Assembly (NCBI GenBank): GCA_963924565.1
Contig: OZ004609.1
Coordinates: 28,768,001 to 28,832,000 of the forward strand
DNA length: 64,000 bases
DNA from: Ascidiella aspersa
Lineage: Eukaryota
Direction: 5' to 3'
Positions within the stretch are counted from its first letter, which is position 1. Each line of letters begins with the position of its first letter. Positions 1 to 64,000 of the stretch are shown in pieces. The notes beneath the pieces were generated by a model. The model had not been told where the DNA came from, made no database searches, and saw only the letters and a program-made list of their open reading frames with translations. The position numbers and the translations under genes are program-made.

Positions 1-294
1 AAAGAATGTAAGGCGTACATCAAAGTTTGCTGTAAATCTGGAAATGCTATTTTTAAATAAGAATTCAGTTTTTCAAACAGTTACTGTGTTTGGTAAACTG
101 TGATTAAACTTCCATCAGTAGCGATTTGCATTAAGTTTTAGAATATTAAGTACGCACCGTTCACAGTGTTTAATATTAAGTAAAAATCCTGAATGCAATG
201 CAGGGCCATTTTTGTTATAATTTATGTTTTTCAGGAAAACTTTTAACGCTCGTCGTGACAAACCAACAGGTTATAGAAATTTATCGCTAGGAAT

Positions 295-565
295 ATGCAT
301 GCAATAGCAAAGCACTATTTTGTTTTGCGCCAGGGTAGTATTGGATTTTGTATTACAGTTCTGCAATATGCACCTACAATTAACCCCGGCGATGTCAAGT
401 TCCTTAAGCAACGGTTAAATGTTTACAATTTTGATAGTCAAGCCTTTTTTCCTAAAGGCCATTACAAGACTGATTACGCTAAAGTTGAACGACAGTTTAA
501 AGACATTCGAACGGTATAGGAAGGACTACGAACTTTTTGGATTTTCTAAGCCATCCTGGCTTTGA
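295..565 (+). pseudogene. Internally deleted, inverted duplicate of the carbohydrate sulfotransferase gene at 19852-21826
   Basis: Reads MH..IGFCITVLQYAPTINP (parent exon 1: IGCCITVLQYTPMPTINP) fused to DVKFLKQRLNVYNFDSQAFFPKGHYKTDYAKVERQFKDI (parent exon 3). After a second deletion it resumes RKDYELFGFSKPSWL* (563-565). Flanks 1-294 and 566-690 match the reverse complement of ~21830-22085 and ~19720-19850. Confidence 0.9.
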
Positions 566-1499
566 TTTTGAAATAAAGTAAAGCATTCAATGTAGTACCT
601 TTGACAACTAAAATGAACTTTTGAAATGTGATTTCGTTTTTAATGAACCACGTTTTATAGTTAGTTTATTTTCTGTCCATGAAAATGATTTTTCTACTTA
701 CTACGGGATCCCGTAATCAGTTTTAAGTGTCGGTATGTGCCTATATTAATTTCACAATAAGTGTAAAATCTATATGAATTGTACTTTTGCTGACTTTCGA
801 TATGCAAATGTTCAATCTAATTACACAAGTGACACAGCACACATAACTGAGTTGATAAATATTTCTTAAAAGATACGTGCAGAAGCAAAAAAACAAAAAA
901 TACTCTGTTTTTTAATCCATGTGTAAAATAACACAAATTAAATTATTTGAAACCATGTGTAAAATAACACAACATTATACATTTTTAACTTACTGATGGC
1001 TACTGGTTTTAACTTTATGTTAACAAAACAAAAAAATGTAGGCTATACGAGAAAACGAAACAAGGTTTTCAAAATGTTGTAAAAGATTAAAAAGGCGATA
1101 GTTACATATCTAAACGAATTAAAAATGTCCTAAAAATATTTTCGAAAATTACAAACACTTATAGTTAATTACAAGCTTTTAAAGTAATCGTTACATTCCA
1201 AAATGGCACTTATTCGTAAAATATATCCACCAAGGTGTTATATTATGTTGACAATGAATGAACTAAAAAAGTTAGATTTATAATTAAATACAAAGCAAAG
1301 CGTCTTGACGAAACAAGTATTTAATATCCTTTTTTAATTCTCAATTTACCTAAAGTTTCTTCTTTTTTAAGGTTACAAACCTTTTATGTAAAAATATATA
1401 TTTATCAGTTTGGCAACGTTACAACCTTTTCGGTCGACCTCAAAGAACACAACAGAGAGTATAGGGAAGTAATTCTTAACTTTTTCTGGCAGCTTACTG

Positions 1500-1912
1500 C
1501 ATTGTTGTAATAAAATAATTTAATGACGTGACTTGACTTGAATGTCATTGTTTAATTAAGTCATTGGGCAAAACGAATTGGCTTGACTCAAGTGTTTTGG
1601 ACAAATCACTTGACTTAGGATTTTTTGTCATAATTTTCTTGAGTTCAGTTACGTTTTTGTTACTTTTTGGTTGAGATGTTGCTTATAAATGAATGAGTTT
1701 ACCAGTTTTATTAGCTTAACGCTTCATTTTTGTGTTAATGACTTAATTAGGAAATGACTTGCTTTATGAATGACCTTCGACTTGAATTGAACAATTGATT
1801 ACTTGTACTGAGATTTGACTTCCGAATTTTGCAAAATACTTGACTGAAACAAAAGTTGCGCTTTAAATGAATTACGACGTGGGTCATTTCAAAGTGATTT
1901 GTTTACGACACT
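1500..1912. mobile_element. Degenerate MITE-like element with many internal GACTT(G) repeats
   Basis: Imperfect terminal inverted repeats CATTGTTGTAA / TTACGACACTG enclose numerous TGACTTG-like motifs. No TSD recognised. Confidence 0.4.
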
Positions 1913-3307
1913 GGCGTAAAACCTCTCGTCTTGACTTGGCCACGGAGCGGTCATTGCGGTGGCCACCAGCCTAACTTCCTAGCTATAGGTACAAATCGTC
2001 ACTATTTAAAAAATGTATTTATTATGTTTTTATTATGACTGTAAAAGTTTTATAACAAACTTGTAAAGCCAGTGGCAAGTTTGGTTAAAGACCTGTTGCT
2101 GTGGCGAAACAATTACTTTGCTGCTTTGTGCTAGCCATTTTCGGGCGGCCAGTTACTTGCTGATACCCTTATCCTAATTATTAAGTATCCGGAAAATGCT
2201 GTTGGGCAAGCAACTAATGTGGAATGCCAGGTGAAACGAATTTGCAATTTCCTTAAAGGGCGTTTAGTTATATTCTATAGGAAAACGCACGCTGCAGGAT
2301 TACTTCAGAGGTCGATTTTAGGCCAATATTCAGCGAGGTTAAGTACACCGTATTTGTCAAGTACCTTATTGTAACGAATCAATAAAACGAAAATCAAGAA
2401 ATCATCTCGACGAATGTGGTAGCATTGCTTGACTCTGTAAAAAAACATAGCTGAATATAAAAAACACCTTGGCGTAGTCTAAGAACAAGCTTTGTAGTTA
2501 CTAACTATAAGTTAATTTGAAAGAAAATGACTAATTTGTTAATTTTTAGAAAGTATGTGCATTTGTCCGTTGATTAATGGCTGTATTTGTTATGTATGGA
2601 TATATTTTGCCCAGAAGTAAAACAAGTGAAAAGACGTTCAACACAATACTGGGAATTTTTAAAAGCAGGGGGCCACAAGGGTTAAGAGCCTTTCAAATGG
2701 GACCACGAAGCATAAAAGAGTGAGAACCACTGCCGTACAACCTGGTTTGAAAAGAAACCGTTTTGCTGAGGTTTAAACCGTCATGCCATACCTTGACAAT
2801 CTTGGCGATTGCGGAAACATCTCTGTGGCTTATGCGGCTATGCTTGGGCGATCACGAGCTTCACAGTGAAGTTTAGCGTGCAAGAGAAACAGTCTTGTTT
2901 AACGGAGTGCGAAGGTTGCGTTGGTTAATGTGTTGGTCTAACATTAACCCATTGGTTTTGCGAAAGACATTCTTCGAAAGCTTATATTTGTACACAAGTT
3001 ACAACGGACACGTTTGGCATTACGGCCCATCGAGCCACTGAAAAATAAAAAGTTACCAGGTTTAAAAAGAACGTCGTACCGTACAGCTAAGCGTGTCCTT
3101 GAACCAGTGCAAAATTAGGTAACAAACCAGCTACAAGTTGTTTGCCTAAAATTAGTTAATAATTGATTTTTTCAGTTCAAAACCTGCCTATTTCTTTTCA
3201 AATCGAGGTCATACGCGATATGCTTTCAAAGGTCTGTAAACTTTTGCTCTATCAGGACTTGCATTTTAGATCTGGAATAGGTTCGTTGCAAATCTGTTTA
3301 CAAAATA

Positions 3308-4048
3308 ATGACTCGGGTGGCACTTGTTACTGCTTCAACTGACGGCATAGGATTTGCGATTGCCAGAAAGCTTGCACAAAGCGGAGCTCATGTTATCGTT
3401 AGCAGTAGAAAGCAGAAAAATGTTGACAAGGCCGTTAACACTCTGCAAAAAGAAAACCTTCAAGTGACTGGAATAGTCTGTGACGTGGCAAACTCGGAGG
3501 AAAGAAAAAACGTTTTGAGTGCAATAGATAATAAATTTGGTGGTTTAGATATTTTGGTCTCCAACGCTGGTACCCATACACACTTTGGCAGGCTTCTCAG
3601 CACCCCCGAGGCCGCCTATGATGAGATGTTTGACGTTAATGTAAAAGCCACATTTATTCTAATAAAAGAAGCAGTACCGCTTATACGGAAACGAGGGCAA
3701 GGAACAATTGTTGTCGTATCTTTAATACTCGGCTATTCTCCCAACGTGGCACCAGCAATATATTCCGTTACGAAAACCGCTTTAATTGGTCTTACAAAAG
3801 CGCTAGTGCCTGAGCTCAGCCGAAGTAATATTCGGATCAACTGCCTTGCGCCTGGCATTATACGCACCAAGTTTAGTCAGGTTCGTTTGGACATGGGCGA
3901 GGATAAATTGAAACAGCGACTTGGTGTGAGTCGAATTGGAAAACCTGAAGATTGTTCTGGAATTGTTGACTTCCTTTGTTCGGATTCCGCTTCATACATC
4001 AATGGACAAACAATTGTAGTTGCTGGTGAAATGCAATGCAGACTTTGA
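3308..4048 (+). CDS. DHRS4: Dehydrogenase/reductase SDR family member 4-like (peroxisomal carbonyl/retinol reductase), single exon, 246 aa
   Basis: DHRS2/4-type cofactor motif TASTDGIG, SSRKQKNVD, LDILVSNAG, catalytic YxxxK (YSVTK), IRINCLAPGII, ASYINGQTIVVAG. C-terminal CRL is PTS1-like. Acceptor-like TTTTAG at 3264-3269; AATAAA near 4108. Confidence 0.9.
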   Translation: MTRVALVTASTDGIGFAIARKLAQSGAHVIVSSRKQKNVDKAVNTLQKENLQVTGIVCDVANSEERKNVLSAIDNKFGGLDILVSNAGTHTHFGRLLSTPEAAYDEMFDVNVKATFILIKEAVPLIRKRGQGTIVVVSLILGYSPNVAPAIYSVTKTALIGLTKALVPELSRSNIRINCLAPGIIRTKFSQVRLDMGEDKLKQRLGVSRIGKPEDCSGIVDFLCSDSASYINGQTIVVAGEMQCRL

Positions 4049-4254
4049 TTGCTTCGCTTATTACACATAAGAAATTGTTTGATTGTAATTTTTTCTACAT
4101 TTATTGGAATAAATTTACATATTAGAAACAAAATTGCTGTTTTGTCTAATATATTTTTCTACAAAAAATACCAAAAAAAACCCTCTACTTTATTAATAGT
4201 ATTGCTAGGATGCTCGCTTGGCACGCGCTGAACGCGTGATAGGGAAACTGTGCG

Positions 4255-4668
4255 CCGCAGAGCCAATTTTAGTGGGCCGCGTGTCACTTTCGAAAAACTT
4301 ATTGTTATCCATGTAGTTGTGGGCCGCGTGCTAGCCGTACATCGGTTGCACTTTATTTTAAAAGTTGATATCGCTGAGAAATTTTTAATTATTGCTCAGC
4401 TTGGAAAGGCCCACGTGCCAATAATGTTTTTGAGAGCCTATCGAACTATATTTGTTGCCAACTCAACTATACTGTATGTAAACGAAAAAAATTCCATTAT
4501 CCTATGGTGGCCTTTTGACTTTTGCCCATCAAGGCGCTGTGTAATATTTCACCTTAAAATTAAACATCCTGCACCCGACACTGTTTTCGTTGTGCTTTTA
4601 CGTAGTGTGCTTTCAATAGCTCTGAATAGTACTTTGGGCCGCGACAAAAAAAATGTTGCCGACCACTG
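4255..4668. mobile_element. Truncated hAT (Charlie-like) MITE
   Basis: Right end TTGCCGACCACTG is the same TIR family as 18045-19092. GGGCCGC subterminal motifs are repeated. Left end not identifiable. Confidence 0.45.
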
Positions 4669-4919
4669 CGCTAAATCTTTGTGCACATTTCTCTTGCCAC
4701 GAACACATCACCGTTCGGCTTCCGCCAATTAGCTTTGGAGATTATTATAAATAGTCTTCAGTTGTCTTTGACTTGATTAAAGATGATCGAAAAATCTTAA
4801 ATAAATTCTGCATGGCTTGATTGTTGGTTTCCTACTCAAATTAAAATGAAGCTTGTCAGGAATAGCCACATAGGCATGTCAAACCAGACGTCCACTAGAA
4901 CAATATGGTCTGTTCCAAA

Positions 4920-5170
4920 CAGGGCTGCGGAGTCCGAGTCGGATTAGGGACTAAAGAAGTCGGTTTGTTTTGCTGGAGTCGGACTTAGGACTCGAGTAAG
5001 ACCACGTAAGACTGCCCGAGTCCCGAGTCCGACATGCACATGCGCAGCACTAAATTTTAAAACTGATATGGCCGCCAACTGCAAATAAAGGTGGAATAGA
5101 ATAGGATATATATTTTTCAAACATGTATTGTGAGTGAATGAATTATACGACACCCCTATAAGTGAATTAC
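4920..5170 (+). mobile_element. Partial copy of the CAGGGCTGC/GAGTCGG-repeat MITE family
   Basis: Starts CAGGGCTGCGGAGTCCGAGTCGG with GAGTC(C/G)G repeats. Relatives at 6428, 15975, 26921 and 35036. Right end approximate. Confidence 0.5.
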
Positions 5171-5590
5171 TGAATATCCACGTTATTTTAGTTACAAGAT
5201 CCATTTAATTATTCTAACTTTACACAGTTGTTTACACAGTTATAACACTATGCATACAAACTACTTATGAAATACAAACATACAAACTCCTTTTTTTGCA
5301 TACAAACTACTTATGAAATCATTTTTCAAAATACAATTTACTATTGGAAAAGCGCAACTTTTTAAATCAGCGATGAATTGTCGTTAAACCAGAGTTAAGC
5401 AATATTAATTAACCATAAAATGTGGCATTTTATATATTTACAGTTCCACGAAACATTTTAAACATTTTGCAAAAAAGGTGTTTTATCAAGTCTAAATTTC
5501 TATGAATTGAAAGCTCATTTATAACAAAAACAAGTTTACTTTTTGAAGACTCATTCAAATCACTACAAGAACGCACAAGTGGTCTCTTGT

Positions 5591-7807
5591 TTAAATGACG
5601 TTATCAAGGCTGATGTCCTTTTTCGATGCCTCTTTCCTCACGTGTGAATTAACAGAGTCCTTGACATAGTTGTTGATGAGAGCGGTAAATGAGCTGCAGA
5701 CGGTAAGCCAGAAGCTGGCGCCAAAAGAGTCTCCCTTTATATCTTCGGATGTGAAGGCCACCATATCAGCAACAGCCACATCCGACACTCCTGGTGATCA
5801 AGACAATACAATAAAAACGCTTTAAATTAGGCTACCACCTTATTTTTAGTTTTTATTGTTTTCAGGACTCGCAGATAATTGTTGGGCGAGCGTTCGTGTA
5901 TGCACTATTTTTGGGGTTTCAGCTCAGCATGTCAATTTACTTCTGTCCAATTCGATACCAAATGAAGTCATTACCATCGTCAAACAAGCAAAAGAGGTTA
6001 ATTCGAAATGCTAAAAAGTATTTTTTTTCTATTTATTCAAACAAAATTTGTTTTAGGTTTAACAAGTTGACCTACCTAGTTATTAACTTAACATTTTTGG
6101 TCAGGTTTAAATAAAAGCACTTTTTTCAGGTGGAATTCGCTGCGTTGGATGCAAATCATGGCTAAAATACTTAGATGAGTTTCGTATCGGATCGCCAAGA
6201 AAATCATCCCAAATGTGGAAATCAGGTAACAACGACGTATTGATGGTATTACAACAATTTGTCGTTCAGAGTGTTACCTGATTTCCATATATAGAATAAG
6301 GCACAAACGACTAACAAAATAAACTACCCTAGCATCGGATCGGAGTACCGTTACTATAGCACTTTATATCGGGTATGGTGTCCAATCCGATCATATCAAT
6401 ACACGAAATGTTTACAAAGGTTGCAAGCAGGGCTGCGGAATCGATTTAAAACAACCCGAGTCCGACTTCATTTACATAAACCGACTTGATTCCTGTCCCG
6501 ATTTTACAGCTGAGGTTATATAAAGACAACATTAGTCTGAATCACAAACGGCCGTCGTCCCAATGGGTTTTATAAATTCACAGAACTTAACCGATTTAGA
6601 AGTATTCGCACCTAAAAGTTTTTACCTGACGAGAAGTTTGCCCTGGCGAAGCTAGCTAGCTTTACGCTCATGTAAAGGTAGCCTTTCTCACAAGCCATAC
6701 CGCAGCACTTGCAGTAAACTTGAATCGCGTAGATGAAGGTAAACAAAGCTGAGATTGTGGACATGAGGGCGAAACCAAACACAGCTACCATACCTAAAAT
6801 CGTTAAACTTAATTGTCATGTATTCTGGTCAACCATTAGAAAGGAACAAAGACATAAAGAAAATCGTATACCGGTAGTTATAGGGTTTTACGATACCCAG
6901 TATATTATTTCCATACTTATAAACCCGATATTTTAGACAAAAAATACTGACTGTCGCTTTACCTTCACCCTTTTTTTAAAGAAAAAAATGGCAGAAACTG
7001 CTGCATTCGAATACCAAGGTTAAAATGCCACATAAAGCTGGGTATTAGGCCGACACCGACCTTACCCTGGCTCTGATTATTATCGGAATTTCCTTCAAAG
7101 CTGCTGTATCGCATTATAAAAACACTAGGTTTGCATCCTTATTAAACAAAATGATGGATTTATAATAATTCAAAAAAAAAAACTTTCTTTTTTTTTTACA
7201 CGTAGGTTACCTTCTCTGTTGCTGCCATCGAAAAATCCAGAGATAAAGCTGTGGAAAAGTCCGATCTGAACTTGAACGTAAGAGGTGCTGTTTAGACTTG
7301 TTAAGTTTTCCGATTCCTCAAATTTATCTTGATCATCGGCGAATGTGGCAGCGTCCAAACTACGATCGAAAATATTTTTACACTGAATTTATAAAATATA
7401 AAACCCCCGAAGGAATATTTTTATATTGTAGAACGTTCATAGGCCGGTTAACGTAAATGTTTTGATTTCAAAATACCTAAATCATATGTTTTACGGATAG
7501 TGTAGTTTTGCGACAGTTAACGTTCGAATAGGTATACACAACTCTATATATTTATCTTATTTGTACAACTGTAAGTACATTATAAAAAATGTTAGTTACA
7601 ACGTGCAATATTTTGTTAATAGGAAGTTTTCTCTATTCTTGCCAGTTAAAAATATACTAATACTAACACAGTGATGTTCCCGACGATATATTGTGGCATA
7701 GCCAAGGCTAAACAGTTCATAGTTAGCTGTACGAATGCCAGAAAAGGAAAGACCCACAGGCAGCATTTTATATGTACGCAACAAACTCGGCCGTCTTCTT
7801 CAGCCAT
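5591..7807 (-). CDS. Four-transmembrane protein of the PMP22/claudin/clarin superfamily, 4 exons, 218 aa
   Basis: Exons 7807-7668, 7359-7211, 6793-6626, 5790-5591 (657 nt); GT-AG introns with compatible phases 2/1/1. Protein MAEEDGRVCCVHIKCCLWVFPFLAFVQLTMNCLALAMPQYIVGNITV..QIGLFHSF..MVAVFGFALMSTISALFTFIYAIQVYCKCC..FGASFWLTVCSSFTALIN..NVI*. GLF in loop 1 and FGxSFWL before the last TM are typical of this superfamily. Exon structure is matched by the paralog at 12061-14081. Confidence 0.8.
6213..6290. repeat. Intronic inverted repeat (78-nt hairpin)
   Basis: ATGTGGAAATCAGGTAACA (6213-6231) pairs with TGTTACCTGATTTCCATAT (6272-6290); inner AACGAC/GTCGTT pairing as well. Confidence 0.6.
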
Positions 7808-9484
7808 ATTTTTATCAGAATATTTCTAACGAAAGTCTAAATAGTTTTGCTAAAAATGTAAAAAGTATACATATAAGGGTAAATCATGTGACACAGGACT
7901 TTTCGGTGCATATTATAGCATTATAGGCCTCGGTATATCGGATCATTAGGAATGTCACATGTCACCGATATATCATGACAAGCACAATGGGTTGTAACGA
8001 CGCCGATACGACCATAATTTAATGTCAGCTTTATTGCCCATGGTTATAGTTATTTAATGCAGCCCCTCTAACTGGAAAGATTAAATTTTTAAAAAAGGAT
8101 AATTTTACACCTCAACAGTACTTCTGTTTCTTGGGGCATAAATGTCATACATGACTTTTGTATTTCTCAGTGTTACCTTTTTCATTAATTTGATTTTAAA
8201 GGAAAGACTTGACTATTTTTTTGTTTTTTTAAAACCAAGGATAGCGCAATTTTTGTAAAATACGAAATATCAAACATTTCAAATCACTGAATTACTGTTA
8301 GTACGCAGTCGGTCTTTGATCAGATTAGAAAAATGAAGATAGGTGATTGCTTTTATATGAATGTAACTGTTCTACAAGGGAAGTAATGCCAGTCGCGCGA
8401 AAGTCCGTTCAACAGGATGCTGGTAACCTAATCCCGACTCGTTCATGTTTTCTAACCCTGACTCGCCAATGCAGTTACCAAGCAGCAATCCATTATTCCC
8501 ACTTGCCACGGGTAGGCTTATTATAAAGACAAGCCTGTAGTTAACGACGCATTATCGGCCTTCTTTCAGCAAGAACCACGAATCTTTGCAAAGGTGTAAC
8601 CTCGCGGTTTCTGTCTTTTAACGTACAAACTTAACAATCAGATTTATAAACAACGACGTACAAAAGGCGGTAAAAAATATTTTTTACAAGGCGGTTCATA
8701 CATTTAAGGCCTTTTTATATATTAGTTAAGAATTACACTAAAACGTGTTTTTTCGCACAGCAAACTGGCAACAGAAAGTGCCTGTGATTCCATACATAGT
8801 GTCTAGTATTGAATAGATTGGGCGTAAACTTTCTTCAATCACAGTACATCTGAATGTAACTATCCCTTTTAACGCTTTTCAATGATTTATCCGCTATATA
8901 AGTCGATAGGAAAACAAAGGGCACAGCTTTCTTACAATGGTTCCAAGGAAACACTGCAAAATACATCCTTTTGTCACAAATCGTTAAGACTAAATAGTTA
9001 ACCATTTACCTTGTCGGCCGAGAAGTTTTTGCTTTATATGGAAATAGCACATTTTTATTCTTACCGCGCCGTATAATATAATTCTGGAAAAGCGAAGAAA
9101 CTTTAAATCAAAAAGACCGTAATAAAATTTTATTCAACTATGTGGTTAAGAACTACATTTAGGTTTTTTACTCCTTGTTGTTAAGTTTTACACTCCTTCC
9201 CCAAAATAAAGTTGTAATGCTATGAAGCTGTTTAAAGAGTAGAATATTTCGTCGGTTTTATTGCTGCTTTTGCGCGCAATGAATTCAATAGCAACAGGCT
9301 AGCCTTTGCTTAGACAGTAAAACATTTCGTGCCCCTGTGTATACATACCACTATGGTCCAAGGTAATAAACTTGGCTTTTTGTATTATGCCGTGTTCGGA
9401 TCTTGGTGAATAACGCTATGCGCTTTTCGCTGGGTTTACATCGCATCCAAACACCGGGCCCTGTTTAGTATAGTCGAATTGTAA

Positions 9485-9730
9485 CCACTTTGCCTAACAT
9501 CGCACTAGTAAATTGCAAGGTCCGAAAGCTAATACTCTTAGTCAGGGAGAGCGTTTACAATACTAGGAGCCAGATGGCACCCTAAAATAGTAAATATTGT
9601 CTGGCTGCACCTTTGATAGGGCGAACGAGCTGCTCACTTTAAAACCAAGCAAGGAAAGTACTGCGCATTTACTTGTCTTTGATGAAAAGAAAATAACTGT
9701 AAGTATTGCTGTATTAACAGCACAGTCGCA
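9485..9730 (+). pseudogene. Decayed coding-like segment of unknown family; inverted paralog of 17470-17710
   Basis: Conceptual translation KLQGPKANTLSQGERLQY*EPDGTLK**ILSGCTFDRANELL..KKIT|GTAAGT aligns at DNA and protein level with FQGIKATILE*GKRLSYFGSADTLRY**LAGCTSGRTHELL on the minus strand at 17.5-17.7 kb. Confidence 0.5.
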
Positions 9731-10199
9731 ACAAACCTTTAAAATTATGAACACTTGTTTCATAATCTATATACGCCTATATGTCAAGGACATAATTTTG
9801 ACTGAGATGCAGTATAGGGTGCTAAATAGTAACCAATTTGTACAAACTCTACTACATTTAAATATCAGTAGGAGCGTGTGCAAGTGTTCCGCGCAAGTCA
9901 ATGAATATAATTGATTTTTATAAAACTATTTATCTAGGTAAACTCAAGGGGTTGGGGTGAAAAATCCTAGGAGAGCAGTGTTGGTATACACGTGGTTGTT
10001 CTAAGCAATCAAACGTCCATAGTATTTAACATAACCACATTATCATTATAATTATTAAGGGTAAGGAAAAATAGTGACTCAAGACATTATAAGTTTGTTG
10101 TAAAATGACGTCCCAACGGTGTATTTAGAATAAACAAAATATAAAAAGCTTTTTATGGTTCTGATGATGGAAGGTAAATAAACAAAAACCTTGTACAAT

Positions 10200-10855
10200 C
10201 CCCTGCCACGCTGAATACCAATGTAAGACATAGTTCCTCTTTTTTCGGCAAGCTACCCAAAGTATGCTTTCTGCAACCTTGGAAACAAATAGATGAAACA
10301 CCAGACCAATAATAGTTTAAATTGTGTACATATCGCTTTTAATTCACGGAAAAGATAAAACGGACAGAGTCTGTGAACGAAAGTAACCAATAATGCAACA
10401 TCAAATAACTCAGTTGTATTTAGTAGGGTAAGTTACGTTATGCTTTAGAATTACACTGCGAAACGACGAGTCCATTTGATGCAGACCCTATAAGGTTGTA
10501 TTCGTATTTCCAAAATATATTTGAAATAAACTGAAAAAAACCCGTTCTTTTATCTTAAATTAAATACAAAATCGGTTTTAGAAATGTTTACTGTTGAACT
10601 TATTAATAGTAAATGAGGCTCTGTTAAAAGGCCAGACCCAGCACGCTTTCAATGATTTGAGGCTTTCAATGTTTTTTTCTGTTCATAGGTAGAACAACAA
10701 CATAGTAGCTTACATTCCGTCACGCTGAATAACAATCTGAGGTACAGTTCCTCTTTCGGCGGCACTGCTCAGCAAGTTGCGACTATTCCAGTAAGATAAA
10801 ACAGGATAAACTGAACACACAAGAGTTTGAGTTATTTACAAAGGCCTTTTATTTG
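10200..10855. repeat. Diverged direct repeat (~150-bp units, ~515 bp apart)
   Basis: CACGCTGAATACCAATGTAAGACATAGTTCCTCTTT (~10207) versus CACGCTGAATAACAATCTGAGGTACAGTTCCTCTTT (~10721), with weaker similarity downstream. Confidence 0.55.
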
Positions 10856-10859
10856 AAAC

Positions 10860-11476
10860 ACACAATAAGACCTAAAAAGCAACAATACCTAAAGCACAAA
10901 AATCTATAAAACCATAGTATTAAGACCAACGACATATTAAAGCCAAATACGCAGTAATCCACGACAGAACAGAAATAATTACTTAACCGTCTGAATAAGA
11001 CATATACCTGTCGCAATAAGTCCTAAAATGATCGAAATAAGGCCAAAACGCCAAAATAACGCCTAAAACTGTACGTTGAGTGTATGGGCCGACCAGGGTG
11101 CATGGGTCTGGCATCGGCCGTTTTAATGTCGACGATGGGGCGCCCTAGTTTAAATGGCGCCGTGAGGACGCCGCTGGTTTGCACCGGATATTTGGGCCCT
11201 GTTTGGGTTTATTGGTGGGTAATGGATGGGGTTAGAAAAAAAAATTTTGGGTTGTAATTATTAGGGGAGTTGGTGATGTCTTTAGGGGTGGGGCTAGGTA
11301 AAAACTTGTTTACGCCTGATTCTTTCAGTGCATGTCTTATTCCGACGAATTTAGGACTTATTCCGATTTGGTCCGTATTACGACTATGAAGGTATTGGTC
11401 CTAATTTGGGTTATCCAGAACTGTGTTTTATTCAAACGTTAATGTTGTTCTTATTTCGGTCTTATGGCTGGAGTCC
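10860..11476. mobile_element. Foldback-like non-autonomous DNA element
   Basis: Left arm has repeated AATAAG(A/T/G)C motifs and right arm the complementary G(T/A)CTTATT motifs (e.g. GAATAAGACAT / ATGTCTTATTC, AATAAGTCCTAAA / TTTAGGACTTATT). Central region is G-rich and GGGTTAG-like. Confidence 0.55.
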
Positions 11477-11808
11477 ATTTTAATTCATAAAAAAAATATT
11501 CATTGGGAAAAATGATAGCAGCAATTAATTATTATCGGGAAGTGATTAGAGTAATAGATCACGTATTTTAATTCTGACGATAAAAATATACAACATATTT
11601 ACAAGACCATGCTCTACCAACTATAAATGGTGAACACATATTTACATGGCATAATAATGTCCAAAACGATTCTAAATATCGATAAACGTCAAACTCAATA
11701 AAACTAAATGTTTAACGAAATATATAGTCTTGTCCTTCAAATAAAATAATCGAAATTAGACACTGATTTTCATACTTTGGAGCATAATGGTTGGAGGTTG
11801 TAGTAAGA

Positions 11809-11941
11809 CGTAATAAGAATATCAAAGCCCATACAAAAGTAGGTATCATTTTAGACATAGCTATGTTGAAAATGAATAAAGAGTTGTTCGAAAGTCCAAA
11901 ATGATACCTACTTCTGTATGGGCTTTGATATTCTTATTACG
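11809..11941. repeat. Near-perfect 48-bp inverted repeat (hairpin or MITE core)
   Basis: 11809-11856 matches the reverse complement of 11894-11941 at 46/48 positions, with a 37-nt spacer. Confidence 0.9.
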
Positions 11942-12060
11942 ATTTTGATACTATTATATCAGTGAAATATTTCTATCTTCTACATGTTATAAATGATAAC
12001 TCAGGTGTAGTGCCAGAATATAGTTGAAAAACAGATTCAGCCAAACCAGTCTCTCCGTTT

Positions 12061-14081
12061 CTAAATGACGGAATCAACGTTGATGTCATGGTGCGATGCC
12101 TTTCTTCTTACGTGCACATTCACGCGGTCCTTGAGGAAGTTGTTGATGAGGGCGACAAGCGAGCTGGCGATTGTGAGATAAAAGCTGGAGCCAAAAGTAT
12201 TCCCGCTTATGTCCTCAGCAGTGAAAGCGATCATTCCAGCAACAGCGGCGTCCGACACTCCTATAGTTGGGATAGGCAGTTAAAATAATATTTTATTTAA
12301 AATAGGTTACTCTGGCATATATTTTTCTAACCAACGTTTCGGCTTACTATCCGGCAAGCCTTTATCAGGGACTAACACACAAAGCCAACAGGTCGCAAAG
12401 TAAAATCACGTAAGCCGAAACGTTGGTTAAAGAAATATATGCCAGAGGAGCCTATTTTAAATATACTATGCCTGGTAGCAACAGCATATTTATTCATTAA
12501 AATAATGTTTGAGTTTTTGTGACGGTAATCACGAAGTCGCTCGGTTATCCTAATTTTGGCCATTACATTTTTTTTAAGCATGACAAATCTAGAAAAAGGT
12601 AGCGGTTACATCCCAAGTAATATTTTTGTATAGCGCAAATTAGGGCTGCGTCTGCAGAAAGGTCATGGGCAGTTTGCTTCGCAAATTCTAATGTATTCGG
12701 CTCGTTTTTAACCTTTTGAAAAACACGTCTGTTGAAGAAAAAAGAAATGTTATTTCGAGGCAGCAAGATACATAACGTCACTTTTTGTTGAATTTTTCGA
12801 CCGTTTGATGCTTCCTGGCGGGCCATGGATATTTTCAACTTTTAAAGTAATTCGCGTTTTCACGAAATTTAATCTATATGTAGTTTAATCGTTGAATCAC
12901 TTTAATTGTGTAATGGTGTTTAGTACATGAAAGCCAATACCACTTTTAAACGCATAACCGTAGCACATCAGCATTTAAATGTTATAATATCAGGCCGTTT
13001 ACTGCGTCTGCGTAGTGCGCTTTTCTGCGTTGTCAGCTGAAGACAACTTCAGGTGAATAACTCTCCTCAGAACTATTCAAATTCGCAAATCACCTGACGA
13101 GAAATTTGCTCTGGCGAAGCTTGCTAGCTCCACGCTGGTCTGAAGGCAACATTTCTCGAACGAAGTATCCGAACAGCACTTAAAGCACACTTGGACGGCG
13201 TAGAAGAACGTGAATAGAGCTGAGATGGTCGATCATAAGGCGAAGCCAAATACAGCCACCAAGCCTAAAAAAAGTAACTTTACATAAGTTGTATTTTAAT
13301 TCTGATTTTGAAGAATTAGCGGAGTTTAAGCAAAGCTATATTTGTTGCCATGAGCTTGAAATTAATTTAAAACCAAATTTGTTGGTTTTCAAGCTGAACA
13401 AAAGTACGTGAGGAAGTGAAATTAATTTATGTCCTTGTGTGAGGTGTGGTTATTTTCGGTTAACCAAGCAAGAAATGTCTCTGTTTGTCACTGGTTGGTC
13501 ACCAACCAAACCATAGCCTATTTTTTACTTGCCTTCCCTGTTGCTTTCATCGATAAAACCATTGATAAACCCGTAGAAAAGCCCGATCTGAACTTGGACG
13601 TAAGAAGCTTGGGTGGAGGCTGTAAGATTTGTCATCAAGTCACTTGGGTCTTGTGCGTAGACAGCCGCGTCCGAACTTTTGGAAGAGAAGTATGCGAAAA
13701 AAAAATATAATGGTTAGTTGGGTTACTTGTTTAAGGTCACAAATTGAAACAGTATAGGTCCAACACTTTGAACACAGTCTACAGTAAGTCAGTAATACAT
13801 TTGTTTCTAAACGAGCCAATACAGTTCGAATAAACCGGCGTTCGTTAAAAACGCATCCACAAATATGCGGTTCTATTCGTCGGTAAAGGGCTATTATTTT
13901 GTTTTTTGCCCGGTAAGAACACGCCAATACTTACGCGGTGATGTTGCCGACTGCCGACGATATTGTGTGGCATCGCAAGAGCGACACAGTTCATGACGAG
14001 CTGCGTTAATGCCAGGACCGGAAGGAGCACCATTTGCCATTTCACGTTTCCCCAGCAAACTTCGTTGTTTTCGTCAGCCAT
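12061..14081 (-). pseudogene. Disabled paralog of the claudin/clarin-like tetraspan gene
   Basis: Exons 14081-13935, 13675-13533, 13264-13094, 12260-12061 match the gene at 5591-7807. Lesions: a 7-bp tandem duplication TGCCGAC x2 (13945-13958) shifts the frame, giving a stop at 13640; an in-frame TGA lies at 13235-13233. The intron 2 donor is GC (AAG|GCAAGT). Confidence 0.85.
12294..12463 (-). mobile_element. Palindromic Penelope-like remnant with degenerate hammerhead core
   Basis: ~54-bp inverted arms (12294-12347 / 12410-12463). Minus strand reads CC-CTGATAA-AGGCTT..AAGCC-GAAAC-GTT-GG, a hammerhead layout with CTGATGA changed to CTGATAA. Confidence 0.6.
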
Positions 14082-14628
14082 CTTTCAGGTAAACTATGCA
14101 AAAAATGTCAAAACCCCTGAAACCTTAAGAGTTTTGTGAACGTTCGTGTTGACAATAGAGTTGGGGACGGTTTGCACAATTACCTCCCTTTGTAAATTAA
14201 CAGAAAACTTTGTTAAATTGATTTTAAATTAAGAGATTTTAAGATGTTTGTGGTAGCTTTGTTGATGGAAAGTTGTATTGATACGTGAAACAGGTATATG
14301 CATTTAAAGTTGATTATTATAAATGCTCATGATTATCAACCGAATAAATCTAACTTATAATGCATGTATGCCACAACATATATCAGTGAACTTCGATTTT
14401 TGCCTTTATCACTTCGTATAATTACGTGTACGTTGACTGTAATAGTTGGGTAGACTAAGCACTGATCTGAAATTGAGCTTGGCAATGAACTGCAAATTCA
14501 AAAAGATCGAGTATATCGACATCATCTAGTATCATCTTCAGTTAATCTAAGTTCGTATCGGAACGTCTTAATTAGGATGATGGCAATCTACGCGACTTTT
14601 ATCGCTTTTTAATTCCTTAAGTGTAATA

Positions 14629-15064
14629 ACTAAGGCGAATATTTTTGACCAAAAAAAGAGGAAATTTTTACCTAAAACATTAAAATTTTGACAAATTTTG
14701 ACCTGAAAATAATTTATTTTAACAAAATTTTGACCTGTTAGAAATACATTGATTTAAATAGCCTATAGGCGTCGTTAATCACGCGTTTTTATACTGTTGT
14801 TCTAATGAAGATATAATACGGTTAAAATAACTTTGAACTTATATCAAAACCAAGTTTTTTTGATAAAATGAAACATAAATTTCAAAATAACCGAACGACC
14901 AATTTCAAAAAGCTGACTTTAGTTTGTTTTTAATTTTGTAAGCGATTTATGTGCAATTTTATTCGGTTTTAACTTACAAAAATATTAACAAATTTTGACC
15001 TAACGTGAAAATTTTGACAAAATTTTAAATTTTTTTGACAAGTCAAAAAAATATTCGCCTTAGT
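14629..15064. mobile_element. MITE with ~21-bp TIRs and 4-bp TSD
   Basis: ACTAAGGCGAATATTTTTGAC ... GTCAAAAAAATATTCGCCTTAGT, flanked by AATA on both sides; internal AAATTTTGAC repeats. Confidence 0.8.
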
Positions 15065-15974
15065 AATAACATTTGCCTTTCGAAACGATAGAAACTAGCT
15101 TTGTCTAAATTGGAAGAAACAGTACCCATGTAACTAACTTATGCACTTGTGTTATACACTGACTACGATTAGCAAAAGTACCCAAACTCAAACACATTTT
15201 TCAATGAACCTATGCTCCACAATATATACCACGCCTCAGGTTATCTGCTTTAACCTGTGCTATTTCCTGTTTTGTTGTACGATGCTGGCAAATTCCTTTT
15301 CTTTCTCTAGTTCCTCTTTTTGTGCTTCGTTGAAATTCAAGCTAGGTACACAATGGCACACATGATAGGTGTCTGGACGGGGATTGAAACAGTATATTTT
15401 GTGGGGAAAAATAACTACATGACAAAGCTAAGTCCTACAAGGCTGCGTTACCGGCGAAGGTGGCAAATGTTCTAAACGCAAGACTCACAAAGGCACCCAT
15501 GGTTGAAACTGTTTTGCTTTCGCAAAAAGGCTCTAAAAAAAATATTACTTTCACGTCAATATCAGCTAACATTTTTGTTATTTTAATCACTGACGTTAAC
15601 AAACACGAAAATTCACCTTAAAGTTTTAACCAATTTTTTTATTTTGTTTAGCGCATTAGAAAATATGTTTTACCAAATTAACCACTAGTCTTAAATAACT
15701 ATAAAACAAACAAATGTCGTACTTCATTTAATATGAGACTTGTAGTCTGTCTTTTTGTGGTCGATAGGCGGCTTACTGTTAAACCTGAAAATCGTTGTTC
15801 GGGTGCAGTTAGACGATTCCGGTTCTTTAAACTTATATTGAACGTAATCGAATTTAAAAAATATTTCCTTAGGAACAACGATGCTCTTTGCTCTGTTATT
15901 AAACTCACGCCAGCCTTACTGTATGATTTTAGCAAACTGGACAACCGAAAAATAAGATATAGGCTTAGCCGCAC

Positions 15975-16384
15975 CAGGGCAGCAAAGTCGGAGACGGATT
16001 CAGGATTCGTGACTCGAAGGAGTTGGTTAAATTCATTGAACTCGGAATTGGCGATTAGAGTACGAAAAACAACTCGTGTCCCGAGTTCGACGTGTTCGCA
16101 CGCGCGGTAATGCACATTCGAGACCGAAAAGGCCGTAAATTGTAAAGATTGAATAGCATATTATGATGGATTAAATTACAAACACTAAATGTTATTGTAG
16201 GTGTATGAGGTATATGACACCCATTATAAAGGAGTTGATGTATACCCGCCACCTTTTATTTACGGTACGTAAAGGTTTGAAAACAGGCTGTACAGTCCGA
16301 GTCGGACTCGGTCTTTTTTATCGACTTCAGACGTTTTTAGATTGCGGTTACTCGAGTCGCTATCTATCCAAGACTGCAGCCCCG
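15975..16384 (+). mobile_element. CAGGGCTGC-family MITE
   Basis: CAGGGCAGCAAAGTCGG ... CTGCAGCCCCG. Internal GTTATTGT.GGTGTATGAGGTATATGACAC is shared with 26921-28134, which also shares the upstream flank. Confidence 0.65.
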
Positions 16385-16525
16385 AACTGAACGTTGACAC
16401 CTTGTTAACACCGCTGCACCTGTTCAACAATTGAAGATGTTAAATAATGCCCCTACTTTCGAAACTCAGACTGATCACAATTGCGTCCCATCTCTTATGA
16501 GTGATGCTTAAAATGCCTCTCAGTC

Positions 16526-16570
16526 ACATGAACTGATGATGATACAAGCTTGTATCGAAACGTCTTAATC
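16526..16570 (+). ncRNA. Minimal type I hammerhead ribozyme motif (Penelope/retrozyme type)
   Basis: ATGAA-CTGATGA-T-GATACAAGCTTGTATC-GAAAC-GTC-TTAAT. Both core boxes are intact, stem II is a perfect palindrome, stem III is a minimal ACGT palindrome, and the cleavage triplet is GUC (cut after 16564). Stem I pairs at 4/5 positions. Confidence 0.65.
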
Positions 16571-17469
16571 AAGATGCTGTCGATTTGCTTGACCTTTTTG
16601 GCTTTGCAGTTTATTATCAAGCTATATGACCGTTTTGCTATTTTACAATTCTGTTATTATTGCCTTTTTGGTGTTGAAAAAATTTGTGGCTCTCTGGTCC
16701 TCATATTTTTCGGAAATGGCTCTTACCATTAAATACATTTGCCCACCCCTGCTCTAGACTAAGTGATCCTCTTTATGACCCAGCCAAACAACGCAATTTT
16801 CTGTTTCTCACACTCCTATCAAAAGTAACCAACTACACCATAAAATTAATTTCTCGCCAGCTGTAGCGTAATTTGCAACATATTTTACGCTACATGGTAA
16901 AATGAGAATACGGTAAAATAAGTCACGTATTTCCTATACCTAGACTACAATTGACTGGTGGCCAAAAAGGCAAATCGCCCTTTACAAAAATCCGGTAAAT
17001 TGTTTGAGGATAGACGCAAAAAACTGTTTAGTCACTTCACTGTGTGCTACGTCCTAAAGTTCGTCGTAGTGTAGTTGCTTTCCGCTAACGCAGTTATGAT
17101 TAAAGTCTTTTTGCAATCTATGTTGTCTGCAAGTTCATTTTTAATACGACATTTCCTGCATTACCGGTCATTCAAACGTCTTGGATATTTTTTCATCATT
17201 GCTTAAATAGTGTTTTGAAGTATTGTTGCAGACGTTGCAACCGGGCAGTACAACGAGGTTCCTCAAGAGTCGTTCGTTCCTCCAAGACAACAAATACCTG
17301 ATCTATCTTCGCTGTACTGAACATCACGTTCGATTAATATATTGCGCACATCAATTATCGTGCTCCGGTTGCTAATAGGTTCTTGGTTTCATAATTGTGG
17401 AACACTTTAAAGAAGAAGAGTGGTTTATCACAGACTTATATTCTATGTCAAGTTTATTTTGTTCCATTT

Positions 17470-17710
17470 TGCAGCACCAGGGCTGTTAAAACATGAATAC
17501 CCTTTTATTTTTTTTATCAAAGGAAGTTACATCCGCAATACTTTTCGGGCCAAAAGAGCAGCTCGTGCGTCCTACCAGAAGTGCATCCAGCCAATCATCA
17601 ATATCTTAGGGTGTCCGCTGACCCAAAGTAAGATAAACGTTTTCCTTATTCAAGAATAGTTGCTTTTATACCTTGAAATTCAATAGTAAGGCGATAAGGG
17701 CAAAATTCTG
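17470..17710 (-). pseudogene. Second copy of the decayed coding-like segment (paralog of 9485-9730)
   Basis: Reverse complement aligns with 9485-9730. The 5' side abuts the Penelope-like insertion at 17730. Confidence 0.5.
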
Positions 17711-17729
17711 GCATTAAAGTTATATTTGG

Positions 17730-17852
17730 AACACTGTATACGGATCTGTTCATAAGTTTAATGGTGAAAATAACGGCCCAAATAGACATAAAAAGAGACA
17801 TGCTTTATTATTCAAACGTTTCGGCAAATGCTCATGCCATCATCAGTGATAT
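17730..17852 (-). mobile_element. Penelope-like short repeat carrying a minimal hammerhead ribozyme (17811-17852)
   Basis: Minus strand: ATCA-CTGATGA-T-GGCA-TGAGCATT-TGCC-GAAAC-GTT-TGA. The ~120 bp are nearly identical to 37942-38062. Confidence 0.7.
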
Positions 17853-18044
17853 CACATCGAATTTTTTTCAGCGCTCAAATAATTATTAAATCAACACACA
17901 ATATTAGGGTTAGGGTGCGGGTTAGCGTTTGGGTTCGGGTTGATCAAGTATTATCGATTTATTTAACATGTTTTTTTTGTTCGTTTGTTTTTCTAAATTT
18001 GTGCCAATATTTTTATTTTATCTATGCGGGGAGATCATCTAAAG

Positions 18045-19092
18045 CAGTGGTCGGCAAACGCCGGTCCGCGAGGAGTTTGTTACCGGTCCGTAGCAGGGTT
18101 GACAGATTAAAATTTTGACTTAAACCCGAACAGTACGTAGAAACCTTGAATGAGTCAAAAACATTTAAATGTATTTTTATACTAAAAACACATTAACTTT
18201 CGTTTAAATATACTCAATGGTTGATTAGTATGAAAAAAAAATCACAATTAGTATCGAGCTCTCGTGAGGTTCAAAGCAAATAATGTGCTGTGGCCACAAC
18301 ATCCAAAAATGCATAGTTATATTGCAAAATCTAACTCCTAGTACTTACAGTATATCCAAAAATGGGCTAAAAATCAGATTTTTATGTTCAAGCGCGCTCA
18401 CACTAAAGTGCAATCCAATAAATTCATACAAACAATGTTTATAAACAATGTCCCATTATGAAATGATTTTTTATTTTAATGTTTAAGCAGGAAAGGTTTC
18501 GAAAACACATCGGCATTTTAATTAGTTTTAGCAATTTTTAGCCTCTATAGTTTTAACCCTTACAATTTTAGTTTTAGTCTTCATAAAAATAACGGAAAAA
18601 AGCCCAAAGGCTTAATAAGTTTTCTGACATCAACCACTTTCAAAAAAGCCATTTTTTCGAAAATTGTTTTCAAAAAAGTCAATTTGGCAAGCCTTTTGCG
18701 TATGTCCATCCTATGTTTTTCAGGTGTCTGTCTGTGGTTCGTACTTTTTCATTTTGCCTTCATTTTTTGTGAGTTTTTGTATTACGTAACTATAGAAAGT
18801 GTTGTGTAAGGCCTGGTCAAAAAAAAGAATCTGAAAAACATTATTAATATATATACTACCAAGTGTGACTTAATATCTTCACTTTGATAAGCTGGTGCGG
18901 CCAACGGGTTTCATTAAGTTCAATATGTTCTAGATGGGAACATCTCTTTGCGGCAAAACAAGCTTAAAGTTCATATAGAAAAAAATTATAATAAATTCTC
19001 TTTACTGAACATTTGTTGCTTTTTTAAGCCGGTCCGCGACAAAATTTCAGTTTTAAACCGATCCGCATTGCAAAAAAGGTTGCCGACCCCTG
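18045..19092. mobile_element. Non-autonomous hAT element, ~1.05 kb
   Basis: TIRs CAGTGGTCGGCAA / TTGCCGACCCCTG; 8-bp TSD ATCTAAAG / ATCTAATG; GGTCCGC subterminal motifs; no transposase ORF. Confidence 0.85.
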
Positions 19093-19851
19093 ATCTAATG
19101 ACCCAATTAGTGCATTGCCGCGACCTCAAGGTATAAAAGTCAGCCTAGCTTTTTGCTCAGAACTGCACTAATTTCTGACGGATCCGGTAAAATCTTGCTC
19201 AACATAAAAAGAGGTGGAGAAATGAAGTATAATGCGACAGTACATAAGTATCGAAAAATGGAGGTACCAACCGCTATTTTTCTACAGTATTTCCTAACAT
19301 CGTAGGTTTATGCAAATATTGTTACCGCAACTAGGTAAAAATGCCGTTTTTTTTAACTCTGAAGCATTATACTGATGCCAAACCGAATCATTGTGTGATT
19401 CCATTCGATAAATGACACGACGTACCAGGGCGTTGCAACGCACAGTTTGAAAACCAGGAGATAATACAGTTGTGGCATACAGTTTGTCATTGGGCTTATG
19501 ACATCCAGCATTTTTAAATACTTTGATAAGCCACTTAAAACGGCTTGCATAAAATAATCAATTATATGAGAGAATTAAAGATTTCGTGCAGTTGCACGCT
19601 GTATCTAACTGTTGTAGAATAACATATTGGTAACCTGGGTTCGGATCAAGTAAGTTCGGTTTTTTGCAAGTGTAAAAATAAGAAAAGCGAAAATCATTTG
19701 TTCATTGCATTTATTAATATTTTTTCATGGACAGAAAATGAAATAACTATAAAAATGTGACTTATAAAAAAGCAAACTAACATTTAAAGGTCGTTTTAGT
19801 TTCCAAATGTTTTTAGTCTGTTTATTTGGTAGTCTACCTTCTCGATTTAAA

Positions 19852-21826
19852 TCAAAGCCAGGATGGCTTAGAAAACCCAAAAAGCTCGTAGTCCCTTCTA
19901 TACTTTTCGAATAATTTTAGGGCCAATTCCTTTGGAATGTCTTTAAACTGTCGTTCAACTTTAGCGTAATCAGTCTTGTAATGGCTTTTAGGAAAAAAGG
20001 CTTGACTATCAAAATCGCTAATATTCAACCGTTGCTTAAGGTACCGGATATCGTCGTTTAAAGTGTCGAATTTCACAATATAGTCGTATTTAACATGACA
20101 TGGTTGGCATTTGGAGTCAAAAAAGGCCCAATGCAGGTCGCTACTCTTTGAAAGAATCAGGAAATTTAGAAAGTCCTCAAATGTGGCTGTGCCGTCTCCG
20201 GTTACGTTACGTTCTTCCGGTCTGTGCCTCAAATGACGAAATTCCTTGTTAACTCGTCTTGATATGCCTTCGTAAATATTGTTGAAGTCGGGACTAACTA
20301 CCGTCAATTTGTCGTGGTAAGCAGAAACCAGTCGACTAAGAGGCTCGCGAACTGTGATGATCTGCAATATTAAATGGAGTGATATTTTATAAATATTCAC
20401 CATAAAAGTTTAGCAAACATGCCAGCTGTCCTGCTTAATTGTTTTATATAAAATCTATTTTTACATTTTGTCTTTTAGGAGGCACATTTAAACCTAGCTT
20501 TGATGTATTGGTGGGCCTGATTGTATCTTGTGGACATTATACAGACTAAAATAAATGCAGCATTTTTCCACTGTAATATTCAGTCATCTGGAAGCATTGA
20601 AAATAAAAATAAAGTAATAGGAACTTATTTTTTCTTATTTTATTTTATAAAATTATAATTAAAATTTCTAAAAAACAACTCTGTTCAAAAAAGTAAATAA
20701 CGAACCTAAATGTTCATAAACATATTGTTTTCCGTAACATATTTTCGATTACATTAACTAATAACCAGTAGCATGTTAAGCTTACCGAAAACGTTTCATC
20801 GTTCCACAGTGCTTTTGCTGTTTGTATATCTTTGTTGAATCCGAAGCTAGCCTGTGTTTCTCCTAGTTTCCTAGCTTTGTAGGAGTGCATCTCTTTATTG
20901 AAGTACTGTTCCATGCTGTAGTATCCCTCCATGACAAGCACTGCCTCCAACCAGCTGGTGTATCCGCATTTAAAAATTACACACACAGCACACTGAAAAT
21001 AAAACAGTTGATGTCATCGATTGAGAGATGAAGTTTTCACGACAGAATTTCTGTTAGTTTATTACCAGGGTAACGAAGCGATCTTATGTGCGCTAATTTA
21101 GTTTATGCTACGAGGGATAAATAATTTAAAGACGCGGTGACTTAAGAGTGGTTGACTGGTCATGATAATTCTTCCTAATCTGTTTTTCTTGATCGCCGAA
21201 TATCTTCAACAAAAAACTTGCATAAACAAACGTCAACTGCACGCTTGCTTAAGTTAAAAAAAACACCACTAACAACCAAGTTTGATTTTACATTGCTTTA
21301 GATTATTAGGAGAACAACTGCGAACAGTACACCATTTACACAGTAGACTTAAATCTGGTAGAGTTACTTAAGTTGTGACGTATTTGTATTAGAGCAAAAT
21401 AAGTTAATACATCGGGCATGCTGACATACGTTGAATAATATTGATCCAAATAGCACTTACTTTGTATTTACTGGAGTATAATGCGTTAAGTATTGGTCCA
21501 TCTGTTATGCCAGGAAATCCGGGATTCGATTTTGTGCAAGCATTGAGTAGCGTGGATTTTCTCTCAAACTGAATCGCATCCATCAGGCGAACAAACATTT
21601 CGTCGTTTAGCTGGCAATTTTCTTTCACTATTGCTTTGCTGATTGGTGATTTGCCATCAGTTTCATATGTTCCATTTAAGTTTGTTTGTCTCTCATCAGA
21701 TTTGTTATTTTCACGTTGAGTTGGGTTAATTGTAGGCATAGGTGTATATTGCAGAACTGTTATGCAGCATCCAATCATAAATACTGGCGTAAAACACAGC
21801 AGTAGTGCTTTTACTTTGGTGTGCAT
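19852..21826 (-). CDS. Golgi carbohydrate sulfotransferase (HNK-1ST/CHST8-14 family, Sulfotransfer_2), 3 exons, 360 aa
   Basis: Exons 21826-21461, 20992-20786, 20361-19852, all phase 0 and GT-AG. Features: N-terminal signal anchor; 5'-PSB-like CVIFKCGYTSW; 3'-PB motif VREPLSRLVSAY; ATFEDF; HW..C.PC..YDYIVKFDTL; C-terminal YRRDYELFGF. Confidence 0.92.
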
Positions 21827-21958
21827 ATTTCTACCGATAAACCAGTGTTGCCTTTTGGTTTCTCAGGACGAACGTTACAAGTTTTCCTGAAAAATATAAA
21901 TAGAACAAATGTTGCCACCTATAAATCTGACAACTCAATGGAAATCGCTACTGATAAA

Positions 21959-22025
21959 AGTTTAATCACAGTTTACCTAAAACAGTAATAGTTAGTTTAA
22001 TCACAGTTTACCTAAAACAGTAATA
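21959..22025. repeat. 35-bp-period tandem duplication upstream of the sulfotransferase
   Basis: AGTTTAATCACAGTTTACCTAAAACAGTAATA occurs twice. The paralogous region at ~80-110 has a single copy. Confidence 0.8.
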
Positions 22026-22126
22026 AAAAATGAAATGCTCCTTAAAAATAGCGATTCAAGATTCACGGCAAACTATGCTTTACGCCCTATATATTATACC
22101 GAAAAATATCTAACTACGGTTTAGGT

Positions 22127-22580
22127 CAGGGGTGTCCAACCGATACATGCCGGCGTGCCAATTTTTATCGTATAACTTCTTCCCGTGTCAAAGTTTAATA
22201 ACTAATTCTTTCTAATATCAAAAGGGATTTTTTACAAATAATAAAAACGCTTATTTATATTAAAAACATTTGTTTATTTAATCAAGCAAACCATTCATAG
22301 ATTGACCAAAACTGCTTTGCAAACGTTTGTTTTCAGCCAAACTCTAAAGATATTGATTGGCCTTTTAAGCTGTGTAGTAGCAATGTGCATTACTGCATCT
22401 AAGGTCCGTCGGTGAGCTGACATTTGCTTCCTGTTTCTTCAGACAAAGCTTTATTATTATGTGAATGCTAGCCTGTCCTTCACTGCAGTGACAAATTTAG
22501 TATTTTTGTTTGAGGACTTGCGTGCCATTATTTAGGTCTTTTTTATAAAACTTCAGTTTATCTCGTGTTGGACACCCCTG
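22127..22580. mobile_element. hAT-type MITE, 454 bp
   Basis: Perfect 14-bp TIRs CAGGGGTGTCCAAC / GTTGGACACCCCTG. TSD eroded (GTTTAGGT / CTTTAAGA). Confidence 0.8.
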
Positions 22581-23004
22581 CTTTAAGATGTCAATTTGAT
22601 CAAGTCATATTATCCATTGCTGTAAGCTGTACGCAAACAAGGTTACATTGTGTCCGTTAGTCTGACTCCAGTCTAATATCGCAGTCATTTAGGAGAGCAG
22701 ATTGATGGCTTCCCCGAAAAGATTTGAAAATCTCGTGCTGTGTATATCGTCCAGCTATTGTTCTATGAACCGCTGTCATATAAAAAAGATGTAGAGTAGC
22801 ACACATTCAACAAAAAGAGATACTATTCTAAACGTTGTGTATTTAGGAGCACGTGTTACTATATGATACAAGTTCTTTGCCACCGTGTTTCACAAGAAGT
22901 ACCATACCTATGTTTAAAAAAACACCTTAAAACGAGAAAATTTGACCGACAAAACTAACATTTTGACTCCTCCCATTTTTTTATGTATCGAATAATAGTT
23001 TAAC

Positions 23005-23717
23005 TGTTACATCGCAAATCTACATTTTTGTAAACTGTTCCCCTTTCCGTGTAATTTAAATGGTTAAAAACACCGCCTCATGCGGTCACGATGTCGCCTC
23101 TTTTTTTTTTGTTGGAAACGTAGCCGTTTTGTTTGCTGAGTTTTTAAGCTGCTAATGTTTTAATGTTAATGCCTTTGCAGAAGTAATTTAAAACCTAAAT
23201 TTTAAACTGTGTGAAGTTACATTTTCTGTGTATTTGAACGCAAGCTGATATTTTGGTAAGTGTTGTGTTGACTGTTGTAAGTGAACATGTAAACATAACT
23301 CAGTGTGTAGTAATTGTCATTATTGTTCATTGTTACGGCAATTGTTTTCATTGTGCCAACAATAACTAACCTAAATATCATGTTATTATTACAGTTTGGC
23401 TTCGTACCGACACATATTTAATTGAAGACCCAGGCACAAACGTTTCGGTGAGATTTGTGCTATTTGTTGTTTTGTATTGAAATATGTATATAAAATTTGC
23501 CTATTCGTTGATTTTAGAAAACCGCTCACTCGCCTACATAATTGCTTGTCCTGCCATTTCAAGCCTTTAAAGCGTGTCAATAATAAAGTTTTGGTTAGAT
23601 GCTTTTGTGGAATCTTTGGGGGAGAGAACTGTGTAGGAGGGCTCGTTTTTGAATCGTCAAACCTGAAGTACCCGTTTGGGCGTCTGCGTAGGCCTGGACG
23701 TAGAAGTAGACGCTACA
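23005..23717 (+). mobile_element. Solo LTR (713 bp)
   Basis: TGTTAC...GCTACA termini; perfect 5-bp TSD TTAAC (23000-23004 / 23718-23722); AATAAA at ~23582; near-identical inverted copy at 27134-27901. Confidence 0.88.
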
Positions 23718-24369
23718 TTAACTTTAATTTAAAATTATGTGTTAAATTATAGTGTTACATCGATAGACCGAGGATGTATATCTTTTGATATTACGTCAGT
23801 CGATTGAATGGCGCTTTAAGACGGGCCGTGCAAGGTGTTACTCTTATTGTGGAAATTGGCGCGCAGCATATGCAACAATCAGCAACTAACAGCACGAGGA
23901 CATGTGGGTGCACTGTGCACACATCTGAATTGTTATGTTGCATTGTACTTTTTCGAAAAAAAGCTAATTGTGTTAGGATTCCCAACCTAAAAGGCAGCGG
24001 TTCCCAACCTGGGGCCATGAGCTGAATTTAGGTAGGATCCCGAACCTTGTGTGTGCACAAAGGTTTAACTAAAGACCTTAAAACATAAAAAATAGCATTG
24101 AACTATACCTTGTTCTCGTGAAAAGGCCAATAAAATGCAAATATCTACAATGACTTTTATATATATTTTTTCTTAAGAGGGAATTTAGAGTACATTTAAT
24201 TTATTTGGCATTGGCTTGTTTCGTTAAAGCTTTGCCTAAACACAGGGCTGTAAGAAAAATAGTTTTCCTACAGGAACGATGAAAATTGAGAAACGACCTC
24301 ACAAGTCACATCTAAACCAGGCGTCTGAAACGAGTACCGGTAACCTAGAAAACCTTTATAGCTAATCGT

Positions 24370-25163
24370 CAGGGCCGGATTAAGGGTACTTTATGCCTAA
24401 GGTTGTTTAATTGAGAAGGGCCTAATTTACTAGAGAAGGGCATAATTACCATAACTTCGAAAAGCCTAGAGCCTTAGACCAAACTTAAAAAACACTCTAA
24501 CTCAGTAGTTCTCAACCGCCACGTCAACTTTCCTGTCGGCCGCCAAATATTTTACAATTTTATATCTCAATTGCAAAACGCAAGATGTTAAAAACTTGAC
24601 TTCATTACTTTATCGTAAGTCACAATGCTGCAAGTATTCTGCTCAACTTTTTAAAAGTAGGCTACAACTCGTTTAATCAGTCTTAAACTTTATAAATTGC
24701 TTAATAATGGTGACAATAGACGCCAGTCACGCAGCAACTGTATTGAATTGCAAGTTCCAACTATTGAATAAAGAAAAAAATGACTAAGGGCCAAATTTTT
24801 CTAGGGCCTAAGGCAGGGGTTCTTAAACTTTTTTCGCCACGGACCCCTAAAATATTTTTTGCCTCGCGTGGACCACAGGAGTTTTATTTATATTTATATA
24901 CGACGTCATAAATTGACGTCACAGTACCAATAGAATTTATGAATAATCAGATTTCGGTCCAAAAACGTGAAAGGGAAATGGAGTAAAAATACATTCAGTG
25001 CAAAACCGTTTTATTTTTAATCAAACTGCAATGATTACTTTCTAAATATACTCTCATATTTTAAGTAGGTCTTTATGGACCCCTAAGGGGTCCATGGACC
25101 CCAGTTTAAGAACCCCTAGCCTAAGGCAATAGCCTTATTAGCATAATGGTTAATCCGGTCCTG
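24370..25163. mobile_element. hAT-like (CAGGGCCGG) non-autonomous element hosting a nested MITE
   Basis: TIRs CAGGGCCGGATTAA / TTAATCCGGTCCTG; 8-bp TSD CTAATCGT / GTTATCGT (6/8 match). Confidence 0.75.
24814..25118. mobile_element. Young hAT MITE, 305 bp, nested
   Basis: TIRs CAGGGGTTCTTAAACT / AGTTTAAGAACCCCTA; perfect 8-bp TSD GCCTAAGG; GGACCCC subterminal repeats. Confidence 0.9.
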
Positions 25164-25364
25164 GTTATCGTTCAAAGTTTTGCAAAAATATGAAAATAAC
25201 AATTTAAGTTTAAATATATTCAAAGAGGTGGCTTGTTAGCCTATAGCAGTGGTCGTCAACGTTTTAACAGATGGACTAATTTTATATAATATTAAAAGAA
25301 TTCCTGGATATCGGAATATTAGGTTGTTTCACACTACAAATGTAAAACGAAAGGAGATTTACGA

Positions 25365-25416
25365 TTTGCTTTCCTGATTGCTGATTTGTCATCAGTTTCA
25401 GAAGTTCCAGTGAAGT
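25365..25416 (-). pseudogene. Small fragment of sulfotransferase exon 1
   Basis: TTGCTTTCCTGATTGCTGATTTGTCATCAGTTTCAGAAGTTCCAGTGAAGTT versus parent TTGCTTTGCTGATTGGTGATTTGCCATCAGTTTCATATGTTCCATTTAAGTT (21631-21682). Confidence 0.6.
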
Positions 25417-26249
25417 TGAACCAATAATACAGATTTATTTTTGTTTGTTGGTCGGTTGTCACTCCGTCTGTTGGTCCGCTACAAAAAAGAGTGGCAAGCG
25501 TGCGACGTGGTCCACACTTTAAATTTGTTAAACTATAATTATAGTTTCAGGCAGAAAAAAGAAAGACGTCACACAACATAAAATGCCACCAGGTTTTGCC
25601 GTTTTAGCAACTGGCTTTATTCACACTAGCACAATTCCCGATTAGGATGCCTCAACTTAATGGCTTTCTTCTTTATACTAACAGTAGGCCTATCAACAAG
25701 GAACCATAATACTTTCAAACGGGTGACAGTCGTTTCTTGCCTTGGAGGCCGTTTGCTTAGCACCTCTTTAATAAAGCTACACCGTAAGAATTTGAATAGA
25801 ACTATACAGGCCCATACGTTTTTCATGACCTATTAACGCCTTTGCATAACAACATCGCTCATTTCGATTGAACTACAGCAAAGTGTGTCAAATACTTTCA
25901 CGAATTTATCCAAAATATTAAAACGTTAATGGGATTCACAGGTACAATTTTCTATACAAAGCCAGTAGGCCTAAATGTATTTAATTTTTTATAGCACTAT
26001 TTATCTAGTTTTATTAGAAAAGAGGTTTAGTCACAAATAACTATAGGAGAGCAGAGCTTAAAAATACAAGCCTATCCCACGGAGACGCACATGCCCATAT
26101 AGTATTCAACATGTCGTTCATTTTAAAGAAAATTATTTTAAGAGTACAAGCAAAACAGTCACATAAAAAGGCAGAAATTTGGATTTGGAACATTTCTTTT
26201 TTGAGAGTTTTGCTGATGTAAAGTAAATACATAAAAAACATAGAAAATA

Positions 26250-26725
26250 GCGATCTGAACTTGGTAGGAAGCTTGGGTTGATGCTGTTTAATTTGTCACC
26301 AAGTCAATTGGGGCAACTTTTGGAAAAGAAATGTGCGGAAACTAAAATAATGATGGTTAGTTGGGTTACAGTACCCGTTTAAACGAGCATCAGTAGCCTA
26401 TACATTGTTTTGTATTGAAAAAAGCATTTGCAAAATGACTCATAACCTAACTGGTTCGCCTATAGGGCATAAGTTATCACTAGGCATTTAGGCCTATATG
26501 TATAAGATATATAGCATGTGACGTTTACTGTATCACAAATTAAAACGAGTAGGCCCAATATACTTTGAACAGTGTCCACAGTAATAAATTCGTTTCTAAG
26601 CGAAGACAGCTTGAACAAATCGGCCTTCCATAAAACTATAAACGCATCCACATATACCCGGTTATATTTACCGATATGAGGCTATTATTTCGATTTTTCC
26701 GGGTGAGAAGACGCCGATACTTGCG
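26250..26725 (-). pseudogene. Third, heavily decayed copy of the tetraspan gene (exon 2 and intron 1 remnants)
   Basis: 26250-26370 aligns with 13584-13727 (CGATCTGAACTTGG..GAAGCTTGGGT..TGGTTAGTTGGGTTAC). 26560-26725 aligns with 13765-13935. Confidence 0.75.
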
Positions 26726-26920
26726 ATGGTTCCGACTTTACGGTTCTTTGACCTAGCTAATATTGAACGTCATCGAAACGAAAAAAAAAATAGTTGTTTT
26801 TTAGAAACAACGATGCTCTTCGTTCTGTAACTCAACTCCAGCCAGCCAGACTGTATAATGTTCAATTTTTTCCCAGGTATAACTGAACAACCCACACATA
26901 AAGTATACCGGTGCACGCAC

Positions 26921-28134
26921 CAGGGCTGCAAAGTCGAACACGGACTCGGGCCAGATGCTTGACGGAGCTTTTTAAACTCGCTGAATTCGGGATTAGTGAC
27001 TCGAGTAAAACTATGCTGTAACTATCTGAGTCACTAATGAGACGTGATATGCGCAGTACCAAATTTGAAACCGACAAGGCCTTAAACTGTAAATTGTAAG
27101 GATTAGGCCTATATAGGATAGCTTCTTTGGTGGTGTAGCGTCTACTTCTGCGTCCAGGCCTACGCAGACGCCCAAACGGGTACTTCAGGTTTGACGATTC
27201 AAAAACGCGCCCTCCTACACAGTTCTCTCCCCCAACGATTCCACAAAAGCATCTAACCAAAACTTTATTATTGACACGCTTTAAAGGCTTGAAATGGCAG
27301 GACGAGCAATTATGGCAGGACGTGGCAGGACGAGCAAATAAGTGGCAGGACGAGCAAATAAGGCGAGTGAGCAGTTTTCTAAAATCAACGAATAGGCAAA
27401 TTATATATACATATTTCAACACAAAACAACAAATAGCACAAATCTCACCGAAACGTTTGTGCCTGCGTCTTCAATTAAATATGTGTCGGTACGAAGCCAA
27501 ACTGTAATAATAACATGATATTTAGGTTAGTTATTGTTGGCACAATGAAAACAATTGCCGTAACAATGAACAATAATGACAGTTCTTACAATTACTTCAC
27601 ACTGAGTTATGTTTACATGTACACTTACAACAGTCAAGACAACACATACCAAAATATCAGCTTGGTTCAAATACACAGAAAATGTAACTTCATATAGTTA
27701 GGTCAAATTTAGGTTTTAAATTACTTCTGCAAAGGCATTAACATTAAAACATTAGCAGCTTAAAAACTCAGCAAACAAAACGGCTACGTTTCCAACAAAA
27801 AAAAAGAGGCGACATCGTGACCGCATGATGCGGTGTTTTTAACCATTTAAATTACACGGAAAGGGGAACAGTTTACAAAAATGTAGATTTGCGATGTAAC
27901 AGGTGGAATATTTTGGTTAACACAATAGTTATTGTGGGTGTATGAGGTATATGACACTCCTAAAAAAAGGTTTGATCTCCACCCACCCTACTTGAGTTAG
28001 ACAGGCTGTAGAATCCGAGTCGTACTTAAGACTAGACGGAATTGGTAAACTAATCGGACTCGGGAGTCGGATTCAACTTTCTTTTTTTGGCAGAAGTCGA
28101 ACTTGGGTTGTCTTTAACCAAGTACGCAGCTCTG
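26921..28134 (+). mobile_element. CAGGGCTGC-family MITE interrupted by a solo LTR
   Basis: CAGGGCTGCAAAGTCG ... CGCAGCTCTG. Same element and same upstream flank as 15975-16384; split at 27134-27901. Confidence 0.65.
27134..27901 (-). mobile_element. Solo LTR (768 bp), same family as 23005-23717
   Basis: TG...CA termini; perfect 5-bp TSD GGTGG (27129-27133 / 27902-27906). Carries four TGGCAGGACG motifs (27294-27352) where the other copy has one. Confidence 0.88.
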
Positions 28135-28619
28135 ATTACTAAAGCAACGGGAAAAATACTAAATCTAAGGATACAAACATAATAACCTACTTCGGTGCCG
28201 GTTCCAAATTAACTGGTTTAGAACTTTAAACGGAGCGTACGGTCACAACACAACCATTTAGTTCGGTACAATAAGCAAATAATTTTGTTTATTTTGATTA
28301 CTGTTAGGCCCAGCAAACAATTTACTCCAAGAAAAATAACTTTTTCCCAAATGGCCTCCTTTATTGTCTCGTTTAAGCCAAAGATTGAACATCAAATGTA
28401 AGATCTGCCGAACAAAAAACAGTTGGAATTGCTCCTTTAAAAAATTTCTGCAAAATTTCGCTTATGGCGTCCTTGGTAAATAAAAGCAAAAATGCTGTTG
28501 GCCCTTTTTCTAAAAAAATGGATGATAGCAAATTTAAACAGGGAAACCACCACAAAAACTTCCCGCGTAATCAACGCGATTTTTTAAGATTTTGAGTTTT
28601 CATTTATTTATTATTGTAC

Positions 28620-28820
28620 GGGTAAAACTAATTTACGGAATGGTCGGAACGCTCATATTATTATTATTAAATATAAATAACACTGGACCCACCTTCACCC
28701 AATTGCTAACCCCCCCACTAACCCAAATATTGTGCGTTGGTTTAATAATTGTTTTAACGGGGTAACACTTAAATTAGTGAGCGTTCCGACCATTCATCAT
28801 TCCGTAAATTAGTATTACCC
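28620..28820. mobile_element. MITE with 23-bp TIRs and CTAACCC-type core
   Basis: GGGTAAAACTAATTTACGGAATG / CATTCCGTAAATTAGTATTACCC, plus an inner GGTCGGAACGCTCA / TGAGCGTTCCGACC pair. Confidence 0.8.
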
Positions 28821-28955
28821 TTATTATACACTTCAGGGCTTCTTTGAAACTAGTTTTGTAATTTTTTTGCCAAATTTTATATGGATACATTTGTTTTATC
28901 ATTTTTTTGACAGATTCTTAGTTGATTTTACAAACATTTCTGTAGTGTAATCATA

Positions 28956-31900
28956 ATGGAAACATACAATGAACTTATGATGTAAGTATTTTGCAAGCGA
29001 ACATTATTTGGGTTAGGGTGTGGGTTAGTGTTAGGGTTTGGGTAGGTTAAGCAATATTATTAAATAATAATACTTGACCCACCCATACACTAACCAAGTC
29101 CAACTCCCTAACCCAAAGTTTTTACTTAGTTTGTGTCGGTGATGGACTTGTGGCCAATCTGCATTCTGTGGCAGGTGCACACCTGATGTTTTTTAAAGTT
29201 TATGTGCACATCTGAATTGGTATATTGCATGTAAGAAAAAAGATAGGCGCTGGTCTAGAATCCTACCACAACGCACATTATTTGGGTTAGCGTGCAGGGT
29301 TAGCATTTGGGTTAGGGTGGGTCAAGTTTTAAAAAAAGAATGTAATAAACTTGACCAACCACACCCAAACGCTAACTCTCACCCTAACCCAAATAATGTG
29401 CGTTGATTTAATAATGTGATGGGATTCTAGGCCAGCGCCAAAAGCTAAATTGTGGTCAGATTTTAAACCTAAAGTGTGTGTGCGCAAAAGTTTGACTGAA
29501 ATGCTGCACATATAAAAATTAGGCATTGCACACCCTAGATCACGGATGGTGAACCACTGACCCGCGGGTCACTTTCTGACCCACCACACATTTTTAACGC
29601 CCCACTTGTCTCTCTACCAAAATGTTAACATCAATCATTTTCAGGAAAGATAAATGTAAAAAAACAATTCTTGGTAGATAGCACTATATACTGTTTAAAT
29701 TAGGGTTGCCTAATCTGTGGGTTGTGCAAAAGTGTCTTTATAGGGGTGATGAGTAGGCCAACATTTGCACTTCAACAAATGCGTGCAGAAAAACAGACAA
29801 CTAAAAGCATTTTGTTTATCGCTGTAAAACGTAAAGGGTGGCGATTCTTCAAGAAAAATTAAGAGCTTGCAGACTAAAAATTCTAAAAAACCTGTTTAAA
29901 TCGAGCTGAAGAGCTTTCTGATGAACTTCTGAAATCCCATAAAAAATGCTGAAGCCTTTGTCAATTATTTAGGTTCTTACTTTTCGTTTGAATACAAATT
30001 TGGGAATCGTCCCAAAACTCTAATTTACCAACTCAGACAATAACACTTGAAACGAGACAGTACCAAAGTTTCGCATAAAATTAGCATATAATTAAATATG
30101 TGACCCACTTGTGCATTTTGTTAGGATTATGGTCTTTTTTTGTGAACTGCACGATAAAAAACGTTCGCCATCCCTGCTATATGCAATACTAGAGGTGGGT
30201 GCACTTTTGACCTTTGGTGCACCCCTGCCCCCCTTTTTTTCGGCCATGCACCCATAATTTCCAATGGGCTGCTTGGTGCCAATTTCTTAACACATTTCTT
30301 CTCATTTTCTAAAATTCATTTTAAGTCTTGTCATTTGAAACCAATTTTTTATCTCAAATAAGCACATTTGCCATTTTTAAATGGCAGAAAATCCTATCCC
30401 GCACCACCCAACCTTACCTGTAGCAGAATATATTTCCCCCTCTAAATGCTTAAATGACACCAACTTGTTTGTGTGTTATTTTGCTTAAAAATATCTTCCT
30501 TTTTATTACAAAATATTAAATTACAAGACTGTAACTGTCAAAACCAAAAATTATAACAACAACTAACTTTTAGTTAGTTTAGCCATGGTTTGGAAGAGAG
30601 ACAAACAGTTTTTTTTTTTGAGTTTTTAAATTAAAAAAGTATGACATTCAAATGGCTATTATAGATGATAACCCTGGCAATTGTATACCTAATAACCCAT
30701 TTATACTTGTTGCAGTCAAGGCTGTGCTTTATTAACGGACTCTATTCTGGTTCACTTATTTTAGGATTTTAAAAGGTGCATTTAAAGAATGTTTAAACAT
30801 GCAATTTAAAAGTGCTGTACTTAAATATGCATCTTCAAATAGTGTGATGTATTTCTATCGTGCACATTAAACATCATCAAAATGATAATAATATACTTTT
30901 CAGGGTTCATAAGCTACTGTCATGCAAGTTGCTTAAGCTACAAAGCGAGCTCGCCGCTTGTCAAAACTCACTTAAACAGGACCTCAAGCAAAAATCTGCT
31001 GAAGAACTTGGCGTTTTAATTAAGGAGACAGAACACAAGTTACGGGAAAGGATTAGTGTCTCAAGCAATCAAGAAAATGTGGTCAAAATGTATAAAATAG
31101 TATAGTAAAGTATTTTTCTTTTACTAAAATACATTTTTCTACAATCTTCACTCATGTTTTCTGTTTGTGGCCGCATATACATGTCCAATTAAAAACAACT
31201 GACTTGGAAAACACTTTTTATTTTATCTTTTATTGACCATCTTGTCACTGCATGATTAAATTGATCGTTACAAATAAACATTTATCATTAATAATATATA
31301 TTCCCTCAAATCCAATTATAACAAGTTTCTAGAAAAAAGTTGACATGACGCAGTAGAAATGCCTTTTATGGTTTACAACTAGCAATTATAACATGTCGCT
31401 GGAATTTAAAAAGCAAATCTTTGTTTTAGGGCCTAGCGAATATTTTAAGTTAATTAAATTGTTATAAATATTTCGTTTCTTAAACCAGTTACAACTTTAT
31501 ATGTTGTTGTTATGAAGCACTGATAGGTTTACCTTAGACCTTACTCATACTATTTATTTGTTTGTTTCCAGGCTAAAATATGGAGAACAATGCTTTGACG
31601 CCATCTACCACAAGGAACTTGCAATCAGTGGCAATAAAGACGTCCATGATAAACTTGAAATGTGTGCCACTAAACTGTCTGCGCTCGCGCACACAAACTG
31701 TCAGTTGCACTCCAAACTCGAACTACTCGACTCCTTGCAAAAGCGACTCATCGAACAACAAAAAGTTCTCCAGGCAATCCTCTGGAAAAACCGCGACCTG
31801 TGTGTTTTGGTCGACCGCGCTAAAACAAATTCTAATGGCAGTGATGAAAACGTATTAGATGCACAGGTAACTGGGTAACGCTATATTAAACCCTAAAACG

Positions 31901-32433
31901 TTTACTTGTGTCACTTGTGTGTTTGGTAGACCAGTAAATTTGCGTTATTTTGGTATATTAAATATTAAGGTAAACAGCACGATAGCTTTTAAAAAACTTG
32001 AAGCTTAGGATGGGGGTGCATGAAAATTTTAAGATACCGCATCGCAATTTTTTTTCGCAACACCATGCTTCATAGCCATTCATAAACTTTTGTTCCCAGG
32101 CGAACTCGTCGCAAAAGTTCAGGTGAAATTTGGTATCAATATTTCGAAGAACAATGTGTCGGGAACGTTTGTTTAATTTTTTGAGGAGACATGACGCCTT
32201 GGGGTCACCATAACTATTGTGACGTTACCCGTTATAATAGCCTTTCGACTCCATTGTAAAGTTGTCCTATGTAGACCCAACAACTAGGCGATGAAGTGGA
32301 CAGCATTGCGCGGGAGTGCGCCGTGAGAAAATCGTGCTTACAGAGCTTGATTCACGCATCGCAAGTCGACTGGTTTGCCGACCCGGAGTTGGTCGACCTG
32401 ATGGTGTCCCTCGGGGAGCCGACGTCGTCGTAG
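28956..32433 (+). CDS. CENPH: Centromere protein H, 4 exons, ~221 aa
   Basis: Exons 28956-28981, 30904-31089, 31572-31866, 32275-32433 (666 nt, phases 2/2/0). A coiled-coil protein ending LQSLIHASQVDWFADPELVDLM, matching the CENP-H C-terminal signature (human FQNLILGSKVNWAEDPALKEIV, recalled). The 26-nt first exon and the AT|GTATAA donor are the least certain parts. Confidence 0.8.
29007..29439. repeat. Two palindromic GGGTTAG/CTAACCC elements in CENP-H intron 1 (29007-29117 and 29246-29439)
   Basis: Each has a TTTGGGTTAG..GGGTTAG..GGGTCAAG-type arm followed by its reverse complement. The same arm occurs at 17885-17950 and inside 28620-28820. Confidence 0.75.
29541..30176. mobile_element. 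Old hAT (Charlie-like) MITE
   Basis: CACGGATGGTGAAC / GTTCGCCATCCCTG termini; TGACCC subterminal motifs; no clear TSD. Confidence 0.55.
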
Positions 32434-32915
32434 CCAAGGATTTCCACACGAAACACTGTGTACCAAATATTCTTTAGACTTTCCTGTCTCGGTCCAAGAC
32501 AGTCATTTATAAGCTCGATTCATTTTAGAGAGAATTTCGCAGAAAAGGGGCATCGGTCGCTAGAAAAAGCAACAAAACAATGTAAACACATAAACTGATT
32601 GGTAGCAACTAAAAGAAAAAAAGTGACAGTAGAACCAAAAGCAACTAACGTGGCCTGAGTAAATGTAGGGTAAAAATTATTTGGTAATGGTTATGTGTAT
32701 AGAAAACTGGACCATCCTACTTTTCATATCTTGGAAAAAGCAACCAGCTGTGTCGTTTTTACACTTTTCTTACATTTGACCGTGATTCTCGACGTGCCGT
32801 ACGCAACTTGAGATAAGCAAAACGGTCTTGAAAAAAATAGAATCGACATCCCGTGGTTGTACAATACATGTGTGCATGCTAAATACCTTTTCTTACTTGT
32901 GGTGCAAAAAAGAAG

Positions 32916-33290
32916 CAGGGTTGCCAGATGGCCAAAATAAAAAAAGCCAAACTTATCTCGAAAAAAAAAGCCAAATCTACTACAAAACTCTAACAAGCCC
33001 ATGTTTTTCACAAAATAATTAAAATAATGCAATAAATGGCCATGCTGGTACAATTGAATTTCTCGTTTTGTTGCAATTTTCTCAATTTGTTTCTCTTTTT
33101 GTGTTTTTTTTTTGGCAAGTTTTCTCTTTTTGTGGTATTTAGATTTCTTTTTAACATATGACTCATGAACCAAAAAAAGCCTAAAAAGCCAAAATTCATT
33201 TGGATTTTATTTTTGAAAATAAAATCCAAAGAAGTTTAAAAAGGCCTAAATTTTCAATTTTGGCTTTAAAAATCTTAACTGGCAACCCTG
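32916..33290. mobile_element. MITE with CAGGGTTGCCAG TIRs
   Basis: Perfect 12-bp TIRs CAGGGTTGCCAG / CTGGCAACCCTG; internal AAAAAGCCAAA repeats. A related fragment lies at ~18595-18695. Confidence 0.8.
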
Positions 33291-34559
33291 ATAAAAGCTC
33301 ATAGTGCAAATCTGCCGAGTCGCTTATTTTGCTATTACTTCGTGATTTTCATGCGAAATGTTGAACATTTTAATATATAAACTATGTTTTGCGCGGCTGC
33401 TATTAAATGTAGACTTAAAAATTAGTTGTGTGTTGTTTCTTTTAAAATAGTGTGGAATCGGCACCAATAAAGGCAAGCTGACAATGAGTCAAAAAAACGC
33501 AGAGAAAAATTATTGCTATTTGATCTTGACAGACTTTTAAAATAGGAGGATCAAGTTTTTAGGTTTTATTGGCCATGTTTAGATTCTTTTAAGACCATTT
33601 TTCCATCTATGTAGGCTATAAAATGTAAGACTCTATATATGATTCCTATAAAGTGACCGCCAGAAATTGAAAAGTCTTTTTTGAAAAATATTGACACTTT
33701 TGTAATAATGCAAAAAAAATCCATAGATTGTCTAACTTGAACTTAGTAGTCAATTAAATAAGAAAAATTAAAGTTTTTAATCTTGTCTTGGATTTTCAAA
33801 CTAAAACTTTTTTTGCACCTAATTAAACACAATTTTTAAAGCGAAAGCAAATCTTTCAGCGCAAGCGCCATCAGTTGCGTGACGATTTATGGCGTTTGAA
33901 AGGCTAGACGTTTAGTACCACGCGTGACACATTTTTCTGTTTAGTGAACAGGGTCCAATTCAAATAAGCATCTGGAATTTGGAGCCATAATAAAGAGAAC
34001 CCCGGTGAAATGGAAGCCGGGCCTTACAGCTGACCAGTAGTTGGTGTATCATTACTGTTATTAACAGAGCTCGAAATAGGGATTCTGGACGAGGTGTTCT
34101 TGAAATTCACTCGACCGCGAGAAAAATCTATATTACACAACAGTGTTTAGTAAAGCATATTTGCTGCTTATTTTTCTTTGGTAAAATGCCACTAGAAATA
34201 CGATTCTTTATAGTAGGCCTACACGTAACGCCAATTTCACGAAAGCAGAAAATGCTATATCTTTTTATCTGTCTGCGCTGGGAAACTGATCCATGCATTT
34301 CTATTATAAAGGGAAATTGGGGTTGATCAGCACCTTTATCGATTTTCCATTTTAATTGTAGGAATGTAATTTTTGCCTTAACTACTGGTATTTTATTCTT
34401 CTTTTGGGTGAAAAAATGCTGGGTATATCTAATGAGTGGCACATTTAGAAGTTAATTTTTAATCCAACGTCTTTGATCGGACTTTTTGGGATTTGAAATA
34501 AAGTATTTAACAGTGCAAAGGCGCTTGATTCTTTCCTGTTGGGCTGTCCAAGGTTTGCA

Positions 34560-37500
34560 ATGGACTTCGAAGATTTGGACGACCGGCGACTGTATTCAAA
34601 GGGTAACATACACTTCATTTATTCACAAAACCAGCGTAAAGTTTCCCTGGGAATCCCTAATAGCGAAGCAAGCTCATCACATTTGCCCCAGCATTCTCAT
34701 TTCGAGCCGTGCCCGTCGGTGAGTTGTGTGTAACCGGCCGCCGCTGTCGCTTCACACCTTTTCACAAAAGGCCGGTGGCGCGACACTTTGCAGGGCGACA
34801 AAAGGCGCGACCCACTTCGGCTTGTCGCGCAACACAGCAGCGATACTTCACCTGCCACACACCGAAACCGTTGCGTTGTGACGTCATCGGGGGGCTGGGT
34901 GATTCCGGAAAAGCTTTAAAACCCGTAACAAATCAGCTTCTGCTAAAAACACTGCTGATGATATCTACAGGTTTTACACAACGATAGTAGTAATGGAAAC
35001 TGACATAGCGTATGTGTTTTTTACGTTTTACAAGCAAGGGCTGTTTGCGTCTGGCTAAATGTGCGATTTTGTCGAGTCCCGAGTCCTGTTTCAACGTCCA
35101 GCCTGTATTTCACCCAATTAACTGTAAAATAAGGTGGATATTCAACTATCCACTCATATCGGTGTCATGCAATTGATCCACTCACAATACATGGTTGGAA
35201 AATATTGCACCACGTTCTATTCCACCTTTACAATTTACAGTTTACGGCCTTATTAATTTTGAAATTTGTTACTACACACGACCGCACGTCGCAGTCAGGA
35301 CTCTGGTAGTTTATGCAGTTACACGAGTCCCGATTCGGACTGCAGCTAAATTAATCTACTCCTTCTACTCCCGAGTCCCGAGTCCGACTCCGCAGCCCTG
35401 GTTACAAGTACATTACAAATGGATTGTTTTTCCGCTCAAACTATTTTCGTTTGGTAACGATTTCTCTAAAGTAATAGAAACGGTGGTAAATTTAATTATC
35501 TTAACTATATTATAGTAGCCTCAAATAACTGGTGTTTTAATATTATTATTTTCATCTTTCTTGTTTGCTAAAGTCTATATATAGGCCTAAGCAGGCACCA
35601 AATAAATTGTTTTCTGTCCGTTGAAAAGCGTCGGTTTTGTTTGATAAAGCATGACCCAAGGAATACAGTTCCAACTTACCGATATTAGTGTGTTGTATTA
35701 ATGCGTACAACTAAATAGGAGATAACATTCTAATTATTTTATTTCGGTGCATGTATATGCAGACTTTTTTCCTCTAAAGAGTTGACTGATTTCGTGTTGC
35801 ATTTTTAAACTGTACTTCTGGCTAATCTAAAAGCGCTAGCGGCAGCCTCAAATCATGTATTTCATTCTTTATTTTTTCTTGTTTTTTTGCCTGTTGTAGC
35901 ATGATAGGTAGAATACAGTTCGCTAATTAATAGTCGACTAGTTTTATTCTAAAAAGCTTTTCAAAAAAATTGTAATTCAGCGACGACTGAGCTCTATAAA
36001 AGCACGACAGTTAATTCTTGCCACAAAAGTGGCAGTTCAAAAGACCAATTTTGCTTAATTTCTATTTTAATTTCCCGACTTTATTCTTGTTTAAAAAAGT
36101 TATTTTATCGAATTACATTCATTTTATACATAATCAAAATAGCACCTCGATCAACGATATTGTATGCCGTTACAAAAGGTACATGCATTTCATGCAATCC
36201 AAACTTTTACATAATTGTAAATATTGACTTGCACATTGGTTGGAAATTCATTAATAGCAAATTGCCATGGAGCTGTAGTCTTTTCCGTCAAATTGTGCCA
36301 CAAAGTATGATACTGTTTACAGCAGTGGTTCTCAACCGGGGTGCCGCGGCGCCCTGGTGTGTCATTTCTAATGCTCAAGGGTGCCGATAGGTATTTAAGA
36401 TTTTTATATGAATCTGATTTTTGCTCAATTGGTAAGCTTCTTGATAGGCAACTATTTGTGTACGACTGGAGACCATTATATCAAACGGCTTTTTCTTACA
36501 TGTTCTAAGTTGATTTGTGTTGTTACAATTCTATTTATAGTGACATTTCAGTAAAACACTCAACAAAAATTCCAGTCGTGGTGCCGAAAATCTATGTATT
36601 ATTTTTGTCACTGGTTTTCAGGATCATACTTTTGCAAAAATGTCCAATAGTAATTTCCAGGAGACGACATTTATTGATCGAATCTCAAGCGTCATCAGTC
36701 CGGAAATTAGGCGCCATCAATGTTCTGGTCCGAGGCTCAGGCTAATCCTCACTTTGCCATCTTTTAATCGTCAGCGCAGAGGCTTTAAGTAAATTGACTT
36801 GGCGAATTTGTCCACATGTGTCGCCACTGAGCAAACGTTTACTTTCGGCCGCCAGGAGCGCTTCGGAGCCGACAGTTTCCCAGTCTTTTTTTAACGGACA
36901 TTAGCCGCTGTCCAAAATTGTGGTCAGACTTGGGCAATTGCGGCGTAGAAGGCCAGCCGAAGTTTCGCTGTCAAATTTGAAAGCGCGCCTTTCTGCTGAC
37001 GTTTTGATGTAGCTTGATAGATCGCTTTGCTCGGTATTTTTGTAAAAATATGGTAGTGTTTATTATGAAAGGTCTATAGAATATTGTGGATATCGAGAAT
37101 TATCTCTTCTATCGTCGACGTATCAATCTCTCTTCCTGTTTTAACAAGTTTTAAATCGACATTTCGCCAGAAAATATCAGCTGTCCCCATCGGGATGGTA
37201 AATGCTATCGAAACATCAGTTTCAACTCTTCAGAAAGAGCAATTTTTACCGATCAATATTGTAGATATGTGTTACTGTAAAATTTTATTGAAAGCCAGGC
37301 CATCCATAAAGTGCTGGTCGTTTTTTTAACACCGCACATATCAGGCTAAATTCTTTCGGACAGTTGGAGAAACTATCAAAACGAATTTACTCCTCGAAAT
37401 AGCCACTTTGTCGAGTGCTGCTTGGTTGGCGAGTGTCAGGAGTTGTGTTTACGCGCACCGTAATGCCTTTTCCGGTTGGTGATTAGCCGAGCTGGGAAGA

Positions 37501-37735
37501 TATTAGATTACCGCCTGGGCGCGCTTTGCCGTAAATTGAAAAAGCGCCCAGGCGGCGTCCGCGCCACGCCGAAGAACTGTCCGGCCGTAGCTGAGTCGAC
37601 GAGTGCTTCTCTTAGTCGAGGAGCACGCCTTTCAGTCGCTCCTGTGCGCTTGGCTGTGGCCTTCCATGCTGTTGCTGCCATTTCGATGGTTGCTGCTACT
37701 GTTTCAGTGTGAGATGTCGGGCGAAGGAGGCGGCT
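34560..37735 (+). CDS. Putative alternative 5' coding exons of Robo (34560-34718 and 37636-37735)
   Basis: ATG-initiated 53-codon exon ending TCG|GTGAGT (phase 0). Second exon starts after TTTCAG, encodes hydrophobic SLLCAWLWPSMLLLPFRWLLLLFQCEMSGEGGG and ends T|GTAAGA (phase 1), in phase with the Ig1 exon at 49455. Confidence 0.5.
35036..35400 (-). mobile_element. CAGGGCTGC-family MITE (reverse orientation)
   Basis: Ends CCGAGTCCGACTCCGCAGCCCTG. Internal TACAATTTACAGTTTACGGCC is complementary to the family core. Confidence 0.7.
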
Positions 37736-37931
37736 GTAAGAAGATTTGTACTGTAGGCCTAGATGAGATGCCGTATCAGATTGTTTAATTTATGTTTTTA
37801 CGTGTGTATTTCGATAAGTGCGTTAATGACTTTTGCGGATGTATCGGATCGCAATTCGTCAGGAAGCGACGTGTGAACGTCATTCTAGGGAGCAGTAATA
37901 TGAAAAGCTATGTTAGAGAATGCTGAAACAA

Positions 37932-38118
37932 ACTCTATGTAGAACACTATATACGGATCTGTTCATAAGTTTAATGGTGAAAATAACGGCCCAAATAGAC
38001 GTAAAAAGCGACATGCTTTATTGTTCAAACGTTCGGCAATTGCTCATGCCATCATCAGTGATGATCACGCTTTTTACGTTCATTTGGGCCGTTATTTTTA
38101 CCACTAAACTCTATATAG
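37932..38118 (-). mobile_element. Palindromic Penelope-like repeat with degenerate hammerhead (same family as 17730-17852)
   Basis: ~43-bp inverted arms (37968-38010 / 38068-38110) surround CTGATGA-TGGCA..TGCC-GAA-CGTT on the minus strand, with one core A lost. Flanked by ACTCTATGTAG / ACTCTATATAG direct repeats. Confidence 0.7.
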
Positions 38119-38996
38119 TTAATGACAGTTACCGGCGCCGGCAGGTAAAATAGACATTTCAGGTTAGCGGGATATCGAGCGTCGAAGCCCGGTCAAAAAT
38201 GCGCGCACGTCTGATGGTCATTTGAGATATTGTTTTCAAATATGGAGCTTAGCTGTACATTGTGTATTGAATCGCAATATAGGTCTTGCAAATAAAGCCG
38301 TAGTTGAGTCAGTCATTCATCGGTCGACTTGCCTTAGTTAGCCGCAACAATTGCAGTTATTTCCCCATAGACGAGCGGATTAGTAACGAACCAGGCCGCG
38401 GCGCTGTATCGTCTTGCCTTTGTCCAGTTCGCAAATCCCTTCCAAAATCAATAAGACATTTGAAAGGGAGAGTCATATTCCCAGCGATTCCGCGCATATG
38501 TTACCGCTCGGTCGAGTTTAACTGTGCCAGTGTGACGGTTAGAGCAGTTCGTGTAGTTTTTAGGTAACTTGGTGTTAAGAGGGCAAATGTACATATCGCT
38601 CTTCGAGTTCAATTCCCGTGTACTTGAAGGGCTAGAGATTTAAAGTGGCCGTGTAACCGCATTTGTTTTACTTTATAGCTTCAAGATCGCCACTTCGTCA
38701 TGGGATGCTTTTAGGATGTTTAGCGTAAACCACGGAAACAAAGGCCTCGGAAACATTTTGACAAAGTGTTCTTTATCTCTCTATATGTGCTGTAGATTGT
38801 AGGCGATTCAAACAAAAAGCTGAGACCGAGACAAACTGTGGAACCAGCAGCTTTAGTCTTCCTGCTGTTCTATGGAGCTATTATTACACACGTCCATTAG
38901 CATCTTGGAATTCTAAATCCCGCGTTTTTAACTCGCTCTCTTGTTGGAATTATCTGCTTGAAAGCACAGCACAGCAAACCGTTCACAACCACTGCA

Positions 38997-41900
38997 ATGA
39001 AGACTCGCCTGGCGCTTAGAATATTATTCGGTCTTGTGCAATGTCTTCACGTCGTCGGTAAGTGTGAAAACGCAAAATCTACAAGATTAAATGTTATGTT
39101 TATTGTGTTGCGATGTAGTATAACACTAATTGGAAGTTAGTGCTTTTTTAAAAGAAGGAAAACATTTTGAGGTGGGCCACAGACCAATTTAAAAAACCTT
39201 GATTTATTGACGAATTTAGTTTTATTCGTGTCACTATAATTAATTTTACAGAAATAATGTCTTTTTGGGAGGAATTGAGAAATAATGCAAATGAAATTTA
39301 AATTTATTGTTTAGCAGCAAGTATCTCACCAATACACAGTTGAATAAATATCCTGTTTTGAAAAAAATTGAAGTTCTGCTGTTTTTTTGTTCTAAACCTG
39401 TTTCATATTTTTTTCTTTATATAAAAGATATTGAGCCACAGAATTTATGTGCAACGAAAATGGGTTACAAAAAAGTTTGAGAACCACTGGGTTAGAGAAT
39501 GGTTTCGATTTAGAAAACAGGAGTAGTTTAAATGCTTTGGTTCAACGTTGATTCAGAACCGCAATAATCCGCTTTGGGCCATTATATGCGAGGTGAAGAC
39601 GCTGGTTGTCCGGCGGGTGCACCTTTAAACGTGATTTCGAGCGTGCAGCCAGGCAACAAACAAACACACGTGTCCAATTAATCGCCCCCAGACAGGCCCT
39701 AATCCCTTCGGCGAGCGTAAACAGATTATAACAAGGTAAGAAAATATTTCGGCCGGGGTGCAAATGGCCGGGACAGCGCGAAAGGCGGACGTTGTTTATA
39801 CGCGGGGACAAAAGCCGGACCCGGTTTCGCTACGCGTGGGGCAAGCCCGGTTTCGCCGCAGCGTTTTTGCCACTCACGCGAGAATGTGCGCGCCTTTAGA
39901 AAGCGCCTTCAACGTCGCGAACGGCGAACATTAGTTGAGCAAACATGGCGCCGAATGCGATTTGAAACTTTTGGCAACTGAATAATTTCTCGCGGGGGCG
40001 GTATTCTTCGGCCGGTTTGCAACTGCGAGTGTTGATTTTGCGAAACAAGCGAGAAAATTGGCTACTGGTTTTGCGCCGCGCAGCATTTGTCCAACCAACA
40101 TTTCAAACCACATTGACTGACTACACATACGAGGCTGGCGCGTGAAATCGCCATTTAAAGGCAATTGGTCGCTATCTCGCCTGGTCAACTTTATGGCGGT
40201 CACAAGAGCCAATTGACCTGTTGCCAGATCGCCGAGAAAGAGAGAGCGGTCCACTTGTTTTCGACTTTCGCCCGGGCGCGCGCTCGTTTAAACAAGCCTC
40301 GAAAGGCCGTAAAAACGGCGAATGCATTGCCATTGCAAGCGAGCGGCCGTTTACTTACACGCGATAAATTTTACGGCGAATTACCTTCTTGTTGTGTTTG
40401 TGGATTGATTTGCGATGGGCGGTGGTGGTGGTCGGCCGTGGGGGGTTCGACGCAAGGTTTCGACCACTTTCTCCACGAGTTTGAACCTGTCGACCCTCGT
40501 GTTCAATCAAACCTAATTAGGGAGCCGTTGCAAAGCTCTTTAACCTATAAAACCACTGCCGTGTTGCAGACCGAATTTAAACGTGCTTGCGCCATCAGAA
40601 ACTTAAACATTCCTGTCTCAATTATGAATATTCAGCAATTTAAAAAGTGTAGCTGTACGTGTGTGACGCGAAGCTCAATTTCCCGTGTAATATTGTACCC
40701 CGCGATTACGGCCGTAATTCGTAGTCGCTGCGAAATTTCCCGGCCCCGCGTTCGCGAAAAACAGTCGTTTCCTATTACATCATCAAGTGCGTTAAAACCG
40801 TCCTCGACGCGGATTCCGGCCAGGATTAAGGCGTCCAACTAGCTTCGTGTTCGTGCTGCCTTAAAGCAATAGCAGTCGACGCTTTTAATCGGTAAGACGC
40901 TTACTGTCCGAGCTAAATGGTCGCTTAACTCTCCTGTCGCCATGTTTGGCGTGTAATACCCGAACTGAGCCTGTAGTCCACCCAGCACTTATACGCCCTG
41001 TTAAATAGCGCCCTTGCAGTAGAACGAGGAGCAGCTATTATGTGCGATTTGCTTGCTGCTATTCGGAAACTGCACTTTCCGAGTCGTCCACGCCTTTTAA
41101 TTGTTCGTTTCGGGCAAAATTTAGCCCGCTGTGGCTTTACGGCACGCAGGTTTAATATTTCGGACACGTTTTTTTGACTTTTTTTGATTCGCAATACCTC
41201 TAAGACAGTAAACATCGTTGAAAAATCAAGTCCGTGTTAGACAAATTCTAAGCAAGTTTAGGTCGGTGGCCTCCTAAATCAATTGCAGGCTGCTGGATAA
41301 GTCAATTCATTTTGTTTTATTTACGCTACAGCACTGGACATAGCGATATTAGGTTTTGTTTTTCCAAATTACACGAGCTAAATAGTAAGACAAATTTATT
41401 GAACACCAGCCATCCAAGTCATTCCCGAATGATTGCTTTTTTAAAGTCAATACATAATGCCACAAAATTAAATTAGGATAAGTCCGTGAAAAAGAGTGTC
41501 TATAATGAAACAGGTCGTTACATAACACAGAGATGTAAGTGAATCGTCTTCCCTCGTTTGCACAAACAACTCGTGAGGATTTTATTTCGGTAATCTAATG
41601 AAGCGTTCCGACCGCCATATGCAGTGCGCCGGTAATGCGTATTAAGTCGGCGATTGGGTGACTCACCATCGTTTGACCGACGATGCGACGTTTATTGGGA
41701 ACAACTCTTTTTGGTTGATTAGACGCCGCTGGCCAAAACACCAACCTGTGCGCAAACCCATAGCGATCGAGTTTACCGGTAAATTTGCGATGCGCCCAAA
41801 ATTCGAAGGGTTGTTTTGCCAGCGCCGGCAATGCAGTATCGATTTTTGGCCTTCGCTCTTGGCAGCACGGTCAGACAGCGCTGACAGGGTCGCGTCAGCG

Positions 41901-44900
41901 CCGAGCGACCGACTCCTTCTGGCGTAATGAAGGCCGTGGAGAACGCTCCCGTCCGTTCGTCCGCCCGGCCGAGCAATTGCCGGATTAACACAGCACCTCT
42001 GCTTCGATTCGATCTCGACCTGAATAATTCATGGCCGCGTTCCCTCGTAGCTCGGCTACCCCCGCTTGCCAAGACTTTGTGTTACGAAACAGTCGCACAC
42101 CAGTTTATTTTTTTTGCTCAGCACGTCAGGGCGCCTTGCTATAGTTGGAAACGCCCTTCCTATACACTAATCCCCACCAAAAATCAGTAGCAATTGGTTT
42201 ATCTATACTTTGGTCGATTTGTTCAGTTGTATGGGATTACAATTGCAATAAAGTGGTGACTAGATAGATGGTGATAAAGTGTGACCGTTTACTTTTAACA
42301 TGGAACTCGACAACGTTTATTTCTAGCAGCACCATACTGGTCTAGTCAACTGACCAGCTCAGAATCGTTTACCTGTGTCGTGTACGAAAAAACAACTGAA
42401 TCTTAATTGCACCACAGTAAAAAACATCGAAAATAATTTACGGCGACAATTTGAGCTTTTCAAAACCTGAACTTATAATGCGATTAGGCACATCTAGTTG
42501 AAACAAGGTAACACATTGTCAACGCCCTTCGCAGGTTCACATCCGGAGCGGTTTAATCTGGCCTTTAACGGCCCGAAGCATATCGACAAACAAGCACACA
42601 AATACACTCATACACACACAGTTCCACATACGAATCGAACACTTGAAAGCGAAGGCATCCGATCCGGGCATCGGGTCTTTGCAAGGTGTGCGCAGCGCGA
42701 TTTACGATCGAGTTTGGCGAAACCTTCATTAAGTGAGAGAAGGGCGGCCTTTTCCCCGATAAGGGCCCCGAGCATTCCTCGGCGCACAAATATAGCCTCA
42801 GAAACGCGCCGGCGTCCCCGGGCGTTTGTGTACCCTCCATGACAGATTCTATTTGGATTGCTCCTCGGCGGGCGAGCCGATACTTAGAAGCTCTTGACGC
42901 ACCCCCGCCCTCCACCCACCAACTTTGATAAAATGTGCGCGATCGCCGTCGGCGCTGCTCCTTTTGCTTTTTGTGTTGCAACAACAGCAAGGAAATTTCC
43001 GTTTGTCGCAATAAACCCCTTCGAGTTTATTAAATTTGGTGTTTGGGAGAATTTATGTGGTGCCACAGACGTTTAATTATGTCACACGACTAGCGGCGTT
43101 AAATATTTTTTGTTGGTGTTTTGCAGCATTGGAAAAGGCCGAAAATGCTATCCCTTTTTGTTTTATTGAATGTAAAGCATAAATATAAACCTACACACCT
43201 TGTACCAGACAAACTTTACCCCAGATACCTTATATCATTCACGCGGAGGATTATCTCACGGGGGCAGCAGTCAACCCGGTTTGCCCGCTTGCCGCCTTGT
43301 CTCGTTCTCGCTCGTAATATTTTAAGGGCGTCAATCATTGGCGCCACAAAACAAAAGCGGCGCGACTTATAAAACGGCCTTAAACTTGAGCACCGGCGCA
43401 TCTCCAAAGCATATACTTTGTGGTCCTTGCGAGTCGCCGCTCGGTCGACAAAGCTTGTTTGCGCGATCGTTTGCGTTTGTCACTTGTGCGACCGGCCGCC
43501 ATGAGGTCGTCAATCCGGCCTCGTATATCCTTCCAGGTGAGATGTTTATCGTCTAATTGCTGGTCGATGTTTGTCTTTGGCAGATAAGCGCGCAATCTCG
43601 ACCGACGTCGATGTCCGTTGAGGCTATAGTTTGCTCGTGCGTGCCGAGATTTGACGGTCTGGTAAAATGGCGAATAACCGTCTCTTACCTTGCTTTGTTA
43701 TTATCAGTGAACCATTGTGATGCGGATAGGTCATCTTTTGCGGGTTGCCATTTTGCTGGAAACGTGTCCAGTCGGCCGTTGACGTAAATTCGCCGTGCTC
43801 TTGTTTCTATTTTTATGCCGCACTTTGGGGTAAAGTTCAGGGCAACCGCGAATCAGTCGTTTGTTTCAAGTGGTCGCTTGTTGCTATTTGTAGAGCGAAT
43901 GTGGAATGCTGCCGAAAGGGATTTGGGACTAAATCAAGTAATAAGGTCACGAAAATAATCCAACCCTGACTCCACATAACCCAAATGTCTCTTTGATTAG
44001 AAGGTATGGGCTTCCTATTTTCTGTATGAACAGGTTCTCGCCCTTAAACCGGTAACACAAAAGGCCCCTTTCCGCTTTGGCGCTGCTTCTTTAAACGGGC
44101 AAACAATTGCAGAAGTCAGGCGTTTGCGTTGTCGCAACAACAACAGCAGAAACCCTTGCAGTTCACCATCCAACAACTAAACTGCAGCGGTGCCTGTGTA
44201 GACCTTCCGTTGTTTGTTCGAAGACTTAGTCGAAGCGTGAATATAGGCGCGTTTGATATTGACCGGGCCGGCCGCTGTGATGTAACCCCGCCCACTTGGT
44301 TGAAAAAACAACAAGCGACCCGTTCTTAGTGACCCGATTTATGATCTTGCCCTTTATTTCGTTTGGCGTGCTGGGATGGGCGCGTTGTTTGCCAAAGCTC
44401 ACAAGAAATGTCGGGAAATGATTTTGGTGTCGCCTCGGAATGTTGTTCGATAAGGTCGAATGGTATTTGGGCTCTGATGGGTCCTTGTTTTGCTAGGTGT
44501 CCCAAATGAGCGCTGTTAGGTAAACTAAACAACACATGGCTGGGGCAGGCAACTTTAAATACAAGACCATATAGGGTTATTTTACACTTCAAGTTAATCG
44601 TTTTTGGTTTTTGAAACGTTTTTGGTTTGAAACAGTTATAGTTTTTCGGTTAAACTTAATGACATTATTTCAATCTTTGGACACAGCACAAATAGAACTT
44701 TTGCTACAGTATTAACAGTTTGGTTTTTGGCAAAAGTATCAATAAATATATGCATATTGATAATTTTCAAAAGTTTATCCAAAACAGCGCGTATATCAGA
44801 ACGACAATTTTTCTCCAATATTGGCTACAATGGAAAGGTCGGCACCTCGCGGTAACAATCCTTAACTTTTATCCGTTTCGTTCAAATTAAAACTTTCAAA

Positions 44901-47900
44901 ACCTCCCGCTTTGTGTGTCTAACAACAAGCCCGAACGCCGCGTACAATTTTCAGTCAATACGTTTGCGGCGCGTCCTAACTGCAGAATTATTGAACCAAT
45001 GCGAGCGCATAATTAGTGGGCGAAATCGATAGTCGGCGTCCGCTGCACGGCGGCCTCCGAGACCCCTCCGGGAGGTAGTTTCTCATTTTTCCTTTCTGGC
45101 GTTAACCTACTTCGACAGCAGGTACTGCTCTTGCACTCTCACTGCGTATAGAAAGAGGGTCGAGAAGCGACCACAGCGGTTTGACTTCATTTGAGTCCCA
45201 ACGATTCGTTTTTCGGGGCAGCGGCTTTGTTACGGTTCACGCGTTGGACGTAACGGCCTGGTGTGCTTCAAAACATCAGCGTGCGTTTCAGCCCAATCGA
45301 CCGCCCTAAGTCCCTCTGATTTGCTTTAAAAAATAAACAGTGTTTGCCACCAAACATCCAACTAAGGCGATGTGTGCTCGTGTGTTAACTTTGGAAGAGT
45401 GTCTCCTAACTGTTGGTCCTTGTAGAATGTTTCCTTACCAAGGCTTGTAGAATTAATTAAAATAGGTATGTGTGTTACACCATATAACGTAAACAGTTTT
45501 CTTCTCTTACTTTATAGGCCGGATTTGTGCGTTAACATAGGTAACCTATTATGTTGTTCAAAATTTTGTAACATAACTTCGTCTAATGTTTGCAAACAAT
45601 TTTGTTATTTGAACAATGAACATTTGTCTTGTAGCTTCAAACAACCTTTTTCGGTCAATTTTACCAATAAAAAAAGGGGTTTGCTATTCGCCAAGAAAAT
45701 ACCAGTCACTATACGGAAAGATTGACAGCTAACCGTTTGGTTATTACACACGTTTAAAATAAACCGTTTGCTCAACAGTCCGATGCGTTTAAAATTTATC
45801 AACGTCCCGCCGAATCACGTCACACAACCGCGGAACTTGATTAAATCTGCTCGTCCATGGCCCGTTTTATGAACGGACATTAAAAGTCGCCGGGGCGCGA
45901 CCGTCTCAGCAGATTTGGGGCGATTTCTGGTGGGAACTCGCGCTCCTCGCGGTTTTACCAAGTCGCCCGGAATTAGATTTGCCTTCACGCCGGTCGACCG
46001 TCAAACTTACGCCTCGGTTTTGATACCGCTCGGTTGTTTGTTGTTTCAAATCATTATTCGCGCGCCGCCTCTTACGGCTGACGACTTGAAACTGGTGGCA
46101 ACGAAGCGCTAAACCCGACGGCGACTTGGGAGGGCCGCTAATAAATTACCAGCTGACGAAACGAGGTTTGAAGTAGCCTTTTTTTCGTCCGAGGCTGCCT
46201 GAAATAGTTCGCCTCGTTATTATCGGCGACGATTGCCGGTCGTGGTTCGGCGATTTTCGCACGCACATTGCGGAAATGGCGTCACACACACACGAAGCGC
46301 GTTCTCTTCGGCTGAGAAACAAGCTCAAACGCTCGTCGTTTTTTATCAGCCCCCCATTTGAATGTCGCGCACATTGAATGTCGCGCTGTTTAGGATTCCG
46401 CCCCCGCTTTTCCGCCAAACCCGTCAGCGGGCGCTTGTTGCCAAAACCGAAAACGACAAAAAGCCGCCAATTCGGATGCTCGCTTCAAGCCAGGGGGTGA
46501 AGGTGGGCCTTGGGAACCTCGTTTCTGGGCCCTTTTAGAGATTGAGGCGGATTTTGCCGGTTTGCGCAATAGCGGGGACTGTACCGCTTTGGAAATTGCG
46601 GTGCTGCTTTCTTCCATTGAAATAAATTATTCGAATGAATTAACAATGTCGGTTTATAAGGCTAAAATATACATATCTTTATATCATCTTAAATAATTCC
46701 TGATTTTTACCGGTTTTTAAAAACTTTTTAAAGATTTTCTTTTTTGGAGATATTTCCTTAAGATTCAACGCTGTCACCGAAGTATTTTGGTCCCGAGTTT
46801 ATTAATAAACGATGGAGGACTGGAGGTAGAACAATGTTGAATTTTTTTTCTTTTTAGATTTTGCTTTTACAAAGTTTTAACTCAATGATCGCACAGCTTT
46901 TGCTTAGGATTTTTTAGGTGTCCTCGAAAACGTTTACGGAAGAGACTGGCGGCTTGAGACCCGGTGCCGTTTCATCGCATTAAAGACCCCGTAATCTCGC
47001 CGAAACCCATTAACCCACAAAAAAGGCTCCCGCTCCACTTGAATTAATTCGCCCAAAATCCGCGTTGCAATTTGCGGCAAAAACAAGACCGGTCCGGGCC
47101 TAATCCGACCTGTGAAATTCGCCCATCCATCACTCGTACAGTGGCAGCACCTCGGTTCCCGCTACTCGCCGTCGTATAGCTGTTTGTGTACGCGCCCTCG
47201 ATAGCCAATGGTCGTTGACAAGACAAGAGACCAGCCTCGTTGCGCGACCATTGGCCAGTCAATGTGATCGGTATTCGGTGGACATCACAAAACAGCTCGA
47301 CCTGTATTTTCTTTACACGATTTTTGGTGGGAAAAGAAGCCAATGGGCATTTCGCTTGGCTTCCCTGGCTTACTAAATGACAGGTGTAATAAGGCCACTT
47401 AAAGAATAATTCCAGCACTTGCTGACACTTTGATCAGCAATATTGACGTCAAAGTGTAACCGGTGATTTCTTCAAGCTTGCTGCAATAGGGGTTTCTTAA
47501 ATAAACAATTTACCTTTATTCGTTGAAAAGCGATTCAGGTTGCTTTATGAATTATTCTTGATTAGGCCTTATGCCGCAGAGCGCCCGAAAGCTATTTGTT
47601 TTCATCGCGTGGGGTAAAAATGCGCGAAAATTTCTATTATGATTCTGTTTGAAACTCAGCGCCTAATCAGTACAGACAGCAGCTAAATCCTCCGCTACCG
47701 GTACTAGTTGGCTTCATTTGTTTTAGCTTTAACGTCGAATCTGTGGGCTCCAGTCTTCAAACACCTACTGGCAGGTTATGGAAGGGGGAGGGGGGCGATG
47801 TGGGGCAGGTCCGTCGACGAAAGTGCGTCTGAAGCGCCCCACTGAAGGGCGCGCGATCGTCAATCGAAAACGCCACTCATAGCCACAATGGTCGACGGCG

Positions 47901-50752
47901 TGACGGACAAAGGTCCGCGACCCACGTGTACCGCTCGTCTCCGATTCGCAACCCTTTGTCCGCCGGGCGCACTTGACAATTAAACGCAGTTATCTGGGAT
48001 GCTCGATTGTGTCGGTTTAGCGCCTCTTCACCGAAGTCGCTGTGTAATTACTTGCGCCGGACTAAGGGGAGATGGGAATTTGCGGTTGTCTTGTCGCACC
48101 TTTCCAGCACCGGCTTTTTGACGAGCGGTGTAACCCGAGTGATCGCTGCGTCTCGGCTGCTTTGTGTTCCTTCTAATTCGGTCCGTTACTCCAGGCAGTT
48201 GCTGGGACGGATTCCAAACCAATTGCCGCCAGCGCCATTCATAAATGTACGATCGTCCAATACCCTCTTGACAAATGTTTCATTAACTCTTGATTATGGT
48301 TTGATAACATACTAACAGCAATTAAACAAACAGTTGCAGTCGCTTACATTATCTCTTTAAACGTATTTTTTTTGTGAAATTATGCTATAGTTAAATTCGC
48401 TTTGCGTATATTTATTATTTTTTAAGGCGACTTGCCGACCTTTTTTTCGAGTCCGAAGTCCAGCGGTATATGTGAAAATTAGTATCGTGGAAGTCGATCG
48501 GTGTTGGTGTCCGGCACTGAATCGTTACATTAAAAATAAATTTCGCAGCGCCTTCCAAAGTGCAAACGCATAGGGAAGGAAGGAAGCCATGTTTTCCGGT
48601 CACCTGTACATGGTAAACACGCAAAGATTTCGCCGGATCTTCTCACGCGCGCGCGCTTTGGTGGCTGAGAGATTACGCAACTTTTTCTTGGTCCAATTAA
48701 CTTTCCCGTCGTTTGAACGAGCGCGCTTGCCACGCGCTTCAAAACCGCGACTTCGGCGCCTCGTTACCGCAAAAGCGGGGCCGGGGCGACCGTGCCTTCT
48801 TCTGGGACTTTATCGTTACCTCGCGGGTGAAAAACGCGCTGAAACCGAAACTGGCTTGCGGTCGGTGGCGGATTTTTCCATTGATCCCGTTAATGAAGCT
48901 CCCTGTGAATAGACGAACCGTACAATAAGGCGATCCCGTCGGAATCGGACGCAACCTTTGTACGCGCTAATGAGATTTATCCGGTCCGACACACCTCTGC
49001 TGTATAAAATCGAATGAGCGCGGCGTTCGGTTTTTAACTGGTGGAATCTTTTTGCACTTTCCTTGGGGCGTAAATTTGTCCCGACTTTAACGTCGGTTTG
49101 TTATGTCCTTTTGCGACCTCTCGGTTTCGAAAGCTAATATAGGCATGTCAGACATTTTGCCTTACATGTATCATTTTTGCAAGGCCACGATTTGTATTAA
49201 CGGGGATTGAGCTTATTACTTATAGGCAAAGGTTTTGCGATTTCAGTTGACGAACAGTAAGAGCAATACCACAGGTTTGCCCTTTAGCCTTTATAATATG
49301 ACGTCACGCTTTTTTTAGGTAAGGATGTCACATTTTTAACTGAATGTATTAAACCTGCTTCGAAACGTGTCCATATACCACAAAATTCCGTTATAACTCT
49401 TACGAGTATCGTCTCAACCCTACCCACAATAAAACTCACTTTTTTGTGTTTCAGTATGCGCCCCAGCGGCACCGGAACTGCCGGCCCCCTTAGCAGCAGC
49501 CCCAGCATCACTGCCCACCCCTAAGGCGAGAAGCTCCACCTCGGGCAGCACCCCTACAGCCCCCCGTATCACCGAGCAACCCCGCGACATTCTGGCGACT
49601 GGAGGGGGAGATGTTGGGCGTCTTAACTGCCGGGCCAGTGGCTACCCACTACCTGCTATTACGTGGCTCAAAGACGGCAAACCGCTGAAAGAAAGCATTG
49701 GTGGGTGTACTTTTAATTAAACTACAATGTTTGTGGATGATTGTAGTTTGCGGTTCGATTTATAATTGTTCGAATCCTAAACTGATAAACCACCTGGAAA
49801 GAAAGCGGGGCCCCGCGCTGTAAAAGTCTAATCACTGATTATCCCCCCATGGCCTGATTTTTAGAGAATCTGGTGCTTTTGTTAAATACGCTATTTGAGT
49901 TGGAGACTAGTGTAGGATAGCGTTAGGCTGACTTTACAAATCGGAAGAAATTGTATGAGGTGTTGGTTAAGTAATTTCTAGAAAATTATTAAATTCAAGT
50001 GCATTAAGAAATTAAGTTACATTTATCGGTTGTAATGCATAATCGGGACGGAATTTTTTACCGAGAGATGTCTAGACGTAACGGGATTGTCCTAAACTGG
50101 CCATATTTCAAGATGATAACACGAGCTGACGGATTTCAGAGAGCTTGGCGTGATACCAACTCTTTTTCTACAATGGGCACCCCCTAAAAATGTGGCTCTT
50201 GGTGTAGGGTGTGCTGTCAAAAAAATACCACCACCTTAATATTGTTCCCAACGTTAAACCGTGTGAGAAAACTTACGCTTGAATGGATTTTGATCGCTCG
50301 TGGATTTACACGTTATTGGACTTGACCTAAAAGTTAATACGATTACAAAAGATTATACCATGATAGAAGTTAATACGATGGTAAGAAGGATTGCGTCAAT
50401 GAGGTAATCATTTAACAAACAAAGCCGTAGTGTTGGCTACGGATTATTTCTCACTGAAAAGTTGGTTTGGAAGTTAGTTCCATAGATTTATGTATTTTAA
50501 AAGGTCACCGCAGTTTTGTCACTAAAACACAGGGTTGAGTGCGTTAAAATATACTTTGTGCTTAACAATTTTTCCAACATTTGTTTTTTATGCCTGCAGT
50601 AAAAAACATCGTCAGTATGCCGGAAGGTGGCCTTATCTTCCTGGAGGTTCTGGGCCGAGGCTCCGACGGTGCCAACGTGGGCTCGTACCAATGCATTGCC
50701 ACCAACCCACTGGGCAAGGTCTACAGCAGGAACGCCTCCGTTCAGCTCGCCT
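38997..50752 (+). CDS. ROBO: Roundabout (Robo) family receptor, 5' part: signal peptide and first Ig domain; gene continues beyond the window
   Basis: Exons 38997-39057 (MKTRLALRILFGLVQCLHVV, G|GTAAGT), 49455-49700 (..PTAPRITEQPRDILATGGGDVGRLNCRASGYPLPAITWLKDGKPL..) and 50600-50752 (KNIVSMPEGGLIFLEVLGRGSDGANVGSYQCIATNPLGKVYSRNASVQLA, T|GTAAGT), all phase 1. Matches Robo Ig1 (PRIVEHP..LNC.A.G.P.P.I.W.K.G..LP.GSLFFL..G.Y.CVA.N.LG.A.S.NASL.VA). No Ig2 exon found before 64000. Confidence 0.85.
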
Positions 50753-53700
50753 GTAAGTGGTGTGAATCGTGTAATTGGAAAGCGCATGTGTGACTGTGTG
50801 TAATAAGCAGCTAACGATGCCTTATAGTTGAACACTGTCTTTATGTGCATTTCTTGTCGAACTGTGATCATAATGGTCAGTGCTACCAGTCAACAATCCT
50901 ATATTTAATAGGTGCCAACACAATGTGAAAATATTTTGTTTAACCACCAAGAAACAGAACTATTAAGTGATTGTAATAGTTTACACAAAGGAAACGTATA
51001 AAAGATGTTCTGTTTTGTTATGTCTATATACTTGGCTTTCACTGTCATATTCAGTAGCATTTAGTTTGCTAAATCTCCTGAAGTCGTATAATTCAAATGG
51101 TATGTAATGGTAAGACTTTAGGCTTCAGTAAATCCAATGAGGATATGTAGCCTCCTATAAACTGGGATTTTTTTAATTAAATAAAGGGTAGAGTAACTTG
51201 AACGTTGCGAAAGAATCCATGGCGTAATGCATAGTCATTCCCGAAAACGTTTAGAAGAACAAATATTTTCTTAGTCCGAATCACAGAAGCGACAACGCGT
51301 TTTTGCGACTCAGGTTTGGGTGAAAGTCAGGTTTTGGTGAAAGTGTGACGTAACGGCGATGACTCAAGCCATTAAGCGCTGACGAAACGCGAAAATGTGC
51401 GGCGAGAGCTGTCCGTAAGAACAAGTCCGCAACTGTAAACGACGTATTAAGTGCTTTTGGCAGCCGAGCATGCAGGTGTATCGCCTTACCTTGCAGAAGC
51501 ACCAGCAAGCGCAATAAGCCTTTTGCGCCTGAGCGGCTCAATCGAGCAACGGCGATAATTGTTTAACACCTATGGCGATTGTTGTGGACTGTGGTGTGGC
51601 CTGCTGCTGAAGTGGCAAATTAATTGATTTAATTGCGCGATTCAGCGGCTTTTGAACAACAAGTATGTTATTGTTATTGATACCGTTCAAACTGCATATC
51701 TAGTCGGTATTCATGTTCGCCACACTTGATTTTGCCTGCACTTGGCGGTATTTGTAATCTTATGAGATTCTTGCTAACAACTGCAAAGAAGAGGTAATAG
51801 ATACGAATTGCTATAAAACTGCGTTCACCAGCCACTTAAGAATAAATGTTCGTTTTTTGTTGTTGTTGTTGGTGCATTTAGCCCTTTTCTGACAGCTGTA
51901 TAAGCCCGCGGTTGGACAGCATTTTTACAACCTTGTGTCTGGCTGGCACTTTAAACTTTTGCCCCGCCCACATGTGAGTTCGCGTTCGCGGAACAAGTGT
52001 CATAGAGCAATGTAACGCGTTTAATCCTCGTCCAACGTTCCCGGGCCTTATACAATGGGCCTTTCGATCGGCTGCGATTACGCCCAAACGAGCATTACAC
52101 AATCCGAAAACAAGCAGCCAGCATTTTAGCGAAGGCGAGTTGTCAGACCACCAAAGGAAAAGCTGATTGACAGTTTAATGCCCAGCCAAATGTTTGACGA
52201 ACGATACGCGCTTGGAAATTGCGTGTGTTGGCGCGCGCGTCGGTGTATTCCTCCGCCATGACGCCACAAACGCCTAATTGTTTCTCCGCGCGATATGCGT
52301 GACGTCATTTCGTCTTGGGCGATGCAATTGTGCGGGGTGGTCGGAAGTGTATTGGTAAGATTGCGCCTTCTCCGGCATTAGGCGCGTCTGTCTTAATGCA
52401 CATTTCTAGTTGTTTTGAGTCAGTTTGGTCGTTGCTGAAGCATTAGCGGAGAGCGCAATAAACCGCCTTATAAATTACGGTCAGTTTACGAGGTGTCGCC
52501 CATCGTTTGTTCTGCGCTGTCAGGCGGGTCAACTGCAATCTATACCTGTCGCTCGCATTAATGCGCTTGCGAGAATGCGGACTGATAAGAAACTTTCCCG
52601 GTGTTTTGGACATATATGCATCACAATTGTTTTTATGCCCGTCGTCTTGGATTTCGTTAAATGGTCATGTACCCGATACAAGGAAATACCCCGTTTTCAA
52701 CCGATTCGAAGCGAAAAACTGTATCGAAGTCGTTTTACGAGTCGTACAAAGTCACTAGAAACGGCGAGTCCATTTACCGCCGCGTATGAAAACTCCCAAG
52801 GTGGTCGCGTATTATTATTCGGCGCTCTCTGACAGGCAAATTGCCGAGGCCGTTTAAGTCGAGTTAGAAGGGAGAAAATGGCATTCCGCGCATTCGGAGT
52901 CCGAAAGATGTCCGATTCACTGTACAACGCGTCACATCTGCTTGTGAGTCAACTAATTTTGCTCCCTAAACTGCGCAATTGGGGGTCGCGGCTTTGGCTC
53001 GGAGCTTTGTCACTTGTGGTGTCCGGCTGTTGGCGCGGGAACGCATCCCGAGTCGGTTTCCGTTTGTTACGTGATAACGAAATCGCCTCGGAAGATGAGA
53101 TCGTTGTAATGCGAAAGATAAATGGTTACCGAGAAACAGTAGCCTCCCTTAATTTACAGCTGCGCTGACAACTGAATGTTTCGAGTATTAATTGCCTCAA
53201 CAACTGATAAATAAGGACGACTTTTATTCTTCACTCCCTTCAGCTTTAATGTTTTTGTGGTGCAATGTTGACACCCGTTAAGCCTATGTTTCATAATAGA
53301 TCAGATAACCTGATCAACTTTCCTTGAAATCCTACTCCCTTTTGAACATTCAAAAAAATCTGTCTTTTAGATTTATATCTGGTAAGTTTGCCGTTTGAAA
53401 GGCGGGACTTATGTCTGTGAAGGAACGTTAATGCACTTGTTTTGCCGCCAATCTCGACTTGTTCACCTGAAACAACAGCAGAGCAGTGGCGGTGTTATTG
53501 TGCCGATTCTGCGAGATTAGGTGCAAGCGGGAAAGGGCGGGCGGTGGCGACGAACACGAAATCAATCTCAATCTCTGCGAGATGTGACGATGGTTGGGTG
53601 CAAAGGGGAGTGAGGACGGTCGCCGGGCGACTGGCAACCGTCAAAGACTAGATTTGCGCGAAATAACACCGCAAGTCAAGTTACTTATCCATCGCCCAGT

Positions 53701-56700
53701 AGTCATTTGTCGGCTGCGTTCGACCGCTCTGTCTGGTCAACATAAGCAACAGCGATTTTTTGCTTCCCTAAGTTATACTGGGTTTGCGCGCGTGGGTAAT
53801 GCGATTAAGGAGAACGTCATAAAAAAACAACGGTCCCGGCCTTCGAGCGAAAATCGCTACGTCTTGCTTTGGCTCGCTTGTCACACGCTGGAACCGAGCA
53901 TTGCGCCGTGAAATCGGATCTCGTCTTTCCTCCTGTCACAGCCTTGTCGCTGCCTGTTGTCGCCTCTTGCCTCCTTCCAGCGCTTTTACTCAGGCGCCTC
54001 GCATTCTGTGTCGGCTCCCCGGATTTTCTACAGCCTTGACATCCGATATTCGCGCTACCGCTTCTTAAAGATGTTTTAGCGTTTTGCGCTGCTAGGCGTG
54101 AAATATTATTGTTTGATAGAGTTTTAAAGAAAAAATAATTGCAAATAATTTTTAGCTGTTAATTGGATTTAAGCGAATTTCGCTGTGTTTCAAATGACAG
54201 GTGTGGCTGTGTTCGGTAAAAAATAGCGCTGTTTAGGTTCAAAGGTCTTCTTTCTTTGCTATACGCCGCACGTACACTTCAATACGCCTGGAATTTTCGC
54301 CGACCGAAATAAGATACCACCTTGGACAAGAATTCGAGTAAAAAAATCGCTCGATTGCAAGTGATTTCAGTTTAAGACAAACCGCGCCATCTACGCCTTG
54401 GCTCGTTTTATATCCCCAATCCTGTTGTTGTTTTCTCAAGTAAGCTTACTCACTGGTCGATCTGTTCAACGATCGGTATAGCGGCGCAAGATGCAGATCG
54501 CGCGTCCCTGGGCCGCGACTTTGGCCTTGTAACTCGATACGAAGGGCGCTCTAAACGAATTAGGATAATTCGGTTTGCAATTTTCGGCCCTTTCGCCTTC
54601 GTCATAATTGGGTTTCGCGCGCCGGCGACGACTTGCTGGGCGCCGCGACGATTACGGACGCTTTATTGTGCGCCGCTTTGGGTTAAAACTCGCTCCAATT
54701 TTCGAATGACAAACTCTTTATGCACTTAAACGTGGGCACGGCCTTTAGGTTTTCCAGGTAATCGCGACTATTTGCGTGCGCCCTCGCCATCAGATTCCTC
54801 TTATTGGTCTGTGTTGCGACGTGACGCAACACTTGATTGATTGACACCTTCATAAAAAAGTAACAGCGTCGGATGCTGTTTACGTACTTAATGGTGCCCG
54901 TAATGGGGCACCTATGTGATTGGATGACCCTTCTACGTAGTGAGCGTTTATAGAGTTAACCTGTCGACCTTTAGCATGCCTGCCATATACTCTAGCGTGA
55001 TTTGACGTACGAGTTAACTGTGAAATCTTAAATTGTCAACGGCATGCCTTGCAACTGCATGTGTAAGTCCAGTTGTCCTATCAGTTTGAAAAGGAAACGG
55101 CGAAATTTCGAACTGTTGTCAAGCATATTCGCGGGCCAGGCAACTTTTAAGTCGGAAATTGGAAAAGGGCGCCGCTGTTGATTTCTGCAATCGATTAGGC
55201 GTTTAAGCCAGTCGGCGACAAGCAACTAACTCAATTACGGCCTTGCGCGACACGACGAGTGCGTCAGGCGACTTGCGTCTGCGACACGCTGCACTATTGC
55301 CGATCGATGATTGTCCTTTCATATGGTCTTTGCAATTTAAAAGTCACTTTCTATCGACAATTGTCGCACTGTAACTACACAAAATCAAATAAATTGTTCC
55401 ACAGTTTCAACCATGCTTGCATGAATGCTTTAAACGTTTAAAGAATAATTTACGTTTTGCTCGAAAGTCATATTAAACCTATCCGCCTTTGTTTATCTTA
55501 CCCTGGTTCACATTTTATATCGAAGCTTTTTTCTATACCAGACATCACATTTTTTGATGTAACGTTGTGCCATTGGGTTCCCGAAGTTCGCATTTAGGCC
55601 TAAAGGTTGTGTCACGAACTCTGCAGAAGTAATTTATGGAAATAAAGCTTTAAAGCATTGTCGTGGCCGTCCCGGGGTCTCATGGGCGTCCGGGCCTCTT
55701 CGAAATCGAGTCAAGTTTAACGAGTGTAATTTGGGTTTCGGGTTACTCATTCGCCAGCGGGACCCAACGCTATTAGGCCTGGCCAGGTTCGGCTTTTAGC
55801 ATTCCCCGCGTCACCGAAAAGTCACGAAGAAAAACTATTTCCCCATCATTCGTAACGCGCCAGAGCAAACCTAAGCAAAGCAGCGCCGACACATTCGGGG
55901 ATCTCGTTTTCACTTGTTTATGGCGTAAAGGCGACGCGCAATTTCGCAATGCTAATGGCTCGGTGTTAGGTTCCCAAACATCGGGTCTTGACGACCTTGC
56001 CTATCTCCCTGTTCGGACCGCTCTGAAGTTTAGAAAATGCACAAATGTATTCGCCGGGCTGAGGCCTGCAGGTAATTTGTACGTTAAATATTAATAAAGC
56101 GTTTGAATGGTTTCGAATGTTTGTATAAGACTCTCGATATATGAGAATCGGTCATAAAAAATCGGTCATTAGTCAACCTTGTTTACCTGCATATTATTGT
56201 GGTAGTGTTTTGTATGTTTGTAAACTGCAACACAGGCGGGATTTTTGGCCCGTGAAGCAACTTGGGAACATGCGCATTGCAGTGACGTCAGTATTCGATA
56301 GCATAAGCGTAAACACGTTGCCGCAAATTCGGAACGTATTTTCTCTAGTCCAGCAGTATAAGGCGAGTTTTTTATTCGCAAGGGCTCGGTGCGTCCCACC
56401 GCAGACGCATTCCAACGCTCGAATCACACCAGGACGCGATGACCCGGTCTGGTCGGTTCGAGCCGCCACAATCCGCCAACTTGCAACCGCGAGTGATTGA
56501 CGTCCAGCTGCGTCCTCCTTCACTCTATAGTTTGTGCCCTGGCTTCCCGCGCTAAGTGAGTTTAAAGCTTTCGGCAAAGAAGAGGCTGGCGACTTCAGCT
56601 TGTCGCTGAGCGCGCGCGGATTGCGGCCTGGCAAATGACATCACGCGGCGATTAGTAGTTTTCCCAGCAGGGCGCCGAGCCAGGCGTGGAGGGCGAGCAC

Positions 56701-59700
56701 CGGACGGCGGGTCATTACGTTTAGGGTACACTTGGGAACCGGGCCAGCGTTCGACCGACCTATGCAGCTTCTTGTGACCGGCATCGGTTTAAATGCCGGC
56801 AGTCGCCGTCGCCCAGGATGCCCTGGATGTAACCCTATCTTCCTGTGTTGACTATGTGTTGTGTATATATATAATGGTGTTACGACCAGAACCTTAACCT
56901 GGCCTGTCGCGGAAAAGCATTTAGCCTGGAGTCGCTTGCTGCTAACGAAGCTGAAGTTAATTCTAAAACAGACAGGCTCATTAGCATTCATTGCCGATGG
57001 TTGGGCGCATTTTTCCGATCATTAGCAACCGAGGACGGGAAAACGCGAACAGACTCGTAAGGGACCATTAAGAGTTTCCCATGGCATAAATTATAGACGA
57101 CAGGGGTGCCGGCGTTGGCATTTATTTGGCCTACTGTTGTACTTCATTTAGAAACGCGCAAAACAGACCAAGTCGACCGCGACGACTTAAACTGTATTTA
57201 AGTCAGTCGTTCGATCGCCAGCGTCGACTAACCGCCTGTTTTCGCGGGCAACATCCAAATGCTAAGCCGCGTATTTTGCATTAAACATTCATCGCAGCCC
57301 GACACCGCAACCGCCAATTGCCCATATGAAACTTACCAGTAATCGAGCCAAGCGCGTTTTATTCTATGGTGCCTCGCCCTTGTCTTCCTTGTGTATGGCG
57401 ATTTTCGGGAGACGACCGCGTTTTAATTATTGAACAGCGACCTGCATTTTGCCGACTGTTCCTTGTTTCTTTGGCGGCATTTGCCCGAAAACAGCCGCGC
57501 GCCGTAAGGTCGACTGTTGTCAGTCGACGAAGGGAGCGGTGCGTTTATGGATTAGAAACGGCCCCGGAGCATCTTTTCAGGCGATTATAGGTCGATGAAA
57601 TATTAAAGAGACGATGCTTGTCTGTCGCGTCTTGGCTGATGGGCAGCCGTGCACTTCTTTTGCAGCGAGCGCGACCAACACCCTGTAATTCTGTAAGACT
57701 GTTTAAGTGTCCCATCCTGTACTGCCTTATCGTCGCGTTTTAGTCATCTTAAACCCTATTCTTAGAAAACATTTCGTGCTAAGTCGCTATAGCCGACTTT
57801 AGCCGAAACCATTTGCGTTTAAACCCAAACCTAAAACAACACTACAACTTGTGTTTGTGTGTGCAACCAACCAGCGCTTTGAAAGGTCCAGCACGTGTAA
57901 ATTAATACCTGCGCAACGAAGCGTACACAAAGATGGCCGTCAGCGAGTGTGGGAAATTCACGTGAACGTGATGGCTGTCATGGACTGCGCGGCGTGTACA
58001 AGTGCTTTCAAAACGCGGCCTTAACCGCGGATTTGTCAGTCAGAATTAGTCGCAATTATCTCGCCTTATCAAGGCCGCTGGTATTTTCGTCCAACTGTGG
58101 AATACTGATTCGTCACCGTTGACCAAGAAACAAAAACGCGGTTGGTTTTTCATCTGTCGAAATGCAGAGACTGTTTGCAAATTGGTGCACGTAATTCGTT
58201 GGACACGCAACATTCGGCTTTGTTTTAGCATAAAACAAGCTTTGTAACGGTCCTTATGCCAAGCAATGTTCCAAGAATAACGATTCGCCTAATTGAGTTG
58301 TTAGCGCAACTGCGATGTCTATCAACGTGGCTTCTTGGAGTAGAAGTATAGCGTCTTAACCCGAATTCTTAATCCGCCGCTCAGATGCCCAAGCGCAGGA
58401 AATGTACTGTTCGATTTGCATTCACGTTGATTGCAAGTGGCCGAAAGGCGGACAGCTGTCCCCGGCCTTTAATCCCCTTCTAAGATGAGGAACTGCATGG
58501 TGCCCGGTCAATAAAGCGAGCATCCAAAAGTGAAATGTTAATTGCGATTTAATCTTTTTTGATTGAGACCTGTTTTACGGTTAATATTAATAATAATGAT
58601 TAATATTTTAAAATTTCTAATTTGCCCCTTTTTTAAATTTGATTGGTAATTCATGTTTTACCATCGCCTTAATTGTGCGAGGCTTTTGAAAAGTTATTTA
58701 TTATCTTGCCTGAAATAAAAAAAACACAGTTTGTTCGAGCCGCAGATCAAATCAGATTTAATTAAAGTTTATTGGATGTTCCTATGTTGCTGACCACTAA
58801 ACGCGTGTGGGCAATTATCGTTATAGCACCAACTGGTCCGAGCATTCTTTCTGCGGGTTTGGGGTTTCATGGCGTCAGTTATGACCTGGTCGAACACCTG
58901 GCGCTCTCACCGCGATACACACTTATCCAAACTAGTTTGGTGAAATAAGTCACGACCTTCTGCTTGCTCCCGAGTTGCGGTTTATCTCGTTGATTCCTTT
59001 CCTTCGGCCAGAAACTCTCACGATTGCTGGCAAAGGCGCGACCAGCACTCGACGTTTCGCCGCTTTCATCAGTCGATGGAACCTCTCCAGATTTCCCGCC
59101 CGTTTTACGTCCAGAATACGTGATTAGGCCTCGCAATACGCGATTAGCCCGCGCCCATCCACAACCGCAGCCGCGAAACCGCCAGGCTTAATTGCGACTC
59201 GCGCCTAACCTAACCAGCACCGGCATCTGTGTTCCCCGCTGGTTATATCGGTGAAGAATGTCGGGCTCAAATATACAAGGAAAAAGCTCTGCCCTTCTCG
59301 GATGTCGCTTCCCTTTCCATTGTCACGGTCACGTAGCGTCGCTTTGTGCGAAGCATGTTCGTCTATATGCGGTTACCCGTCTCTTTTCCGGTTTGTTTGC
59401 CGTCGACCGGTTGTCATTCCATCGTCGACGCTAACAGGATGGTTTGGGCTTCGGGACAGGTGTGTGCAAACATGATTCGATTTTGAAATTTGGGGTTTAG
59501 AGTTTAAAGGAGATGGCCCAAAATTTGAAATTTAGTTGACTTTGTGCCTATAAAATTCTGCCTTAGAATCTTAAAACGCGGAATCCCTCTGGAAATAGCG
59601 AGATAACTACTTTGGTTCTCTGTATCACCAGCCTTGTTTACCGAGACGTGCGCATATGAGCTTGTGCGATAACGCCGACAGGAAATTCGCAAACCGCAAA

Positions 59701-62700
59701 GCGACTCCTAAGCTGACAAAACTCCTGCGTCTGAAACCGAACCGATGCACTCCCGTAAACGAAAGCGTCGCCCTGGCGAAAACATCAGCGACCAACTATT
59801 TTGGAGGAAGAGGGTCGTTTATCACGATCAGCGCTTCCAAGACATCGGGTTCGAAATAAGGGGAGAACATTCAATCAACACAACTCAATTTCGGTCGCGC
59901 CATCCCATCCCTCCCCCCTTACAGTCCAATGCGCGGCGTTTTATCATGTCTACAGACGTGGGCCATACCACCATTAAACAGTCGCTTAATAGTGCCGTTG
60001 CTGCTGTTGCGCCAATTGCGCGAGCAATATTTTGCTACGGTCGCGGCGCTACAAAGCGTTTGAAGCAGAATGACTGGTTAAAACAAACACCCGACGTAGT
60101 AGACCTGCTCGTTCGGACGATGAAATATGGATCCCGGCCTGACGGCTCGGTTGGCTCGCCCGTAATCCGAATGTACATAGCCTCATGTCACATCAGCAGT
60201 TGACCGTTTCATTGTGCCTCTCAGAACCGCTGGTCCTTTTCAAGGCGCCGTGTTTGCCGAAAGGATAACACGGTGCCGTTTTCGCGTTTATATGACTCCG
60301 CGCCCCCGGTGGTGCCTATGGCGACCGTCGCCTTGTTTGTGGGGGTGTAAATTCGACAAACAGCGCTTCTGTGAAGATCGTGAGCGCGGCACCGTCGGAC
60401 TTTGGCAAATATTCACAGCGAAGTTGTACGGTCAGTTGCGACACTTGCATATCGACGGCCACTTCGGAATTACAGGTTAAAGTCCGTGCCTGGGCATATA
60501 CGCTTAGATTTCGCCACACCGACCAGGAAGATTAACTACATAAAGGTAGCTAATAGCGCGGCCGTCAGTTCGCGTTTCATCTCAAAGGCAATAACACACC
60601 CGCGCTGGACTACGGACACCTGTAACAATTTCCACGGCGCAATAACAATCGAGGACCACCCTTCCCCAGTAGTCCACCGCGACGACATAATAACGCCTTT
60701 CGCGCGTCGCGAAGCTGCCAGGGCCCGTTTTCTCGCCCCCGTCTTTCCGCACCAGTTCAGCGTCCCAGGAAGCGGCCGCTTTCCAGCGGGCGAGCTCAAC
60801 TCACGCCGAAATATCCCGGAAAACACACTCGGGCGCGCACAGGTGCGCTAACCGTGGGCTCATATCTCTCTTTTTCCCATCGCGCTCATTTTGACGAGGG
60901 CAGGTCACGCTCGCGCTTATATTATCCTGGCTACTTAACGTTATAGTTACCGGGCTTCGGGCTTGCGACAGCTGGTGCGCAGCAATTGTCGGATCCAGCC
61001 CTCCGCCCGTTTAGCCCTGCGCGTCGATCGCGTGAGCCGTTGTGACGTCAGTGACGCGTATTGTTGTTGCGCGATGTTGGCCGTCTTGCAGTGACGACGC
61101 CTTTGATCTTTTACCCTGGGTGCGCGTATTGACTTTTGATGCCGGGCTAAGGCGAGTTTCGTGGCCGCCGACCGCTAAACGCCACGTTCCAGTAAGACCA
61201 GGGCTTTATTGTTACCTTTGGTCGACTTAATCAACCTAGGGTGCCGTCCACTATATTTCATTTCGCCCTGGAATGCTGGCTATAGATTCGACGTTTGTCC
61301 ACACGTGGACACCGGTCGGACATTCTGTGGCTTTTCGCTCTCCCATAACCAGCAGCTCTTTGTCATTCGCCCGCGTTGCGAGTAAGTCAATTAAAGTCGG
61401 GCGCGAGTTTTGTCCGGTGCGAAATTTCCCGTCTGGAAACTTTAAATTAACCCGTTAACGTGCTTCGGGCGTGCAACTCTGTCTGGATTCGACTTTCAAC
61501 AATACGCTTCCAATTTCTACCAATGTTTCTGTTCGAATCGTTCCCCGTTTAGACTTCAAGCAAATACGGGAGGCAATTTAAATCGCGTCGCCCCGTTTTC
61601 TGGTGATTTACGACCGACGGCCAATCGAGCGGCGGCCGCTTTCATCGTCGGCATCGCGCTAATTTTTCGTCGCGACATGGAAAGCCATCCGGGGACACGA
61701 AAAATCTGCAAGTCGGCCAAAGCGGTTCGACCCCTTCTCGCAGGCTAATTGGCGTATTGCGATGTTTGCTTTCGCTGTGCCCTTGTTATTTCAGCTGCAT
61801 CCCTGTCGCTCGTGAAGTCAATTTTAGCCTCAATGGCACGGCGGGGAGCAGGTTGGGCAAAGGACGGGCGGTCGACGCACAATCACCCCCTTGTTTGCCG
61901 GGCAAGCGAAATTTATGTCCTTGACAATTGCGCGACTTGCGTTTATGGCGCCTTGACGGTTGTCAGTAACAAGTATATGACTACGAGTCTGGTTGCCACG
62001 GTACTTTGTTTTCTACCTTTCCAAGGACCCCCAACAGAGTTTTTTTTTTCGCTACCAAAGACACGCGACGATTTGCCTAAAGTTGTATCCTTCAGCAAGT
62101 AAACGAAATTTGCTCACACGATTATCTTATAATGGAAAAGACAGCGTCTATTATCTCGTTCAATGAGCTAGCAAAACGGTTCGCTCAAGTAGGCCACTGT
62201 GATCCGGGTTTGGTTGCCGTGGCCAATTCAGATCATAGCGACTGACCTTAGAGCGGCCGAAAAAAAATTGTGGGAAAGTGCCCGCTCGCCTTTTCGCTGA
62301 CCCCGCGGCCCGCGTAATAGCCAAGCATTATGTCCCCGCGTTGGTCAGGTGTCGCCTTACCGGCCCGCCACTCCCCTGAAAGTTCACCGGCATCGGTTTA
62401 AGCATCTCCCGGGCCGTCGTCTTTGATGCGGCCTAAATCTCCAGTCGTTAAATTCAATTTTCCTGAATTTCCTCCCAGCCCGGCTCCCCCACTCGATCTG
62501 CTTTTGTTTGTCGCGTTTCGGGCGAGCCAAAAATACCATGAGCCCGCAAATCTCCTGCGAAAAAAAACTGGAACAAAACTCCCGCCCGTCTCGCTTCGCT
62601 GCGCGCATCGTCGGGTCATTGACGACATTGAAACACCCGTTTCCTGTACGCCATACACAAGTCGGTTAAATGTGGATCACCGCTTTTATTCGACCCAATC

Positions 62701-64000
62701 TAAAACTGAAATATGTCGGTATCGTGTATGTATACAGTCTTGGGAAGTCGCACCTGTGCTCAATGCTATTTTTGTGAATGCCTGTTGACACTAAATACGG
62801 TATATTCAAAGCAAGAAAAAAATGAATCACATAGCCATGAAAGCCATGAAGTCGGGATGAGTAGGGGTATAAACCTTAAAAGTAGATTGTATCTTTAAAA
62901 TTAGAGTGCATAAAAGATGAAACGATTTAGCATCGATTTTCCGCTTTAATATTGCACTTAAAAGCATTTAACATGCTGCGTTTCGAACCTGGCGAATTTT
63001 GAGGTCTCATAATTCGTGCCGTTTACCGACAATACGCTCGTTAATCATACAGTCATCAATTCGCGTATGAATGCGCTGTCCATCTGTAAATCATAGAGGA
63101 GGGGCCAAAAGGGTGCCGCGTCTCCATTGTAGCCCATAATCGTGCTGCGAGCTTTAATCCCAACCCACCGAGCTATCGACAAACGGTCATTCATCCTCTG
63201 CGCACAAAGTATTATTAAGATATACACTGGCTACGATGGCCCTGCTGTCAGCAGTCGCACTTAAGCCTTGAAAGCGAACTTATAGCGCAACTGTACGCCC
63301 GGTGCTGGTGGTCACGGACGATTTGCTTTAATGTGTAATGTCTGCCGATCGAAAACCTAAAGCTTTTTGACTTGGTCGTTCGGGGTGCGGCCACTCGGCT
63401 TTGAACTGACCCGATGGCTTAAGCCGCTCGTTCGTCTGCCTGGCATAGTTTGACGGTGAACCTTTGGTTTTCACGCAATTGAAACCTGTTGCGAGGCTAC
63501 GATCGTGTTATGTCGTCGTTGCATCGCGTCAAGGCGTTTACGAAGGTTTATGTTTTTTTCGTGTTTCCTGCTGTCAAGAAACGAAACGTAAATACTTACG
63601 CGACCCCCTAATTTTGGTGTATACCACAAAACCAGAGTCAATTAGAATCACATTACAATTTGCAAACTGCTGTTAAGGAACGGATAGGAAATTTATTTTA
63701 AAACTTAAATTCCATGTTTCCTGTTGTGCTACGTTTTTGGTCGAAATGCATTAAGGGCCTTCATTTATAATATTGCCTAAATAATTCCATTCACAAAAGG
63801 TGGCTTTAACCGCCATGCAAGCACAGAATATGTATAGTTGCAATAGATTTGCCAATTTGGTTGATTTGGGGATTTTTGTTGAAATACCCATAAACCAGTT
63901 TTCATTTGGAAACCAAGGTTAACCACAGGAACGAAACCCCCAGGTCAACTGCAAATCGAAAAAGAAAAATCAATGGAAACAAAATTGCATAAAACTCGAC
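39550..64000. promoter_or_regulatory. CpG-rich, nearly transposon-free intronic domain of Robo; probable array of cis-regulatory modules
   Basis: Abundant CG/CGCG and no recognisable MITE termini after ~39490. GC-rich blocks contain many TAATT/TAATCC, ACAAT, GGAA, CAGGTG and TGACGTCA motifs. Regulatory function is inferred, not shown. Confidence 0.45.

Follow-up and report, generated by a model that had tools for sequence, protein, structure and literature searches.

The Robo-type locus

The window analysed was a 64,000-bp stretch of Ascidiella aspersa DNA (contig OZ004609.1, assembly GCA_963924565.1). Its predicted exons fit a gene for a Robo-type receptor, as the initial annotation had proposed: the Ig exons fell in order against a Robo-like protein, the Robo1 Ig1 domain was matched at 27.2 bits (DSCAM ranked first by summed score), and FN3-like, membrane and proline-rich frames were recognised by eye, giving the putative Robo layout (signal peptide, five Ig domains, three FN3 domains, one membrane span and a proline-rich tail). 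Intron 3 extends past the window, and the next exon lies near extended position 82.6 kb. No Rfam match was found in 30,000-64,000, and a tRNA search gave no gene.

The gene lies in a GC-rich domain spanning approximately 32 kb to 104 kb (extended coordinates), and in the gene's introns GC/CpG-rich blocks of about 600-660 bp alternate with spacers of about 290 bp (Table 1). The interval 39,550-64,000 had been described as Robo introns; the array does occupy introns 1 and 3, but the interval also includes two coding exons, which were themselves called as blocks. Intron 1 was the most regular part.

Table 1. Features of the Robo-type locus (window coordinates)
Feature	Position	Strand	Details
Upstream and promoter part of the CpG-rich, repeat-poor domain	32000..39000	.	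Blocks sparser
Predicted first coding exon, signal-peptide-like	38997..39057	+	ATG and GTAAGT donor in the sequence
Intron 1 array	39550..49449	.	11 blocks of 425-1,025 bp, GC 0.49-0.54; 11 spacers of 75-475 bp, centred at 40.6, 41.4, 42.3, 43.1, 43.9, 44.7, 45.6, 46.8, 47.5, 48.3 and 49.3 kb; fitted period 855 bp
Repeat fragment in the 47.5 kb spacer	47411..47542	+	84% like one other place in the genome
Predicted exon 2, first half of Ig domain 1	49455..49700	+	
Predicted exon 3, second half of Ig domain 1	50600..50752	+	
5' part of intron 3	50825..64000	.	Blocks alternate with spacers as in intron 1 but less regularly; fitted period 771 bp
Fused long block	56225..57724	.	1,500 bp, about 2 cycles; contains the shallow 56.9 kb dip
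Fused long block	59625..61999	.	2,375 bp, about 3 cycles; contains the shallow 61.5 kb dip
Short repeat fragment in the 63.8 kb spacer	63589..63669	.	78-85% like at least 10 other places

Rhythm of GC content

The GC rhythm in these introns was confirmed. The autocorrelation of GC (50-bp bins, 39,550-64,000) had a trough at 450 bp (-0.22) and peaks at 850 bp (0.23) and, weakly, at 1,650 bp (0.08). Spectral power at 700-1,100 bp was 14.5 times white noise, compared with 2.5-3.1 times in the neighbouring bands. The peak-to-trough difference was matched by none of 3000 red-noise (AR(1) + white) simulations and, for each of three block sizes, by none of 2000 block shuffles; the period of 0.8-0.9 kb read from the sequence, and an autocorrelation peak at 700-1000 bp that stands out against block-shuffled controls, were thus both borne out. 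As the stretch had been chosen by eye, the p-values hold for the chosen region and carry no genome-wide correction. Intron 1 alone gave the same control outcome; intron 3 alone was weaker (134/3000 simulations and 66-94/2000 shuffles reached its peak-to-trough difference), and window positions 1-24,450 had no rhythm (1749/3000 simulations did as well).

The rhythm was short-range: order was lost after approximately two cycles, the fitted coherence was about 1.2 kb, and 11 of the 23 block-to-block distances fell at 800-900 bp. Compensation in length between a block and its spacers was considered and rejected (rho -0.40, p 0.07; -0.23 without the two fused blocks), and order beyond independent lengths was marginal (60/2000).

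Composition and placement of blocks and spacers

Segmentation was carried out with a two-state model, which called 25 valleys; a geometric dinucleotide model cut the blocks too finely and was dropped. The 25 AT-rich valleys listed from inspection coincided with called valleys in 23 cases, but those at 56.9 and 61.5 kb were only shallow dips (GC 0.43 and 0.42). The blocks were not copies of each other and the units shared no sequence, so the period is compositional, as claimed at the outset, and does not qualify as a satellite or tandem repeat.

The unusual part of the array is the blocks. The valleys resembled the genome background: GC was 0.348 against 0.362, the CpG observed/expected ratio was 1.07 against 1.02, and poly(A/T) tracts numbered 9.3 against 9.6 per kb.

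When the real blocks were placed at random in spacer DNA, the observed peak-to-trough difference was reached in 0/2000 trials with no minimum gap, and in 3/2000, 128/2000 and 728/2000 trials with minimum gaps of 75, 150 and 200 bp, respectively. For spacer lengths, a peaked fit beat the exponential in all five segments (gain 1.2-3.8 log units), and the gain of 1.9 for this locus was reached by 1/42 exponential simulations. Peaked lengths were not preferred at 65.8-82.4 kb of the same intron; the stretch at 88-103 kb of the gene repeated the pattern.

Repeat cover was 0.2% of the interval, compared with 13-33% at 11 fixed-position loci searched with the same database, and recognisable repeat fragments lay in 2/25 valleys and in no block.

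Strand bias at block edges

Reading outward from the block edges, an excess of T and G was present in 231/299 blocks, and just outside 607 edges T-runs outnumbered A-runs (7.05 vs 3.78 per kb). The skew faded within about 200 bp of the edge and lay chiefly at the mononucleotide level. In the spectrum, G+T reached 5.9 times white, weaker than G+C at 18.8 times, and G+A at most 2.4 times; G+T was coherent with G+C at -114 degrees, approximately a quarter cycle out of phase. Random centres, used as a control, gave 205 positive and 183 negative skews. Two sources were rejected: a segmentation artefact, since the skew vanished with strands scrambled (291 edges), and a fold-back origin, the blocks' own left-right score being 19.5 against 19.4 for unrelated pairs (93 and 371 pairs). 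The sense strand of Robo itself (T-A +0.062, G-C -0.015; 3-mer correlation 0.16, p 0.39) did not match the outward G excess, which counts against the explanation preferred below. Divergent transcription of the enhancer type from each block, or proteins bound there in an oriented manner, would most likely have left this polarity at the edges.

Other loci of the genome

The suggestion that other developmental loci be examined was followed, and the rhythm recurred at Islet, in windows not selected for rhythm (wavelet magnitude 5.9 at 950 bp). The maximum at the Robo-type locus was 6.1 (850 bp) and shuffled sequence gave 1.8; the other homeobox loci reached 3.7, fixed-position loci 3.1 and the Robo flanks 2.8. 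Blocks per 10 kb numbered 9.8 at the Robo-type locus, 6.4 at Islet, 1.7 at homeobox loci, and 0.6 at fixed-position loci and flanks. Pooled sets excluded two fixed-position loci that were almost wholly self-repeats and a homeobox locus that contains tandem repeats and one very long exon; Islet was handled separately, and some pools excluded one locus overlapping a 140-kb stretch on C5; one 10-kb stretch was also excluded.

Eleven fixed-position loci pooled showed only a slight rise at 860-1,100 bp (5.8-6.1, vs 3.7-5.0 alongside), and the shuffle test was passed by 1/13 non-satellite fixed-position loci. The 140-kb stretch held few blocks and no 850-bp period, and block lengths pooled over all 20 first homeobox loci were not peaked. 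The 6-mer preferences of the blocks agreed better with Islet and other homeobox blocks (rank correlation 0.26 and 0.33) than with spacers and background (0.11 and 0.11). Motif enrichments were modest (z up to 5).

Polymorphism

Within-species differences were obtained from one haplotype comparison, with reads over 42,650-49,400. These partial data gave 1.1-1.9% in spacers vs 0.7% in blocks. Among the 40 of 182 difference rows listed, there were 12 events in 1,096 spacer bases vs 14 in 2,021 block bases (p 0.17); p fell to 0.002 only if nine unplaced differences of one valley were added. One block carried a 26-bp deletion. As evidence for the preferred explanation the contrast is weak. Runs X3 and X4 were rejected as a source of a relative's DNA (short pieces, mostly near-identical, at low depth); being near-identical, the pieces were read as the same species. 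Two metagenome Ig loci at 43-45% identity were too distant and were unused for conservation.

Explanations of the rhythm

The 850-bp rhythm is probably produced by cis-regulatory modules that are densely packed, spacer length having a likely lower limit of 150-200 bp. The blocks would be candidate modules, and tight packing together with a floor on spacer length would generate the rhythm. Selection may hold the blocks GC-rich within an unmethylated domain, while the unconstrained spacers would drift to the AT-rich mutational background and be trimmed by deletions until adjoining modules would interfere, which would set the floor. The composition argues for this reading: the spacers match the background and the blocks differ from it. 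So do the clustering of blocks around homeobox genes, the wavelet magnitudes, the placement trials with a minimum gap, the peaked spacer lengths, the low repeat cover and the 6-mer preferences common to blocks of different loci; the unpeaked block lengths of the pooled homeobox loci, the modest motif enrichments and block lengths above that of the median Phallusia ATAC peak count against it. An architecture of this kind oscillates in phase with sequence conservation (PMC8559709), and in the available text of two ascidian studies ATAC peaks exceed other DNA in GC content (10.1101/371005) and are denser around regulatory genes (PMC6952182). We infer only that regularly spaced regulatory modules would fit the evidence. 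A stricter form, speculative and considerably less probable, is an ascidian spacing rule: polarised, divergently read enhancers would need clear DNA of roughly one nucleosome's length on either side, and those of saturated loci such as Robo and Islet would jam into an 850-bp lattice. Were it true, enhancer centres would be marked in the sequence alone by the outward T/G skew. Ascidian eggs accept reporter constructs easily; the minimal-spacer idea is therefore directly testable.

The blocks could instead be a mutational by-product of germ-line sites at which chromatin is open, transcription is divergent, recombination occurs or replication begins, shaped by biased mutation or GC-biased conversion and free of enhancer selection. 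The outward T and G excess centred on the edges is a typical mutational trace, its mononucleotide character suits such an origin, and bidirectional substitution asymmetry with biased conversion is described for human CpG islands in the accessible part of PMC2817419. This account is unlikely: it offers no reason for a minimum spacer, it is less apt for blocks concentrated at developmental loci in a nearly repeat-free domain, and the skew range of about 200 bp is far below the replication skews given in that part of PMC2817419.

Sequence-encoded barriers, in which AT-rich valleys trap 3-4 nucleosomes per GC block, had been put forward in the initial annotation. The minimum spacer is close to one nucleosome. 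Nucleosome-free regions of yeast carry a polarity that the T-run excess outside the block edges would share if the valley were the free region. The barrier reading is nevertheless unsupported because a nucleosome-scale signal was absent, and we consider it quite improbable. The valleys were no lower than background in GC and no richer in poly(dA:dT), power at 150-250 bp was white (0.8-1.0 times white at 130-280 bp), and there was neither an edge-aligned GC ripple nor a 10-bp AA/TT/TA peak in the blocks. Block and cycle lengths held no 145-213 bp step (simulations did as well in 2402 and 1664 of 3000 cases), in a test of low power with 21-22 lengths. Beside long spacers, neither a narrow GC minimum nor a polarity reversal was found, and open chromatin in ascidians is the GC-rich fraction according to the available part of 10.1101/371005.

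That the valleys derive from old transposon insertions, which survived solely where they fell between functional stretches and have since eroded, is less probable still. The two fragments lie in valleys and none in blocks, short elements are similar in size to valleys, and in a beetle pair repeats lie between conserved blocks (PMC8559709). Against this, 23/25 valleys were unmatched in genome-wide searches, and 53/7,125 valley bases were matched in 1.75 Mb of comparison DNA. Such searches overlook old or very common repeats, so the reading is only lowered, and it can coexist with the regulatory-module explanation. Chance alignment of ordinary GC patchiness, selected by eye, would account for a region chosen after looking, for the unpeaked lengths at 65.8-82.4 kb and for the single fixed-position locus in 13 that passed the shuffle test; with 0/3000 and 0/2000 controls, and with recurrence at Islet and at 88-103 kb, it is largely refuted and barely credible.

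Comparison with known systems

From its sequence, the locus closely matches the kilobase G+C oscillation of non-coding DNA published for large regulatory loci of insects and pufferfish (PMC8559709; Moqtaderi, Brown and Bender, 2021). Both have a loose period of about 1 kb (fly block ~750 and spacer ~250 bp vs ~620-660 and 290 bp here), are strongest in large regulatory loci and damped in repeat-dense DNA, and lack a nucleosome-length peak; the 850-bp wavelength lies inside the 0.7-4 kb range of the class, and the same cause, spacing of cis-regulatory elements, is proposed in that work. They differ in that the host here is an ascidian (tunicates are not named in the accessible text of PMC8559709), that the rhythm is sharp only at the densest loci whereas the published class runs along whole chromosomes, and that a weaker G+T peak exists here, unlike the published spectra, which have no distinctive one. 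The architecture, initially thought unusually regular, is therefore not unusual in kind, being published and recurring at Islet. Taken alone, the locus is a strong instance of an architecture already described rather than a novel chromatin code; unusually regular and belonging to an invertebrate chordate, it extends the pattern beyond insects and pufferfish. PMC8559709 leaves open why conserved blocks retain AT-rich spacers of fairly even length, and its single deletion test was negative and unpersuasive by its authors' account; the present locus supplies about 22 natural block-spacer pairs that reporter tests could use. The edge skew goes beyond that account; should other animals share it, it would help to show how blocks act and would allow regulatory elements to be found from one genome.

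Other systems are less similar. The GC-rich, FAIRE-open regions of Tribolium castaneum (10.1101/199729) also recur at a ruler-like interval, but at about 3 kb, genome-wide and with measured open chromatin. Vertebrate nucleosome-inhibiting energy barriers (PMC4966569; PMC8228248) likewise bound GC-richer DNA with AT-rich stretches at sub-kilobase scale; their GC is far below that of the genome (human barriers average 26.5% vs 37.9%; PMC4966569), and their poly(dA:dT) edges, 153-bp steps and GC ripples were not found here. Divergently transcribed CpG islands, in the available parts of PMC4617957 and PMC2817419, share the opposite-sign strand asymmetry on two sides, but are vertebrate, mostly promoters and in a methylated genome, whereas the present blocks are intronic and recur each 0.85 kb. 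The accessible parts of PMC3580780 and PMC13655173 contain nothing on spacing or skew. Ascidian open-chromatin clusters (available text of 10.1101/371005 and PMC6952182) are GC-rich, non-coding and commoner near transcription-factor and signalling genes; that text states no spacing rule, and the peaks are shorter than these blocks, which exceed the median Phallusia ATAC peak of 123-219 bp given there (10.1101/371005).

Gene setting and neighbourhood

The window (contig C3, 28,768,001-28,832,000) belongs to an assembly of 308.6 Mb in 75 contigs. The assignment of the interval to Robo introns by the initial annotation was supported: surrounding exons matched a Robo-like protein collinearly, and further FN3-like, membrane-spanning and proline-rich frames (read by eye) lay 3' of them. 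Splice sites were placed by consensus and frame. The high CpG content suggests that the Robo domain is unmethylated, which would agree with Ciona, where methylation is mosaic (PMC3827831).

Features in and around the interval (window numbering, continued past 64,000)
Position	Feature	Reading
1-20,000	76-100% of length matched in other DNA of the comparison set; internal repeats spaced ~6.3-6.5 kb	probably a local tandem duplication
22,994-27,912	~4.9-kb element flanked by long inverted arms whose complementarity is 91-100% across several hundred bases	resembles a DNA transposon
30,848-31,878	two open frames, + strand; Pfam matches weak, sub-threshold	probably exons of an upstream neighbour gene
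~32-104 kb	CpG-rich domain	
37,936-38,110	short element with inverted repeats, upstream of where Robo starts; further copies (93%) lie at 17.7 kb and 171.7 kb	
39,550-64,000	the bulk of intron 1; intron 2 with the two Ig1 exons; first 13 kb of the 32-kb intron 3	interval under study
49.6-96.6 kb	exons matching Ig domains and first FN3, in order, + strand	Robo-like gene
88-104 kb	3' half of Robo with exons; 650-1,100 bp power up to 28x white, autocorrelation peak lags 700-800 bp	
105-120 kb	CpG o/e falls to 0.53-0.68 directly beyond the Robo domain	probable border with a methylated gene body
110.3 kb	482-codon frame adjoining the CpG o/e drop	resembles a DEP-domain RGS protein

GC rhythm of the Robo introns

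The GC autocorrelation of the interval showed a trough (-0.22) at 450 bp and a peak (0.23) at 850 bp, bearing out the period of ~0.8-0.9 kb first noticed by eye. The peak-to-trough value was matched by 0/3000 red-noise simulations and 0/2000 block shuffles, and the peak alone was equalled in one of the 3000 simulations; because the interval was picked by eye, these p-values are not corrected genome-wide. The rhythm was strong in intron 1 and weaker in intron 3 (134/3000 simulations reached the observed value). In the window's leftmost 24 kb the same test was negative, and peaked lengths were not preferred further along intron 3 (65.8-82.4 kb).

Twenty-five valleys were called with a two-state GC model, which recovered 23 of the 25 positions listed by eye and missed two. 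The best length model (blocks: mean 663 bp, GC 0.517; spacers: 287 bp, GC 0.355) beat memoryless lengths by 10.4 log units. Neighbour distances lay at 800-900 bp in 11/23 cases and the pair excess recurred at 1.5-1.7 and 2.4-2.6 kb, with phase decaying after ~2 cycles. Valleys (GC 0.348, CpG o/e 1.07, 9.3 A/T runs of at least 5 per kb) resembled the fixed-position comparison loci (330 kb; 0.362, 1.02 and 9.6, respectively), whereas blocks differed (0.518, 1.34 and 2.7); therefore the valleys are ordinary DNA and the blocks the exception.

Origin of the period

The array was initially described as neither a satellite nor a set of mutual repeats, and in a search within the 264 kb surrounding the locus no direct or inverted repeat was matched at 38.2-78.6 kb. 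Genome-wide searches over the interval found repeat fragments in two of the 25 valleys (47.4 and 63.6 kb); the other 23 gave no match in these searches, which are insensitive to old and very common repeats. Matches to 1.75 Mb of comparison DNA covered 53/7,125 valley bases and 0/17,325 block bases; repeat cover at 11 fixed-position loci was 13-33%. The proposal that the valleys act as nucleosome barriers was not supported. Human barriers have GC far under genome level, poly(dA:dT) edges and 153-bp steps with GC ripples (PMC4966569, PMC8228248); in contrast, the Robo valleys carried no AT or poly(dA:dT) excess, block and cycle lengths showed no step (21-22 values, low power), power at 130-280 bp was white, the GC profile inward from 41 block edges was flat, and blocks lacked a 10-bp AA/TT/TA peak. 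In Phallusia and Ciona, the open chromatin fraction is the GC-rich one (10.1101/371005).

When the order of real blocks and spacers was shuffled, the larger part of the signal persisted: the mean value was 0.35 vs 0.45 observed, and 60/2000 shuffles reached the latter. Random placement of real blocks in spacer DNA reached it in 0/2000 trials with no minimum gap, 128/2000 with a gap of 150 bp and 728/2000 with 200 bp, so even block size and a floor on spacer length suffice and a long-range lattice is unnecessary. The floor is soft, because 5/25 called valleys were shorter than 150 bp; peaked spacer lengths fitted modestly better in 5/5 segments. On balance, the blocks probably represent a saturated array of cis-regulatory modules.

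The Robo rhythm is a real, unusually regular case of a published architecture. Insect genomes show a G+C oscillation of 0.7-4 kb, in phase with conservation and strongest at large regulatory loci, with fly blocks of ~750 bp and spacers of ~250 bp; a minimum distance separating cis-regulatory elements was the proposed cause, and a four-nucleosome unit was weighed with no evidence obtained (Moqtaderi, Brown and Bender, 2021; PMC8559709). A beetle ruler (Tribolium castaneum) is described in 10.1101/199729. Robo is likely a member of the PMC8559709 oscillation class. The main text of PMC8559709 names no tunicate, and in the literature covered, largely outside subscription journals, we found no tunicate case of the oscillation and no account of skewed edges in blocks of this kind. 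The kilobase oscillation is common to both accounts; the block-edge strand polarity seen here is missing from the original description.

Within-species variation

Read run X2 differed from the assembly at ~1% of places; runs X3 and X4, mostly short near-identical pieces, were taken as the same species. Among the 40 listed of 182 X2 rows (43,026-46,359, minus 217 bp with unlisted places), 12 events fell in 1,096 spacer bases vs 14 in 2,021 bases of blocks (p 0.17); with nine unplaced differences of the 44.7-kb valley included, the rates were 1.9% vs 0.7% (p 0.002), a difference driven by that one valley. The spacer excess tilts toward expectation and proves little. A 26-bp deletion polymorphism (X2, X6) lies within a GC block at 46,306.

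Block-edge strand polarity

The G+T spectrum had a weaker peak (5.9x white at 760-860 bp), coherent with G+C at -114 degrees (Robo 39.5-64 kb; 14/5000 random-phase controls), -116 (Robo 64-104 kb; 4/5000) and -90 (Islet; 0/5000). Along the + strand, a block's left half was A/C-richer and its right half T/G-richer in 21/24 interval blocks and, outside Robo, where blocks are partly unmasked exons or promoters, in 59/70 at Islet, 134/180 at other homeobox loci and 20/31 in the set of fixed positions plus flanks (p 0.23). Overall, this polarity was seen in 231/299 non-tied blocks and 76/101 isolated blocks, vs 205/388 random centres. Skew reached its maximum at block edges (607 edges; T-A up to 0.067, G-C up to 0.058), faded within ~200 bp and was absent once strands were scrambled. 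Fold-back similarity was ruled out as its origin. The Robo sense-strand T excess agrees with the outward T excess; the outward G excess has no counterpart. Human CpG islands show divergent transcription with edge skew (PMC4617957) and bidirectional substitution asymmetry in their surroundings (PMC2817419).

Recurrence at other loci

The comparison set consisted of the best 40 distinct homeobox loci by score and 13 fixed positions. The rhythm is not unique to Robo: 7/40 homeobox loci (lags 600-1,350 bp) had an observed value reached by at most 1/500 shuffles, as did 2/13 fixed positions, of which one is a tandem array. Islet, the sole homeobox locus named here (C1:7,951,101-8,061,100, another contig of the assembly), had an 800-bp lag (0/500 shuffles), with lags of 800-900 bp across ~60 of 110 kb (0-30/500 in five windows); its homeodomain exon shares 95% identity with Phallusia mammillata Islet, 90-91% with Ciona and 85% with Clavelina, which places the host among ascidians close to Phallusia. 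Compared with Robo, Islet blocks are narrower and GC-richer (~400 bp, 0.55) and spacers longer (~540 bp), at similar cycle length. Block density per 10 kb was highest at Robo (9.8), followed by Islet (6.4), the remaining homeobox loci (1.7) and the fixed positions with flanks (0.6); lags were longer at block-sparse loci. Pooled block lengths of the first 20 homeobox loci (exons unmasked) had no peak.

At a GC-saturated homeobox locus (C1:32,502,301-32,522,300; GC 0.46, CpG o/e 1.27), blocks are largely fused and the lag is 600 bp (0/500 shuffles). Two fixed-position loci (L092-L094 and L098-L100) are repeats over almost their entire length: one is a tandem array whose GC lag is 800 bp, the other a region of 56% GC made up of direct and inverted copies several kilobases long. 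Two homeobox exons on contig C5 (4.02 and 3.80 Mb), 216 kb apart on opposite strands, encode an identical translated homeodomain and reflect either recent inverted duplication or a duplicate in the assembly.
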